A stretch of 63,873 nt of DNA, the filler included, from Guillardia theta CCMP2712 (Eukaryota > Protista > Cryptophyta): assembly GCF_000315625.1 (NCBI RefSeq). It is 5 parts of 5 records of this genome, joined end to end, with 100 filler letters (N's around TTAATTAATTAA, not from the genome) between each part and the next. Parts side by side here need not be neighbours in the genome. Positions count along the whole stretch, not along the records: positions 1 to 24,262 come from NW_005434519.1; 4 more parts are not named here. The stretch is one strand, 5' to 3'. Below the pieces are notes generated by a model. It was not told the DNA's origin, did not search any database, and was given only the letters and a program-made list of their open reading frames with translations. Both the position numbers and the translations under genes were made by a program. Numbering within the stretch: the first letter of the stretch is position 1; every line of letters begins with the position of its first letter. Of the stretch, positions 1 through 63,873 are shown one piece after another.

Positions 1-90
1 TCCTCCCTCCCTCCCTCCCTCCCTCCTTCCCCCTCCCCCCCCCTCCCCCTCCCCCCCATGTTCCTTCCTCCAACTAACACAATTCCTGCA

Positions 91-527
91 GCCTCTCTTT
101 CAAAACATCTATCCGACTACAAACGCACCTACAAGTATGTCGGAGAAGCGTAATCTACCCGCTCCTTCTATGTAAATTCTCTCTCAGCATACTTCACTAC
201 TTCACTTGACTGATCGCTCAGTCGCTTTCACTGTCCGAGGCTGCTGTTGATCTCCGCGATCCATTGCCACTGTAGCTCGGGGGACTATCACACGTGGGAG
301 AGGAAAGAAGCTGGTGGATGTGACATGAAGCGGGGGTTGATTGCCACCGTCGGACTTCTTCATAGGAATGACAGTGAGCAACGAAAGGAGCTCGTGGTAC
401 CTGTACTGGAGATTGCTTACCTCATCGGTCATCGTTTCAGGGAGTTAGAGTATGCCCCCTACTACCGTGAAAGCCGCCCGACGGAGCACAACAGAAGCCT
501 CGGATCGGATCTAGTATCGTCATGCCG
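91..527 (+). repeat. Tail of a preceding copy of the ~7.4-kb tandem unit (last exon ...LSDYKRTYKYVGEA* plus downstream sequence)
   Basis: About 107-300 matches about 8405-8600 and 15725-15920, and 494-527 matches 8602-8635. About 190 bp of extra sequence lies between the two blocks in this copy. Confidence 0.85.
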
Positions 528-1407
528 TCTATGTTGGATGGGATGAGCGAATTGTGCGAGGCTTTCGCGGCTCGCTGTGTGGAGAGCCTCTTGAATGCAT
601 CTTTCATGATTAATCAAGTTCATTGGCCCCCTTGTCCGTCACGGTGAAGCCTGAGACTCACAGAGGAACTCATCCAGCATTCATGACGGAACACAAGTTT
701 CAGGGCCTGTTTGTTAGGCTTGCCAGTACCGTGATCATGATGCCAAAATATATATTTCCTCAAAGTGAATTCAAAATCAGTACGAGGACAATCAGGAGAG
801 TCGAGGAGGCTTGCCCCTGACACTGTCGCAGTAGTAATGCCGCAGACAGCGTACCGCAGTCCGTCACGAGTCGACGCCGCCGGCCGGCCGGGATCACACT
901 GAGTGGCAGCGCGGCCGCGTCGAACGGTCGGGGCGGGGGCCGCCCGCCGGTCGGCGGCGGCGGGGGGGCCGGGCCGGAACTTCGAAAATGAATGGGCCTA
1001 GCTAGCAACCGTGACGCTGAGCCTCGGAGAGCCCCCGGGATCATTGTACTACCGTAAGTTTCAAAGTCAACTTGCCATTTAGCACCGGCAGACCGAACGG
1101 ACGGTCACACAGACTGCTGGGAGGACGCGATCCGCCGGAACCGCGCCGGGCCGCTTCAGCTTTCGGGCCCGTGACTTGGAGTAAACTTGACTCAGCCCTC
1201 CGGCGGGCCCGGCCGGGCCGGCCGGGCCGCCGACCGGGTGCCGCGTCACTGGGGCCCGGGCCGCGGGTTTCAACAAGCAGCTATAGAGGGGGTGTACTTT
1301 CAAATCGGACCCCTCCACGTGAAATTGAGAGCGGGCATTTCAAATAGAACCTCCAATCCTCCTGCTCCGCTCCAAATCCCCTCGAAATCAAGCGCAATTC
1401 GAGCAGC

Positions 1408-4400
1408 ATGTCAGGCAACAGATCCAAGCGAAGGCGCGATGCCGAGATGCACGAGAGCAGACCCTCAAGGCAAAGGACGCGTCAAGGACATGTCCAGGAT
1501 CTACATGCCCCACCTGAAGAGGAAGCGGCGGAGCTGAACCCATGGAATGCTCGAGGGAACGAGAGGGAGATCGCCGCGACGGAGGTAACGGAGATGAGGA
1601 AGAGACTACAAGCAGCGCGAGAAAGCCGCGATGGAGAGAAGATAGCCTTTGCAGAGATAGATTTAGCGAAGGCGAAGCTGGGAGCAGCGAACAAGGCTGG
1701 GGACGAGAGGGTGATCGCGGCAGCAAAAGTCGAGGTCGCGGAGGCGAAGCTGAGAGGGGAGGTCGAGGTCGCGGAGGCGAAACTGGGAGAAGCGAACAAG
1801 GCTGGGGACGAGAGGGTGATCGCGGCGGCGAAAGTCAAGGTCGCGGAGGCGAAGCTGAGAGGGGAGGTCGAGGTCGCGGAGGCGAAACTGGGAGAAGCGA
1901 ACAAGGCTGGGGACGAGAGGAAGATCGCGGAGGTCGAGGTCGCGGAGGCGAAGGCGAAGCTGAGAGGGGAGGTCGAGGACGAGAGGGTGATCGCGGCGGC
2001 GAAAGTCAAGGTCGCGGAGGCGAGGAAGATCGCGGCGGCGAAAGTCAAGGTCGCCGGAGGCGAAGCAGAGAGGGGAGGTCGAGGTCGCGGAGGCGAAGCT
2101 GAGAGAGGAGGTCGAGGTCGCGAAGGCGAAGCAGAGAGGGGAGGTCGAGGTCGCGGAGGCGAAGCTGGGAGCAGCGAACAAGGCTGGGGACGAGAGGAAG
2201 ATCGCGGCGGCGAAAGTCAAGGTCGCGGAGGCGAAGCAGAGAGGGGAGGTCGAGGTCGCGGAGGCGAAGCAGAGAGGGGAGGTCGAGGTCGCGGAGGCGA
2301 AGCAGAGAGGGGAGGTCGAGGTCGCGAAGGCGAAGCTGGGAGCAGCGAACAAGGCTGGGGACGAGAGGGAGATCGAGGCGGCGATAGTCGAGGTCGCGAA
2401 GGCGGAGCTGAGAGGGGAGGTCAAGGTCACGAAGGCGAAGCTGAGAGGGGAGGTCGAGGTCGCGGAGGCGAAGCTGGTTGATGCGCAAACCAAGAATCAG
2501 ACCCAGTTAGTAGATGATTTGCAGCGCTCTTTGTACCTCAATCAGTGCAAGCTTGCAGACTTTGATGCATCGTTGCCTATGCGGTTGGATACGGAAGGTA
2601 ACCTGTACTTGCTGAGATTGTGTGCTGCCGTGCGGAGGGTTGAGGTGGTTTGAAAAGGCGAAGCGCTGAATGTTTTCCTGCAGTGTTGCATGCGGTGTCT
2701 CTCAAGTATCGCATTGCGCTGGGAGAGGTCGTTGACACGCTGAAGAGACACCTAGGCGAAGTGCTGGGATCAAGAACGGGAGCATTCAGCCAAAGGAACC
2801 CCATCGACAAAGTAGTAGCAGAAGCGGGAAGAAAAGCCGGGATTGTTACTTGTATGATCGAGGCATGCTCGGGGAGCGGGAAATCGTTGAGTGCTGTAGA
2901 CTACTTCGTACGAAATCCAAAGACATCGCTTTATTGCTTGTTCGGATACATCCAGGAACAGGATTTATATCTGATTGTACGAGGCATCTCGCACATGATC
3001 AATGCAGCCATCGATCTTGATCTCCAGGCGTGTGATCGCAGGATCGATTACCTTGACCCAACAAAATGCGAGCAGGAAGTCTTGACGATCGACCTGCACG
3101 CGTACAGCTGGAACTTGCTTGGTGTTGTGGGATACCTGCTTGGCAAGACGACGGGCCCAGGAAAGGTGCGCGTGGAGGAAGCAAAGCTGTGGACAGAGAA
3201 GGAGCACCTGTGGGTGTTGGTCGATGAAGCAATCCCGAGGTATCAAGGTATGCCCTGCCGCACTAACGCCTTATGGAGGCTGTTGTTCCTCAAGAGGATG
3301 CTTCGTAATGCAGGCTTTCATTGCATCATGCTGGGTACCAACACTCTGGTGATGAATTTCAACAATGCTTTACAGCAGACGAGAAATAGCCGAGGCAAGA
3401 ACCAAGAGACTATCAAGTGCATCACCCATCGAGCTCTTCCTCCGATGATCCTTCAGTCTGATGAGCAGCGCGATATCCTGAAGCAGGTGTTTGGGGAAGA
3501 GATGATTGAGGGGTTGCTCGACAATGTCAACCCCATGCTCTGCCACCTATTCTTCAAGTATTGGAGTGGTGGACAAGGGAAAGATAGCGCGACCTTGTTT
3601 CGAGATCTAGCAAATCCACTGTTGGCCATAGTACGAGGTGACAAGAAAAGCCTCAAGGACTCATCGTTGTACTGTATGTTTCAGATAGCAACGCACGAAA
3701 GCATGTGCCAGGCGCACATCTTGCAAGGCTTTGGTGTCCTCAATGCTTGGCCGATGAGCCAAGTCCCTGCACGCGGCAGCTCGGAGTCAATCGTTGAGCT
3801 TAAACGGACCGACAATCAGATTGAGATGAATGGGATCGAACTCAACGACTTGACTAGCAAGTTCCCGCCAAGCTGGGTAGACCCCATCACCGTCGCGATC
3901 TGTGCTGGCGGGGGGAGACCTTTCGGGAACAACTCGAGCCTTGAGGTGTTGAGGAGGATCCACCGAGACGCTCTGAAGCCCATGGATGATCCAACAGCAG
4001 TAGATGCGCTGCGCCGAGACGGGAACCTGCTGGAGTCGTTTGGAGGAGTCGTGGTGATGTTGACGAGCTGGGCCGATCCTGAGGACATTCTTTCAACCCT
4101 CAGCCATCATTGCGGAAGGGAAGTGAGAGGCAAAGTGAAGGAGGTGCTTGGTTGCGTGAAGGATGAAGCATCAGCACGGGAGTTCCGCAAAGTCTTGACT
4201 CAGTGCTTCTGTAATCTGATCCCCTTGCGGGACGGTGACGATGAGATGCCTAACCATAAAGCTTTCGGGTACTACACTCGATGCAAGGACAAGCGGAGAC
4301 GGGACGGAGAGTTTGTGGGCCCCGTCCACGGTCCTGATGGCCAAAGCAGCATGAGGGGAGCAGCGGAGTTTAAGAACCGGAGAAAGCCTCTTGGTCAATC

Positions 4401-4704
4401 GCAGCTCACGAAGTTTGTGAAGAAACTAGCCAACGACAATCACAACCTCCTGTTGTTCATGGCTCCGGCGCTAGGAGAGTTCAAGGCTGAGAACATCCTA
4501 CCGACAGATGGAGATGCCACGTGGTTGGTTCTGCATTGGACGATGGACACAACGAAATACTCAGGATGGCACACTGAGGTGTTAGGCGGAAAGGCGAAGT
4601 GCAAAAGTCATAGGATACTGATCCTTATGGAGATCGGGCTGTCAACGAAACCTTTTAGTGAACCGTCGATGCAGCAAGACGAGATGGATGACGAGGACCC
4701 GTGA
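1408..4704 (+). pseudogene. Crinkler(CR)-like NTPase-nuclease gene, copy 1, frameshifted in the repeat header
   Basis: Exons 1408-2597 and 2684-4704 total 3211 nt (3n+1). An extra C near 2055 (gtcgCcggagg versus gtcgcggagg) shifts the frame; a sequencing error is possible. Exon 2 retains Walker A ACSGSGKS, Walker B WVLVDEA and RDG...AEFKN. Confidence 0.75.
2598..2683 (+). other. 86-nt GT-AG intron of CR-like gene copy 1
   Basis: GAAG|GTAACC...GCTGAATGTTTTCCTGCAG|TG, identical to the intron in copies 2 and 3. Confidence 0.85.
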
Positions 4705-4820
4705 AGATGGATGACGAGGACCCGTGAAGGTGGATGACGAGGACCCGTGAAGATGGATGACGAGGACCCGTGAAGATGGATGACGAGGACCCGTGAAGAT
4801 GGATGACGAGGACCCGTGAA
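4683..4820 (+). repeat. 23-bp tandem array (GATGGATGACGAGGACCCGTGAA) x6
   Basis: 138 bp = 6 units. The first unit encodes the C-terminal MDDEDP-stop. Confidence 0.97.
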
Positions 4821-5747
4821 GCAACCGGGAGATGATCGCTCAGAGACGCAGACCAATGAGGGATGCTGGACTCGGTAGAGGAGAACCAGAGACCGAGAAA
4901 AGATGACGAAGCGACGAAGAGGACGTGAGAGCTTTGTTTGTGCTGGTCTTGTCTCATAAGGAAGCTCGCAAGCCTGGACCATAGTAGGGTGAGAAGTCTA
5001 CTGCTTGCCGCAGCCCGGGTAAGGGCGAGGATGCCAACACGCTCTTGCCATGGTAGACTCTCAAGCAAGGCGATTGGTGGGAGCTAGAACGGCCGGGGGA
5101 GGGAGGGGTACCTTGTTGTAACTTGAATACCAGCATTAAAAGTGTGTCTACAATAAACAGCCCTCTGTTCCCAACGTGGTGTAATGTTCTCTCTCTGGCA
5201 GCCGCAGTCGAGCCGCAGTCAAGCACAATATCGTCCTGCCACGAATGTGGGATGCCTATCTCGCCATCACTTCTCGGAGCTTGCATCTTCAGGGCGCGAT
5301 AAGGGTTCAGAGACCGCCGTGGATCCAGGCGGCTTTGCTGCCCTCGGGGAAAATCACATCCCTCCGATGAGCCACCAGATGCGATGCCGAGCTGACCTGT
5401 CTCGCACCGAGTCCCATGGATCTCACTGCATCGCACGTCGCTTGCAACCACGAGAGTCCTCTTTGAGCCTGGCAAGCGCATGCCTGCTCTTGCTCCATCC
5501 CCGTCTGAAGCTTCAGGAGCGCGTGCGACATCGTCAGTGCCGCTGGAGCCAGTTCAAGTACCCACACAGGTGTGGAGCGTGTCGCTGCATCTACACACCA
5601 AGAGCCAAGATGATGCATAAGGCTCCACACACAAAGACCAGAGCAACCGCCACGCAGCGATCACGCATGCACACCTGCTTGATGTGGCGCCCTCAGCGAG
5701 GCTCACGAGTCGCCATGGCCCGCCATTGAAATATGGCTAGGGTACTG

Positions 5748-5850
5748 CATCAACCAGCTTCGCCTTCGCGACCTCTACCTCCGTCAACGTGATCTCCCCC
5801 TCGTTCCCAGCCTTGTTCGCTGCTCGCTACTTCGCTTCCACGACCTGGAG
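5748..5850 (-). pseudogene. Short inverted remnant of the CR-like header repeat
   Basis: catcaaccagcttcgccttcgcgacctc...ccagccttgttcgctgc is the reverse complement of header repeats. It occupies the same position as the longer inverted copy in unit 2. Confidence 0.75.
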
Positions 5851-6198
5851 TCCGCAGATATTGGAGACCATGATGAGGAGCGGTAAGGGAATAGGTCGGA
5901 GATGTTTCAATTGAGGTCAAGGTAATATTGGGTACGGTCGGACCCCAATTGGCCACGAGGACATCGGTGCGAGAGGCTATGGCGCCGGCAAAAACGAGGG
6001 ATAACAAAGAGGGAGGAGGCGGGGGAGCGAGAGACAGGGAGGACATGGCGGCAGAGGGCGAAGGACACGATGCAGGCAAGTCGGCAGGCAAGCATGGCAG
6101 GGCAAATGACCACAACCATGGCGATGAGAAGGTAAGCTAGGTTCCCCCCTGAAGCTCGTGACTTGCCCTGCTCCATTTGCCGGCTTCCATAATCTCCT

Positions 6199-6790
6199 CT
6201 TCTCGCTCTAGTTGACATCAAACTTGATGTGCAATGCTGGGAACGTACTATCATCTCCCGTCCTTGAGCGTACTATCATCTCCCGTCCTTGAACCTCATC
6301 TCCCGTCATTGAACGTGGCTACTTGTTTCATATGGCACACCCCTCGGCATGAGCCCCCACCCCTCCCCATGGCTGAGCCAGCAGTAGCTGCCTGATCTCA
6401 CACGTGCTCGCAGGACTTCGTCTTGGTTGATGTGTTCTCGCAAGTCGTCAAGGTTCCCATCAGGGCAGACACTTCGGTCTCAGACGTCTGCGCCCTTCTC
6501 GCTCTAGTTGACATCAAACTTGATGTGCAATGCTGGGAACGTACTATCATCTCCCGTCCTTGAGCGTACTATCATCTCCCGTCCTTGAACCTCATCTCCC
6601 GTCATTGAACGTGGCTACTTGTTTCATATGGCACACCCCTCGGCATGAGCCCCCACCCCTCCCCATGGCTGAGCCAGCAGTAGCTGCCTGATCTCACACG
6701 TGCTCGCAGGACTTCGTCTTGGTTGATGTGTTCTCGCAAGTCGTCAAGGTTCCCATCAGGGCAGACACTTCGGTCTCAGACGTCTGCGAC
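6199..6790 (+). repeat. 296-bp direct tandem duplication covering the upstream region and 5' end of the Ubl-like gene
   Basis: 6199-6494 recurs at 6495-6790 (cggcATG at 6349 and 6645). Confidence 0.9.
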
Positions 6791-8109
6791 CACCTCGCAT
6801 CGCTATACCCAGAGCTCACCCCAGAGCACCTGTACACTTGTGACGGCTGCGAGTTGATGATGGAGGACTTGCTGTGCGATGTGTGTGTAGCAGGAGAACA
6901 CCTTCTGCTGGCGTTGGGAACAACCGACGATGAGAGGAAAAAGTCTACTGTGCTGAGCTCCCTCGGAATCTTCCATGGGGTTCCCAGGACTGCGTTCCAG
7001 CCGATGCCAGCGAGAGTGACGTCGTCGTCCTCATGTTCCCTCCTGACGGGTCAGTGTATCCTCAACCCGAGGATAGCCTCCTCCTTGAAGAAGCTCTGCA
7101 TAGCAGTGGAGGGAGAGTGCCATTCAAGCCTGACTTATGGGTTGAGGGCTGACTCTGCCCAGAAGCCGCGCGTTCTGACGAGTGTGTGTGTGGACACGTC
7201 GAGCTTGAAGCATCTTGTCGTGGTCGGAGGAAAGTCAAACTTGAAGAGCGTCGGGGACCTCGTCCGATGGGTGAGGGCGAGGATGGGAGGTATCCCTTCC
7301 TAGGTTCGCTTGCATGCGTACGTCTTCTCCAACCTAGGGAGTGATGTTCGCGAGGACGAGAGTGAGAAGGATTGGTTCGAGGAGCTGGATGACAGGTGAA
7401 GGAGTTGTTCTCGTCTTCATCACCTGGTGTTCTGCTGCCAGCACTGCCATCCCGGTGCTGTCCAAGAACGAGAATCTTCTCATCAGTACAGAGGTTACGC
7501 CAGGTTCAAGGACAACATTAGCGACCTGATGCGAACTGACGTGAAATTGTTGATGTCAGTTGTGTTATCGAAGAAGGATTCATTGGTGTGGAAGACAACT
7601 CACGACGGAGGTCAGGCGATGTACGGAAAGAAGGCCCTTGCCTTCGATCCCTTGAGGTTGGACGATTTCAGCTGCCTCGTCGAGAGCCTGGTACCGACCT
7701 CACGACCTCTTGTCCGATGTTGGGGTAAACTGTCACCACAGGCCGACTCCTTCAATTTTTTACACAAGATGCAGCTGTGTGCTACGGAGGTGGCAGGAGT
7801 GGGGACATTTCTCAACGGGGAGGTTCGTTTCAATGGTATCCCAGTGGAAATTCCGTCCTTGCAGGATCTGAGGATCACGTTGCGGATCACCTCGCGCTCC
7901 GAGTCAGCGCACAACGGGGGGAAGAGCCTTGTACTGAGGCCTTACTTTGGGGACGAGAGTGTCTGGTGTCACCTCCCCCCTCACGGCCACGTCCTTCCCT
8001 TCTTCTTCACCGCTGGGCCTAACATGATCTTCACTCCGTGCTTGGAAACGGTCCTGCCTGCCAGCCAGCCTGCCTGCCTGCCTACCTGCCTGTCATTCTC
8101 TTCTTCCTC

Positions 8110-8143
<34 letters not shown>

Positions 8144-8450
8144 GTTGTCGTTGCGTTTTCTCAGCATTCCTTGATTGTATAAAGTCCCTGCTCGTTATGT
8201 GTGCGCTGGAGAAGCTTTCTCTTTCATCTGACGTCAATCGCAGATTGACGTGCTCAGCTGGGCGACGTCTCCTCAGATCAAAGTACTTGTTGTTTTCCCA
8301 CAAAAATGTTCTTCTCACTGCTGTATCAGTCTTTCTCGAAGGACGATCTCATCATTCTCATTTCGAGAATATCAGCGCCCAGGTATGACAACAACAAACC
8401 TTCCTCTATCCGACTACAAACGCACCTACAAGTATGTCGGAGAAGCGTAA
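6645..8450 (+). pseudogene. Ubiquitin-like-domain gene, unit-1 copy, with premature stops
   Basis: Near-identical to 13959-15771, but TTA>TGA near 6689 and TGG>TAG at 7301-7303. Confidence 0.7.
8112..8142 (+). repeat. (TG)n microsatellite
   Basis: Visible directly. The paralogous tract at about 15427-15463 is three units longer. Confidence 0.95.
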
Positions 8451-8940
8451 TCTACCCGCTCCTTCTATGTAAATTCTCTCTCAGCATACTTCACTACTTC
8501 ACTTGACTGATCGCTCAGTCGCTTTCACTGTCCGAGGCTGCTGTTGAGAGTCCGTCCGCGATCCATTGCCACCGTAGCTCGGGGGACTATCACACGTGGG
8601 AGAAGCCTCGGATCGGATCTAGTATCGTCATGCCGACTAACTTGCCATGAACTTTCAGCTTTCGGGCCCGTGACTTGGAGTAAACTTGCCTCGAGAATCC
8701 GGGCCGGGCCCCGGCCGACCGTCCGACCGCCGACCGGGTCACCGTCGGGGCGGCCGGGCCGCGCCGGTCACTGGGGCCCGGGGGGGCCGGTTTACAAGCC
8801 GCGCCCGAGGCTCTATAGAGGGGGTGTACTTTCAAATCGGACCCCGTCCACGTGAAATTGAGAGCGGGCATTTCAAATAGAACCTCCAATCCTCCTGCTC
8901 CGCTCCAAATCCCCTCGAAATCAAGCGCCATTCGAGCAGC

Positions 8941-11900
8941 ATGTCAGGCAACAGATCCAAGCGAAGGCGCGATGCCGAGATGCACGAGAGCAGACCCTCA
9001 AGGCAAAGGACGCGTCAAGGACATGTCCAGGATCTACATGCCCCACCTGAAGAGGAAGCGGCGGAGCTGAACCCATGGAATGCTCGAGGGAACGAGAGGG
9101 AGATCGCCGCGACGGAGGTAACGGAGATGAGGAAGAGACTACAAGCAGCGCGAGAAAGCCGCGATGGAGAGAAGATAGCCTTTGCAGAGATAGATTTAGC
9201 GAAGGCGAAGCTGGGAGCAGCGAACAAGGCTGGGGACGAGAGGGTGATCGCGGCAGCAAAAGTCGAGGTCGCGGAGGCGAAGCTGAGAGGAGAGGTCGAG
9301 GTCGCGGAGGCGAAACTGGGAGAAGCGAACAAGGCTGGGGACGAGAGGGTGATCGCGGCGGCGAAAGTCAAGGTCGCGGAGGCGAAGCAGAGAGGGGAGG
9401 TCGAGGTCGCGGAGGCGAAGCTGAGAGAGGAGGTCGAGGTCGCGAAGGCGAAGCAGAGAGGGGAGGTCGAGGTCGCGGAGGCGAAGCTGGGAGCAGCGAA
9501 CAAGGCTGGGGACGAGAGGGAGATCGCGGCGGCGAAAGTCACGGTCGCGGAGGCGAAGCAGAGAGGGGAGGTCGAGGTCGCGGAGGCGAAGCTGAGAGGG
9601 GAGGTCGAGGTCGCGAAGGCGAAGCAGAGAGGGGAGGTCGAGGTCGCGAAGGCGAAGCTGGGAGCAGCGAACAAGGCTGGGGACGAGAGGAAGATCGCGG
9701 CGGCGAAAGTCGAGGTCGCGGAGGCGAAGCAGAGAGGGGAGGTCGAGGTCGCGGAGGCGAAGCAGAGAGGGGAGGTCGAGGTCGCGGAGGCGAAGCAGAG
9801 AGGGGAGGTCGAGGTCGCGGAGGCGAAGCTGGGAGCAGCGAACAAGGCTGGGGACGAGAGGGAGATCGAGGCGGCGATAGTCGAGGTCGCGAAGGCGGAG
9901 CTGAGAGGGGAGGTCAAGGTCACGAAGGCGAAGCTGAGAGGGGAGGTCGAGGTCGCGGAGGCGAAGCTGGTTGATGCGCAAACCAAGAATCAGACCCAGT
10001 TAGTAGATGATTTGCAGCGCTCTTTGTACCTCAATCAGTGCAAGCTTGCAGACTTTGATGCATCGTTGCCTATGCGGTTGGATACGGAAGGTAACCTGTA
10101 CTTGCTGAGATTGTGTGCTGCCGTGCGGAGGGTTGAGGTGGTTTGAAAAGGCGAAGCGCTGAATGTTTTCCTGCAGTGTTGCATGCGGTGTCTCTCAAGT
10201 ATCGCATTGCGCTGGGAGAGGTCGTTGACACGCTGAAGAGACACCTAGGCGGAGTGCTGGGATCAAGAACGGGAGCATTCAGCCAAAGGAACCCCATCGA
10301 CAAAGTAGTAGCAGAAGCGGGAAGAAAAGCCGGGATTGTTACTTGTATGATCGAGGCATGCTCGGGGAGCGGGAAATCGCTGAGTGCTGTAGACTACTTC
10401 GTACGAAATCCAAAGACATCGCTTTATTGCTTGTTCGGATACATCCAGGAACAGGATTTATATCTGATTGTACGAGGCATCTCGCACATGATCAATGCAG
10501 CCATCGATCTTGATCTCCAGGCGTGTGATCGCAGGATCGATTACCTTGACCCAACAAAATGCGAGCAGGAAGTCTTGACGATCGACCTGCACGCGTACAG
10601 CTGGAACTTGCTTGGTGTTGTGGGATACCTGCTTGGCAAGACGACGGGCCCAGGAAAGGTGCGCGTGGAGGAAGCAAAGCTGTGGACAGAGAAGGAGCAC
10701 CTGTGGGTGTTGGTCGATGAAGCAATCCCGAGGTATCAAGGTATGCCCTGCCGCACTAATGCCTTATGGAGGCTGTTGTTCCTCAAGAGGATGCTTCGTA
10801 ATGCAGGCTTTCATTGCATCATGCTGGGTACCAACACTCTGGTGATGAATTTCAACAATGCTTTACAGCAGACGAGAAATAGCCGAGGCAAGAACCAAGA
10901 GACTATCAAGTGCATCACCCATCGAGCTCTTCCTCCGATGATCCTTCAGTCTGATGAGCAGCGCGATATCCTGAAGCAGGTGTTTGGGGAAGAGATGATT
11001 GAGGGGTTGCTCGACAATGTCAACCCCATGCTCTGCCACCTATTCTTCAAGTATTGGAGAGGTGGACAAGGGAAAGATAGCGCGACCTTGTTTCGAGATC
11101 TAGCAAATCCACTGTTGGCCTTAGTACGAAGTGACAAGAAAAGCCTCAAGGACTCATCGTTGTACTGTATGTTTCAGATAGCAACGCACGAAAGCATGTG
11201 CCAGGCGCACATCTTGCAAGGCTTTGGTGTCCTCAATGCTTGGCCGATGAGCCAAGTCCCTGCACGCGGCAGCTCGGAGTCAATCGTTGAGCTTAAACGG
11301 ACCGACAATCAGATTGAGATGAATGGGATCGAACTCAACGACTTGACTAGCAAGTTCCCGCCAAGCTGGGTAGACCCCATCACCGTCGCGATCTGTGCTG
11401 GCGGGGGGAGACCTTTCGGGAACAACTCGAGCCTTGAGGTGTTGAGGAGGATCCACCGAGACGCTCTGAAGCCCATGGATGATCCAACAGCAGTAGATGC
11501 GCTGCGCCGAGACGGGAACCTGCTGGAGTCGTTTGGAGGAGTCGTGGTGATGTTGACGAGCTGGGCCGATCCTGAGGACATTCTTTCAACCCTCAGCCAT
11601 CATTGCGGAAGGGAAGTGAGAGGCAAAGTGAAGGAGGTGCTTGGTTGCGTGAAGGATGAAGCATCAGCACGGGAGTTCCGCAAAGTCTTGACTCAGTGCT
11701 TCTGTAATCTGATCCCCTTGCGGGACAGTGACGATGAGATGCCTAACCATAAAGCTTTCGGGTACTACATTCGATGCAAGGACAAGCGGAGACGGGACGG
11801 AGAGTTTGTGGGCCCCGTCCACAGTCCTGATGGCCAAAGCAGCATGAGGGGAGCAGCGGAGTTTAAGAACCGGAGAAAGCCTCTTGGTCAATCGCAGCTC

Positions 11901-12197
11901 ACGAAGTTTGTGAAGAAACTAGCCAACGACAATCACAACCTCCTGTTGTTCATGGCTCCGGCGCTAGGAGAGTTCAAGGCTGAGAACATCCTACCGACAG
12001 ATGGAGATGCCACGTGGTTGGTTCTGCATTGGACGATGGACACAACGAAATACTCAGGATGGCACACTGAGGTGTTAGGCGGAAAGGCGAAGTGCAAAAG
12101 TCATAGGATACTGATCCTTATGGAGATCGGGCTGTCAACGAAACCTTTTAGTGAACCATCGATGCAGCAAGACGAGATGGATGACGAGGACCCGTGA
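8941..12197 (+). CDS. Crinkler(CR)-like protein copy 2: Ala/Glu/Lys repeat coiled-coil header, P-loop NTPase, PD-(D/E)xK-like nuclease (1056 aa spliced)
   Basis: Exons 8941-10090 and 10177-12197 total 3171 nt and join in frame (...LDTE-V-LHAVSLK...). Walker A ACSGSGKS, Walker B LWVLVDEA, a downstream strand CIMLGTN, and C-terminal RRDGEF...GAAEFKN. The family call comes from motif architecture, not from a search. Confidence 0.8.
10091..10176 (+). other. 86-nt GT-AG intron joining the header ORF and the NTPase-nuclease ORF
   Basis: Donor AG|GTAAC, branch-like GCTGAA, acceptor TTTTCCTGCAG. Removal restores one reading frame. Confidence 0.88.
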
Positions 12198-12336
12198 AGA
12201 TGGATGACGAGGACCCGTGAAGATGGATGACGAGGACCCGTGAAGATGGATGACGAGGACCCGTGAAGATGGATGACGAGGACCCGTGAAGATGGATGAC
12301 GAGGACCCGTGAAGATGGATGACGAGGACCCGTGAA
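12176..12336 (+). repeat. 23-bp tandem array x7
   Basis: 161 bp = 7 units. Confidence 0.97.
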
Positions 12337-12498
12337 GCAACCGGGAGATGATCGCTCAGAGACGCAGACCAATGAGGGATGCTGGACTCGGTAGAAAAGG
12401 AGAACGAGAGACCGAGAAAAGATGAAGAGACGCTAGATCGATGACGAAGCGACGAAGAGGACGTGAGAGCTTTGTTTGTGCTGGTCTTGTCTGGTAAT

Positions 12499-13510
12499 GA
12501 AGCATCCTCTTGAGGAACAACAGCCTCCATAAGGCGTTAGTGCGGCAGGGCATACCTTGATACCTCGGGATTGCTTCATCGACCAACACCCACAGGTGCT
12601 CCTTCTCTGTCCACAGCTTTGCTTCCTCCACGCGCACCTTTCCTGGGCCCGTCGTCTTGCCAAACAGGTATCCCACAACACCAAGCAAGTTCCAGCTGTA
12701 CGCGTGCAGGTCGATCGTCAAGACTTCCTGCTCGCATTTTGTTGGGTCAAGGTAATCGATCCTGCGATCACACGCCTGGAGATCAAGATCGATGGCTGCA
12801 TTGATCATGTGCGAGATGCCTCGTACAATCAGATATAAATCCTGTTCCTGGATGTATCCGAACAAGCAATAAAGCGATGTCTTTGGATTTCGTACGAAGT
12901 AGTCTACAGCACTCAGCGATTTCCCGCTCCCCGAGCATGCCTCGATCATACAAGTAACAATCCCGGCTTTTCTTCCCGCTTCTGCTACTACTTTGTCGAT
13001 GGGGTTCTTGTGGCTGAATGCTCCCGTTCTTGATCCCAGCACTCCGCCTAGGTGTCTCTTCAGCGTGTCAACGACCTCTCCCAGCGCAATGCGATACTTG
13101 AGAGACACCGCATGCAACACTGCAGGAAAACATTCAGCGCTTCGCCTTTTCAAACCACCTCAACCCTCCGCACGGCAGCACACAATCTCAGCAAGTACAG
13201 GTTACCTTCCGTATCCAACCGCATAGGCAAAGATGCATCAAAGTCTGCACGCTTGCACTGATTGAGGTACAAAGAGCGCTGCAAATCATCTACTAACTGG
13301 GTCTGATTCTTGGTTTGCGCATCAACTAGCTTCGCCTCCGCGACCTCGACCTCCCCTCTCAGCTTCGCCTTCGCGACCTCGACCTCCTCTCTCAGCTCCG
13401 CCTTCGCGACCTCTACCTCCCCTCTCAGCTTCCTCGACCTCTACCTTGCTGCCGCGATCTCCCTCTCGTCCCCAGCCTTGTTCGCTGCCCCCAGCTTCGC
13501 TTCCACGACC
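12499..13510 (-). pseudogene. Inverted, 3'-truncated CR-like paralogue (short header, intron 13120-13205, NTPase through Walker B)
   Basis: ORF 12356..13153(-) repeats the first ~218 aa of the exon-2 ORF and then breaks off after ...LKRML. The header is short and diverged and has a different 5' flank. Confidence 0.85.
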
Positions 13511-13958
13511 TGAGATTGGAGATCATGATGAGGAGCGGTAAGGGAATAGGTCGTAGATGTTCTAAGTGAGGTCAAGGTAATATTGGGTACGGTCGGACCC
13601 CAATTGGCCACGAGGATATCGGTGCGAGAGGCTATGGCGCCGGCAAAAACGAGGGATAACAAAGAGGGAGGAGGCGGGGGAGCGAGAGACAGGGAGGACA
13701 TGGCGGCAGGGGGCGAAGGACACGATACAGGCAAGTCGGCAGGCAAGCACGGCAGGGCAAACGAGCACAACCATGGCGATGAGAAGGTAAGTTAGGTCGC
13801 CCCCCAAAGCTCGTTGCTTGCCATGCTCATTTTGCCGACTTCCATCTTCTCCTTTTCCTGCTCTTGTTGATGTCCAACTTGATGTGCAATGATGAGAACG
13901 TGCTATCATCTCCCGTCCTTGAACGTAGCTACTTGTTTCATTTGGCACACTCCTCGGC

Positions 13959-15424
13959 ATGAGCCCCCCACCTCTCCCTATGGTTGAGCCAGCAGCTGCT
14001 GCCTTACCTCACGCGTGCTCGCAGGACTTCGTCTTGGTCGATGTGTTCTCGCAAGTCGTCAAGGTTCCCATCAGGGCAGACACTTCGGTCTCAGACGTGT
14101 GCGACCACCTCGCATCGCTATACCCAGAGCTCACCCCTGAGCACCTGTACACTTGTGACGGCTGCGAGTTGATGATGGAGGACTTGCTGTGCAATGTGTG
14201 TGTAGCAGGAGAACACCTGCTGCTGGCGTTGGGAGCAACCGACGATGAGAGGAAACGGTCTACTGTGCTGAGCTCCCTCGGAATCTTCCATGGGGTTCCC
14301 AGGACTGCGTTTCAGCCGATGCCAGCGAGAGTGACGTCGTCGTCCTCATGTTCCCTCCTGACAGGTCAGTGTATCCTCAACCCGAGGATAGCCTCCTCCT
14401 TGAAGAAGCTCTACATAGCAGTGGAGGGAGAGTGCCATTCAAGCCTGACTTATGGGTTGAGGGCTGACTCTGCCCAGAAGCCGCGCGTTCTGACGAGTGT
14501 GTGTGTGGACACGTCGAGCTTGAAGCATCTTGTCGTGGTCGGAGGAAAGTCAAACTTGAAGAGCGTCGGGGACCTCGTCCGATGGGTGAGGGCGAGGATG
14601 GGAGGTATCCCTTCCTGGGTTCGCTTGCATGCGTACGTCTTCTCCAACCTAGGGAGTGATGTTCGCGAGGACGAGAGTGAGAAGGATTGGTTCGAGGAGC
14701 TGGATGACAGGTGAAGGAGTTGTTCTCGTCTTCATCACCTGGTGTTCTGCTGCCAGCACTGCCATCCCGGTGCTGTCCAAGAACGAGAATCTTCTCATCA
14801 GTACAGAGGTTACGCCAGGTTCAAGGACAACATTAGCGACCTGATGCGAACTGACGTGAAATTGTTGATGTCAGTTGTGTTATCGAAGAAGGATTCATTG
14901 GTGTGGAAGACAACTCACGACGGAGGTCAGGCGATGTACGGAAAGAAGGCCCTTGCCTTCGATCCCTTGAGGTTGGACGATTTCAGCTGCCTCGTCGAGA
15001 GCCTGGTACCGACCTCACGACCTCTTGTCCGATGTTGGGGTAAACTGTCACCACAGGCCGACTCCTTCAATTTTTTACACAAGATGCAGCTGTGTGCTAC
15101 GGAGGTAGCAGGGGTGGGGACATTTCTCAACGGGGAGGTTCGTTTCAATGGTATCCCAGTGGAAATTCCGTCCTTGCAGGATCTGAGGATCACGTTGCGG
15201 ATCACCTCGCGCTCCGAGTCAGCGCACAACGGGGGGAAGAGCCTTGTACTGAGGCCTTACTTTGGGGACGAGAGTGTCTGGTGTCACCTCCCCCCTCACG
15301 GCCACGTCCTTCCCTTCTTCTTCACCGCTGGGCCTAACATGATCTTCACTCCGTGCTTGGAAACGGTCCTGCCTGCCTGCCAGCCTGCCTGCCTGCCTAC
15401 CTGCCTGTCATTCTCTTCTTCCTC

Positions 15425-15464
<40 letters not shown>

Positions 15465-15771
15465 GTTGTCGTTGCGTTTTCTCAGCATTCCTTGATTGTA
15501 TAAAGTCCCTGCTCGTTATGTGTGCGCTGGAGAAGCTTTCTCTTTCATCTGACGTCAATCGCAGATTGACGTGCTCAGCTGGGCGACGTCTCCTCAGATC
15601 AAAGTACTTGTTGTTTTCCCACAAAAATGTTCTTCTCACTGCTGTATCAGTCTTTCTCGAAGGACGATCTCATCATTCTCATTTCGAGAATATCAGCGCC
15701 CAGGTATGACAACAACAAACCTTCCTCTATCCGACTACAAACGCACCTACAAGTATGTCGGAGAAGCGTAA
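13959..15771 (+). CDS. Multi-exon protein with an N-terminal ubiquitin-like domain, function unknown
   Basis: VLVDVFSQVVKVPIRADTSVSDVCDHLASLYPELTPEHLYTCDGCELMMEDLL resembles a beta-grasp/Ubl pattern. Introns 14711-14756 and 14819-14874 join consecutive ORFs in frame. The 3' exons are uncertain; the likely end is ...YKYVGEA*. Confidence 0.6.
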
Positions 15772-16260
15772 TCTACCCGCTCCTTCTATGTAAATTCTCT
15801 CTCAGCATACTTCACTACTTCACTTGACTGATCGCTCAGTCGCTTTCACTGTCCGAGGCTGCTGTTGAGAGTCCGTCCGCGATCCATTGCCACCGTAGCT
15901 CGGGGGACTATCACACGTGGGAGAAGCCTCGGATCGGATCTAGTATCGTCATGCCGACTAACTTGCCATGAACTTTCAGCTTTCGGGCCCGTGACTTGGA
16001 GTAAACTTGCCTCGAGAATCCGGGCCGGGCCCCGGCCGACCGTCCGACCGCCGACCGGGTCACCGTCGGGGCGGCCGGGCCGCGCCGGTCACTGGGGCCC
16101 GGGGGGGCCGGTTTACAAGCCGCGCCCGAGGCTCTATAGAGGGGGTGTACTTTCAAATCGGACCCCTCCACGTGAAATTGAGAGCGGGCATTTCAAATAG
16201 AACCTCCAATCCTCCTGCTCCGCTCCAAATCCCCTCGAAATCAAGCGCCATTCGAGCAGC

Positions 16261-19200
16261 ATGTCAGGCAACAGATCCAAGCGAAGGCGCGATGCCGAGA
16301 TGCACGAGAGCAGACCCTCAAGGCAAAGGACGCGTCAAGGACATGTCCAGGATCTACATGCCCCACCTGAAGAGGAAGCGGCGGAGCTGAACCCATGGAA
16401 TGCTCGAGGGAACGAGAGGGAGATCGCCGCGACGGAGGTAACGGAGATGAGGAAGAGACTACAAGCAGCGCGAGAAAGCCGCGATGGAGAGAAGATAGCC
16501 TTTGCAGAGATAGATTTAGCGAAGGCGAAGCTGGGAGCAGCGAACAAGGCTGGGGACGAGAGGGTGATCGCGGCAGCAAAAGTCGAGGTCGCGGAGGCGA
16601 AGCTGAGAGGAGAGGTCGAGGTCGCGGAGGCGAAACTGGGAGAAGCGAACAAGGCTGGGGACGAGAGGGTGATCGCGGCGGCGAAAGTCAAGGTCGCGGA
16701 GGCGAAGCAGAGAGGGGAGGTCGAGGTCGCGGAGGCGAAACTGGGAGAAGCGAACAAGGCTGGGGACGAGAGGAAGATCGCGGCGGCGAAAGTCAAGGTC
16801 GCGGAGGCGAAGCTGAGAGGGGAGGTCGAGGTCGCTGATGCGAGACTGGGAGAAGCAAACAAGGCTGGGGACGAGAGGGTGATCGCGGCGGCGAAAGTCA
16901 AGGTCGCGGAGGCGAAGCAGAGAGGGGAGGTCGAGGTCGCGGAGGCGAAGCTGAGAGAGGAGGTTGTGGTCGGGAAGGCGAAGCAGAGAGGGGAGGTCGA
17001 GGTCGCGGAGGCGAAACTGGGAGCAGCGAACAAGGCTGGGGCCGAGAGGAAGATCGCGGCGGCGAAAGTCGAGGTCGCGGAGGCGAAGCAGAGAGGGGAG
17101 GTCGAGGTCGCGGAGGCGAAGCTGAGAGGGGAGGTCGAGGTCGCGGAGGCGAAGCTGGGAGCAGCGAACAAGGCTGGGGACGAGAGGAAGATCGCGGCGG
17201 CGAAAGTCAAGGTCGCGGAGGCGAAGCTGAGAGGGGAGGTCGAGGTCGCGGAGGCGAAGCTGAGAGGGGAGGTCGAGGTCGCGGAGGCGAAGCTGAGAGA
17301 GGAGGTCGAGGTCGCGAAGGCGAAGCTGGGAGCAGCGAACAAGGCTGGGGACGAGAGGAAGATCGCGGCGGCGAAAGTCGAGGTCGCGGAGGCGAAGCTG
17401 AGAGGGGAGGTCGAGGTCGCGGAGGCGAAGCAGAGAGGGGAGGTCGAGGTCGCGGAGGCGAAGCAGAGAGGGGAGGTCGAGGTCGCGAAGGCGAAGCTGG
17501 GAGCAGCGAACAAGGCTGGGGACGAGAGGGAGATCGAGGCGGCGATAGTCGAGGTCGCGAAGGCGGAGCTGAGAGGGGAGGTCAAGGTCACGAAGGCGAA
17601 GCTGAGAGGGGAGGTCGAGGTCGCGGAGGCGAAGCTGGTTGATGCGCAAACCAAGAATCAGACCCAGTTAGTAGATGATTTGCAGCGCTCTTTGTACCTC
17701 AATCAGTGCAAGCTTGCAGACTTTGATGCATCGTTGCCTATGCGGTTGGATACGGAAGGTAACCTGTACTTGCTGAGATTGTGTGCTGCCGTGCGGAGGG
17801 TTGAGGTGGTTTGAAAAGGCGAAGCGCTGAATGTTTTCCTGCAGTGTTGCATGCGGTGTCTCTCAAGTATCGCATTGCGCTGGGAGAGGTCGTTGACACG
17901 CTGAAGAGACACCTAGGCGAAGTGCTGGGATCAAGAACGGGAGCATTCAGCCAAAGGAACCCCATCGACAAAGTAGTAGCAGAAGCGGGAAGAAAAGCCG
18001 GGATTGTTACTTGTATGATCGAGGCATGCTCGGGGAGCGGGAAATCGCTGAGTGCTGTAGACTACTTCGTACGAAATCCAAAGACATCGCTTTATTGCTT
18101 GTTCGGATACATCCAGGAACAGGATTTATATCTGATTGTACGAGGCATCTCGCACATGATCAATGCAGCCATCGATCTTGATCTCCAGGCGTGTGATCGC
18201 AGGATCGATTACCTTGACCCAACAAAATGCGAGCAGGAAGTCTTGACGATCGACCTGCACGCGTACAGCTGGAACTTGCTTGGTGTTGTGGGATACCTGT
18301 TTGGCAAGACGACGGGCCCAGGAAAGGTGCGCGTGGAGGAAGCAAAGCTGTGGACAGAGAAGGAGCACCTGTGGGTGTTGGTCGATGAAGCAATCCCGAG
18401 GTATCAAGGTATGCCCTGCCGCACTAATGCCTTATGGAGGCTGTTGTTCCTCAAGAGGATGCTTCGTAATGCAGGCTTTCATTGCATCATGCTGGGTACC
18501 AACACTCTGGTGATGAATTTCAACAATGCTTTACAGCAGACGAGAAATAGCCGAGGCAAGAACCAAGAGACTATCAAGTGCATCACCCATCGAGCTCTTC
18601 CTCCGATGATCCTTCAGTCTGATGAGCAGCGCGATATCCTGAAGCAGGTGTTTGGGGAAGAGATGATTGAGGGGTTGCTCGACAATGTCAACCCCATGCT
18701 CTGCCACCTATTCTTCAAGTATTGGAGAGGTGGACAAGGGAAAGATAGCGCGACCTTGTTTCGAGATCTAGCAAATCCACTGTTGGCCATAGTACGAGGT
18801 GACAAGAAAAGCCTCAAGGACTCATCGTTGTACTGTATGTTTCAGATAGCAACGCACGAAAGCATGTGCCAGGCGCACATCTTGCAAGGCTTTGGTGTCC
18901 TCAATGCTTGGCCGATGAGCCAAGTCCCTGCACGCGGCAGCTCGGAGTCAATCGTTGAGCTTAAACGGACCGACAATCAGATTGAGATGAATGGGATCGA
19001 ACTCAACGACTTAACTAGCAAGTTCCCGCCAAGCTGGGTAGACCCCATCACCGTCGCGATCTGTGCTGGCGGGGGGAGACCTTTCGGGAACAACTCGAGC
19101 CTTGAGGTGTTGAGGAGGATCCACCGAGACGCTCTGAAGCCCATGGATGATCCAACAGCAGTAGATGCGCTGCGCCGAGACGGGAACCTGCTGGAGTCGT

Positions 19201-19865
19201 TTGGAGGAGTCGTGGTGATGTTGACGAGCTGGGCCGATCCTGAGGACATTCTTTCAACCCTCAGCCATCATTGCGGAAGGGAAGTGAGAGGCAAAGTGAA
19301 GGAGGTGCTTGGTTGCGTGAAGGATGAAGCATCAGCACGGGAGTTCCGCAAAGTCTTGACTCAGTGCTTCTGTAATCTGATCCCCTTGCGGGACAGTGAC
19401 GATGAGATGCCTAACCATAAAGCTTTCGGGTACTACATTCGATGCAAGGACAAGCGGAGACGGGACGGAGAGTTTGTGGGCCCCGTCCACAGTCCTGATG
19501 GCCAAAGCAGCATGAGGGGAGCAGCGGAGTTTAAGAACCGGAGAAAGCCTCTTGATCAATCGCAGCTCACGAAGTTTGTGAAGAAACTAGCCAACGACAA
19601 TCACAACCTCCTGTTGTTCATGGCTCCGGCGCTAGGAGAGTTCAAGGCTGAGAACATCCTACCGACAGATGGAGATGCCACGTGGTTGGTTCTGCATTGG
19701 ACGATGGACACAACGAAATACTCAGGATGGCACACTGAGGTGTTAGGCGGAAAGGCGAAGTGCAAAAGTCATAGGATACTGATCCTTATGGAGATCGGGC
19801 TGTCAACGAAACCTTTTAGTGAACCATCGATGCAGCAAGACGAGATGGATGACGAGGACCCGTGA
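16261..19865 (+). CDS. Crinkler(CR)-like protein copy 3 (1172 aa spliced, expanded header)
   Basis: Exons 16261-17758 and 17845-19865 total 3519 nt in frame; intron 17759-17844. The header is 116 aa longer than in copy 2. Confidence 0.8.
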
Positions 19866-20142
19866 AGATGGATGACGAGGACCCGTGAAGATGGATGCCG
19901 AGGACCCATGAAGATGGATGACGAGGACCCGTGAAGATGGATGACGAGGACCCGTGAAGATGGATGACGAGGACCCGTGAAGATGGATGCCGAGGACCCG
20001 TGAAGATGGATGACGAGGACCCGTGAAGATGGATGACGAGGACCCGTGAAGATGGATGACGAGGACCCGTGAAGATGGATGACGAGGACCCGTGAAGATG
20101 GATGACGAGGACCCGTGAAGATGGATGACGAGGACCCGTGAA
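19844..20142 (+). repeat. 23-bp tandem array x13
   Basis: 299 bp = 13 units, a few with single substitutions. Confidence 0.97.
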
Positions 20143-22011
20143 GCCGGGATTGTTACTTGTATGATCGAGGCATGCTCGGGGAGCGGGAAATCGCTGAGTG
20201 CTGTAGACTACTTCGTACGAAATCCAAAGACATCGCTTTATTGCTTGTTCGGATACATCCAGGAACAGGATTTATATCTGATTGTACGAGGCATCTCGCA
20301 CATGATCAATGCAGCCATCGATCTTGATCTCCAGGCGTGTGATCGCAGGATCGATTACCTTGACCCAACAAAATGCGAGCAGGAAGTCTTGACGATCGAC
20401 CTGCACGCGTACAGCTGGAACTTGCTTGGTGTTGTGGGATACCTGTTTGGCAAGACGACGGGCCCAGGAAAGGTGCGCGTGGAGGAAGCAAAGCTGTGGA
20501 CAGAGAAGGAGCACCTGTGGGTGTTGGTCGATGAAGCAATCCCGAGGTATCAAGGTATGCCCTGCCGCACTAATGCCTTATGGAGGCTGTTGTTCCTCAA
20601 GAGGATGCTTCGTAATGCAGGCTTTCATTGCATCATGCTGGGTACCAACACTCTGGTGATGAATTTCAACAATGCTTTACAGCAGACGAGAAATAGCCGA
20701 GGCAAGAACCAAGAGACTATCAAGTGCATCACCCATCGAGCTCTTCCTCCGATGATCCTTCAGTCTGATGAGCAGCGCGATATCCTGAAGCAGGTGTTTG
20801 GGGAAGAGATGATTGAGGGGTTGCTCGACAATGTCAACCCCATGCTCTGCCACCTATTCTTCAAGTATTGGAGAGGTGGACAAGGGAAAGATAGCGCGAC
20901 CTTGTTTCGAGATCTAGCAAATCCACTGTTGGCCATAGTACGAGGTGACAAGAAAAGCCTCAAGGACTCATCGTTGTACTGTATGTTTCAGATAGCAACG
21001 CACGAAAGCATGTGCCAGGCGCACATCTTGCAAGGCTTTGGTGTCCTCAATGCTTGGCCGATGAGCCAAGTCCCTGCACGCGGCAGCTCGGAGTCAATCG
21101 TTGAGCTTAAACGGACCGACAATCAGATTGAGATGAATGGGATCGAACTCAACGACTTAACTAGCAAGTTCCCGCCAAGCTGGGTAGACCCCATCACCGT
21201 CGCGATCTGTGCTGGCGGGGGGAGACCTTTCGGGAACAACTCGAGCCTTGAGGTGTTGAGGAGGATCCACCGAGACGCTCTCAAGCCCATGGATGATCCA
21301 ACAGCAGTAGATGCGCTGCGCCGAGACGGGAACCTGCTGGAGTCGTTTGGAGGAGTCGTGGTGATGTTGACGAGCTGGGCCGATCCTGAGGACATTCTTT
21401 CAACCCTCAGCCATCATTGCGGAAGGGAAGTGAGAGGCAAAGTGAAGGAGGTGCTTGGTTGCGTGAAGGATGAAGCATCAGCACGGGAGTTCCGCAAAGT
21501 CTTGACTCAGTGCTTCTGTAATCTGATCCCCTTGCGGGACAGTGACGATGAGATGCCTAACCATAAAGCTTTCGGGTACTACATTCGATGCAAGGACAAG
21601 CGGAGACGGGACGGAGAGTTTGTGGGCCCCGTCCACGGTCCTGATGGCCAAAGCAGCATGAGGGGAGCAGCGGAGTTTAAGAACCGGAGAAAGCCTCTTG
21701 ATCAATCGCAGCTCACGAAGTTTGTGAAGAAACTAGCCAACGACAATCACAACCTCCTGTTGTTCATGGCTCCGGCGCTAGGAGAGTTCAAGGCTGAGAA
21801 CATCCTACCGACAGATGGAGATGCCACGTGGTTGGTTCTGCATTGGACGATGGACACAACGAAATACTCAGGATGGCACACTGAGGTGTTAGGCGGAAAG
21901 GCGAAGTGCAAAAGTCATAGGATACTGATCCTTATGGAGATCGGGCTGTCAACGAAACCTTTTAGTGAACCATCGATGCAGCAAGACGAGATGGATGACG
22001 AGGACCCGTGA
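20125..22011 (+). CDS. Headerless CR-like NTPase-nuclease, copy 4 (628 aa ORF; ATG supplied by the 23-bp repeat)
   Basis: Begins MTRTRE (second frame of the repeat) fused to AGIVTCMIEACSGSGKS. All NTPase and nuclease motifs are intact. Expression is unknown. Confidence 0.6.
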   Translation: MTRTREAGIVTCMIEACSGSGKSLSAVDYFVRNPKTSLYCLFGYIQEQDLYLIVRGISHMINAAIDLDLQACDRRIDYLDPTKCEQEVLTIDLHAYSWNLLGVVGYLFGKTTGPGKVRVEEAKLWTEKEHLWVLVDEAIPRYQGMPCRTNALWRLLFLKRMLRNAGFHCIMLGTNTLVMNFNNALQQTRNSRGKNQETIKCITHRALPPMILQSDEQRDILKQVFGEEMIEGLLDNVNPMLCHLFFKYWRGGQGKDSATLFRDLANPLLAIVRGDKKSLKDSSLYCMFQIATHESMCQAHILQGFGVLNAWPMSQVPARGSSESIVELKRTDNQIEMNGIELNDLTSKFPPSWVDPITVAICAGGGRPFGNNSSLEVLRRIHRDALKPMDDPTAVDALRRDGNLLESFGGVVVMLTSWADPEDILSTLSHHCGREVRGKVKEVLGCVKDEASAREFRKVLTQCFCNLIPLRDSDDEMPNHKAFGYYIRCKDKRRRDGEFVGPVHGPDGQSSMRGAAEFKNRRKPLDQSQLTKFVKKLANDNHNLLLFMAPALGEFKAENILPTDGDATWLVLHWTMDTTKYSGWHTEVLGGKAKCKSHRILILMEIGLSTKPFSEPSMQQDEMDDEDP

Positions 22012-22311
22012 AGATGGATGACGAGGACCCGTGAAGATGGATGACGAGGACCCGTGAAGATGGATGACGAGGACCCGTGAAGATGGATGACGAGGACCCG
22101 TGAAGATGGATGACGAGGACCCGTGAAGATGGATGACGAGGACCCGTGAAGATGGATGACGAGGACCCGTGAAGATGGATGACGAGGACCCGTGAAGATG
22201 GATGACGAGGACCCGTGAAGATGGATGACGAGGACCCGTGAAGATGGATGACGAGGACCCGTGAAGATGGATGACGAGGACCCGTGAAGATGGATGACGA
22301 GGACCCGTGAA
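21990..22311 (+). repeat. 23-bp tandem array x14
   Basis: 322 bp = 14 units. Confidence 0.97.
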
Positions 22312-24180
22312 GCCGGGATTGTTACTTGTATGATCGAGGCATGCTCGGGGAGCGGGAAATCGCTGAGTGCTGTAGACTACTTCGTACGAAATCCAAAGAC
22401 ATCGCTTTATTGCTTGTTCGGATACATCCAGGAACAGGATTTATATCTGATTGTACGAGGCATCTCGCACATGATCAATGCAGCCATCGATCTTGATCTC
22501 CAGGCGTGTGATCGCAGGATCGATTACCTTGACCCAACAAAATGCGAGCAGGAAGTCTTGACGATCGACCTGCACGCGTACAGCTGGAACTTGCTTGGTG
22601 TTGTGGGATACCTGTTTGGCAAGACGACGGGCCCAGGAAAGGTGCGCGTGGAGGAAGCAAAGCTGTGGACAGAGAAGGAGCACCTGTGGGTGTTGGTCGA
22701 TGAAGCAATCCCGAGGTATCAAGGTATGCCCTGCCGCACTAATGCCTTATGGAGGCTGTTGTTCCTCAAGAGGATGCTTCGTAATGCAGGCTTTCATTGC
22801 ATCATGCTGGGTACCAACACTCTGGTGATGAATTTCAACAATGCTTTACAGCAGACGAGAAATAGCCGAGGCAAGAACCAAGAGACTATCAAGTGCATCA
22901 CCCATCGAGCTCTTCCTCCGATGATCCTTCAGTCTGATGAGCAGCGCGATATCCTGAAGCAGGTGTTTGGGGAAGAGATGATTGAGGGGTTGCTCGACAA
23001 TGTCAACCCCATGCTCTGCCACCTATTCTTCAAGTATTGGAGAGGTGGACAAGGGAAAGATAGCGCGACCTTGTTTCGAGATCTAGCAAATCCACTGTTG
23101 GCCATAGTACGAAGTGACAAGAAAAGCCTCAAGGACTCATCGTTGTACTGTATGTTTCAGATAGCAACGCACGAAAGCATGTGCCAGGCGCACATCTTGC
23201 AAGGCTTTGGTGTCCTCAATGCTTGGCCGATGAGCCAAGTCCCTGCACGCGGCAGCTCGGAGTCAATCGTTGAGCTTAAACGGACCGACAATCAGATTGA
23301 GATGAATGGGATCGAACTCAACGACTTAACTAGCAAGTTCCCGCCAAGCTGGGTAGACCCCATCACCGTCGCGATCTGTGCTGGCGGGGGGAGACCTTTC
23401 GGGAACAACTCGAGCCTTGAGGTGTTGAGGAGGATCCACCGAGACGCTCTCAAGCCCATGGATGATCCAACAGCAGTAGATGCGCTGCGCCGAGACGGGA
23501 ACCTGCTGGAGTCGTTTGGAGGAGTCGTGGTGATGTTGACGAGCTGGGCCGATCCTGAGGACATTCTTTCAACCCTCAGCCATCATTGCGGAAGGGAAGT
23601 GAGAGGCAAAGTGAAGGAGGTGCTTGGTTGCGTGAAGGATGAAGCATCAGCACGGGAGTTCCGCAAAGTCTTGACTCAGTGCTTCTGTAATCTGATCCCC
23701 TTGCGGGACAGTGACGATGAGATGCCTAACCATAAAGCTTTCGGGTACTACATTCGATGCAAGGACAAGCGGAGACGGGACGGAGAGTTTGTGGGCCCCG
23801 TCCACAGTCCTGATGGCCAAAGCAGCATGAGGGGAGCAGCGGAGTTTAAGAACCGGAGAAAGCCTCTTGGTCAATCGCAGCTCACGAAGTTTGTGAAGAA
23901 ACTAGCCAACGACAATCACAACCTCCTGTTGTTCATGGCTCCGGCGCTAGGAGAGTTCAAGGCTGAGAACATCCTACCGACAGATGGAGATGCCACGTGG
24001 TTGGTTATGCATTGGTCGATGGACACAACGAAATACTCAGGATGGCACACTGAGGTGTTAGGCGGAAAGGCGAAGTGCAAAAGTCATAGGATACTGATCC
24101 TTATGGAGATCGGGCTGTCAACGAAACCTTTTAGTGAACCATCGATGCAGCAAGACGAGATGGATGACGAGGACCCGTGA
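22294..24180 (+). CDS. Headerless CR-like NTPase-nuclease, copy 5 (628 aa ORF)
   Basis: Same 5' breakpoint as copy 4 (cccgtgaagccgggattgtt). Confidence 0.6.
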   Translation: MTRTREAGIVTCMIEACSGSGKSLSAVDYFVRNPKTSLYCLFGYIQEQDLYLIVRGISHMINAAIDLDLQACDRRIDYLDPTKCEQEVLTIDLHAYSWNLLGVVGYLFGKTTGPGKVRVEEAKLWTEKEHLWVLVDEAIPRYQGMPCRTNALWRLLFLKRMLRNAGFHCIMLGTNTLVMNFNNALQQTRNSRGKNQETIKCITHRALPPMILQSDEQRDILKQVFGEEMIEGLLDNVNPMLCHLFFKYWRGGQGKDSATLFRDLANPLLAIVRSDKKSLKDSSLYCMFQIATHESMCQAHILQGFGVLNAWPMSQVPARGSSESIVELKRTDNQIEMNGIELNDLTSKFPPSWVDPITVAICAGGGRPFGNNSSLEVLRRIHRDALKPMDDPTAVDALRRDGNLLESFGGVVVMLTSWADPEDILSTLSHHCGREVRGKVKEVLGCVKDEASAREFRKVLTQCFCNLIPLRDSDDEMPNHKAFGYYIRCKDKRRRDGEFVGPVHSPDGQSSMRGAAEFKNRRKPLGQSQLTKFVKKLANDNHNLLLFMAPALGEFKAENILPTDGDATWLVMHWSMDTTKYSGWHTEVLGGKAKCKSHRILILMEIGLSTKPFSEPSMQQDEMDDEDP

Positions 24181-24242
24181 AGATGGATGACGAGGACCCG
24201 TGAAGATGGATGCCGAGGACCCATGAAGATGGATGACGAGGA
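24159..24242 (+). repeat. 23-bp tandem array x3 plus a partial unit, next to the contig end
   Basis: Three units and a partial unit, then about 20 bp before the gap. Confidence 0.9.
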
Positions 24243-24262
24243 GCGACGATCTATCGAGGAGG

Positions 24263-24362
24263 NNNNNNNNNNNNNNNNNNNNNNNNNNNNNNNNNNNNNN
24301 NNNNNNTTAATTAATTAANNNNNNNNNNNNNNNNNNNNNNNNNNNNNNNNNNNNNNNNNNNN
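24263..24362. other. Assembly gap linker (44N-TTAATTAATTAA-44N)
   Basis: Identical 100-bp construct occurs four times; the 12-mer has stops in all six frames. Confidence 0.98.
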
Positions 24363-27300
24363 GCGAGTACTTGCCTTGTACCTCCACCTGACCCTCTGCC
24401 AAGTAATCCCCCCAGGTTCCCGAAGAATTTTCACCTACATGGCAGACACCAAAAAGTATTTTCCAAGCTCCCTCTATCGGACGCGGGCCAAGTAGGAACC
24501 TAAGGTTATAACATGGGGCGATCTTCATAACCAGATAGAATGGCGGGGGGGTGGGTGGCAGAGGGTTGGGGAGAATCAGAGGTAGAGGAGGAAACAGTTG
24601 GCCCAGCACGCACACTGGGGGGGGGGGGGGGGGAATGGCAGAGGGAGCAGATGGGGATGGGGAGAGGGAGAGGGAGAGGGAGAGGGAGAGGGAGAGGGAG
24701 GAAGGAAAAGAGATCGAAGCGGGCGGATGAGCGAGGAGCACGGAGTTGAGGGACTGGACAAAGGGAGCAGGGAGAAGGAAGGGGCAAGAGGAAAGGAGGG
24801 AGAAGGGAGGATGGGAGGATGGGAGGATGGGAGGAGGATTTACCGAGTTGTTGGCTCCAGGAAATGGGGATATTCCGTTTCTGAGCACACAGGAGCACGA
24901 ACCTTTTCTTCCCCACTGTCACCCCGTCACAAGACAACAAATTAGAGGAAGGAGGGAACGGATTTGTTGATGAAAGTTTCTGGGAAGGGAAAGAAGAACA
25001 ACGGAGAGGGGAAGGCAAAGGGCGATTGAGAGAGGAAGGGCAAGGTAGGTTGAAGGAGGACAAAGTTGTTCGAGAGGTAGGGAAAGGGGAGGGAGGGGGG
25101 AGGAGGAGGAGGAGGAGAGGGGGAGAGGAGACGAAGCAGCAGAAATGGGAGGGGGGAGACGCTCTACCTCAAAGATTGACTCCCATGCCGGCACAGCAGG
25201 AGTGGAGGTGAGGAAGATGAGGTTGGAAGCGACGGAGAGGGGGTACCCCACGAACTTGAAATTCATCCTGATGGAGGACAGCTGGACGAAGCGCGCTAGT
25301 AGGCCTTCAACCTGCAGGAGGGAGGAGGAGAGCTCAGCGGCAGCGGCGATTCTTGCTCGTCCTCTCACCGTCGTCATCCCGTCGTAGACTTGGAAGGATG
25401 GCACGAACTGAGTCCCAGCTGCGACCTGGAAGCAACGTCGTCAGCGAGTGCTGCCAAGAGCTTGAAAGGTGCTTGTCCAGCTGGGGTAGAGCAGCAGAGG
25501 GGTCACCGTCGAGCTCTTCAAGGTGCGGTAGAACGTTCGGTTGTCAAAGTTCTCGCTCGGGCAGGCACACTCGGGCTTGACGTACGACGGCACCTTGTAG
25601 TAGACCGTTCCCCTGCCCCCGCCAAGTCACCCTCCACGCGGAAGTTTTGACTTTTTCTTCTCACCCGAGGTTGCTCGTCGCCTCAGTGCAAGTGCTGATA
25701 GCCAAGTTGCAGTAGGTGAAGACCTGCTCAACGAAACACCCAAGAGTCACCACGAGCTCTAGAGTTCTCGAGCACAGCGGCAGCCCACCACTTGGTTGGT
25801 GGGCTGGTAGTAGGAGATGGCGACACAGCTCGGGTTGGCAAGGCACGCCTGTCGGGGCACGACGCTGTCAAAACAACCCCAGCTCCTTCTCCAGCTGAGC
25901 TACTCACCGCCTTGCAACTCTCGAAGTCTGAGATGCTCGGGTAGTTCTGTGCGTTCGTGCAGATCTTGTTCGGCACCGTCCGCCAGGGATACACAGTGCA
26001 TGTCTGCAGACACGAGTTAATTCCTTCTTTCCTCCCTCCTCCTGCTCCTGCTCCTGCTCTCCACTCCCCGCTCCCTGCTCCCTGCTGCTTGTTCCTGCTC
26101 CTGGTCCCTCTCCCCCTCACTCCTAAACCGCCTCCTTTCTTCGCTTGCTCCTGCTGTATCGTATTCTCTTCCGCAAGTCTACTTGTTCTCTTCCTTCATA
26201 CCGGATCTCGCTGTTGGAACGCTGCGTCCCCGCACAGGTTCCCTCCTGGCCCCTCGAGCCATCCAACAAGGCAGTCAGAGCAGCGCGCATGTTCCAACGC
26301 CCGTCCTGCCATCTCTTTCTCAGCCTCGCCTGTCATGGCCTGTGTACCTCACCAGATGCGTCGAGAAGGACGAGGGTGAACCTGGGCAGCTCGACAGTGG
26401 GGTCGAGGGTGGCAGTGACACTAGTGTAGTAGGAGGGAGGACGGTAGGAGGAGGAAGGGACTGAAGTCCAGGAGGAGATGGAGACGCTTGCTGGAAGGAT
26501 GCTGAATGTTTCCGTGTTGACCTGGAGGAGGACAATGATGAGGTGATGAGAAGAAGAGCAGTGGAAGGGAGGAGGACGCAGCAGCAGAAGGACGAGGAGG
26601 AGGAGAAGCAGGAGAAGCAGGAGGAACAGCAAGGCATGAAGGAGGAGGAAGGGAAGATCAAGCACACAAACCGGAAGGGTTAGTTGTGTCCCCTTGATCC
26701 CGAACTGGAGCTGGAAGTAAATGCCAGCTTGCCGTCTCACCTGCGGTCAGTACCGTCATTTCCTAGCTCATAGTCTCTTGAACTTGGTTGATTTTTCCCT
26801 CCCTCCCTGTCCTCCCTCCCCTTCCCTCCCTCTCTTCGCTTCCCCCCGCCTGACCATCTCTCTGTCTCTCGCATTACCAGGATAGAGGAAGCATTCTCGA
26901 ACGCAGCTTCTCCTGCATCTGCCAGCACGGAGACCGTCTGGTTCTCGAAGGTCCCTCCCACCTCCAGCTGCGCTCTCAGCAGCACATCGCCTGCATGCTG
27001 GACTTGAGCGAACGAGGAGCTCGGCCCAGCAGCATAGAGGAGGGAGGGCTCCACCCGGAACCCGTCACTCTCCTTCACCATCGTCAACTCCTCCCCGTCC
27101 TCATCCAACATGGTCACACGGAGGGCTGGGACGCCTGCTGCCCCCCTGCACCTCACGTCCTCCTGCTCCAGCAGCCCAGCCCTGCACTCCCTCGCATGCT
27201 CGCTCGCCCACCCCCCTACCGTCAGCCCCTTGCCCCCCACCCAGTCGCTCAGCCTCAGCGCCTTGGGGACCACGATGAAGTCGTAGGATTGCTGCTCCGT

Positions 27301-30300
27301 CAGGCTGTCCCGCAGCCAGCGGAAGAGTATCGCGTACCTCCCGCTGCTCTTCCTTACCATCAAGTTCGAGAACTTAGCGACTCCCCCAACGAGCATGGCA
27401 GACTGTCCAGCGAGAAGAGAGCTGACGTTCACCCACTCAGAGCAGCTCGAAGAGCAGCTGGAGTCATCAGCGGACAGCTGCCCGCAAGGGCTCATGCAGC
27501 GGAGGAGGGAGGCGGCGACGAGCGTTTGGTCGAAGTTGTTGAGCACGTTCCCCCTGCCGTCCACAAGGCTCACCAGCACGTTTGGCAGAACCTGACCCGT
27601 CAGGTGAGCTGGGAACGAGCTGGGCTGGACACTGAAGTACGCGTGAACCTCGATGATGACCAGTTGGCCAGTAGCTGAGACTTTCCCCTGCGCATCCCTC
27701 CAGCAGACCTGGTACGAGTATGACCCCATGCTCATCAGGATCTTGCTCAGGTCCACCGACCCCTGAGCGTTGAGCGCGAACAGGAAGCCCGTTGAGCTGG
27801 ACGTCTGCACGGAAGGGTTGTCCCTCACTGACCCGCAGTCTCCCGTGGAGGAGATGAGGGAGATCGACTCAGCTGGGGTTATGCTAGAGGTTGAGCCTGG
27901 GTACCTGAGGTACCTGAAGGTCAGCCCGGGTATTCTGGGCACAACGTTGCTGCTCCAAGTCTCCTTCACCACCCCGTTGATGTCAAACTTGACGCAAGAA
28001 CTTTGCGCCACCAGGTTCAGGTTCAACTCCTCGTACTGCCCAGCAGGACCAGAGCTGGAGAAGCATACAGAGTACTGCCGGTCGTAGCGGAGGGGCCCCA
28101 CAACAGGCTCGAAGACCTGGTCGAGGATAGTGTAGTTCACCATGCCGAGCTGCTCGTCTCCTGTCACAGGAGTTGTTGGCAGGAGGCACCACACGTAGAC
28201 CTCGGAGACGGTTATGCACTGCCGTCCCAGCCTCAGGATCTCCTCTGCCCGGTTGGCCGCGCAGGCGCAGACCCCGCCCGGGAGCTCGCAGGGGTTGTTG
28301 ACGGCAGTGATGACGAAGCTCATGGAGGAATTGTAGAGAAGGTTTCTGAGCTTGAACACGACCTCGTTCGAGGGGATGCTGTAAGGAATTGCGACCTGTT
28401 TCCACATGAGGATGTGGTTGACGATGAAAGAATGGATCCCTTGCCCCACTGGGTCCAACACCTCCACGCTCACACCCGACCGGTAGACCTGGGTGCTCCC
28501 TGCTGGGATGAAACAGACCTGGTACACTCCCCCGATCTGTGCTCCCCCGTCCCCGAACTGAGCCTTCCATGTCTCAGCGTCCAGGGTCTCGTTGTAAGTC
28601 CCGTTGACTTGGTACACCACGTTGAGCGTCTTCAGCAGACAGGGAGGGGAAGTGCAAGAGGGGGCAAACAGAATCTTTCCGATGAAAGGGGAGGAGAGTG
28701 AGCCGTTGGGCAGGTTCCCTCGCACGTAGATTGTGTTCCCCGGCCATCGATCGACCCTCGCATGCAGACCGTCCCCCTGATCCTGACTCCCTGCCCACAT
28801 GCCGAAGATTTGATCTTGAATCCTCCAGGACAAGCCAGAGGAGAGGGGGAGCACAGAGGAGGAGGAGAGGATGCAGACCTGGTAGATCCCAGTGGGGTAG
28901 GAGGCAAGCACAGCGATGTCTGCCACGGTCGCGTCGAGGGAAGAGATGGGCAGGGTTGAACCCTTGAAGCTCCCGACGCTCTCGGCATGCATGCCGCAGT
29001 CGTAGTCAGGAGAGGAGAGGAAGATAGAGGAGATCTTGAGGGGCTGTGGAAGGACAACGGCAGTTGTTCCGTCCCGCTGAGGCGAGACTACTACTCCCCT
29101 GCTGTCTCTCCCAGGATACATGAGCAACCCGTTGACCGTGAAGCCTTGCAGGAGCGACTGGATCCTCAATGACACTCCCGTTCCTTGGACCTGAACTCCG
29201 TCTGAGGAGAAGCAGACATGGTAGAGGCCGTCAGCGAGCTTCGAGATGGCCTGATCGAGGTCGGAGCTGTTGCTCTGGAAGTGGTTGGCCACGTGGAAAT
29301 CGAACTGCTCGATGTAGACCCGACTCGACGTGTTGGGGGCAGACGAGCAGTCTGGGGATGGGGTGTTGACAAGCATGATCCAGTTGTCCAGCGTCGCGTT
29401 CTGGACGTCGTACTCCAGCACGCTCCCAGGAACACTCGGCAAGGCGACGCGGATGCCGTTAGCCGGCCTCAGGCCGTTGACTTGAATACCCAAGAACTCC
29501 TGCTGGACGACTACTAGCAACCCTGTCGAGGTCCAGCTGGGAAAGAGCAAGCCCCCGGCAGGTGGCCGCTGGCTCCAAGCCAGGCAGACCTGGTAGGTTC
29601 CTGGAAGAAGATGTCAAATACATTTCTCAGCTCGCAAGTCGAGCGTTGAAGCACCTGGTGCGACGTCGGCGATGACGATCGTGTTGACGCTTCCGTTGAC
29701 ATCCAACTTCATCATCGGGGACGACAGTCTGCCGCCATGCTCGAACGAGGCCGCAACACAGTCAGAGCTGTCGGGAGCAAGGAAGAGCCCGTCCTCGCCC
29801 GTGGCGTTCAGCCTGAAACTGAGGGACTGTGAGACGAGAACAAACAAGTTGCCGCTGACTCGAGGGAAGTAAATCTTGTAAGTCCCTTCCTCATGCAGGT
29901 AATTTCCCGACACGCCCGAGAGAAACGACTGCACGTGCAGCCCGACGCCGGTAGAGAAGGAAGCAACTGACTGGCCGTCCGACCCGAGTATAGCAAGACA
30001 CGCCTGGTAGGAGCCAGCCGGCAGCCTTGAAATCTGATTCCCAGCAGAGCCGACGATGGAGAATCTTGTTCCGCCGCTGGTTGAGTTCTTCCGCTGCAGG
30101 ACAAGTTGGCCGGTAGAGATGAGGCTACTGGAGTTCTGAAAGCTCAGGGAGTTCCACCTTGAGTCGAGGCAGAGCAGGTGACTGGGGATGAAGGAGAGAT
30201 GGAGAGAGAACTCTTGGCCGCTAACGTACACGAGGCCGTTCGCAGCAAGGAAGCTGCTGGAGACGACTACAGTCATGCTGACGTCATCCCTTTTCGGGAT

Positions 30301-32733
30301 AGTGACCCTGAGACCGTCGCCCATCGCCGTCGAGTATGACTCGAGAGCTACGAGCGTCTCTCGAAAAGTAGCAGAGATGCCAGTCGTTGTGAACGTCTGC
30401 GACCCGGGCGCCTTGTAGCAAACCTGGTATACCGTGCTCATGTTCAATGTGCACAGTTGCCCCCACTTGACGATTCCCGGGAGCATGTCCGAGGTCAGAG
30501 GCCCGGCCCGTACCGCCGAGCAGCCCTGGACGTTGGTCTCCTCCGAGCATCGGGAGGTCGGCTGGGTAAAGAGGATACTCTCTCCGACTATCCTCGCCTC
30601 CGCCCCGAAGGTCTCAAAGATCGACGACCCTGAGAGAGGGATTACAGGACGGAGGCCGTTGACGCTTTTGACGCCGTTGATCGCGAGCCCGAGGATGTCT
30701 TGCTGTATGACAACGAAGATTCCTGTCGGCAGCCATGTGCTTGCTGGGTACGAGGGCTTGCCCAGGTCCTTGGAGAAGCAGAGTTGATAAGAACCAGCCG
30801 GCAAGTCAACCACGTGATCGATGCTCGGGTTTGAGAACAGTGTGGCGTCATAGTCCTTGGCGACGAGGACGCTCCCGTCGTTTCCTTCGGCGAACGACAT
30901 GATGCGCGACGAAGGGAGGCTGGCAGCGGCGCGACAATCTGCGGTGATGGGGAGGAAAGAGAAGTAGCCTGAGATGGGGACGACGAAGTCGAAGGCGTTC
31001 GTCTTGGAGAAAATGTTATAGACGACGTTGGCAGACAGCAATGTGTCGAAGAGAGCTATTTCGTCAAGCTCTCCCCCGTAGTAGTTGTAGATTTCGCTGG
31101 GAGACGGAGAGAAGGCTCCTATGGTGGCGGGCGCGATGTAGAGAGGAGACGAGAGCAAGTTGCTGTTGGGCTTGAAGAAAAGTTGAGAGACCTGCATACC
31201 ATCGACATACAGATTTGCTAATCCAGAGACAGCATCTGACATGTCGATCACAATGGCGATGTGATACCATACTGACTGCGAGAAGGGATATGAAAACTTG
31301 GCCACGTCGCCAAGAGTAAAGTTGTTCACTGTCGCCGTGATCTCCAGCTGTAAATAGCGAGGGAGATTGTCCGTTTGACCCTGCTCTGGTCGATAGCTGA
31401 TGCAGACCAGACCTGGATTGTAACTTCTCAAGGCCTTATCGCTCGAGCACCAGATCGTCTGCTCTAGCCAGATGTCGTTGTTCGGCTTCATGAAGAATGA
31501 GATTGACATCTTTCGCTCTTTGGCAGAGATATTGTAATCCACTACTCCATACTGCGTGCTTCCATCTAACTGCAGGTATTGCTGTGTCCCCAGGCCGATC
31601 GGGCTCGTCTTTGTGTATGCAAAATCAAGGTTGTCCCCTTTCAGCTTCCCGCTGTATTGCGTCGCTAGGGATGAATCGCACTTCTGCCCGCACTTGGTGT
31701 CTGCAAGCTCCGATTGGATGGTGTCTTCGAACGAGTACTGCGCGACCAGTCCACTGATTGCCCTCACAGTCTGTTGGAACCCCTTGGAGGGAACATCACG
31801 CGACAAAGTCATGGTACTCCCCCGGGACTTCGGTAGCGTCAGGTTAGTTCCAGCATTGGGAGTGATGCTGTTGACAGTGACCGAAACGACGTCCTGCTGA
31901 ATGAACAAAGAAGTCCCCGTCTTGATGAAGGCAGACGCTGCATCCCTGTAGCAGATCTGATAGAAGCCGGCAGCCATAGTAATCAAACTTCCCTGGTTCT
32001 GAAAGTTTCCCCCTGTGAACTTCACAGCCGTGTAATTGTTTCCAGCATTCGTCAAATCTGTCGGGCAGGAGATATTCGGCATGACGAACGCCAAGACGTC
32101 TCCTTCACTCGGAGGTATCTCAGCATATCGGAGGTAATCCAGATTGAAAGGGTGCAAGGCGTTCTTCGGAAGGGCCGATCGTGTTCCATTAGCTGTTCTT
32201 ATCCCACCAACCTCCAAATATTGAAAGGTTTTCTGTACATTGATACTGATCCCTGTGTTTGACCATACTCCATCCTTGAGAAAACATACATCATATAACC
32301 CGACGCCCATCGACCTGATCGCTCTTGCCGAGTCCTCCGCTTGTACTGCTGTGAGCGCTGTAGCATAATCCGACACAATAGGGCGCATGTGTCCAGATGA
32401 CCGGCTAGTAGAGTTCTCCGTGTTCAATGTCAAGTTTGCGCAGGAGACGTAGGAAGCGCTGTCCGACCGAACCATGGAAATTCGATGTAAGCTATTGGCG
32501 GCGATTTCGAAGTTGTATTGTACAAGAGAGTCTTCCATTCCGAGCGGTAGAGCACCAGGATTGCTGGTTCTACATTGTGCATATACATAGTTGATAGCAA
32601 CATAGTATCTTGTATTGCATGTCACCGCTTGACCCCACGACGGGAGGGGGAGAAGGAGGAGGAGGAGGAGGAGGATTGAAGTCTGCGACATCGTACCCCT
32701 TCCGAAGGCTCGTCCCCACGAGCCTCTTAACAT
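24363..32733 (-). CDS. Very large secreted/surface protein with a LamG/concanavalin-like domain and repeated G-x-Y-x-V-C beta domains; multi-exon, 3' end lost in the gap
   Basis: Signal-peptide-like [20 protein letters not shown]. LamG-like YLQLDGSTQYG...SISFFMKP...WYHIAIVID...LYVDG...GELDEIALFD. Intron 29601-29654 joins the 1041-aa and 937-aa ORFs. Further coding-like exons lie between GA-rich introns down to 24363. Confidence 0.75.
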
Positions 32734-33595
32734 CCTCAACGCTATAGGATCAGAAGCATGTCAAGAGTCGTTCCCGCTACCTCCTCCCCTGCCTCCCCTG
32801 CCTTTTCCTTTCCCCTCCCTCGCCATCCATGGCGTCGATAATACTTTCCGGTCGAAGGGTCATTGACTACCAAGCCTGCCTCACTGTCATTACCCGACTG
32901 AGTGTTGCTGAGAGATCCCGGAGTCCGATCCGGCCGCAACCGTTGGCAACGAAAGTTAGCGCCCATGATCCACGGTCACTCGGGCCGGCCTGACTCTGAG
33001 CGGCGTGGCACTGGTGACGGCGACCGTCCGGGTCGGTCCCAGCGATGGGCCGGCCCGGCACCGTCACCCTCACACGGTCGGACTCCTCAACTCCAAAGAC
33101 CGTACTACTCAGTCAGCGGCCCGGGACTCAGTGACGCAGTGACACGAGTCACGCAGTGACGCTGGTGACCGCCGGCGCCGGCGCCAGGAAGGATCACTGA
33201 GTCATCAGACACTGCAGCAGTCAGTCTTCGTCACTGCCGCAAAACTTCAATGATGCGCGGCCGCAGTGACTCTACTCCGAGTCACCGTGATGGCAGTCAG
33301 TACGGCATTCAAGCCTACGACTCGTTGTCCGATCCGAGGCGACCGCTTGGCACGCCGAGTTCAAGCATCGTGTGGCTTGCACTGTCATGATCAGAGTTTT
33401 TCTTGCTCGGCCCTCACCCCGTCAACTTCGGGGGCATAAAGTGACCCAGCAGGACTTGCCAATTTTGGCACCGAGCAGCTATTGTGATGGAGGATGATTT
33501 ACCCACGGTATAGAATGCATGCAATCACGAAATCAAGAAATGTCAAGAAATGTACATTTTGTTTCGACGATTCTTCGACATCAACAATCTATTTC

Positions 33596-33850
33596 TCAAA
33601 ATCGCTGTAGGCATGGCGCACGTGTTCCATCAACGCTTCCTCCTGCGTCAGCCTGAAGTCTCTGGATGTAAGCAATCGAGTGCAAGAGAGCTTCGATCCT
33701 CTTTCGCTTGAGAGATGACAATCTACCGTGCTTGGCTTCTATTTGTGCCACTTGTGTGGCGATTGGAACTTGGGTGCCTTGCATCGCTCTCTCTGCCTCC
33801 TTGTCAGCCACCTGCTCACGTGAGGCTCGAAAGTCGCTCGGCGATTCCAT
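33596..33850 (-). CDS. Small hypothetical ORF with a segment resembling bHLH helix 2
   Basis: KRIEALLHSIAYIQRLQ resembles the K-x-E-x-L-x-x-AI-x-YI-x-x-LQ pattern. No clear basic region. Confidence 0.25.
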   Translation of the reverse strand: MESPSDFRASREQVADKEAERAMQGTQVPIATQVAQIEAKHGRLSSLKRKRIEALLHSIAYIQRLQADAGGSVDGTRAPCLQRF

Positions 33851-35512
33851 CGCTGTGCTTGAAGGAGGTTGGACACACCTCACGGGGCGATGGCGTACTT
33901 GCATTTGGCATAAAAGCACTGGGGTTCACGTTGAAAGCTTCGATACACATTCTGATCCGAAGGGTCTAGCAATCGGTGGACAAAAGAAGGAGAAGAAATT
34001 TCCGGAGATGCTTCGGATTCGAAATGGACAAGGAGAAGACTTGCAGTGCTGTTGTCGATCAGTTTGTGGCGTTCGCGCTCTGGGAAGGCAAGAAGAGTTT
34101 GTTATCTTAAAGGGTGACGGACGGTCTGTCCCCTTCGTCCACGGTCGGAAAAGGGGATCTGGATGAGGGAAACGAGGTGCTCGGGTGGTGAGGGCTGTCT
34201 ACTTTAATTAGAGCAGCACTCGATGAATATTTGCTCTGTACCCCATGGTCTTTTGCCCTCAACCCCGTAGAAGATGGGGGTGGGGGATCCGGTCTTGCCG
34301 TACTGTCAGCCGTGCATCACTGCTAGATCCGAAAAGAGCCATTTTCGTCAACAAGGGGACCTGAAAATAGGTGCAAAGGAAGAGCACGTAAGCCAAGTTT
34401 GGAGTAGAGAACTACCAGGCCATACACCGGGGCTTAAAAACTTTCAAGCCGCGCTGAGCGGCGTACTGATCAGGCTTTAACTTAACTTTGAGTAAACCTG
34501 ACATCATCGCGCCGGGCGGCGGCTCAGTCGGACGGAGGGATTCAGTGCCTTTCAAGTTTTACGGTGACTCGCCTGCAGTGTGACACCGGTGACCCGGGCT
34601 GCCGGCCCGGGCGCACAGTGTGACGGTGCCGCTGCGGCCCCAGCCGGGCCCCGGGGCCCCGGTGACCGGCCGGCTCAGGCGGCGCTCTTGAAGTTAATGC
34701 TAGCACCTCGTACTGATTTTTAACTTAACTTTGAGTAAAAGTATTAGAACCTACCAGGAGGTGGGGTTGGGGTAGTGGTAAGTACCCCACCCTTAAATTT
34801 CCATCTGGTATCTGAGTCATCTACCCGTCCTACCCCGTTTATAAAAAATATTGTCACCCACCCCTACTTTGTACTGCCCACACCGTTCACCTACCCCTCT
34901 GCTACAGCACCCCTGTTAACCTAAGCTCCTACCCCCGTCGTTTCAAGTAAGCGACAATTTTATGGCTGTTTGTTGAACAAACGAACAAACGCCGCTGATC
35001 TAGCGAAGGATGCTATCAAGAGAAAGAATGTCTTGTACAGTCAGAAGTGCATGGTCATGCCCAGATAGACTTTCTTTAACGCAACGCTCTTTTCCTGTGA
35101 GAAAGATTGATGTTCTTTGAGAGCAGTAGACTTGTCCAATCACTAGTTTGGTTTCAGATTTGATGTAGATTGCCAGGATGATCGAAAAGGTCCATGTAAG
35201 GTTAGTCGATTAAGTCGTGGCTGGTTTGCATCTTATTTGATGGTCGAGAGAGTGACAAAATAGAGTACAAAGTATGCTTACGATCTTCGGAAGTAGAGGA
35301 TATTGAGAATGAAAGGCCAAGAGCAGTGTATGCAGGTTGCTTCACAGGTCCGATTGCGAAAGTGAAATGAAGTAGAACGGATGAATTACTATGTTGATTG
35401 AGAGGTTCGACCAACCATAACTTCTCATCCCGACTGAATATCTTTCACGAGCTTGTTTACTGCGGTGTCTTCAACTGCTTATCAATTGACTAGTTTGTTT
35501 CAGGTCGACAAG

Positions 35513-36502
35513 ATGGGAGTAGATAAGATCCCTCTGCTTGAGAAGCATAATGATGGCGACTCGTCCCTCGACGCTATCGATATTTGTATCCCCACAGCCT
35601 ACGAACCAGCGACCACCCAAGTTGCTAGGAATACTCCCTTGGAATCGGAACGGTTGTCAATGCCTCAGCCCTCAGCTCCCGAGTACAACCCTTCTCCTCG
35701 GGAAGACACAACATCCAAGAGCATCCTCTGTGCCAACTGTAAGACTCCTTTGGCAACCAACCACAAATTTTGCCCTGAATGTGGCACTCCAACACATTCC
35801 GGGGGCCCCAGCAACACGCCAGGAGCGAACCTGGCGGAATTCTCTCAGTCCGGCACGTTTCCAGTGAAGCTGCCTGCGGGGGTGCGATTCGGTCAGACCT
35901 TGAGGGTTCAAGTTCCTGCTGGCTATCGCGGGTCTGGCGAGATCGTCTACTTCGCTGTACCTGCCGAGGCATCTCCCGGTCAGATCGTTCAAGTTCCACT
36001 CCCCGCGACCAACGTTGGCAGCACAGAATATTTCCAGGCAAGGATTCCTCAGTCCTGCCATCCTGGGCAGGTCATGCAGGTCCGCGTGCCTGAAGGATAC
36101 AGAAATGCTGGGGAGCTTGTTCGTTTCACCATCCCCGCCGGCACGGGACCGAACCAAGTGATCAAGGTGCCACTTCCTTCAAACGTCTCACAAGCAGTGG
36201 GTGGGAAATTTAAAGTTTGCCTTCCTCTAAACTGCAGCCCGGGCCAGGTGAGTCTATTTAGTAGCAACCCGATAGGATGAGATGTGAGATAATGTGATTT
36301 GTTCGTCAGACATTGAAGGTCCAAGTACCGGCAGGATACCAGCAATCTGGTCAAGACGTCAAGTTCATTGTATGCGCAGCTTCCAATCATTGTTATTCGT
36401 GATGCTGAATACATGATTTCACAGGTTCCCCATGGTGCTGCTCCAGGCTCAATTGTGCTGGTCCCGCTCCCCGAATTAAAGAGGCCTGGCGTGTACAATT
36501 GA
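35513..36502 (+). CDS. Zinc-ribbon protein with about four tandem V-x-V-P-x-G...PGQ repeats
   Basis: CANC-x10-CPECG. Repeats such as FPVKLPAGVRFGQTLRVQVPAGYRGSGE and FQARIPQSCHPGQVMQVRVPEGYRNAGE. Intron from 36248 (CAG|GTGAGT) and a second short intron; stop at 36500-36502. Confidence 0.7.
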
Positions 36503-36589
36503 AGTTTTCAAAGACGATTCTAGTTTAAATGATCTGGAGCAGAAGTTCCCTTCATGAGACATCACACAATGTTTTTCCTCATTAAGTGT

Positions 36590-37998
36590 GATTAGCGCAA
36601 TGGAGCATCAATCATCATCGCTGTCATCGTATTCGATGATCCTCTTGATTCTACATGCGATCCTCCCGTCTAACGAGTCATCCCGGTAGCTGAGCGTGGA
36701 AAGATTCACATCAGCCTCCGCAAGTCACCTCAAAGCATCTTCGGAACCTTTCGGACGAAAACGTTTTCAACTGCTCGCGGATATGATCCTCTGATTTTCC
36801 GCTATGGAATTTGCAAATCAGCGCAAGAGATCTTCACAAGTTGCTAACAGCACACAGAGGAAGGGTAGAGGTCTTACTGGGTCCGGAAGAATTCTGTTGA
36901 GTCTTGATGCACTTTGTCTAGCATCGCTTTTGTCTGCTTTCTTGCAATCATTCCACGTTGCATTCTTTGGATCTAATACAAAGATCAGGCACATCTCTGC
37001 TGAAATTCGAGAAAAACATAATCAAGATGAACCTGTGAAGCTGCAGCCTCAAGGAACTCCACGTTCTGCTTGAGTTTGAGTACTTCAACTGTCCGACTCT
37101 CTTTCATCTGTCCCAAAGACAAGTCAAGAGGTATTCCAAGATCTGGCCTCCCGAGTACCCTTCTCCAATTCTTCTGTATCATGAGAGCTGCAACATTGCA
37201 TGAGTTTCCCACGATCCCAATTGATTCCTCATGGCATACCAGCTGATGGGAGAATCTTGGACCGCCAAAGTTCTCTTGAAACGCTGGAAACAAGTTACAA
37301 TGATACCATTCAAAAGACTCGATCACTTGAATATCCGCCGCCCAACGTGTCCGCGGTAGATTCTTTGAATCCTCAATGCAGCTTCATATTTGAAGAAATT
37401 CTTGGATATCTGTAGCAAAAGAATGATTACAAGACTGAGTCGCACATACACATAAATTTCTATACCTGTATCATCTCTGCATTGTTTTCGTCCTCTGCCT
37501 GAACCTGCCCAACAGGCTGCCTTACATCCCAACTACAAAGATTGTGGGTTCTGACCATGGATGCAAGAGCTTCCAGGGTCATGTTGTCAGAGTCCTCTTC
37601 TACCAGTTCGTAAAGAAAGCAACTCCACGCCTATGTTGAAAGCAACACTCAGTATTAGGCTTTCGCAGAGGAATCAGTCTGAAAGTTAGCCTCCGTCACG
37701 ATGCTGTCATCTGGCAGCCACTACTACTGAGCTGTTAGACTTACATCGCTGCCCTCATGTTCATGAGGCTTCTTGAATTCTTTCCGCAGGTTGTGCAGCT
37801 CAATCTACACGGTATCCTCACTGTCAGTTGACCTTCACTGTGTAGCATCCGGATGCCGCACATCCGATGAGGCTCACAGAGTACCTGGAGGGTGTTGATC
37901 TCCTCTGCGATCTGCTTCTGCTCCTCCGTCGGCTTCTCATCCCTCTCCAGCTCTGCCTGACCCTCCACCGCCGCCGCAAACTGCAGGAGCGAGTCCAT
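36590..37998 (-). CDS. IQ-motif (calmodulin-binding) protein, multi-exon; 3' end approximate
   Basis: AALRIQRIYRGHVGRR and AALMIQKNWRRVLGR. First exon MDSLLQFAAAVEGQ...LQ|GT. Confidence 0.65.
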
Positions 37999-38184
37999 GA
38001 GAGAAGTTGACAGGCTCTGACCTGACCGTTACGATAGTTTGATTACCGTTATCAGACCTAATAGCTCTCCATACCCCACAGAGATATAGGGAAAGTGCCA
38101 TCTTCAATGGGGTGGGTCCTTTTTCCTCATGAACCCCTTCTTTTGAGCAATACAGGACCCGGTGGTGGAAGTGGAGGAATAACC

Positions 38185-38664
38185 ATGCCGCGAATCGCAT
38201 GGCGCAAGTTGAGGCTGGGGGTGACGCGATGGCAGCTGATAGGCGGGAGTTTACTGGGGTTGTTTGTTGGATTGATGGTGGGCATCATGATAGGAGCGCC
38301 GATGGCGCTAGTGACCTATGGAAGTATAACGGATGCAATCGTCAACAACGAGGACAAAACGTTCTCGTTGGATAAGAACAAGACCGACATTCCTGGGGTG
38401 GTTCTCGCCAATAGGGTGAAAGAGCATTGGGGGCTAGCAGTCAGCTACATATGGAAGCAGTTCTACATGTCTGTAGGTGTTGGCGCTGCAGTTGGATTAG
38501 GTTGTTGGTTCATGCGCTGTTGACCTTGTAAGTGACATACTTTGACAGGGTTTGGGTTTGTTGCCACTTTGGCTGCTGGATCTGCAAAGATAGCTATGGC
38601 CACTCGATCGAACGCTTCGACAGCCTATGCTGACATGAGATACAGACTCTTGCCGATGAGATAG
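38185..38664 (+). CDS. Small membrane protein with two hydrophobic Gly-rich segments
   Basis: MPRIAWRK...LIGGSLLGLFVGLMVGIMIGAPMALV. A probable intron at about 38501-38548 continues to ...YRLLPMR*. Confidence 0.6.
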
Positions 38665-38833
38665 TTAGCTATTTGTTCATTTTCTATTTCCTTTCACCAT
38701 TTGCCTTCAGTAACCTTGTTTTAAAGTTTGAAATTCATGTTTCGGTTTGAGGTTGTCATTAGAAACACTACCTGTTTGATCGGCTTCTGTATTTTGGATC
38801 CTCATTTATTACTACTTTACAAAGGGAAACTAC

Positions 38834-39990
38834 CTACATGCTCTCTGCTTTACACTGTACAAAATGGCAATTAGACTCGGAGCAGGAGTTCCTCACACTA
38901 TGTGGAATTTGACAGATCGCAATAGACCAGAGTATCCACATGGCAGCCAAATTAAACATGCACACCATCCTTTGTAACCTGCACATCATCCTTTGTTCTT
39001 CATGTACCGTCGATGACATCCAGAAACTGACGCACTTCTTCATAATAAGATCAACTCACTGCACGGCTTCTGCAGGATTTCCAACAATCACCAGCTCCTC
39101 CACGTGCTGCAAGTCAGCGCAAGTCACTGATGTGACCTTAGACGTGTTGCTCAGAGCGCAATGAATCTTCAGAGCACCTAGAGGAAGACCTTTCTTCATC
39201 ATCTTTTCTTCATTCGGGTTGTAGAACTTGAAGAGCAGTTTGGTCTTGACAAGGTGATGATTGTCCTTCCCCGGCCCTTTCAACCCTTGCACCGACAAGA
39301 CGATGACAAACTCGAGTTTTTCTCTCTTGGATACTTTTGTTTCATCAAAGCTGGATGTGTCCCACCACAGGAAGCCGATTGTTTTCTCCCCATCAGATTG
39401 TACGGCTTTCTTTGATTGCATTTCTTTCTCCAGCATTCCTCCCTCAATGCTCATGCTCACGATATGCACATTGTCGGGCGACTGTAGTAACATGTAAGTA
39501 CCGAACTGAGCAGAGTGCGTGACTGCGTCAATGTACACCAACACGCATCGTTTGAGTGCAGAATACCTCGACAACAAGTTCATACTTGGTCTTCGCCCTC
39601 ATTTTGAGCGTGTAGGCCTTGTTGATGTCCCTGAGTGCATTTAAACTCACAACATAAACAGGGGAAAACATCTCAAGCCTCACGATGAGAAGCGTCCGTT
39701 GTCGTCCTTGAAATAGGCTAGCTCGCCATACACGCTCTTGATCCTGATAGCTACCACACACCGTTGCATTGCAAACAGCCTTGCAGTCTTGTAGTCTTGT
39801 ATGCAAACACACAGGGAGAAGACTAGTCTTTCAGTGCGTGAACAGATCTAGTTGTTTACCCTGTACTTGGTTCAACAACGATGCATCATACCAACAGAAA
39901 CATGAGAACAATCACAAGTTGCAGCACGTTGATATGAGAGGAAGGGAATTTTGAGGAGATCCCTAGCAGAATGTTTCGAGGAGCTGCATG
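38834..39990 (-). CDS. Hypothetical multi-exon protein (boundaries approximate)
   Basis: Coding-like minus-strand ORF segments (39056-39583, 38834-39043) separated by short intron-like gaps. No recognised motif. Confidence 0.45.
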
Positions 39991-40205
39991 CTAGCCCTTG
40001 GTAGATCGCTCTTTACCTTGACTTCCTTTTCCGACTACAGCACTGGCATTGCCGACAGCGGACAACTTTGAAATCGGGGACATTAAAACAAACTTTCAAA
40101 GTTTCAGGTGTTACAAAGTTCTGAAGTTTCATAGTTTCTTGATCGGATCCTTCAAGTCAAAAGTTTGCCCGCCGGGTCAAACCGTCCCGGCTCTACTACT
40201 ACTAC

Positions 40206-41666
40206 ATGGCGCTACTAGCCAAGTGCCATGTTCTGCCGCTGCTCCTTGCCCTCGTGCTGCTGTTATCGTGTTCTGACGCATCAGGCAAGACTTTTAAGAA
40301 GCAGGGTAGGAGCAACAAGAAGAGGAAAAGCAAGAACAGCCTTCTCAAACAGATGTTCTGTCCGAACATGCAGACGCATTGGTTGATGTTGGGGTTTGAA
40401 GATAGGGTTGCTTTTCCATTGCCAACATGCCCGAACAAAGATTTCTCTGAATTATACGAGGGAGCACAATCGCCGAATAGTCGAAGGCTCTTCAATGTGC
40501 AGTCAGCGGGCAACAACACTGATACGAATGTGTCAATCGCCACAACCAACAATTCCTCGCTGACAGCAAACTGTTCTGTCCTGTCGCTGCCTTCCTTTGC
40601 TGAGTGGCAAAATTCGTCAACTGGTGTCTGTGTGTGGAGCTGTAGATCAGGTTTCTACTTGCCAGATCCGAACATTAGTGCTTGCCATGGCTGCAAAGCT
40701 GGTACCTACAAACCATTCAGCGGCAATGAAACATGCTCGTTGTGCCCAGAAAGCACATTCTCGATTTTTTCATCGACATCTTGTTCACTATGCCCTCCTC
40801 TCTCTCAACCATCCCCGAAGAAAGACACTTGTGTCTGCAACTCCGGGTATGAGGGTGAATTCAAAATAGGTCAGAATTTTGTCCTTGATCACACGCGTCA
40901 ACCCAACCCTTGCAGCAGGTTACTTGATCTTTGACAACACATCCTTCTGCACTCCTTGCAAAGCAGGTGAAAGAGATTCGCTCATAGATCCATTCACAGC
41001 TCCTGTCATCCACACCCTCATTGTTGCCGCCTCAGTTGTTCGCCCTTGACTTGACGTTGTCCAGGTTGGTACAAACCTCTCAACGACAGCAGTGCGTGTG
41101 TCAAATGTCCTCCGAGGACTTTCGCATGGAGCGGCTCCTCTGCGTGCGACTTCTGCCCTGACGACTCTGCTCCTCTCTCCGCCAACTTCTCCGCCTTCGA
41201 ATGTGTCTGCAAGCTTGGATACCAGATCGATCCGACCAACACGAGCTGCATACCCTGTGAGCCAGGATATTACAAGAATGAGACAGCAGAGCGCTGCTCT
41301 GAGTGCGAGATCAACTCATATGCAAGCGCAAACAGCAGCATAAATTGCACTGCTTGTCCCTTGAACCAAGGATCTATGGCAGGGAGTATCTCCCCCAGAA
41401 ACTGCTCATGCCTTCCAGGGAGAGGTTACGACGAGGCAACGAAAACTTGCGCTCCCTGCTTGCCAGGTTTCTTCAAGGAGGGCAGGTGGAACGACAGATG
41501 TGTCCCTTGCCCTCCAGGAACATACGCAGACAAAAGCGGTTTGGACGAGTGCGTCACTTGTCCTCCGGGATCAACATCACCAGTCAAGAGTGACACTATC
41601 AACATGTGCGAGTGTGTAGCGGGTCTTGTTCCTGCCGTGCCGTTCATCCTCTGTGTGATGAAGTGA
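40206..41666 (+). CDS. Secreted Cys-rich protein with GCC2/GCC3 (ephrin-receptor-like) repeats
   Basis: Signal peptide LPLLLALVLLLSCSDA. Repeats CKAGTYK...CSLCP...C.CNSGY and CLPGFFK...CVPCPPGTY. Short introns around 40870-41065. Confidence 0.75.
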
Positions 41667-42066
41667 GGAGCGATGCCGGGGATGCGCACGGAAGGAGTGA
41701 TGGGCAGGAGGACTCATGGATTGCATGATTGTGGTCAGAATGTTGCAGGCGCTTGAAAACCTCTGAGAAGGGTTTGAAGTTTTCTGGAACTTCTCCTTCG
41801 CAATTTGAAAATATTTTGAGGCTCTTTGTGGATCAGATTGCCAGATGTGTGAAAGTGAGACTCGCACAGCTCTTGTTGTTCAGCCATACATTTTGTTACA
41901 ATCGTACTTCGCAGCGAAAGGAACAAAATTATTGATGAGAATGAGAAGTCATCTCAAAGGGACACAACAAAGATCAGGGGGTGATTGGTTGACGATCCGA
42001 ACTGAAAGGGTTGGCAATGATCTATGTACATATGAGGAGAAGATCGATGACGTGGCATTTCTTTCG

Positions 42067-42362
42067 TCATTCCACTTCGACGACTGCGTACTGGAACTGC
42101 AACGGAGGACGGGAGGCTTTCAGCTGTTGAGAGCCGGAGGAGAGAGGTCAGAACCTGGGAGTCGTCGTTCCAGTAGTCGGAGATGTCGAGGGCGATGATG
42201 CAAGACTCCGCAACGACCTTCGGGCCATGTGAGCGGTCACGACGAGACACTCTCGGTCGTTCTTGTCACCTGGTTCTTGTCTTTCGCAAACTCCTCCAGC
42301 AAGGGATTGGCTGCTTCCTCAGCGATCGCCCCGATCGCCTCAGCTGCCTCGTGCCTGACCAT
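42067..42362 (-). CDS. DOHH: Deoxyhypusine hydroxylase, last three exons (5' part lost in the gap)
   Basis: Spliced MVRHEAAEAIGAIAEEAANPLLEEFAKDKNQ|VVAESCIIALDISDYWNDDSQ|FQYAVVEVE* matches the C-terminal HEAT/HE motif of DOHH. Intron 42218-42269. Confidence 0.8.
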
Positions 42363-42487
42363 CTGCTGGGAGATGAGAGAGAGAGGAGGGGGAGGGGGGG
42401 GGGGAGGGGAGGGAGAGAGAGAGAGAGAGAGAGAGAGGAGGAGGAGGGAGGGAGGGAGGAGGAGGAGAGAGAGAGAGAGGAGGAGGA

Positions 42488-42587
42488 NNNNNNNNNNNNN
42501 NNNNNNNNNNNNNNNNNNNNNNNNNNNNNNNTTAATTAATTAANNNNNNNNNNNNNNNNNNNNNNNNNNNNNNNNNNNNNNNNNNNN
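42488..42587. other. Assembly gap linker
   Basis: 44N-TTAATTAATTAA-44N. Confidence 0.98.
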
Positions 42588-45500
42588 ACACGACATGTAT
42601 GATGTGTCCGCCGGGGTACTACAAGCCGGAAAGGGGGCTTGAGAGGTGCTCAGTATGCCCTTCAGGCACATACAGCAATGGATCACGAGCTGCGTCGTGC
42701 GGGGGGAACTGCAGCGGGAGCTCGTCGGCATATCTTGGAGGAGGCGCCACGGGCTGTGCGACCTGCCCCATCCACTCCACCTCCGTGCAGGGCAGCTCGT
42801 CTCGGTCAGACTGCGTGTGCGAGGCTGGCTTCTACGATGCTGAAGCGGCAGCGAGGTCGTCGACGCAGGGCAGCAACGCTACCATCGCTTCCTCTCTTGC
42901 AGCTGGGCCGGACTGCCGCCGTTGCGCGGAGGGAAGCTACAGCAATGGTACCGGCTCTACAGTGTGTGCCGAGTGCCCAGCCCACACTGTCTCTGCTGCA
43001 GGCAGCTCTTACATATGGGAGTGCAAGTGCCAGGCAGGCTTCTACGATGAAAGCCCTCCTGCCAACACATCGGGCGCAAGGCGCTGGGGGCCAAGTTGCA
43101 TCCCTTGTGCTTCCGGGTCCTACAGCGATGTAGAGGGATCGACAACCTGCACAGCTTGCCCCGAAGGCATGACCTCGAGGCTTACAGGCAGCGCAAGCAT
43201 CCTTGATTGTCGTTGCACGAGCGGCAAGTACATGGACCCTAAGAGCGGGGCTTGCCTAGCCTGTCCAGGGGGTACATACAACAACGAAAGCCGGCTGACG
43301 TTCTGTCAACACTGTCCGGATGACATGGAGTCAGCACCGGGCTCCTCCAGCGTAGACGACTGTAAGTGCACCATGGGCTTCGTGAGCGGTCTGAATGGAT
43401 CTACTGGCTGTCACGGGTGTCCAGCAGGATCCTACAATGACGTAGTCGGGGCGACGTATTGCAAGAGCTGCGGGAGCCATCAAAGCTCCCCTGCGCAGAG
43501 CACATCCATCGCTGCATGTCAATGCTTACCAGGCTTCACGCCTGGCAGCGCTTCCAACATCTCCGCAAGGGGGCAGCAGCCGCTCGATCGCTACGGCTGC
43601 GATCCGTGCAAGCCAGGCACCTACAAGGCGGGACCAGGCAACGAGGAGTGTGCGGTGTGTCCGGGAGGATCTTACTCGTCCATGGGCGGATCGACAAGCT
43701 GCACGACCTGTCCCCCGCACTCGTCGTCGTCGGCAGGCGCAGCAAGCGTCGAGTCGTGCGAGTGCAGTATATCAGGGTTGAAATCAGCGCTGGGAGGCTG
43801 CTTGGGCTGCCCCTCGGCGAGCGAGTGCGGATGCGATGCAGGCTATATGCGTATTGATAACAACACATTTAGCAGGGATCAATGCGAGCCTGGACAACCA
43901 TTCACAAACGTTTCAAGAGACGTCAGCATCTCCTGGATACACGACATGTATGATGTGTCCGCCGGGGTACTACAAGCCGGAAAGGGGGCTTGAGAGGTGC
44001 TCAGTATGCCCTTCAGGCACATACAGCAATGGATCACGAGCTGCGTCGTGCGGGGGGAACTGCAGCGGGAGCTCGTCGGCATATCTTGGAGGAGGCGCCA
44101 CGGGCTGTGCGACCTGCCCCATCCACTCCACCTCCGTGCAGGGCAGCTCGTCTCGGTCAGACTGCGTGTGCGAGGCTGGCTTCTACGATGCTGAAGCGGC
44201 AGCGAGGTCGTCGACGCAGGGCAGCAACGCTACCATCGCTTCCTCTCTTGCAGCTGGGCCGGACTGCCGCCGTTGCGCGGAGGGAAGCTACAGCAATGGT
44301 ACCGGCTCTACAGTGTGTGCCGAGTGCCCAGCCCACACTGTCTCTGCTGCAGGCAGCTCTTACATATGGGAGTGCAAGTGCCAGGCAGGCTTCTACGATG
44401 AAAGCCCTCCTGCCAACACATCGGGCGCAAGGCGCTGGGGGCCAAGTTGCATCCCTTGTGCTTCCGGGTCCTACAGCGATGTAGAGGGATCGACAACCTG
44501 CACAGCTTGCCCCGAAGGCATGACCTCGAGGCTTACAGGCAGCGCAAGCATCCTTGATTGTCGTTGCACGAGCGGCAAGTACATGGACCCTAAGAGCGGG
44601 GCTTGCCTAGCCTGTCCAGGGGGTACATACAACAACGAAAGCCGGCTGACGTTCTGTCAACACTGTCCGGATGACATGGAGTCAGCACCGGGCTCCTCCA
44701 GCGTAGACGACTGTAAGTGCACCATGGGCTTCGTGAGCGGTCTGAATGGATCTACTGGCTGTCACGGGTGTCCAGCAGGATCCTACAATGACGTAGTCGG
44801 GGCGACGTATTGCAAGAGCTGCGGGAGCCATCAAAGCTCCCCTGCGCAGAGCACATCCATCGCTGCATGTCAATGCTTACCAGGCTTCACGCCTGGCAGC
44901 GCTTCCAACATCTCCGCAAGGGGGCAGCAGCCGCTCGATCGCTACGGCTGCGATCCGTGCAAGCCAGGCACCTACAAGGCGGGACCAGGCAACGAGGAGT
45001 GTGCGGTGTGTCCGGGAGGATCTTACTCGTCCATGGGCGGATCGACAAGCTGCACGACCTGTCCCCCGCACTCGTCGTCGTCGGCAGGCGCAGCAAGCGT
45101 CGAGTCGTGCGAGTGCAGTATATCAGGGTTGAAATCAGCGCTGGGAGGCTGCTTGGGCTGCCCCTCGGCGAGCGAGTGCGGATGCGATGCAGGCTATATT
45201 CTGATAAAAACAAACAAAAGCCTTGCAATAGATTTATGGAATCAAGGCACAAGCAATGCGTCTCCTGGATACACGACATGTATGATGTGTCCGCCGGGGT
45301 ACTACAAGCCGGAAAGGGGGCTTGAGAGGTGCTCAGTATGCCCTTCAGGCACATACAGCAATGGATCACGAGCTACGTCGTGCGGGGGGAACTGCAGCGG
45401 GAGCTCGTCGGCATATCTTGGAGGAGGCGCCACGGGCTGTGCGACCTGCCCCATCCACTCCACCTCCGTGCAGGGCAGCTCGTCTCGGTCAGACTGCGTG

Positions 45501-46722
45501 TGCGAGGCTGGCTTCTACGATGCTGAAGCGGCAGCGAGGTCGTCGACGCAGGGCAGCAACGCTACCATCGCTTCCTCTCTTGCAGCTGGGCCGGACTGCC
45601 GCCGTTGCGCGGAGGGAAGCTACAGCAATGGTACCGGCTCTACAGTGTGTGCCGAGTGCCCAGCCCACACTGTCTCTGCTGCAGGCAGCTCTTACATATG
45701 GGAGTGCAAGTGCCAGGCAGGCTTCTACGATGAAAGCCCTCCTGCCAACACATCGGGCGCAAGGCGCTGGGGGCCAAGTTGCATCCCTTGTGCTTCCGGG
45801 TCCTACAGCGATGTAGAGGGATCGACAACCTGCACAGCTTGCCCCGAAGGCATGACCTCGAGGCTTACAGGCAGCGCAAGCATCCTTGATTGTCGTTGCA
45901 CGAGCGGCAAGTACATGGACCCTAAGAGCGGGGCTTGCCTAGCCTGTCCAGGGGGTACATACAACAACGAAAGCCGGCTGACGTTCTGTCAACACTGTCC
46001 GGATGACATGGAGTCAGCACCGGGCTCCTCCAGCGTAGACGACTGTAAGTGCACCATGGGCTTCGTGAGCGGTCTGAATGGATCTACTGGCTGTCACGGG
46101 TGTCCAGCAGGATCCTACAATGACGTAGTCGGGGCGACGTATTGCAAGAGCTGCGGGAGCCATCAAAGCTCCCCTGCGCAGAGCACATCCATCGCTGCAT
46201 GTCAATGCTTACCAGGCTTCACGCCTGGCAGCGCTTCCAACATCTCCGCAAGGGGGCAGCAGCCGCTCGATCGCTACGGCTGCGATCCGTGCAAGCCAGG
46301 CACCTACAAGGCGGGACCAGGCAACGAGGAGTGTGCGGTGTGTCCGGGAGGATCTTACTCGTCCATGGGCGGATCGACAAGCTGCACGACCTGTCCCCCG
46401 CACTCGTCGTCGTCGGCAGGCGCAGCAAGCGTCGAGTCGTGCGAGTGCAGTATATCAGGGTTGAAATCAGCGCTGGGAGGCTGCTTGGGCTGCCCCTCGG
46501 CGAGCGAGTGCGGATGCGATGCAGGCTATATGCTGGCGCTGAGGAACTTTACACTTTTAGCAGGGATCAATGCGAGCCTGGACAACCATTCACAAACGTT
46601 TCAAGAGACGTCAGCATCTCCTGGATACACGACATGTATGATGTGTCCGCCGGGGTACTACAAGCCGGAAAGGGGGCTTGAGAGGTGCTCAGTATGCCCT
46701 TCAGGCACATACAGCAATGGAT
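42588..46722 (+). repeat. Three near-identical ~1.27-kb coding blocks plus a partial fourth, with differing linkers
   Basis: ATGATGTGTCCG at 42599, 43950, 45282 and 46638 (periods 1351, 1332, 1356). Confidence 0.92.
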
Positions 46723-49700
46723 CCGCAAGCTCGTCATGCAGCCTATGCGGTCAATTCTCTATATCGCCAGCAGGTAGCTCGCTCAGATCTCAATGTACTT
46801 GTGTCTCCGGTGCTATTCCGGTTGGATATCAGACTGGAATATGCCTGCCTTGTTCTGCAGGCAGTTACAGGTCAGAGGATGGATCTTCGTGTCGATTGTG
46901 TCCTTCTGGAACTTTTAACAAAAATTTTGGATCCGATAGTATCATGTCCTGCCAACCATGTCCGCTCAACTCCACCACGTCTCAACCGGGATCTATTTCT
47001 CCTGGAGACTGCTTGTGCAAACAAGGTTTTTACAGCAGCGGAAGCACTTTTTGTACTCTATGTCCACTGGGCTTTTACAAAGACACTATCAGCAATACTT
47101 TGTGCTTACCATGCAAACCTGGGACCTACAGTCTCGTGGAGGGTGCAACTTCTTCCATGGCCTGTGTTGACAAATATGCATACACCCCTACACCTCCAAA
47201 CGCTATTGAAATTGCGCCGTTACCACCTATTCTCAATATTCGAGGAATTTCCGATAATACTGGAGCATACCAATCATATGCTGTAGTAAATATTTCGGAT
47301 TCAACTGATAGATGTTCTGTTTTCGCAGGCTTGAATGTGCAAACTATTTCATGTTCTGCGAGTGGCACGATATCAAGTTTGGTAATGATCATTCTTGAGT
47401 CTTCCAGTCTCAAAGCCATTACTTGTTGTTCGGGCAAGGGCAGTCAAATTCTTTCCAATGATTTAGTCATCGTTCCATTTGCCTACCTTGAAATAGATTT
47501 GATAATATCTCCAAGTGACGCACCGAATATCGATATATCTAAGCTGGATCCAACCATCCAAACGATTGTATCGGTCCTCAATGTTTGGACTGAAATCATC
47601 ACTACCGTATCCTTTCAAGGCTTGAATCGAAGGCAATCCAACTTTGTGCAGCCATCGTTTCGGGTACTTGCTATCTCTACGCAGGACGCCAACGATTTGA
47701 AATACAAAGCAGAAAATAACCTTGCCGATGCCTTTTTTAAAGCTTTTGGGTGGAGGGTGCAGGTAAAATGTAAAATTGTCCAACAGAAAAGCGCAAAATC
47801 TGGACTAAAGCTTGATTTTATTTTGAGCATTGTTGGAGGGGGTGTTGGCACTCTGATTTTGGCATACACTTTGAGGAGAAAACGAACAGATTTGTCAAAA
47901 AGCTTAAAGGTGGCATTTCGAAAAATGTCCATTCTCGCTAAAATTGGATCAAGTGAACAGCTTGATAATTCTCATGAATCAGTTGCTGAAAGTACTTCTG
48001 CAAGCTCATCGTTGATCATACACGAAATAGAGAATGGTATTCCCTTCGAAGAATCAACAGCCAGTATTGGACTGAGCTGTGTTGCAGCACCTGACACATT
48101 ACAAAAAACAGCTCGAAACTCATTTTTCTTGTTGGACGATGATCAACTCAAATTGATCACATGCCATAGATGTTTTGAACAGAAAACAGATAACGACATT
48201 GAAGAAAAACACTTCTCGCAAAGAGCAGTTCAAGATCAGAACAGCGAAAGCTTCCATGATTCAGAGCTTGAAGAGCAAGAAACAGCAGAATCTTCAAAGA
48301 CGAGAGATTCCAATTCCACCGAACCTGCAGCAGTACTGTCGGAAGGGCCCACACGGCAGAGGCCCGACGATCTGTTTTCCAAGCTGGTCACGGAGCCTGA
48401 GGTACCTTCCTGGCTTGAGGAGTTGAAGCGCAGGCGTCAGATGTCCACGGAGCCTTCCGACGAGAGCAGCAAATATCCCGCTGACGCAGTTGCGACGATG
48501 CTATCGGAAGGGCCCACACGGCAGAGGCCCGACGATCTGTTTTCCAAGCTGGTCACGGAGCCTGAGGTACCTTCCTGGCTTGAGGAGTTGAAGCGCAGGC
48601 GTCAGATGTCCACGGAGCCTTCCGACGAGAGCAGCAAATATCCCGCTGACGCAGTTGCGACGATGCTATCGGAAGGGCCCACACGGCAGAGGCCCGACGA
48701 TCTGTTTTCCAAGCTGGTCACGGAGCCTGAGGTACCTTCCTGGCTTGAGGAGTTGAAGCGCAGGCGTCAGATGTCCACGGAGCCTTCCGACGAGAGCAGC
48801 AAATATCCCGCTGACGCAGTTGCGACGATGCTGTCGGAAGGGCCCACACGGCAGAGGCCCGACGATCTGTTTTCCAAGCTGGTCACGGAGCCTGAGGTAC
48901 CTTCCTGGCTTGAGGAGTTGAAGCGCAGGCGTCAGATGTCCACGGAGCCCTCCGACGAGAGCAGCAAATATCCCGCTGACGCAGTTGCGACGATGCTGTC
49001 GGAAGGGCCCACACGGCAGAGCATAGCGTTGCTTTTCCGGCCGGGCGCTCATAGGAAAAATTGGCAAGATTTTTTTTTTTTCGAAGGGCCTGTGGGGTCC
49101 CTTCATTTCATGCCATGTGGGAGTACCCTACTTTGAGAAGGCGTGTAGGAGGGTACTCGCTCTTAGGAAAATCGTTGCTGCGCAGGGCCAAAGAGGGGTA
49201 GGGTGATTTGAATTTGGTTGCTTGGACACCTCACCACCGTCGGCACGCCAAAACCAAAGTAAAAGTACGAGTTTTAGAAGTATCTGTGGTACCAACTTAA
49301 TATTGCAGCGTTTATATGGTACAAAACGAGGGCCAAACTGGTCGGAACTTCGACTTCCGAGAACCCCTCCGTTTGACTTTCGTTGGGGGGTGGGGTGGGT
49401 ATGGAGCATCCTCAACTACCCACCTTTGAACCAGTTTGAAACTGTGTGATAGGGGTTGGGGGGTAGCCCCCATTTCTCATTCCCCAAGCCCCCTCTCCCT
49501 GGACGAGCAAGAGGCGATGAAATGGTGCCTTCCTGACTCGCGAGGATGAACCTTGACATTGAGAGACTTCGAATCCAACCCAACTGAGATAGGAATGAGA
49601 TGAAGATCTCATATCATACCTGTAAGAGATGATCGAGCTTCTTTCTCAACTCTGCAGGTTGGGCCAAGGTTTGAATCATCCATCGCGTACTGGAATATGC

Positions 49701-52700
49701 ACCCTAGGTACAAACAATCCGCGTGTGTACTCGAAAATATTCTTCGAAGACAAGATGAAATTTTCATGAACAGCTAAGCAACTAATGATAGATTCACCAT
49801 TGAACAGAATCAACTCTGATTGACCCTTCTTTCAAATTGCCGTAGGTTGAACGTTGAGCTCAAATGCATGATTTGTGAGAAATTTGTATCAAACTGTACC
49901 TTAAGCGACTTTGCTGTCTAAATATGTGTTCTCATGTCATCACTCACTTTCAATTCTTCTAATCTTACGGTCAGGATTCATGCACCTCACTTTTCTATAG
50001 AGAAAGCTTTACATGCTCAACCGTTCAATGATGCATGAAGAGACGTTTGCACAAAGGATTTCTTTACCTGCCAGGATAGATGACTTTGAATCATCGTTGT
50101 TGATCATGAATCACTATACCCATGATCAAGTGCATTGACAATTGCATTTCCATGTTTCATGACGTTGGATGATTTTTCTGCATTGCAACTAAGTTCTTCC
50201 TCTGTCATGACATTTCCACAACGCTGCAGAAACCTAGTTAGAAATGAAACAATGTGCAGATGAATCTGATATCAATAAATGAGATGTTCTTCGAATCAAT
50301 CCTGCCTTGTTTGGACAGTTCGCAATGCTACCATGCAACAGTAGAGTTCCTGTCGCATTTGGCTCTACAGAGGAGTGCCTTGTTCAACAGAGCAAGCACT
50401 CGATGATTGTAAACGAACCACAAACACTGTGAATCAATAAACAGAATTCCACATTCAGGTGATCATATCTTTATTACAAGCGTTTCAATCTGGGTAAAAG
50501 CACAACCGACCTCCTTGTAATCCTGACGACGTTCCATCTTTTGCCTGGCGAAGGTATTTCTGTGTTAACCAAGAAGCATGTGACATGTAGCCACATCATA
50601 AATGCTGTACGGCCTGGAATACCAGCATCTTCAAAGTGCTCGTGTTTGCTGTGACCGTATCATCTGCTTGGCAGCGGCTCATTGATGGACACACGATCTG
50701 ATGCAAGTTCACACCAGTAATATTTAGATGATGCATCATGTGATCAAATGGCATAGACCTTGGTGATTTGCAACATGTTTCATCGTTCCAACACATCCTT
50801 GAAAACCGGATGAAGAATCCTTCACGAACCACTGGACTTGCTTGTTATCATTCGATAGTGCTGTGGATCATCGTGGTTTCAAGCAATCGAGCAGCTCACT
50901 GCTAAAATGCACTGTATTTCTTGCGAGCCTATCAGCCATCATCGTGAAGACATGTGTTCTTGAGCTCACTGGTGACTGTACGGCTTTTGAACAATCCAGT
51001 CACCGTCGGATGATGATTCCCTGTCGCCTTGTGTGTAATCTCCATCCATCTACTCCAACTCAGTTTCCCTGTCATGCATCGCAGATAGCTTAGGGTATTT
51101 CACAACCCGGTTTCGATTGCAACGTATCCCTGTGATGGTGATTTTCACTTGTATTATTGATGCTCTTCGCTCACCAAACGATTTTTCGTGAGATCCACGC
51201 ACTGTACGAAGCACTCCTCAAGGATCATCATCTCTACACCTCAGGAATTTCCCATGAGGAGGTTCGGTGAACATCTGATGTCTGCACACGCTGCCGCGGG
51301 CTCGCTGTTTGCGAGCCATGGTTAGGGCAGTACAGAGCGGTGCGACGTGCCTCGAACAAGGGGAGGCTCATGGCGTGTAGAGAGGTCGTTCAAACTCGTT
51401 TATAAAATTGTACCATAAGAAGGCTCTACAAATTAGTTAGTAGACTACCCCATGATCTCACTGCAACTTCTGGGGTGCAGCCCTACTTCTCTGTTTATAC
51501 TCAACCATTCCACAATACAGTTTAAAATATCTTATTGGAAAACAACATCAGAGTTATAAACCTGAAATTTGGACCCTGTTTGAAATCCTCAAACACGCCA
51601 CCCCCCAATCCACATAGAAAGCAGAACAACCCCCTCACGGGAAAACATACACCCCAAAGCAGAAAAAGCAAAATGTCAACGCTATGGCCCGACGATCTGT
51701 TTTCCAAGCTGGTCACGGAGCCTGAGGTACCTTCCTGGCTTGAGGAGTTGAAGCGCAGGCGTCAGATGTCCACGGAGCCTTCCGACGAGAGCAGCAAATA
51801 TCCCGCTGACGCAGTTGCGACGATGCTATCGGAAGGGCCCACACGGCAGAGGCCCGACGATCTGTTTTCCAAGCTGGTCACGGAGCCTGAGGTACCTTCC
51901 TGGCTTGAGGAGTTGAAGCGCAGGCGTCAGATGTCCACGGAGCCTTCCGACGAGAGCAGCAAATATCCCGCTGACGCAGTTGCGACGATGCTGTCGGAAG
52001 GGCCCACACGGCAGAGGCCCGACGATCTGTTTTCCAAGCTGGTCACGGAGCCTGAGGTACCTTCCTGGCTTGAGGAGTTGAAGCGCAGGCGTCAGATGTC
52101 CACGGAAGCATGTTTTGGATATCTGGTGGATGGTGAATTCGTGTCAAGGCAAGATAATAGGTCTGGGAAAGTAGATATCTCAGCGCTATACTCCAGCGAC
52201 GGTCAACAAGTATTTGATCGAGTCAGGCATGAATTATTTCATTGGCCTAAATTGAAGCCGTCAAGAATCAGCTCCCAACGCCTTCCGGAAGCAAACTTAG
52301 AAGAGGGGTCCCAGTCTGATTCCATTCATCATAATGTTTTTGAAAAGGTGTTACGGTTCTGGTTGCGTAAAGAAACCAAGCAAATGAAAACCTCTTTGCA
52401 AACAAGGTAAGTCGATTGCTTTTCTTTTTTGTTGTTGTTGTTGGGGGTTGGGAGGATAGGCTTATTGCCAATTCAGATCTATACAAGCAATGTCTATCGA
52501 GATGGAATTAGGGATACTTTCATCTTGTGTTCAGGATTCACAATCAAAGTTTCAACCACTTCGAATTGTGAGCGAGACTCGATTTGAGACAAAACTTGGT
52601 CCAGAGGGAACTGAGAAGCAGATGAAGAAAAAAGCCAAAAGATTCATCAACTTTCAACCCAGATTGCCAGGCACCGCAGAGTTGAGCAATGCTTTCAATG

Positions 52701-53330
52701 GGAATCTCAAGATTCATGACAAAATGTCGGCAATCATCGAAGATCAGAATGAAATAGAGGAAATACAAGAAGAATCTCAACTTGTGAACGGAGTGCAAAT
52801 ATTAAAACTGCAGCATGACATCATGACTGCTGACTGTAAGGAAGTCTCAGAAACCTTGGTGGTGCCGAAAACTTGTTTTCAAAAAACAGAAATCTACAAT
52901 CCTGTGAATAGAATTCGACGGAAGATGCTTATTGAACGCAGGTGAGGAATTCTGTGATAATTACCTTCTATCTGTTGATTCGAATGTCAGGCTCTTGGAA
53001 ACCTCGTTGCCTGCCAAAGCGAAGGGTGCAGTGCTGTGTTTTCCTATTTTCGAATGTAACTCAAATGAACCAGAAGTGCAAACACCAGGGTATATTGCTT
53101 CAGTTCTCATTTCAATTTTGACGAGTGATTTCAGAACGAATCTCCATTTTGACTCTGAAGATTGTGAGACGGCACATTGCTTTGACCTAATGACCAGGTA
53201 TGACAAGTAATCATCAATGATCATGTTGAGTTTTAAAGTTTTTGTGCAGATCCAATCGAGTTTCTCAGGTTATTGATGTAGAAATGGGTTGGCTGGTAAC
53301 TCTTCCAGAGGATGACTCTCAAACATGAAC
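42588..53330 (+). CDS. Giant Cys-rich type I membrane protein (GCC2/GCC3-type repeats, one TM helix, repetitive cytoplasmic tail); 5' end in gap, tail interrupted by an insertion, 3' end approximate
   Basis: Dozens of C-x-x-C-P-x-G-[ST]-Y units. TM FILSIVGGGVGTLILAYTL followed by RRKR near 47820-47885. The frame resumes at 51687, with further exons after a GTAAG donor at about 52407. Confidence 0.75.
48336..52107 (+). repeat. 165-bp (55-aa) coding tandem repeat, six units plus a partial seventh; the fifth is split by the insertion
   Basis: Unit starts at 48336, 48501, 48666, 48831, 48996, 51826 and 51991. Confidence 0.95.
49022..51686. mobile_element. 2665-bp insertion with 10-bp TIRs (CATAGCGTTG...CAACGCTATG) and no target-site duplication
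   Basis: The empty site CAGAG^GCCCGAC is known from sister repeats, and the repeat phase shifts by exactly 2665 bp. No recognisable transposase ORF. Confidence 0.88.
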
Positions 53331-53839
53331 AGAGAGGGGGTCAGGGGTTGGACGGAGAGGTATGCAGAAGCACCAAAATGTCTGGCAGCATTCATCGTAG
53401 TGTCTTTGAACTAGAACATGTCATGGATTAACAAATGGCATTTCCATATGGCGGTCTTATGGAATCCAAAGGACATGCCATGCCTAACGATAGTGTCACT
53501 TGCCTGGTTTTCTCAATGATTTTGGATCTCAATAGTATTTGAATAGCAAATCTTGTGTTTATTAGCGATTCAACCGTTTCTAATCCTATCTTGTTCTCTC
53601 ATATGGGACTTAAATTTACCGTGTAAAGATAATTTGAACTTCTTGGTTCTCTTGACTTTTCCTTGCTAAATCTACCATGTTGCTTACAGTCGACACAGGT
53701 TCTTTGATAGAAGACAGTGTCAAATGCTATCACTGACTTGGAAGGCAACCGAGAATGATTGAAACTTGAAATCATTGAGCATCTACTGAGTCAGATAGAT
53801 GGACTCTCACAGGAGCAAAAGCCTTTAGGAGAGAGAGAG

Positions 53840-54177
53840 AACCCTAAACCCTAAAGGCAAGAGAAGAAGCTTGGCAGAGCTGACCCAGCTTTAATTCTTG
53901 GCTGAGAAACGTGATCATGACTGCAACATTCAGATACTCTTGCATACTGGTCGACTGGAGGAGGAAAGACCTGAACGACTTGGACAGCTTGTGCAACTTC
54001 AGAACTTTCGCTAGAAGAGCTGATCCGAAGACTGGAACACGAGGCCGCCAACGGCGGGCCGAACTGCCAGGTCACGAGATCCCTGTTAGACTAGAATAGG
54101 GCAAGGTGATAACAAGCCATGCAACCTACCTAGCACGCCAGGTGTAGGGGAAGCCGCCCGGGCGCTTAGGGTTTAGG
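53840..54177. repeat. Short inverted TTTAGGG-type telomeric motifs
   Basis: AACCCTAAACCCTAAA at 53840-53855 and TTAGGGTTTAGG at 54166-54177 (contig end). Confidence 0.55.
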
Positions 54178-54277
54178 NNNNNNNNNNNNNNNNNNNNNNN
54201 NNNNNNNNNNNNNNNNNNNNNTTAATTAATTAANNNNNNNNNNNNNNNNNNNNNNNNNNNNNNNNNNNNNNNNNNNN
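54178..54277. other. Assembly gap linker
   Basis: 44N-TTAATTAATTAA-44N. Confidence 0.98.
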
Positions 54278-55084
54278 CACGTGACCGAGACAAGACTTTT
54301 TAATATAGAAGATCCAAAAACCCATAGGACATTTGTCCCAGGGAGAAGAGAACCTCCCTTGACCCCCCTGTTTCTCGACGGATCTGCCGGCTGGGCCCGT
54401 CAGTAGACCGACTGCAGCATTCAGCCCCGCCTCAGACCCCATGGAGGCCCGCCAGGAGGTTAAGTGTCAGGAGATTGGCCGGGGGCCCGATCTCTCCGGG
54501 CGGCCGTGACCGGTCAGCGGACAGTGTCAGCAGGCCCGTGACATGTCAGCCGGTTGACAGGGGCCGTGACCCGGCTGACAGGCTCACAAGACCGGTCACG
54601 TGACACATCACGTGACCGAGACAAGACTTTTTTATATCGCAGATCCAAAAACCCATAGGACATTTCTCCCAGGGGGAAGAAAACCTCCCTTGACCCCCCT
54701 GTTTCTCGACGGATCCTGCCGGCCGGGCCCGTCAGTAGACCGACTGCAGCCTTCAGCCCCGCCTCAGACCCCCTGGAGGCCCGCCAGGAGGCTAAGTGTC
54801 CGGAGATTGGCCGGGGGCCTGATCTCTCCGGGCGGCCGTGACCGGTCAGCGGACCGTGTCAGCAGGCCCGTGACATGTCAGCCGGCTGACAGGGGCCGTG
54901 ACCCGGCTGACAGGCTCACCTGACCGGTCACGTGACACATCACGTGACCGAGACAAGACTTTTTTATATCGCAGATCCAAAAACCCATAGGACATTTCTC
55001 CCAGGGGGAAGAAAACCTCCCTTGACCCCCCTGTTTCTCGACGGATCCTGCCGGCCGGGCCCGTCAGTAGACCGACTGCAGCCT
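54278..55084 (+). repeat. Left array of the 332-bp unit (one diverged, one full, one partial)
   Basis: Units start CACGTGACACATCACGTGACC at 54597 and 54929. Confidence 0.95.
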
Positions 55085-55190
55085 GAAATCGCAGCGCGAT
55101 GTGGCATGCTCGGAGACGATTGCCAAGGCCGATGCGGTAAGGGACGACATCAAGATGGTGAAGGCGAGGATCTGCGAGGCGCCGCTCTGA
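55085..55190 (+). pseudogene. 3' stub of a plus-strand gene cut by the left repeat array
   Basis: Open frame KSQRDVACSETIAKADAVRDDIKMVKARICEAPL* followed by AATAAA at 55205-55210. Confidence 0.5.
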
Positions 55191-55215
55191 GGCTTTTCAT
55201 TATAAATAAAGTGCT

Positions 55216-55992
55216 TTACACTGCGTCATCCTCGCTCATGTCGGACCCACCCATGTCGGACCATTCCTCCTCCTCGTACTCTTCCTCTCTCGGTGGCGGG
55301 GGCTGCCTATTCTGCAAGACGTTTCTGGTATGCTCTATCCTCTCTTCGATCAGGACGACGAGGACACTGTGCACGCTGTCCATGATCTTCGCCGCGATGT
55401 AAGCAAAGCTGTGGCGGCTGGGCCGTTGGAGGATGGGCTCGATCCGGCTCCAGATGGACCTCCATGCTCTTGTGAAATCATGCATGCGTCGGATGTAGTC
55501 GTCCATGCGGGTTTCCATAGTATCAGAGGCGTTGGGGTGCATGTAAATGGCCACCAACATGCTTTGCACTAGGTGCGGTGTTTCCGGGAGTGGTCGTTCA
55601 TCGCCGAGAGCGGCGCTTATCAGCCTCACGCTAGTGAACAGGCTGATGAGGTTGATGATTGCATGCATTTTGTCGGGAAAATGGCTCTGATTAAAATTGG
55701 AAACGTACTCTTCCGCGCGCCGCATGCATTGGGTATGCACGAAGCTCCACAGGCGTGTGCGGATCAGGTTCGTCATCCGCATGTTGCGCCGGATGCAAGA
55801 TAAGATGATGTGAAGCTCAAGACCAAGTATGCCAAGATTAGGTCCAATGTTTTCGTTCCACATCCTTTGTGTCACCTCGTTGTCCTGCGTGAAGCAAGCG
55901 CGCACCTGCTCTCTGAGCACGTGCGCGGGTGGTCCATGCGGGCGCCGGAATCTCCGGATGAACATGTCAACCAGCTCGTCATACGGGTCCAT
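55216..55992 (-). CDS. Unknown alpha-helical protein, paralogue A (258 aa)
   Basis: Intronless. Shares MDxY..LV, C[FL]TxD...T...WN, RLWxFV and RP..[HY]xFx[YF]I.A[KH]I with B and C. Confidence 0.85.
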   Translation of the reverse strand: MDPYDELVDMFIRRFRRPHGPPAHVLREQVRACFTQDNEVTQRMWNENIGPNLGILGLELHIILSCIRRNMRMTNLIRTRLWSFVHTQCMRRAEEYVSNFNQSHFPDKMHAIINLISLFTSVRLISAALGDERPLPETPHLVQSMLVAIYMHPNASDTMETRMDDYIRRMHDFTRAWRSIWSRIEPILQRPSRHSFAYIAAKIMDSVHSVLVVLIEERIEHTRNVLQNRQPPPPREEEYEEEEWSDMGGSDMSEDDAV

Positions 55993-55998
55993 CGAGCT

Positions 55999-56760
55999 CT
56001 AGGCGTCGCGACACGGTGAGATGCATTTATAGATGGAGTCATTGTTAGTTGTAGCCAGAATCCGAGGACGTTTCACAGTGATTTGGGTGGTAGGGTTAAT
56101 TTCTTGTGCAGTCTGAAGCCGTTGCGATATATGTTGTACGAGCATGTCCTCGGTATTTTGTATGATCTTTGCCAGGATGTAATCGAATCTGTGATTTCGG
56201 GGCCGTTGCAAGATGCGCTGTGCTTGCGAATGAATGTTCCTGAATTGTCGCAAGATGCTTTCCATGGTGGAGATGTAGGCTATCCACGAATCCGTTGTTC
56301 CTTCCGCTATATACGAAGTATATCGAGTGAAGGTTATGCGACATTGTTCCAGGCCGTCAATTATTTGTTCATCTGGCATGCATTTCACTATTTTTTGAAT
56401 GAGGAATGCAAGGTATAGGTTTGCTTTTATCATATCTGGGTCGTGGTAATGTGTCCCGTAGAAATCCTGCGTATTTTTCCTTGCTTGGCGCATCGCGTTT
56501 TTGTTCACGAAATCCCAAAGCCGTTGCTTCAGTATTGGGGTCAGCTGCAATCCATAACGCAGACCAACCGAGATCATACGCAATGCTCCCCATATGTCTG
56601 CAAGATGGTTGTTCATCAACGCGTTCCACCTATCGCGCGTCTCGTCGTCATCGACAGTGAGACAGTTGTTGATGCTCTGTCTCATTTCCTCCATGTCGAC
56701 GTTGGTTCCGCTTGCCAGCTCGCGTGCGAGTATGTCGACGAGCCTATTGTACTCGTCCAT
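55999..56760 (-). CDS. Unknown alpha-helical protein, paralogue B (start MDEYNRLV)
   Basis: Same conserved blocks as A and C. Start chosen by paralogue alignment and TATA spacing. Confidence 0.85.
   Translation of the reverse strand: MDEYNRLVDILARELASGTNVDMEEMRQSINNCLTVDDDETRDRWNALMNNHLADIWGALRMISVGLRYGLQLTPILKQRLWDFVNKNAMRQARKNTQDFYGTHYHDPDMIKANLYLAFLIQKIVKCMPDEQIIDGLEQCRITFTRYTSYIAEGTTDSWIAYISTMESILRQFRNIHSQAQRILQRPRNHRFDYILAKIIQNTEDMLVQHISQRLQTAQEINPTTQITVKRPRILATTNNDSIYKCISPCRDA
56022..56031 (-). promoter_or_regulatory. TATA box TATAAATGCA of paralogue A
   Basis: Begins 39 nt upstream of the ATG at 55992. Confidence 0.7.
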
Positions 56761-56788
56761 GCTGAGTTTGAATAAGAATCTACTAGCC

Positions 56789-56798
56789 TGCATTTATA
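56789..56798 (-). promoter_or_regulatory. TATA box TATAAATGCA of paralogue B
   Basis: Begins 38 nt upstream of the ATG at 56760. Confidence 0.7.
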
Positions 56799-56809
56799 GG
56801 AGTATGAGT

Positions 56810-57601
56810 TTAATCGGTGTCTGGCCATATCTCGTCCTCAGCGGTGATGTCATCGTCCAAGTCTGCGTATGTCCTGGAAGACCGTTTTTGCTGCCCAGGG
56901 ATATTGTCGCCCTCCCTCTCGATTTGTTCAATCGATGTAAGCGCGTCTTGCATGCTCTGGGTTGCCCATGCAAGGATCATCTGCCCGGTGCTGTCTATGA
57001 TATGTGCAACGATGAATGCAAATTTGTAGTTGCGCGGTCTGGTCATGACAAGCTTTGCACGTCGTCGAAGGATTCGGTATTCCTGTAGGATAGTTTCCAA
57101 TGCTGTGATGTGGTCTGTCCAGGCCTGTCTATTGCTTCTTTGCCTTCCACGGGGGTTGGTCTGTTGTTCTCGCTGGAACAAAAAGCGGAAGTCTTCCAGG
57201 CCAGCTACCAGCTCCTCGTCTTGAAATTCTTGCAGTAGTTGTTGGACACGTGATGCTGTGTACAGCGTTGTTTGGATGTAGAAAAGTTGGTTGGATTCTT
57301 CGAATCGCTGGATGTTCGATCTTGTTTGTTGCATCGTAAGCCTGTACACAAACTCCCATAGCCGTTTTCTCAGTAGTGGGGTCATCTGCAACCCATTATT
57401 AATACAAAACGAGATTTCCAATATCTCATAAGTGATGTTTTCATGGGCCTCGTTCAGCATTGCATTCCACATCTCCCGTGTATCGTTGTTGTCGATGGTG
57501 AGACAGTTGTTCACCCGCTGTCTCATCTCGTTCATGTCGGTGTCGTGTGCATGTACAAATGCATGTGCCAACAAATTTACGATGTTGCGATATGCATCCA
57601 T
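56810..57601 (-). CDS. Unknown alpha-helical protein, paralogue C (start MDAYRNIV)
   Basis: Same conserved blocks; acidic C-terminal tail as in A. Confidence 0.85.
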   Translation of the reverse strand: MDAYRNIVNLLAHAFVHAHDTDMNEMRQRVNNCLTIDNNDTREMWNAMLNEAHENITYEILEISFCINNGLQMTPLLRKRLWEFVYRLTMQQTRSNIQRFEESNQLFYIQTTLYTASRVQQLLQEFQDEELVAGLEDFRFLFQREQQTNPRGRQRSNRQAWTDHITALETILQEYRILRRRAKLVMTRPRNYKFAFIVAHIIDSTGQMILAWATQSMQDALTSIEQIEREGDNIPGQQKRSSRTYADLDDDITAEDEIWPDTD

Positions 57602-57630
57602 GTTGGGTTTGAATGCATAGACACCGCGCA

Positions 57631-57640
57631 TGCATTAATA
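57631..57640 (-). promoter_or_regulatory. TATA-like box TATTAATGCA of paralogue C
   Basis: Begins 39 nt upstream of the ATG at 57601. Confidence 0.65.
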
Positions 57641-57837
57641 CGATGAGAATCAATGACAACGATCAGGTTAATGTTCAATGATCATGACAATGGTCAGGAC
57701 AATGATCAATATGCTGAACAATGGTCATGTCAACGAATGACATGACTGTCAATGGACGAGGCAATAAACAGTGTTTGAAGCAATAGTCAATACAATGGTC
57801 AATGATAACGGTAATATTCAATGAGCAAAACAATGAA

Positions 57838-58503
57838 TCATCCGGTAAGAGGGACGGCCGGGAATTCCTGCTCCTCTTGCATGCTGCTTGTGAGTTTTGG
57901 CATCTCGGTGACCCTGCTCGGCCTCTCCCGGATGAGAAAGTTGTGCCCCTCCTTCTCGTCGATCCCTAGGATCTCGTCGAGCTCATCCTGCAGCTCGGTG
58001 TCGTCGATATCCTCATCCCTCACCATGCGTGAGGACATCATGTCGGTCACCTCCTTGATGTCCAGCTGTGTGTCCTCTAGATCTGCCATGACCGCGTCGA
58101 TGTCATCCACCTGCTTGTGCAGCCCAAGGCTCTTCATGGCGTTTGCCGTCTGCTTGACTGTAGAGATGAGGCTCTGATCCAGTTCATTGTTGTTGAGCAG
58201 GTCGAGGTGGTGCTCGAAGGACTCCTTCTTCTTCACAATCTGCGTCAGCTTGATGCGCTTCTGCTTGGACTTGATGAGGAGGGGTTTCAGCGCCTTGGCG
58301 CCCAGGTTCCGCTTTAGTTTGATCTGCTGCGTGATCTCTGTGAGCTCCTTGTTGAGTGCACATTCTTGCGTCTGGAGTTGCTCGATGCTAGTGATCAGGC
58401 TGTTGACGGCGTGTGCCGTGAGCGCCTCCTTGTCATCGTATAGTTTGGTGCAGCGCAGTGTCCCAACCCACACGCTGGCAATCGCCCGCATGCAGCCCGA
58501 CAT
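57838..58503 (-). CDS. Divergent ESCRT-III (Snf7/CHMP family) protein, intronless, 221 aa
   Basis: Basic N-half (KALKPLLIKSKQKR) and acidic C-half: STVKQTANAMKSL...VDDIDAVMADLED...EVTDMMS...DIDDTELQDELDEI. MIM2-like FPAVP at the C-terminus. Confidence 0.8.
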   Translation of the reverse strand: MSGCMRAIASVWVGTLRCTKLYDDKEALTAHAVNSLITSIEQLQTQECALNKELTEITQQIKLKRNLGAKALKPLLIKSKQKRIKLTQIVKKKESFEHHLDLLNNNELDQSLISTVKQTANAMKSLGLHKQVDDIDAVMADLEDTQLDIKEVTDMMSSRMVRDEDIDDTELQDELDEILGIDEKEGHNFLIRERPSRVTEMPKLTSSMQEEQEFPAVPLTG

Positions 58504-58534
58504 GGGGTATTGCCACCAGGGTTGGATTCTTCCC

Positions 58535-58543
58535 TATATAAAT
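58535..58543. promoter_or_regulatory. Bidirectional TATA element (TATATAAAT) between the Snf7-like gene and the divergent ORF
   Basis: About 37-39 nt from ATG 58503(-) and about 41 nt from ATG 58578(+). Confidence 0.6.
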
Positions 58544-58577
58544 CGATGGATATCCGTGGATGAAACACTCGCGGGGC

Positions 58578-59204
58578 ATGTCCGCTGCTGTCACGATCAG
58601 CTCTTCCCCGGCGGAGCTGCGGCGCCAATGGCACCATGCCGAGGTGACGTGGAAGAAGCACGTCCAAACCGAGGGTCTCTTCACCAACGGTGGAATGCCG
58701 TCGCAGTTTGGCAACAAGCTGTGCAACGATGTGCTCGCACCCTCCAAGATCCCGAGCCTGCACGAGCTCGTGGTGGAGGAGCCGTATGCTTCGTACGGGG
58801 TTTGCATCAAGGAGAGCGGCGACAGGCAGACGTCCCTGAGGGTTGCCGGCAGGACCTCCTCGAAGCTGAAGCCCAACTCCTTCGTGTCGAGCTCTTTGCT
58901 CGACCAGGACTCTTTCGAGATCATGGGGGACTATGGGGATCTCGCCAAGGCCTGGCGCTTTGCATGCAAGAGCATCCAGACCCAGAATCCCGTGGTGAAT
59001 GTCAGCCTGCCGTTCTGCTGCGAGAGGGTGGTGACGATCGGCAACACCACCGACTTCCACAACGTGCAGCACCACAAGGGCGCCTGGACCATCATCGAGG
59101 GCTGCGACCAGGGCTCGCAGGATCCGTCGAGAAACAGGGGGGTCAAGGGAGGTTTTCTTCCCCCTGGGAGAAATGTCCTATGGGTTTTTGGATCTGCGAT
59201 ATAA
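58578..59204 (+). CDS. Hypothetical protein truncated by the right repeat array
   Basis: Coding-like MSAAVTISS...WTIIEGCDQGS runs into the repeat at 59117 and stops inside it. Confidence 0.55.
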   Translation: MSAAVTISSSPAELRRQWHHAEVTWKKHVQTEGLFTNGGMPSQFGNKLCNDVLAPSKIPSLHELVVEEPYASYGVCIKESGDRQTSLRVAGRTSSKLKPNSFVSSSLLDQDSFEIMGDYGDLAKAWRFACKSIQTQNPVVNVSLPFCCERVVTIGNTTDFHNVQHHKGAWTIIEGCDQGSQDPSRNRGVKGGFLPPGRNVLWVFGSAI

Positions 59205-59903
59205 AAAAGTCTTGTCTCGGTCACGTGATGTGTCACGTGACCGGTCAGGTGAGCCTGTGAGCCGGGTCACGGCCCCTGTCAGCCGGCTGACATGTCACGG
59301 GCCTGCTGACACGGTCCGCTGACCGGTCACGGCCGCCCGGAGAGATCAGGCCCCCGGCCAATCTCCGGACACTTAGCCTCCTGGCGGGCCTCCAGGGGGT
59401 CTGAGGCGGGGCTGAAGGCTGCAGTCGGTCTACTGACGGGCCCGGCCGGCAGGATCCGTCGAGAAACAGGGGGGTCAAGGGAGGTTTTCTTCCCCCTGGG
59501 AGAAATGTCCTATGGGTTTTTGGATCTGCGATATAAAAAAGTCTTGTCTCGGTCACGTGATGTGTCACGTGACCGGTCAGGTGAGCCTGTCAGCCGGGTC
59601 ACGGACCCTGTCAGCCGGCTGACATGTCACGGGCCTGCTGACACGGTCCGCTGACCGGTCACGGCCGCCCGGAGAGATCAGGCCCCCGGCCAATCTCCGG
59701 ACACTTAGCCTCCTGGCGGGCCTCCAGGGGGTCTGAGGCGGGGCTGAAGGCTGCAGTCGGTCTACTGACGGGCCCGGCCGGCAGGATCCGTCGAGAAACA
59801 GGGGGGTCAAGGGAGGTTTTCTTCCCCCTGGGAGAAATGTCCTATGGGTTTTTGGATCTGCGATATAAAAAAGTCTTGTCTCGGTCACGTGATGTGTCAC
59901 GTG
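59117..59903 (-). repeat. Right array of the 332-bp unit (one partial, two full), inverted
   Basis: Unit ends at 59239, 59571 and 59903. Confidence 0.95.
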
Positions 59904-59995
59904 AGTTTATGCTAGCTCAGTGAGATGAGTTAGGAGGTCTTCGGCTCAGCTACCCCGGTTTTTGCTCTCTTACTGGGGTAGTGAGACAGGGATAA

Positions 59996-60095
59996 NNNNN
60001 NNNNNNNNNNNNNNNNNNNNNNNNNNNNNNNNNNNNNNNTTAATTAATTAANNNNNNNNNNNNNNNNNNNNNNNNNNNNNNNNNNNNNNNNNNNN
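59996..60095. other. Assembly gap linker
   Basis: 44N-TTAATTAATTAA-44N. Confidence 0.98.
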
Positions 60096-60801
60096 CATGA
60101 TCAGAGGAAGACAGTAGAGGTTGATTCATGATCAGAGGAAGACAGTAGAGGTTGGTTCATGATCAGAGGAAGACAGTAGAGGTTGGTTCATGATCAGAAG
60201 AGGACAGTAGAGGTTGGTTCATGATCAGAGGAAGACAGTAGAGGTTGATTCATGAGCAGAGGAAGACAGTAGAGGTTGGTTCATGATCAGAGGAAGACAG
60301 TAGAGGTTGATCCATGATCAGAGGAAGACAGTAGAGGTTGGTTCATGATCAGAGGAAGACAGTAGAGGTTGGTGCATGATCAGAGGAAGACAGTAGAGGT
60401 TGGTGCATGATCAGAGGAAGACAGTAGAGGTTGGTTCATGATCAGAGGAAGACAGTACGAGCACTTACGCTAGTAAAGAGGAAGACAGTAGAGGTTGGTT
60501 CATGATCAGAGGAAGACAGTAGAGGTTGGTTCATGAGCAGAGGAAGACAGTAGAGGTTGATCCATGATCAGAGGAAGACAGTAGAGGTTGATTCATGATC
60601 AGAGGAAGACAGTAGAGGTTGGTTCATGATCAGAGGAAGACAGTAGAGGTTGGTTCATGATCAGAGGAAGACAGTAGAGGTTGGTTCATGATCAGAGGAA
60701 GACAGTAGAGGTTGATCCATGATCAGAGGAAGACAGTAGAGGTTGGTTCATGATCAGAGGAAGACAGTAGAGATTGATTTCATGATCAGAAGAAGACAGT
60801 A
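60096..60801 (+). repeat. 31-bp minisatellite (CATGATCAGAGGAAGACAGTAGAGGTTGGTT), about 22 copies
   Basis: Visible directly; one interruption at 60458-60476. Confidence 0.95.
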
Positions 60802-60812
60802 CTAAAGATCAT

Positions 60813-62630
60813 CTACTGTCTTGGATCTTGTTGAGCTGACGCATGTGCGCCAGCCGCATGCACCGTCGGGTCGCTGAAGGAGCGCCTGGAGACCTCGGAG
60901 TGGCATGAAGTTGTCGGAGATCGTCGCTGTCGCGGTGATCGGGCTCTTGCTGTGGGTAGTTTGGCGAACGATGAGGTGAGGAGAGAAGGAGAGAGAGAGA
61001 TGATGAGGTGAGGAGAGGAGGAGAGAGAGAGAGATGATAGCTTCTTCAGGAACAATCGGGAGGTGATGGAGATGGATCAGCGCTTTCGTTACGACACCGT
61101 ATCCGATATGATGAAGACTGACTCACAGTTGGATGACCTTGATTTCTGACGACTCGGCTGCCTCTCCCCTCTTCCCTTTCAGTTCATCTTCATGCCCCTC
61201 TACAGATCTCCTCCTGTCCTGACACTGCTTCCCGCATTCTTCTCTCCATGAATTTTCCTCTTCAAAGATCTTGAAGCTTTACTAGAAGCTTGTAAGAATG
61301 GAAAGAATAAAAGAAAATCAATCCCGTGGCTCGGAAAAGAGTGACGAGTGAGTCATGATGATTCCGATCATCAACATACAGCACAAGAGCGTGATCCTGT
61401 TCCTCTCCTCGTCAGCGCATCTCGGCAAGGACAGTCAAGGCAGCAGCTCACCATAGCCGAGGGTCTGAGGAAGAAGGTTTCGTCTCCTCGTGCTCCTCAG
61501 TGGGGCTGCTGGCAGGCTCGGAGTGCCGATGATCATGGTGATGGTCAGTCTTGGCGGGGGTAGCTCGCTCGCTCGGCTGCTTCTCGTCTTGTATCTGTTT
61601 CTTGTGTCAAGGATGCGCGTTACACGGGTAAGTCTCACCGGCGACACCTGCTTGGTCGCGTGCTCGCCGACGTCTATGGCTTTGCATGTCGTGCATGGGT
61701 TGCGGTAGGGCTTCGGCTTGGGAAGAGTAACAGGCGGAGGAGGCTTGAAGCGACTGAAGGCGTGACGTGGCACGTTAGACAACAAGGCAGGACGGGAGGA
61801 GGAAGACCTGTCAGCTGAGGGCTGCAGGGTGCTCGACGGGGCATGAGAGTTGAGGTCTGGTATGAGAGGCACCTGCGCTATCTTTCCCTGCTTGTACTGC
61901 CACGAGGCGTCAGGTGAGGGGAGGGAGGAGGCGAGTCAGCCACCTGCTGCTGGTAGTATTGCTTCACCTTCGCTTCCCAGTGCATCGCGTTGTTGCTGGC
62001 CTGAGGCACGTCAGAAATGCTACCCCCTCCTGCCTCCCTCACCTGTTCCGCAGCCTGGGCAGCATCCGGATGACTCTGCTGGGTAGAAGCAGCAGAGAGG
62101 CTCGGAAGAAGGTCAGCTGCTGGCCAGTAAGCGGAGAGACATGAATCCACTGGTAGCCTAGCGTTACCGTGCGGAGAGTGTTGGAACGCGAGGACGCAGA
62201 GGAAGAGGAGAAGAGAGGAGGTCTGCAGCCATCGCCAGTCACTCATCGCCTCCTCTGAGCTCAAGGTCTGCATTACCAGCATCGTCGCAGTCCGCAACCC
62301 CCGCGCAAAAGTGTCGCGGGGTTGCATGGCCGTTTGACGGCTCATGGGCCGAGTTGCTGGAGGATGAAACGAGGACCAGCAGGAGAAGTGCTTCTCAGCT
62401 GCTACCTCAGCTGCTACCTCAGCTCGTGCACTCTCCTCCCACTGCCATCCCTCCTTGGCTCGAGCGAGTTCAAGAGCCTGCTGTCCGCTCGACTGATGGG
62501 TTGATACGGTGATGGCGCGAGCGGAGGAGTCGGTGAGAGTCGGGACGACGTGATTGATGACGACGTGACTGACGACGACGTGACTGGGCTCGTCCGAGAG
62601 ATGCTGGCGGGTCATGCCCTTGGGATCCAA
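60813..62630 (-). CDS. Hypothetical low-complexity multi-exon protein (boundaries uncertain)
   Basis: Chain of minus-strand ORFs (61878-62630, 61435-61872, 60813-61055) with intron-like breaks. No recognised domain. Confidence 0.4.
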
Positions 62631-63262
62631 CTGGGCTCACGCTTACCTCCTACACTTACTCGGGTTTCATGGGCTGCAAACCTTGAGGTCTTCATCAAAC
62701 TTGCGGCGACTGCATCTGGGAGAGGGTTGCCCAGACGGCATGCTCATCGCTTCTTACTCGTCTCCTCCCTTCCTCTCTCATGGTCAGCGCCTTTCCTCTC
62801 CCTTCCATGTTGCTGCCATCGACAGTAGCAACGCTATTTTGGGTGGTGATCCGTTGCAGACGGTTACGCCAGTATCCGGACGGTGCCGATGGCTAGGGCA
62901 GCAAATCAGGTCTATGAAGTTAGTCATAAAGAATTTCGCTGCCTTCAGCAGTTCTAGAACAGCGGAGGCATGCTCAGCCCGTGCGCCTGACGAGGAAGAG
63001 GAAGAGGAAGAGGAAGAGGAAGAGGAAGAGGAGGAAGTGGTTGTCTACGTTAGCAGCTCGGTCTGGTTCTCGTCTTCCCTTGAGGACATCTTTCGGCATC
63101 TTCCATGCCCCTCCCACGCGGTTCCGCAGACTTTCTTCTGCTCTTCATTCAATCCGTTCAATGCCTTCACGTCGCTCAGGGGTGGCAGCGACACCCTGCT
63201 CCTCCTCTGGTGCACAGGAGCCTATCCTCCTGCATGACCCCCTTTCCTTCCCTCGCACTCAG

Positions 63263-63581
63263 AGGAGGGCAATGGATGCGAGGCAAGGACGAGGGGCTAG
63301 GGACGGGGAAGAACGAAACCAAGGTCAAGGAGGCTGTAGTGCAGCTGACGACGCGGCTGTTCAGCCCCAAGGGCTCGAGCAAGGAGGACTTCTACCAGGT
63401 GCCCAGTGACTGCTGTTGACTGGCATGAACATGGCGGCAGATCCTTGGAGTGAGCAGGGGAGCGACGGCAAAGGAGATCAGAGTAGGATACTACAAGGTC
63501 GCCAAGGAATGTCACCCCGACAAGAACAAGGAGGATCCGCAGGCAGAGGCGAAGTTCAAGCTCATCTCTGAAGCCTACGAG
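63263..63581 (+). CDS. DnaJ (Hsp40) J-domain protein, internal exons; gene continues beyond
   Basis: EDFYQ|[47 protein letters not shown] with the HPD motif. Intron 63399-63440. Confidence 0.9.
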
Positions 63582-63662
63582 GTAGAGGAAAGGAGGAAAG
63601 CGAGGAGAGGAAGGAGGGGGAAGGGGAGGGGGGAGGAGGCGGAGGTAGAGGCGGCGGCCGCG

Positions 63663-63685
63663 GATGATGATGATGATGATGATGA

Positions 63686-63752
<67 letters not shown>

Positions 63753-63768
63753 GGTGGTGGTCGGTGCT
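63663..63768 (+). repeat. Compound (GAT)n(GTT)n(GGT)n microsatellite, intronic
   Basis: Visible directly, downstream of the donor at 63582. Confidence 0.92.
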
Positions 63769-63873
63769 GATGGTGGTACTGGTGGTTAGGAGGAGGAGGA
63801 GGAGGAGGGAGGAGGAGGAGCAGGCTTGGGGGTATGGCAGTGGTATGGAGCGTGAGAGCGTCGGCAGGTGCTG

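Follow-up and report, generated by a model that had tools for sequence, protein, structure and literature searches.

Crinkler (CR) proteins most commonly carry a C-terminal design in which a header is followed by an NTPase and a restriction endonuclease (REase) domain, together with an HTH. For this NTPase–REase module the proposed working design is that of an ATPase licensing a nuclease, with nuclear, DNA-directed action, and the CR modules are thought to be derived from prokaryotic transposons. Non-Ubl α-helical headers and non-secreted intracellular versions have already been described among CR proteins (PMC5289972). The genome of the cryptophyte alga Guillardia theta CCMP2712 harbors, at positions 1408–24242 of the window (the whole stretch of DNA analysed, 63,873 nucleotides in length), an array of genes with a comparable design. 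CR proteins and the array genes are alike in the order of header, P-loop NTPase, helical DNA-binding-like region and REase-fold nuclease, as well as in their lineage-specific expansion with head-to-tail copies, and nuclear DNA-directed action has been proposed for both. The array header, in contrast, is a tandem 11/24-aa charged repeat and not a Ubl/LxLFLAK header. In contrast to the setting of Crinkler delivery, the host of the array genes is a free-living phototroph; hence, translocation into a host is not expected. The scheme of CR NTPase, HTH and REase, along with the CR-NTPase and CR-REase profiles, reportedly goes back to Zhang et al. 2016. The initial annotation had recognized header, NTPase and REase as the CR architecture; this agrees with the review cited above, and a C-terminal NTPase and an REase fold were both found here.

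The locus belongs to a large gene family, one subfamily of which has recently been amplified here into a tandem array. It comprises three units (A, B, and C) of ∼7.3–7.5 kb, two 5′-truncated units (D and E) of ∼2.15 kb and one inverted fragment of 918 nt, and the gene bodies are 99.2–99.7% identical between copies. The initial count of five forward copies and one inverted partial copy, all near-identical, was therefore correct, with D and E being header-less. Unit A (1155–4965, gene at 1408–4704, forward strand) has an intact exon 2 (2684–4704). A frameshift within the repeats puts its header ORF (1408–2481) out of phase with the splice donor at 2597, and A as assembled therefore cannot encode the fused protein. 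Unit B (8654–12503, forward) contains an intact gene with a spliced protein of 1056 aa. Unit C (15975 to ∼20005, forward; gene at 16261–19865) is likewise intact, encodes a protein of 1172 aa and has the longest header, with exon 1 at 16261–17758, the intron at 17759–17844 and exon 2 at 17845–19865. The truncated unit D (20141–22151, annotated at 20125–22011, forward) holds a 628-aa ORF, and unit E (22310–24242, annotated at 22294–24180, forward), which runs to the contig end at 24262, is a second such copy with the same junction. Both lack the header and intron as well as some 50 residues at the beginning of exon 2. In unit D, the start ATG lies within the last 23-mer of a minisatellite, the ORF enters the NTPase in frame shortly before Walker A, and the junction falls at a short AGC/CCGGGA microhomology.

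The 23-nt minisatellite was detected by TRF at 12175–12337 in unit B (7.1 copies, forward strand) and at 4682–4821 (6.1 copies), 19843–20143 (13.1), 21989–22312 (14.1), and 24158–24242 (3.7). The first 23-mer of the unit B minisatellite codes for the last six residues of the protein and the TGA stop, and the C68 and C15 paralogues have no such minisatellite. Approximately 160 nt downstream of it, tail-to-tail with unit B, lies the inverted partial copy (12499–13416, reverse strand), which is the reverse complement of 9883–10797 with 98.9% identity and spans the end of the header, the retained intron and some 207 codons from the start of exon 2. This configuration recurs on scaffolds C281 and C456, and private variants of the inverted copy were present in RNA-type data. 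The spacer between A and B (4822–8653) is array-specific, has no recognizable gene and contains a perfect 296-bp tandem duplication at 6199–6790; the spacer between B and C (13417–15974) is homologous to 5769–6275 and 6592–8653. An assembly artefact was rejected as the copies differ in private substitutions, header lengths and minisatellite copy numbers and there are two spacer types. The presence of a second gene in the spacer was also rejected: Pfam gave no meaningful match for six spacer ORFs, and such ORFs are confined to the array, belong to no recognized family and are broken by interruptions in some copies. Scans of the window for tRNA and Rfam families gave no match. The array would have grown by unequal recombination between the ∼7.4-kb units, and a microhomology junction may have produced the 2.15-kb truncated unit, which was presumably duplicated later. 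The terminal 23-mer would have been expanded by slippage, with an inverted duplication occurring besides.

The array extends onto two further scaffolds, C281 (45.9 kb) and C456 (6.6 kb). The copies had been interpreted as an expanding selfish-element or intracellular defence-nuclease locus. One rival explanation is an active, self-copying transposon with the NTPase–REase gene as its cargo or engine. The resemblance of the NTPase to the transposition ATPases MuB, TnsC and TniB, the many copies of the family and the prokaryotic-transposon origin supposed for CR modules (PMC5289972) speak for such an element. The genome-wide copy search with flank comparison, which returned at least 53 matches to the gene (∼25 of them intact ORFs), does not: the spacer DNA and spacer ORFs were found only on C155, C281 and C456, i.e., within one array, which argues against a dispersed transposon. 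Moreover, the unit showed no transposase, integrase or reverse transcriptase, the amplification is strictly local and head-to-tail, and the paralogues elsewhere are 36–82% identical, with no young dispersed copies. An active mobile element is thus very improbable, and the claim of a selfish mobile element was left unsupported.

The genes of the array appear to be transcribed and spliced. In unit B, exon 1 (8941–10090, forward) encodes a basic N-terminus, a unique lead-in of ∼85 aa and the repeat header, and exon 2 (10177–12197, forward) encodes 672 aa, in which the AAA+ NTPase is followed by a helical/winged-helix-like region and then by the REase-fold domain. The two are separated by an 86-nt GT..AG intron (10091–10176, forward), with equivalents at 2598–2683 in A and 17759–17844 in C. 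It had been proposed that this intron fuses two apparently separate ORFs into one protein. In agreement with this, the frame is kept across the unit B intron (the joined protein reads ...RLDTE-V-LHAVSLKY), and a joint skipping exactly these 86 nt was present in contigs from three runs, each of a different study, the runs being presumed to be RNA. Examination of the 10090/10177 junction showed that the spliced joint was deeper than the unspliced one in two of these runs (337 vs. 84.5 and 761 vs. 324.5) and reached a depth of 5096 in the third.

The N-terminus of the unit B protein is highly charged, contains a KRRR motif in its basic stretch and has no hydrophobic signal-like segment; direct reading of the sequence thus bears out the earlier description of an NLS-like N-terminus with no signal peptide. 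It is followed by the tandem 11-aa/24-aa charged repeat. The header DNA showed periods of 33, 105, and 171 nt by TRF, and residue autocorrelation peaked at lags of 11, 35, and 57. The number of header repeats varies even between adjacent copies, with exon-1 ORF lengths of 357, 401, and 517 aa. Pfam analysis of exon 1 gave no meaningful match, and the header had no usable match in the structure-atlas search. The header had been regarded as novel. It is not specific to the array, as the same kind of repeat header, with differing sequences, was found in 10 of the 14 distant paralogues examined and in the 60%-identity C15 paralogue. From these comparisons, the 11/24-aa repeat header is family-wide and old.

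The exon-2 model predicted an AAA+ ATPase fold resembling ORC/Cdc6, MuB/TnsC and NLRs. The AAA_22/ORC/TniB-like core with its lid is placed at 10326–11183 (forward) by predicted fold and conserved motifs, and includes Walker A GSGKS (10365–10379), Walker B VLVDE (10707–10721, DE at 10716–10721) and a sensor-1-like GTN (10827–10835), all on the forward strand. The Walker A/B NTPase named in the initial annotation is thus present, with its motifs at these sites and an AAA+ fold in the model. Residues K66, D180, E181, T218, N219, and R236 were invariant across 16 members at 35–82% identity, as were GSGKS and VLVDE, which were also conserved in 28 distant relatives. Foldseek with the exon-2 model retrieved NLRC4, ORC, Apaf-1, CED-4 and TnsC at E values of 3e-5 to 1e-3. 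Fold matches of the ATPase in VIA had Z scores of 7–8.9 over 150–275 residues (WRR4A 8.9, MuB 8.3, TnsC 7.1–7.5), and the atlas shape search returned AAA_22/TniB clusters at TM 0.50–0.58. The window protein itself showed no Pfam AAA_22 match at E ≤ 1. Among the relatives, 10 of 28 matched AAA_22 and one matched TniB, mostly below threshold; relative P0110 reached 30.5 bits for AAA_22 against a cut-off of 27. The encoded protein is presumably an active ATPase.

The C-terminal ∼180 aa are predicted to form a PD-(D/E)xK (Mrr-like) REase-fold domain (11646–12128, forward; model pLDDT 81.6). The domain model has the order αβββαβ, with D56 ahead of strand 57–60 and E77-x-K79 in strand 73–78. D56, E77, and K79 of the domain correspond to D540, E561, and K563 of the 672-aa exon-2 translation. 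D535 and D540 are encoded at 11781–11798, with D540 of the RRDG motif at 11796–11798, and the E561-F-K563 (EFK) motif is encoded at 11859–11867, both on the forward strand. About 36 of the 50 best VIA matches of the C-domain were REase-fold nucleases, with Z only 2.6–4.1, and Mrr_cat clusters predominated among its atlas matches, with TM up to 0.54. The fold scores are individually weak (Z ≤ 4.1, Foldseek E ≥ 0.08, TM 0.37–0.54), and sequence-profile searches of the C-domain against Pfam, including Mrr_cat, and PDB gave noise or no match. The matches are very consistent, weak as each one is, and on this modelling the REase fold postulated for the C-terminus was recovered. D540, E561, and K563 are invariant or nearly so, with E or K of ExK lost in a few family members, and the D...ExK motif is also kept in distant relatives, as seen among others in a local hhalign alignment of profiles A1 and A3. 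These features support the nuclease-like C-terminus noted initially, and the domain would probably act as a nuclease.

The pairing of this ATPase fold with an Mrr-like REase domain is similar to that of bacterial AAA_22/TniB ATPase proteins with Mrr_cat, and atlas clusters with Mrr_cat, AAA_22 and NPHP3_N were among the matches. The likeness to the bacterial AAA_22/TniB + Mrr_cat proteins, MuB and TnsC is, however, at fold level only (TM 0.25–0.58), and the domain order is different. The array genes also differ from this group in their eukaryotic intron and header, and no transposase partner is present.

With respect to Crinklers, the proposed likeness was partly upheld. The coupling of an NTPase to a predicted REase-fold nuclease stood, whereas the Crinkler header PF20147 (Ubl, LxLFLAK-type motif) had no Pfam match on exon 1 and an HMM search against CR/RHS Pfam families (RHSP, RHS_N; PF07999, PF20445) gave no match. 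PF20147 was also absent among 38 distant relatives; in the whole genome it had 0 matches in a search that is weak, as control genomes also gave 0. A search with the chytrid protein P0064 found relatives in chytrids and metagenomes, and PF20147 was in none of them. The ESM feature similarity to a PF20147-bearing cluster was 0.91, with seven such clusters at ≥ 0.9, and the distant relative P0072 combines a ubiquitin-like header with the same NTPase and the ExK motif. The array genes share the toxic-module design with Crinklers and are missing the defining header; hence, they would represent a known kind of system in a lineage-specific form and not a new one. Among the papers searched, none named both Guillardia and Crinkler.

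Exon 2 (672 aa) matched no Pfam family. No PDB-sequence match was obtained with the single protein or with profiles A1 and A2, PADLOC returned nothing significant, and an IMG/VR scan with profile A1, a weak, pattern-based test, gave no viral relatives. The best named homologues are proteins of G. theta CCMP2712 itself, in line with the alga-like protist of the initial annotation. Further relatives are found in chytrids, one aphelid and one chrysophyte; atlas clusters add oomycetes. The family is without a Pfam model, and about 25 Guillardia genes and their relatives are at present annotated as hypothetical proteins only. Within the array dS was ≤ 0.018, compared with 0.23 to the C68 paralogue, and dN/dS to this paralogue was ∼0.4, indicating purifying selection. 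Part of the family is decaying, given the frameshift in copy A, the truncation of D and E and the stops carried by several paralogues. It is conceivable that the genes encode a domesticated housekeeping factor of DNA metabolism or form a decaying array with no current function; the ORC/Cdc6-like fold, the damaged copies and a dN/dS value that denotes moderate constraint only are compatible with this. Nevertheless, the distribution across eukaryotes is patchy, copy number is strongly lineage-dependent, the catalytic motifs are kept across paralogues at 35% identity and spliced transcripts are present in the runs presumed to be RNA, which makes a housekeeping or decayed state decidedly improbable.

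The ATPase also invites comparison with STAND/NLR proteins, with which the arrangement of NBD, helical and winged-helix regions aligns over ∼275 residues (WRR4A Z 8.9, CED-4, Apaf-1). The protein could be an NLR-like immune sensor with reversed domain order, in which the rapidly varying helical repeats at the N-terminus would recognize a ligand of viral or foreign origin. The STAND-like ATPase would then oligomerise, and defence or cell suicide would be carried out by the C-terminal nuclease, comparable to bacterial Avs proteins with their nuclease effectors. NLRC4, Apaf-1, CED-4 and plant NLRs are among the best fold matches, and the nuclease domains of bacterial Avs3/Avs4 are among those of the C-domain. 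The header variation between neighbouring copies and across distant paralogues, and the tandem arrays with many paralogues and some pseudogenes, typical of immune families, would fit as well. On the other hand, the array proteins lack a NACHT/NB-ARC signature and have the repeats at the N-terminus and the nuclease at the C-terminus. The relatives match AAA_22/TniB, ORC, MuB and TnsC score as high as NLRs, and the header matches nothing. No Pfam match to NACHT or NB-ARC was obtained in the window protein or its relatives, the N-terminal repeats are unlike LRR, TPR or WD40, and C-terminal sensor repeats are absent. An NLR-like sensor is thus unlikely.

The array most probably encodes an ATP-regulated nuclear DNA endonuclease of a genetic-conflict system, a reading we hold with reasonable though not strong confidence. 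The product of each intact, two-exon gene has a basic N-terminus and a header of charged helical repeats that varies between copies; then come the AAA+ ATPase of the AAA_22/ORC/TniB type, a helical, winged-helix-like region and the predicted Mrr-like nuclease. It may act within the alga's own nucleus, either in defence against invading DNA or in an addictive/selfish role. The ATPase would oligomerise on DNA, like ORC, MuB and TnsC, and thereby license cleavage by the nuclease. The NTPase–REase module is best known from the Crinkler effectors that oomycete and fungal pathogens carry. In this free-living alga of secondary-endosymbiotic origin, the module is joined to another kind of header, built of repeats; it has undergone massive expansion, is apparently expressed and continues to amplify. 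The finding favours regarding such modules as conflict/defence nucleases that act inside eukaryotic cells in general, and not as weapons peculiar to pathogens. The full-length genes, header-length variants and header-less truncations also offer tractable natural variants for studying ATPase control of a nuclease.

A further reading, which we consider quite unlikely, is that of an innate-immunity module of eukaryotes in which the NLR logic is reversed, having the fast-evolving N-terminal helical repeats as sensor, the ORC/TniB-like AAA+ domain as switch and the Mrr-like nuclease as effector, in which the array self-limits its dose via RNA. Transcription of B-type units would continue through the 23-mer array and on into the inverted copy, which corresponds to the 5′ part of their coding region. 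The 3′ end of such an mRNA would be self-complementary over ∼0.4–0.9 kb and thus able to form dsRNA.

Positions 1–24262 correspond to G000:C155:98738–122999, where a 123-kb scaffold of the 87.1-Mb, 669-contig assembly ends. Self-comparison and TRF resolved three long plus-strand units, A (1155–4965), B (8654–12503) and C (15975–~20005), which repeat every 7.3–7.5 kb, and two short plus-strand units, D (20141–22151) and E (22310–24242), with a period of ~2.15 kb. A fragment on the minus strand (12499–13416) is the reverse complement of 9883–10797 with 98.9% identity. The gene bodies of the array share 99.2–99.7% identity and the non-repeat part of the spacers ~97–98%. The near-identical array of five forward copies and one inverted partial copy described in the initial annotation was confirmed with corrections, and its architectural interpretation was supported. 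The A–B spacer also carries a perfect 296-bp tandem duplication (6199–6790; 2.0 copies, 100% identity), present as a single copy in the spacer of unit B. Each spacer and the left border of the array contain microsatellites of the (CCTC)n, (CCTG)n and (TG)n types (2–57, 8053–8142 and 15368–15463), and the (CCTG)n/(TG)n pair was found again at many other genome loci.

The 86-nt intron of unit B (10091–10176) is bounded by GT..AG and keeps the frame. The proposed 10090/10177 junction was found in contigs from three runs, each belonging to a different study, with a joint omitting exactly these 86 nt. Spliced and unspliced depths were 337 vs. 84.5 and 761 vs. 324.5 in two runs, and the third had a spliced depth of 5096. 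That these are RNA runs is only a guess, but a GT..AG-bounded skip alongside the unspliced form is the pattern expected of RNA data. The claim that the intron fuses two ORFs into one protein holds for units B and C, whose intact spliced proteins of 1056 and 1172 aa, respectively, each have one terminal stop, but not for the frameshifted header of unit A. The frame from ATG-1408 of unit A departs from the header frame amid the repeats, at about 1929–2060, and ends at the stop at 2481, while the frame that matches the donor at 2597 is not open before 1989. As assembled, unit A is therefore unable to encode the fused protein, its header frame being out of phase with the donor.

Strand evidence came from one stranded raw-read RNA run, in which read depth was greatest at 12188–12400 and opposite-orientation reads occurred only at 10373–10856, the part mirrored by 12499–12923. 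The two informative opposite-strand reads carried T at 10632 together with C at 10760, a pairing private to the inverted fragment. In sequencing run X1, a contig with a depth of 133 contained the private variants of the fragment at 10046 and 10065. These thin data fit transcription that leaves a B-type gene, crosses the minisatellite and enters the inverted fragment, running in the same orientation as the upstream gene; if so, the mRNA tail may be complementary to the 5′ coding part of the same transcript.

The 672-aa translation of exon 2 gave no match in Pfam, PDB sequences or PADLOC. In an alignment of 16 family members (35–82% identity), K66 in GSGKS (Walker A), D180–E181 in hhhhDE (Walker B), T218–N219 in LGTN (sensor-1-like), R236, R249, D535 and D540 were invariant. 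The N-terminal ~400 residues of the AlphaFold model (pLDDT 77, pTM 0.76) resemble AAA+/STAND ATPases; the Walker A/B NTPase assignment was upheld by both motifs and fold. Foldseek with this model retrieved NLRC4, ORC, Apaf-1, CED-4 and TnsC at E values of 3e-5 to 1e-3, and VIA-align returned WRR4A (Z 8.9), Drosophila Cdc6/ORC (8.7), MuB (8.3), archaeal Cdc6/Orc1 (8.2) and TnsC (7.1–7.5). The atlas shape search matched bacterial AAA_22 and AAA_22+TniB clusters (TM 0.50–0.58 by target). Among the distant relatives, Pfam AAA_22 was matched in 10 of 28 and TniB in one. On these combined results we assign the ATPase to the ORC/MuB/TniB-like AAA+ group rather than to NACHT or NB-ARC.

The C-terminal 188 residues, modelled separately (pLDDT 81.6), showed an alpha-beta-beta-beta-alpha-beta core, with D540 before one strand and E561-x-K563 within the following strand; E561 and K563 are nearly invariant in the 16-member alignment. 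Foldseek with this model found nothing significant (best E 0.08), the top of the list being NucS, AspBHI, BamHI, MspJI and RPB5. In an exhaustive VIA search, ~36 of the 50 best chains were PD-(D/E)xK nucleases with Z of only 2.6–4.1, including AF1548, the Avs3/Avs4 nuclease domains, OkrAI, LlaBIII, NotI, Can2, LmuA, NucS, FokI, Cap4, HamA and BglII. The atlas shape search returned Mrr_cat clusters nearly exclusively (TM up to 0.54 by target), and some of these also bear AAA_22. Single matches are weak; owing to the nuclease enrichment taken together with the D...ExK motif, a restriction endonuclease (REase) fold is clearly the best reading of the model, in keeping with the REase-like C-terminus proposed earlier. 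One array copy (L008; G000:C281:38597–40528) is an in-frame deletion variant within the nuclease domain, lacking residues ~599–625 of exon 2 and still forming one open frame of 658 codons.

The review PMC5289972, summarising Zhang et al. (2016), defines Crinkler/RHS-type (CR) proteins by their headers, usually Ubl domains, which are coupled to toxin modules at the C-terminus; P-loop NTPase + HTH + REase is the most frequent of these modules. It also mentions alpha-helical non-Ubl headers, and plant versions thought to be intracellular and aimed at invasive DNA. Given this arrangement, the architecture and proposed working principle of the CR NTPase-REase module match those of the G. theta protein, and by analogy we infer that the latter may work like this module. 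However, PF20147, the header that defines Crinklers, was found neither in the protein nor anywhere in the genome, the genome search having been run without a positive control, and no HMM-level link to CR/RHS families was obtained. Crinkler was therefore set aside as a family label, and the Crinkler-like description is valid as regards design only.

A profile search of 1.84 billion representatives gave 73 proteins. Full-length relatives outside cryptophytes (640–800 aa) occur in the chytrids Rhizoclosmatium, Obelidium, Terramyces and Gorgonomyces, the aphelid Paraphelidium and the chrysophyte Paraphysomonas. Alignments of the family and of the distant relatives matched in hhalign (probability 100%, E 5e-42, 505 columns) from Walker A through D...ExK, a motif kept in nearly all distant members. 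One distant relative, P0072, has an N-terminal ubiquitin-family domain (E 8e-7) followed by the same NTPase and ExK motif. ESM-atlas features scored Oomycota and Basidiomycota clusters at 0.96–0.98 and seven PF20147 clusters at 0.9 or above, and the best full-length shape match was an Oomycota cluster (TM 0.57 over 534 residues). The protein is a member of a eukaryotic AAA+-REase family that is unnamed and patchy in its distribution, and that probably includes the CR NTPase-REase module.

The best named homologues are hypothetical proteins of Guillardia theta CCMP2712, among them GUITHDRAFT_113579 (80% identity, 997 aa) and GUITHDRAFT_120867; Hanusia phi proteins also match. These matches mark the source as a cryptophyte alga, in line with the alga-like protist of the initial annotation. 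The genome-wide search gave at least 53 matches, ~25 of them intact ORFs of 630–780 codons, in identity tiers of 99%, 82%, 60%, 56% and 36–43%, and several sit in further local arrays on scaffolds C15, C74, C106 and C41. The C15 array (L011 and L012; G000:C15:395891–430922) holds four matches of the 60%-identity subfamily, three of them at intervals of ~7.7 kb, with nearly identical scores for two of these three; it shares the 33/105-nt header periodicity and lacks the 23-nt minisatellite. Paired genes were likewise seen on C74 (inverted), C106 and C41.

Exon 1 begins with a charged, basic segment that contains KRRR and no hydrophobic stretch, which, as sequence evidence, agrees with the suggested nuclear targeting without a signal peptide. 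In the header repeats that follow, units of 11 aa (33 nt) and 24 aa build super-repeats of 35 and 57 aa, with a residue autocorrelation of 0.43 for lag 11 and 0.78 for lag 57. The repeats are rich in A/E/V/K and vary in number among neighbouring copies. Neither Pfam on exon 1 nor the atlas search gave a known match for the header. It had been considered novel; repeats of the same type (periods of 33, 72, 105, 177 and 249 nt) lie ahead of the NTPase exon of the C15 paralogue (60% identity) and of 10 among 14 paralogues that are more distant, so the header is an old, family-wide feature rather than an array novelty.

Within the array, dS was 0–0.018, which indicates that the duplication is recent or homogenised. 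Against the C68 paralogue dS was 0.23, and the dN/dS of ~0.4 points to moderate purifying selection on the gene. The spacer DNA (4830–8650) and its ORFs were found only on C155, C281 and C456 and, over a short length, next to the C68 paralogue. As C281 (45.9 kb, 12.9 kb of N) and C456 are made of the same units, the true array exceeds the window and breaks the assembly. Unit and genome searches found no transposase and no dispersed young copies; with the spacers confined to the array, the selfish-element reading is unsupported in the sense of a transposon, and growth was probably local, via unequal recombination. The spacer ORFs 7427–8182, 13959–14714 and 14742–15503 (251–253 aa) are conserved between units and occur nowhere outside the array; they have no family match, contain stops in some copies and are probably non-coding.

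A 23-nt minisatellite closes every unit (6.1, 7.1, 13.1, 14.1 and at least 3.7 copies by TRF), and its first copy encodes the final six residues plus the stop codon. It is missing from the C68 and C15 paralogues and thus arose within the array subfamily. In units D and E, the minisatellite is joined directly to gene position 10327, and the junction shows a short AGC/CCGGGA microhomology to the usual 3′ flank. From an ATG in the last 23-mer, a 628-aa ORF continues in frame into the NTPase, entering it immediately ahead of Walker A.

A separate dispersed repeat of ~82 nt with sharp ends lies at 752–833. It was not a tRNA, matched no Rfam family and had an unremarkable fold energy (z −1.0). About 650 candidates were seen genome-wide at first look; all 40 scored places, across many contigs, were 93–95% identical to the window copy, and 11 fetched copies were 96–99% identical to one another with unrelated flanks.

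Follow-up and report, generated by a model that had tools for sequence, protein, structure and literature searches.

The question raised by this locus is how a compact block of intronless ORFs came to lie between inverted arrays of a 332-nt tandem repeat in the genome of the cryptophyte Guillardia theta CCMP2712. The locus occupies positions 54278–59995 of the window (by which we mean the whole stretch of DNA analysed, 63,873 nt in length with filler included) and represents a single sequence contig, the first 5,718 nt of scaffold JH993231.1. A sequence-only reading had described inverted arms of about 0.8 kb, made of 332-bp units, around about 4 kb of tightly packed intronless ORFs, and this architecture was borne out. 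Tandem Repeats Finder placed the left array at 54278–55084 (+ strand; period 332, 2.4 copies, 96% matches) and the right array at 59117–59904 (− strand; period 332, 2.4 copies, 99% matches), giving arms of 807 and 788 nt on either side of 4,032 nt of intronless cargo, which is ~90% coding and has gaps of 6, 25, 46, 56–74 and 236 nt between its ORFs. The left arm runs out at the end of the scaffold and its visible length is a minimum. On the right, a unique flank of 91 nt (59905–59995) with no recognisable viral content is bordered directly by a gap of 8,508 or more Ns, so that the cassette is linked to the other genes of JH993231.1 by scaffolding alone. The 5,718-nt piece contains no tRNA and no Rfam family, and a bacterial promoter and terminator scan of it was uninformative for a eukaryotic locus.

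The two arms are mutually inverted and 98–100% complementary: in the symmetric register they pair over 673 nt (98%), and a shift by one unit yields 489 nt of 100% complementarity. From the contig end inwards, the left arm comprises a part-unit, a full unit and a 157-nt part-unit adjoining the cargo; the right arm, in which the unit is inverted, begins at the cargo with a 124-nt part-unit that is followed by two full units. Five of these six units or part-units mutually differ at 0–2 positions, and the divergent one, with 17–18 differences per 319 positions, is the outermost left unit at the contig end. The 332-nt unit is palindrome-rich (the G+C content of the left arm is 61–63%) and its self-folding far exceeds that of shuffled sequences (z = −4.2). 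Each unit also contains a 107-aa ORF, for which no protein relatives were found and which is therefore taken to be non-coding. A hairpin-forming palindrome ends exactly where the outer end of the right arm falls, with unique DNA beyond it. A Helitron reading of this terminal hairpin was considered and dropped, as the Helitron end motifs, judged by eye, were absent. The inner ends of both arms lie within 33 nt of one point in the unit, a near-equality of phase with a chance expectation of about 1 in 5, and on the left the contig stops just 13 nt before the symmetric position would be reached.

From left to right, the cargo consists of the 3′ end of a gene that we call X, three paralogs (A, B and C), a Snf7/ESCRT-III gene and the 5′ part of a gene that we call E. 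Paralogs A, B and C and the Snf7 gene are intact, with no stop or frameshift, and X and E are each broken once, at the point where an arm begins, as had been noticed from the sequence alone. Gene X is represented by its 3′ end with the stop codon (55086–55190, +), followed 15 nt later by an AATAAA signal, and the left arm stands in place of its 5′ part; the remnant aligns with the C terminus of a protein no shorter than 274–280 aa, being 94% identical to it in the related contig L014 and 74% in L007. Neither Pfam nor the PDB gave a match to X, and no family was assigned to it. Paralogs A (258 aa; 55216–55992, −), B (254 aa; 55999–56763, −) and C (263 aa; 56810–57601, −) are old tandem paralogs of an orphan family that has five representatives among 1.84 billion clusters. 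TATA-like boxes lie 39 nt and 35 nt before the ATG of A and B, respectively; the ATG of B was chosen by alignment with relatives, and an in-frame upstream ATG at 56793 is possible, as is an upstream ATG at 57631 for C. The structural model of C is confident and all-alpha, and a Foldseek search with it against the PDB and BFVD returned no match at E ≤ 0.001. In the public gene models, which exist for the cassette ORFs, B and A are fused into one protein of 467 aa.

The Snf7 gene (221 aa; 57838–58503, −) has a TATA-like box 38 nt before its ATG and is separated from paralog C by an AT-rich intergenic cluster (57657–57827, +) that contains nine same-strand copies of a 9-nt motif. Its product matches Pfam PF03357 over residues 33–181 (E 6.7e-12; 45.8 bits against a cut-off of 27.3) and is the only protein of the cargo to match any Pfam family above threshold. 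Like cellular and viral Snf7/ESCRT-III proteins, it combines the Snf7 domain with an acidic C-terminal stretch, which aligned with that of yeast Snf7, its best PDB match. In contrast to cellular Snf7 proteins it is very divergent (the PDB match has an E-value of 0.005), and its nearest relatives, ten proteins of 54–69% identity, are all encoded in virus-like arrays of densely packed ORFs. Gene E (58560–59116, +, with its start at 58560 or 58578) lies in divergent orientation to Snf7, with which it shares a 56–74-nt stretch predicted to be a common promoter with a TATA box, and the right arm stands in place of its 3′ part. The remnant of E is 50–58% identical to the first half of proteins of 338–358 aa in L001, L002, L003 and L006. 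No Pfam family was found for E, a PDB profile search was empty and IMG/VR held no relatives; its AlphaFold model (pLDDT 30) was left unused.

The order of these genes is that of environmental contigs and of larger virus-like regions of the G. theta genome itself. In L007 the Snf7 gene is followed by one paralog and then by a convergent X, and in L014 two tandem paralogs are followed by X; the head-to-head pair of E and Snf7 is kept in L001, L002, L003 and L006/L009, and the 9-nt-motif cluster after Snf7 recurs in L007 with the same position and motif. X and E, which are cut by the arrays here, are whole in every relative. The sequence-only reading's proposal that the cargo was cut from the genome of a large DNA virus is upheld by this gene order, which the cassette has in common with environmental virus-like contigs. 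The ORFs could instead be ordinary host genes, as their eukaryotic-type TATA boxes, the one AATAAA signal and the existence of public gene models would allow. However, they are intronless in a slice that is ~90% coding, the Snf7 protein is far from cellular Snf7, the orphan family has its five representatives among the 1.84 billion clusters, and every relative sits among densely arrayed orphan ORFs, whether in metagenomes or in multi-copy regions of G. theta; we therefore regard a host origin as extremely unlikely.

With respect to the kind of virus, testing the ORFs against the proposed virus groups pointed to a mirusvirus-like source, while marker genes of the other candidates, Nucleocytoviricota and Polintons, did not appear. 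According to PMC12768974, most mirusviruses have Snf7 as a core function whereas nucleocytoviruses lack it; this core accessory gene is present in the cargo above the Pfam cut-off. Table 1 of PMC10827195 includes the G. theta assembly GCA_000315625.1 among those carrying mirusvirus capsid genes, in clade E03; the scaffolds are not named there, and these capsid genes may be linked to the present loci. Furthermore, three orthologs near Snf7 in the relatives give sub-threshold matches to the same part of a prohead protease profile (Pfam S78, E 0.00095–0.007; PHROG 4523, E 0.0016). Taking the core status of Snf7, the capsid listing and the weak protease matches together, we read the cargo as mirusvirus-derived, and not as derived from an NCLDV or a Polinton; membership is claimed for the source virus and not for a complete element. 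The window contains, by Pfam, no HK97-type virion module (major capsid, portal, triplex, maturation protease or terminase) and none of the Polinton markers (protein-primed PolB, rve integrase or other recombinase, jelly-roll capsid pair), and NCLDV core genes (jelly-roll capsid, A32 ATPase, PolB, VLTF3 and others) were found neither in the window nor among 36 ORFs of relatives. In a Pfam scan those 36 ORFs gave only a P-loop kinase-like AAA_18 match and weak protease matches; a DcpS_C domain in the relatives comes from precomputed contig annotations, and PDB profile searches with X, with the protease-like protein of the relatives and with a 781-aa protein of the larger G. theta regions, which also encode one of 1072 aa, were empty. 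The sequence-only reading had proposed a search for larger versions with polB, capsid, terminase or transposase genes; neither the window nor ~90 kb of relatives yielded a directly identified capsid, portal or terminase gene.

Polinton-like viruses are known to be integrated in cryptophytes including G. theta, with terminal inverted repeats of hundreds of bp (PMC12220804), and thus resemble the cassette as integrated viral DNA with inverted ends in a cryptophyte genome. In contrast to them, the cassette contains no protein-primed polymerase, integrase, jelly-roll capsid or packaging ATPase by Pfam, measures 5.6 kb as opposed to 14–40 kb, and has tandem arrays as its arms.

We considered whether the arms belong to the virus, since the sequence-only reading had offered, as one option, that the repeats are the termini or origins of an endogenous virus or giant transposon. 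A second array, 99% identical, is present on G. theta scaffold JH993564.1 beside a fragment of a different viral lineage; a 717-N gap separates array and fragment there, and their exact adjacency is not proven. The two lineages found beside arrays have Snf7 proteins that are 54% identical and E proteins that are 50% identical. All three arrays seen adjoin viral DNA, an association that was observed among the G. theta scaffolds carrying viral proteins. On sequence comparison, the 332-nt arrays appear to adjoin viral fragments of at least two lineages. No trace of the arrays was detected in the relatives L001–L004, L006, L007 and L009–L015 (~90 kb of related viral sequence), and arrays of the 332 type were lacking from 28 kb of continuous related viral region of G. 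theta and from environmental relatives of 16–21 kb. A 22-nt piece of the unit gave a single match in IMG/VR, a 24-nt chance match of the palindromic core in L008, a contig of 65% G+C with no array, and two further pieces of the unit had no match in IMG/VR or JGI metagenomes. A literature search on repeat families of G. theta gave nothing relevant. Because a near-identical array lies beside a different viral lineage and is absent from related viral sequence, the repeat is best regarded as host-resident and not as a viral terminus: the data point to a family of 332-nt tandem repeats that is at home in G. theta DNA and nearly identical between loci, and the arms would not be viral.

The contrary reading, in which the arrays are viral repeats (terminal ones, or dispersed homologous regions serving as origins or enhancers) and the contig is part of a rearranged or heavily deleted viral genome, integrated or carried in the culture, could draw on the palindrome-rich, strongly folding unit, on the viral neighbours of all three arrays, and on the AT-rich palindromic stretch flanked by repeats that related viral regions carry of their own. 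It is nevertheless hard to reconcile with the absence of the arrays from all related viral contigs seen, with two genes being cut by arrays when they are whole in every relative, or with 99% identical arrays beside lineages that differ at about half of their protein residues, which is unexpected under vertical viral inheritance, and we judge it very unlikely. Alternatively, the structure could be an artefact of the 2012 Sanger assembly, in which satellite reads would have been misattached on either side of a 4-kb viral contig. The contig does lie at a scaffold end beside a large gap, such similar arms could be a pooled consensus of many copies, and no independent assembly with these exact proteins is on record. 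However, at each junction repeat and viral DNA meet in a unique sequence that single Sanger-length reads would span, two false joins to one repeat in opposite orientation and near-equal phase would be unlikely, and an independent scaffold links the 332-nt array to viral DNA; we give an artefact of this kind little credence.

A further possibility is that the cassette is a discrete, non-autonomous element of the foldback type, in which the arrays are terminal inverted repeats, the viral slice is captured cargo and other members of the family carry varied cargos. Drosophila FB is a foldback-type DNA transposon with long inverted arms of internal tandem repeats. Comparable arrangements have been described for Tetris, which has ~220-bp units within inverted repeats (PMC4079207), and for Galileo, with foldback-type arms similar to those of Tetris (PMC3573991). 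The cassette shares with these elements inverted arms of internal tandem repeats (a hallmark of foldback-like elements), the lack of a transposase inside, a variable middle part and the occurrence of units as separate arrays as well. The near-identity of its arms, the clean stop of the right arm at a palindrome beside unique DNA, the left contig end so close to the symmetric position and the array beside a different viral fragment on JH993564.1 also speak for such an element. Against it, the left end lies beyond the scaffold, so that no target-site duplication or symmetric terminus is demonstrable, the inner arm ends are 33 nt apart in phase, and no transposase was seen anywhere. The sequence-only reading had proposed mapping the arrays genome-wide; one further array was found, on JH993564.1, and it continues straight through the position where the window's right arm stops, and with it through the supposed terminus. 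The cassette also differs from foldback transposons in having no sequence similarity to them, a cryptophyte host and a viral middle part, and in that no target-site duplication, defined pair of termini or terminal unique domain distinct from the 332-nt units was obtained. Overall, we consider a discrete foldback-type element unlikely. A bolder version, in which the arrays are the arms of an undescribed cryptophyte foldback-like element or recombination module that repeatedly brackets mirusvirus slices, with intact viral genes (the ESCRT-III gene and a fast-evolving orphan family) kept in the host genome and perhaps moved or expressed there, likewise strikes us as rather unlikely. The data are equally compatible with a larger viral region into which a repeat-bearing element was inserted twice, in nested fashion; the missing parts of X and E would then be found beyond the arms. 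The idea that a family of small repeat-ended elements lies behind the ~5.6-kb size of several related metagenome contigs was dropped; those contigs had no terminal or tandem repeats.

Transpovirons, ~7-kb linear DNAs of giant viruses with terminal inverted repeats, resemble the cassette in their small size, inverted ends, few orphan genes and association with large DNA viruses. They are mentioned in PMC3671162. In contrast to transpovirons, the edge genes of the cassette are truncated remnants, its arms are host-resident tandem arrays, it has no helicase or other transpoviron gene by Pfam, and its virus is mirus-like and not a mimivirus.

On balance, we favour as the probable explanation that a mirusvirus-like genome has left an endogenous, non-replicating fragment, the cargo, in G. 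theta nuclear DNA and that the arms are host-resident arrays. The cargo would be a continuous 4.0-kb viral slice in its native order of X, all-alpha orphan family, Snf7 and E, each gene having its own compact, predicted TATA-box promoter. Viral DNA fragments may have become joined to recombination-prone 332-nt arrays, and here the capture probably took place in or close to the middle of a pre-existing inverted, foldback-like pair of arrays, which would account for the stop of both arms within 33 nt of one point in the unit. The comparisons establish the architecture, the viral origin and colinearity of the cargo and the recurrence of the array; the order of events, like the residence of the cassette in a chromosome and its presumed lack of mobility, is what we infer from the arrangement. 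The cassette would accordingly be a real, slightly unusual viral fossil and not a demonstrated new kind of mobile element.

Endogenous mirusvirus elements have been reported in protist genomes, with G. theta on the published list (Zhao et al. 2024, PMC10827195), and the integrated mirusvirus LE-Chr15 of Aurantiochytrium lies between two sets of host long-unit tandem repeats with units of 366–529 nt in 1.8–22.6 copies (10.1101/2023.06.15.545109). The cassette resembles the former as DNA of the herpes-related Mirusviricota, with mostly orphan genes, in a protist nuclear assembly, and the latter in that long-unit host tandem repeats flank the viral DNA, as the 332-nt, 2.4-copy arrays do here. In contrast to both, it is a 4-kb slice without a virion gene; furthermore, its arrays are inverted and directly cut viral genes, and no rDNA or telomere repeats were seen at it. 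We found no description of the cassette or its arms in the endogenous-mirusvirus literature compared (PMC10827195, 10.1101/2023.06.15.545109).

These comparisons bear on how mirusviruses enter host genomes. Mirusviruses are abundant in the ocean, but their integration is little understood, and Aurantiochytrium provides the one well-described integrant. If, in another and unrelated host, fragments from two viral lineages lie beside a single family of long-unit repeats, this would point to such arrays as favoured sites of entry or breakage. In addition, a viral ESCRT-III gene survives in the cassette together with three members of an orphan family with a confident fold and no structural neighbour found; in an alga that serves as a culturable model, these are candidate genes for host interaction by cryptophyte mirusviruses.

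Each end of the piece studied (positions 54278-59995, Guillardia theta CCMP2712) carries an arm made of a 332-nt unit in tandem, the left one occupying 807 nt at the start of the piece (54278-55084) and the right one 788 nt (59117-59904), stopping 91 nt before the last base. A sequence-only reading had placed a virus-like cassette between inverted arrays of this unit, and both its coordinates and its account of the arms were correct: each arm holds 2.4 copies, and the two arrays are mutually inverted, with 98% complementarity over 673 nt in the symmetric register and 100% over 489 nt when shifted by one unit, a pattern far beyond chance. Among the six units or part-units, five show only 0-2 differences in any pairwise comparison; the exception is the outermost one on the left, at the contig end, with 17-18 differences over 319 positions. 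The arms have a G+C content of 61-63%, compared with 41-60% in the cargo. The unit folds far better than shuffled versions (z = -4.2) and contains several palindromes, all on one 8-nt palindromic core; the outer end of the right arm is the exact end of a hairpin built from two such cores. No relatives were found for the sole long ORF of the unit, and the unit itself was found neither in any related viral locus fetched nor in the JGI metagenomes. Its one IMG/VR match (contig L008) covers 24 nt and is due to chance.

The 4,032 nt of cargo between the arms are ~90% coding and hold, in order, the genes X (+ strand), A (258 aa), B (254 aa), C (263 aa), an Snf7-family gene (221 aa; these four on the - strand) and E (+ strand, head to head with the Snf7 gene), with an AT-rich spacer of 236 nt after the Snf7 gene. 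As the sequence-only reading had observed, the edge genes are cut by the arms: X retains its 3' end and lacks the 5' part, and E retains its 5' part and lacks the 3' part. Each is broken once, by truncation, and its homology stops at the bound between arm and gene fragment; the four complete genes are free of stops and frameshifts. A, B and C are paralogs with pairwise identities of 21-36%. The Snf7 assignment scores 45.8 bits against a Pfam cut-off of 27.3, and yeast Snf7 was the only match in a PDB search. A TATA-like box lies 35-43 nt upstream of the ATG in every complete gene, in a ten-base form common to A and B, and AATAAA occurs downstream of X; the promoters are compact and of nuclear type, and the genes have no introns. 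The public annotation merges B and A through a predicted intron into one 467-aa model (contig L005, 11744-13288; window 55216-56763). Since each has its own ATG and its own TATA box, and since the relatives are separate proteins of 238-251 aa, the evidence argues for two genes.

A word search returned ten relatives of the Snf7 protein (54-69% identity), on contigs that are dense arrays of small ORFs without Pfam domains. In L001, L002, L003 and L006/L009 the Snf7 gene stands head to head with a gene for a protein of 338-358 aa, to the first half of which the E remnant is 50-58% identical. Closest to the cargo are two short contigs, both from a single Logan sample. On the first, L007, Snf7 (86% identity across the portion present) is followed by one homolog of C (58%) and then by a convergent X, the final 34 residues of which match the X remnant; the second, L014, carries two tandem paralogs followed by X (94% over the remnant). 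By the gene order in these two contigs, the cargo is an unbroken slice in native order, and the paralog array belongs to the virus lineage rather than to the host locus. The order shared with L007, L014, L001, L002, L003 and L006/L009 bears out the earlier proposal that the cargo is a slice of a large DNA virus genome. In the spacer a 9-nt motif recurs nine times on the same strand (57657-57827; 3.9 expected for the entire window), and in the equivalent spacer of L007 it recurs ten times (371-515; 1.4 expected). Both counts are far above shuffle expectation, and the cluster looks like a candidate conserved viral binding-site array.

The source of the cargo is likely a mirusvirus, an assignment that rests on four lines of evidence. 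Firstly, a survey published in 2025, covering 1,202 mirusvirus genomes, counts Snf7 among the functions that most mirusviruses have and states that it has not been found in nucleocytoviruses (PMC12768974). Secondly, Zhao et al. (PMC10827195) include the G. theta assembly in their list of those with high-quality mirusvirus capsid genes and place it in clade E03, alongside two other cryptophytes. Thirdly, three orthologs in the relatives, four to five genes from Snf7/E, gave sub-threshold hits that all fall on one segment of the prohead serine protease profile (Pfam S78; E 0.003, 0.00095 and 0.007), and the PHROGs search pointed to a 'major head and protease' family (E 0.0016). Finally, the comparison with Nucleocytoviricota and Polintons that had been suggested yielded no hallmark of either in the window or in the 36 ORFs of relatives scanned. 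A Polinton-like virus, a transpoviron and an NCLDV fragment were ruled out by the absence of their defining genes; capsid, portal and terminase genes were not identified directly.

The paralogs belong to an orphan family. When a profile built from A, B, C and the sole known relative was searched against 1.84 billion cluster representatives, five proteins were retrieved, namely the fused model of the window and four from two environmental samples. A confident AlphaFold model of C (seven-sequence alignment; mean pLDDT 86, pTM 0.79) is made up of ten helices plus an acidic, disordered tail, and Foldseek found nothing at E <= 0.001 in PDB or BFVD. Paralogs of the window and L014 are 23-46% identical, with blurred orthology, compared with 86-94% for X and Snf7. 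Judged by these identities, the family is fast-evolving, and the pattern would fit host-interaction genes.

G. theta also has larger regions of this kind, on scaffolds 176, 191 and 244 kb long. A 9-kb comparison between two of these regions (L009 4747-13783 and L010 4747-13784) gave 99% identity, and their proteins share 90% clusters with each other and with metagenome proteins; a further fragment (L016 1790-3074) is 95.7% identical to them. At least three copies of this lineage are present in G. theta, suggesting either segmental duplication or more than one integration event. The large regions are colinear with, and 80-85% identical at the DNA level to, L003 (JAXDEL010877623.1, GCA_036681025.1), which represents a close viral relative or else an endogenous copy from a related organism. 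Because their Snf7 and E are only 54% and 50% identical to those of the window, two lineages of the same virus group have left DNA in the G. theta genome. The larger virus-like regions, in G. theta and elsewhere, have in common a TA-rich stretch of ~300 nt (L015 2073-2392, L003 8088-8367, L009 4400-4684, L010 4600-4694), bracketed on one side by 3-4 copies of an 8-nt repeat and on the other by its reverse complement; it resembles a replication origin or other cis element and is absent from the slice in the window. A DcpS_C (scavenger decapping/HIT-like) gene lies on the 23.5-kb metagenome contig L015 (17802-18512) and, since it sits inside a dense viral array and has a matching place in G. theta (L010 20250-20387), seems to be viral rather than a host border. 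The marine metagenome ERZ930071 (ENA) contains L001, which belongs to the window-type lineage (69% identity in Snf7), as well as L011, one of whose encoded proteins has a counterpart of 100% identity in the large G. theta regions; this suggests that the sample holds both lineages or Guillardia itself.

The 332-nt arrays also occur beside the second lineage. Scaffold JH993564.1 (3,074 nt) comprises at least 3.2 units, 717 N and then a 1.3-kb second-lineage fragment, 95.7% identical to the large regions; its array shows 99% identity to the arm in the window and carries an internal duplication of 83 nt and a short deletion. As arrays so alike lie beside two lineages so divergent, they cannot be inherited viral ends and instead appear to be residents of the host genome, kept uniform there. 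The earlier suggestion that the arms are viral termini or origins does not agree with this, nor with the absence of the unit from viral relatives. Moreover, the array of JH993564.1 continues through the position at which the right arm ends, so that end is not a universal terminus. Arrays were sampled only at loci reached via viral proteins, and both array/virus links beyond this contig span assembly gaps. A different unit, of 171 nt and without similarity to the 332-nt unit, is present in 3.6 copies on JH993102.1 (L009 15466-16074), in a stretch not shared with JH993078.1 and ~1.7 kb past the point where the copies stop matching (near L009 13783).

An exact-match search with the Snf7 protein assigned the piece to scaffold JH993231.1 (53,754 nt; GCA_000315625.1), of which it forms bases 1-5718, and found no independent assembly of the locus on record. 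The left arm accordingly runs off the end of the scaffold, and the 91-nt right flank is followed immediately by a gap of at least 8,508 N; the piece is one whole contig, joined to the remaining scaffold by scaffolding alone. Within it, inverted host-resident arrays adjoin a colinear viral slice on either side, with both junctions inside genes, and we infer that viral DNA fragments became joined to such arrays. Capture close to the middle of a pre-existing inverted pair would give the near-symmetry of the inner ends (unit column 157 on the left, 124 on the right), which is weak evidence because chance yields it about one time in five. Alternatively, a repeat-bearing element may have inserted twice into a larger viral region, in which case the missing gene parts would lie beyond the arms. 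Joining of viral fragments to resident arrays has a precedent in Aurantiochytrium, where an integrated mirusvirus is enclosed by two sets of long-unit tandem repeats belonging to the host, attributed by the authors to subtelomeric recombination (10.1101/2023.06.15.545109). The arms also work like the inverted repeats of foldback-type elements such as Tetris and Galileo, a likeness that falls short of established membership of that class. Neither the cassette nor the 332-nt repeat was found described in the literature surveyed; in kind, the cargo is a further example of mirusvirus-derived DNA in a protist genome, which had already been flagged.
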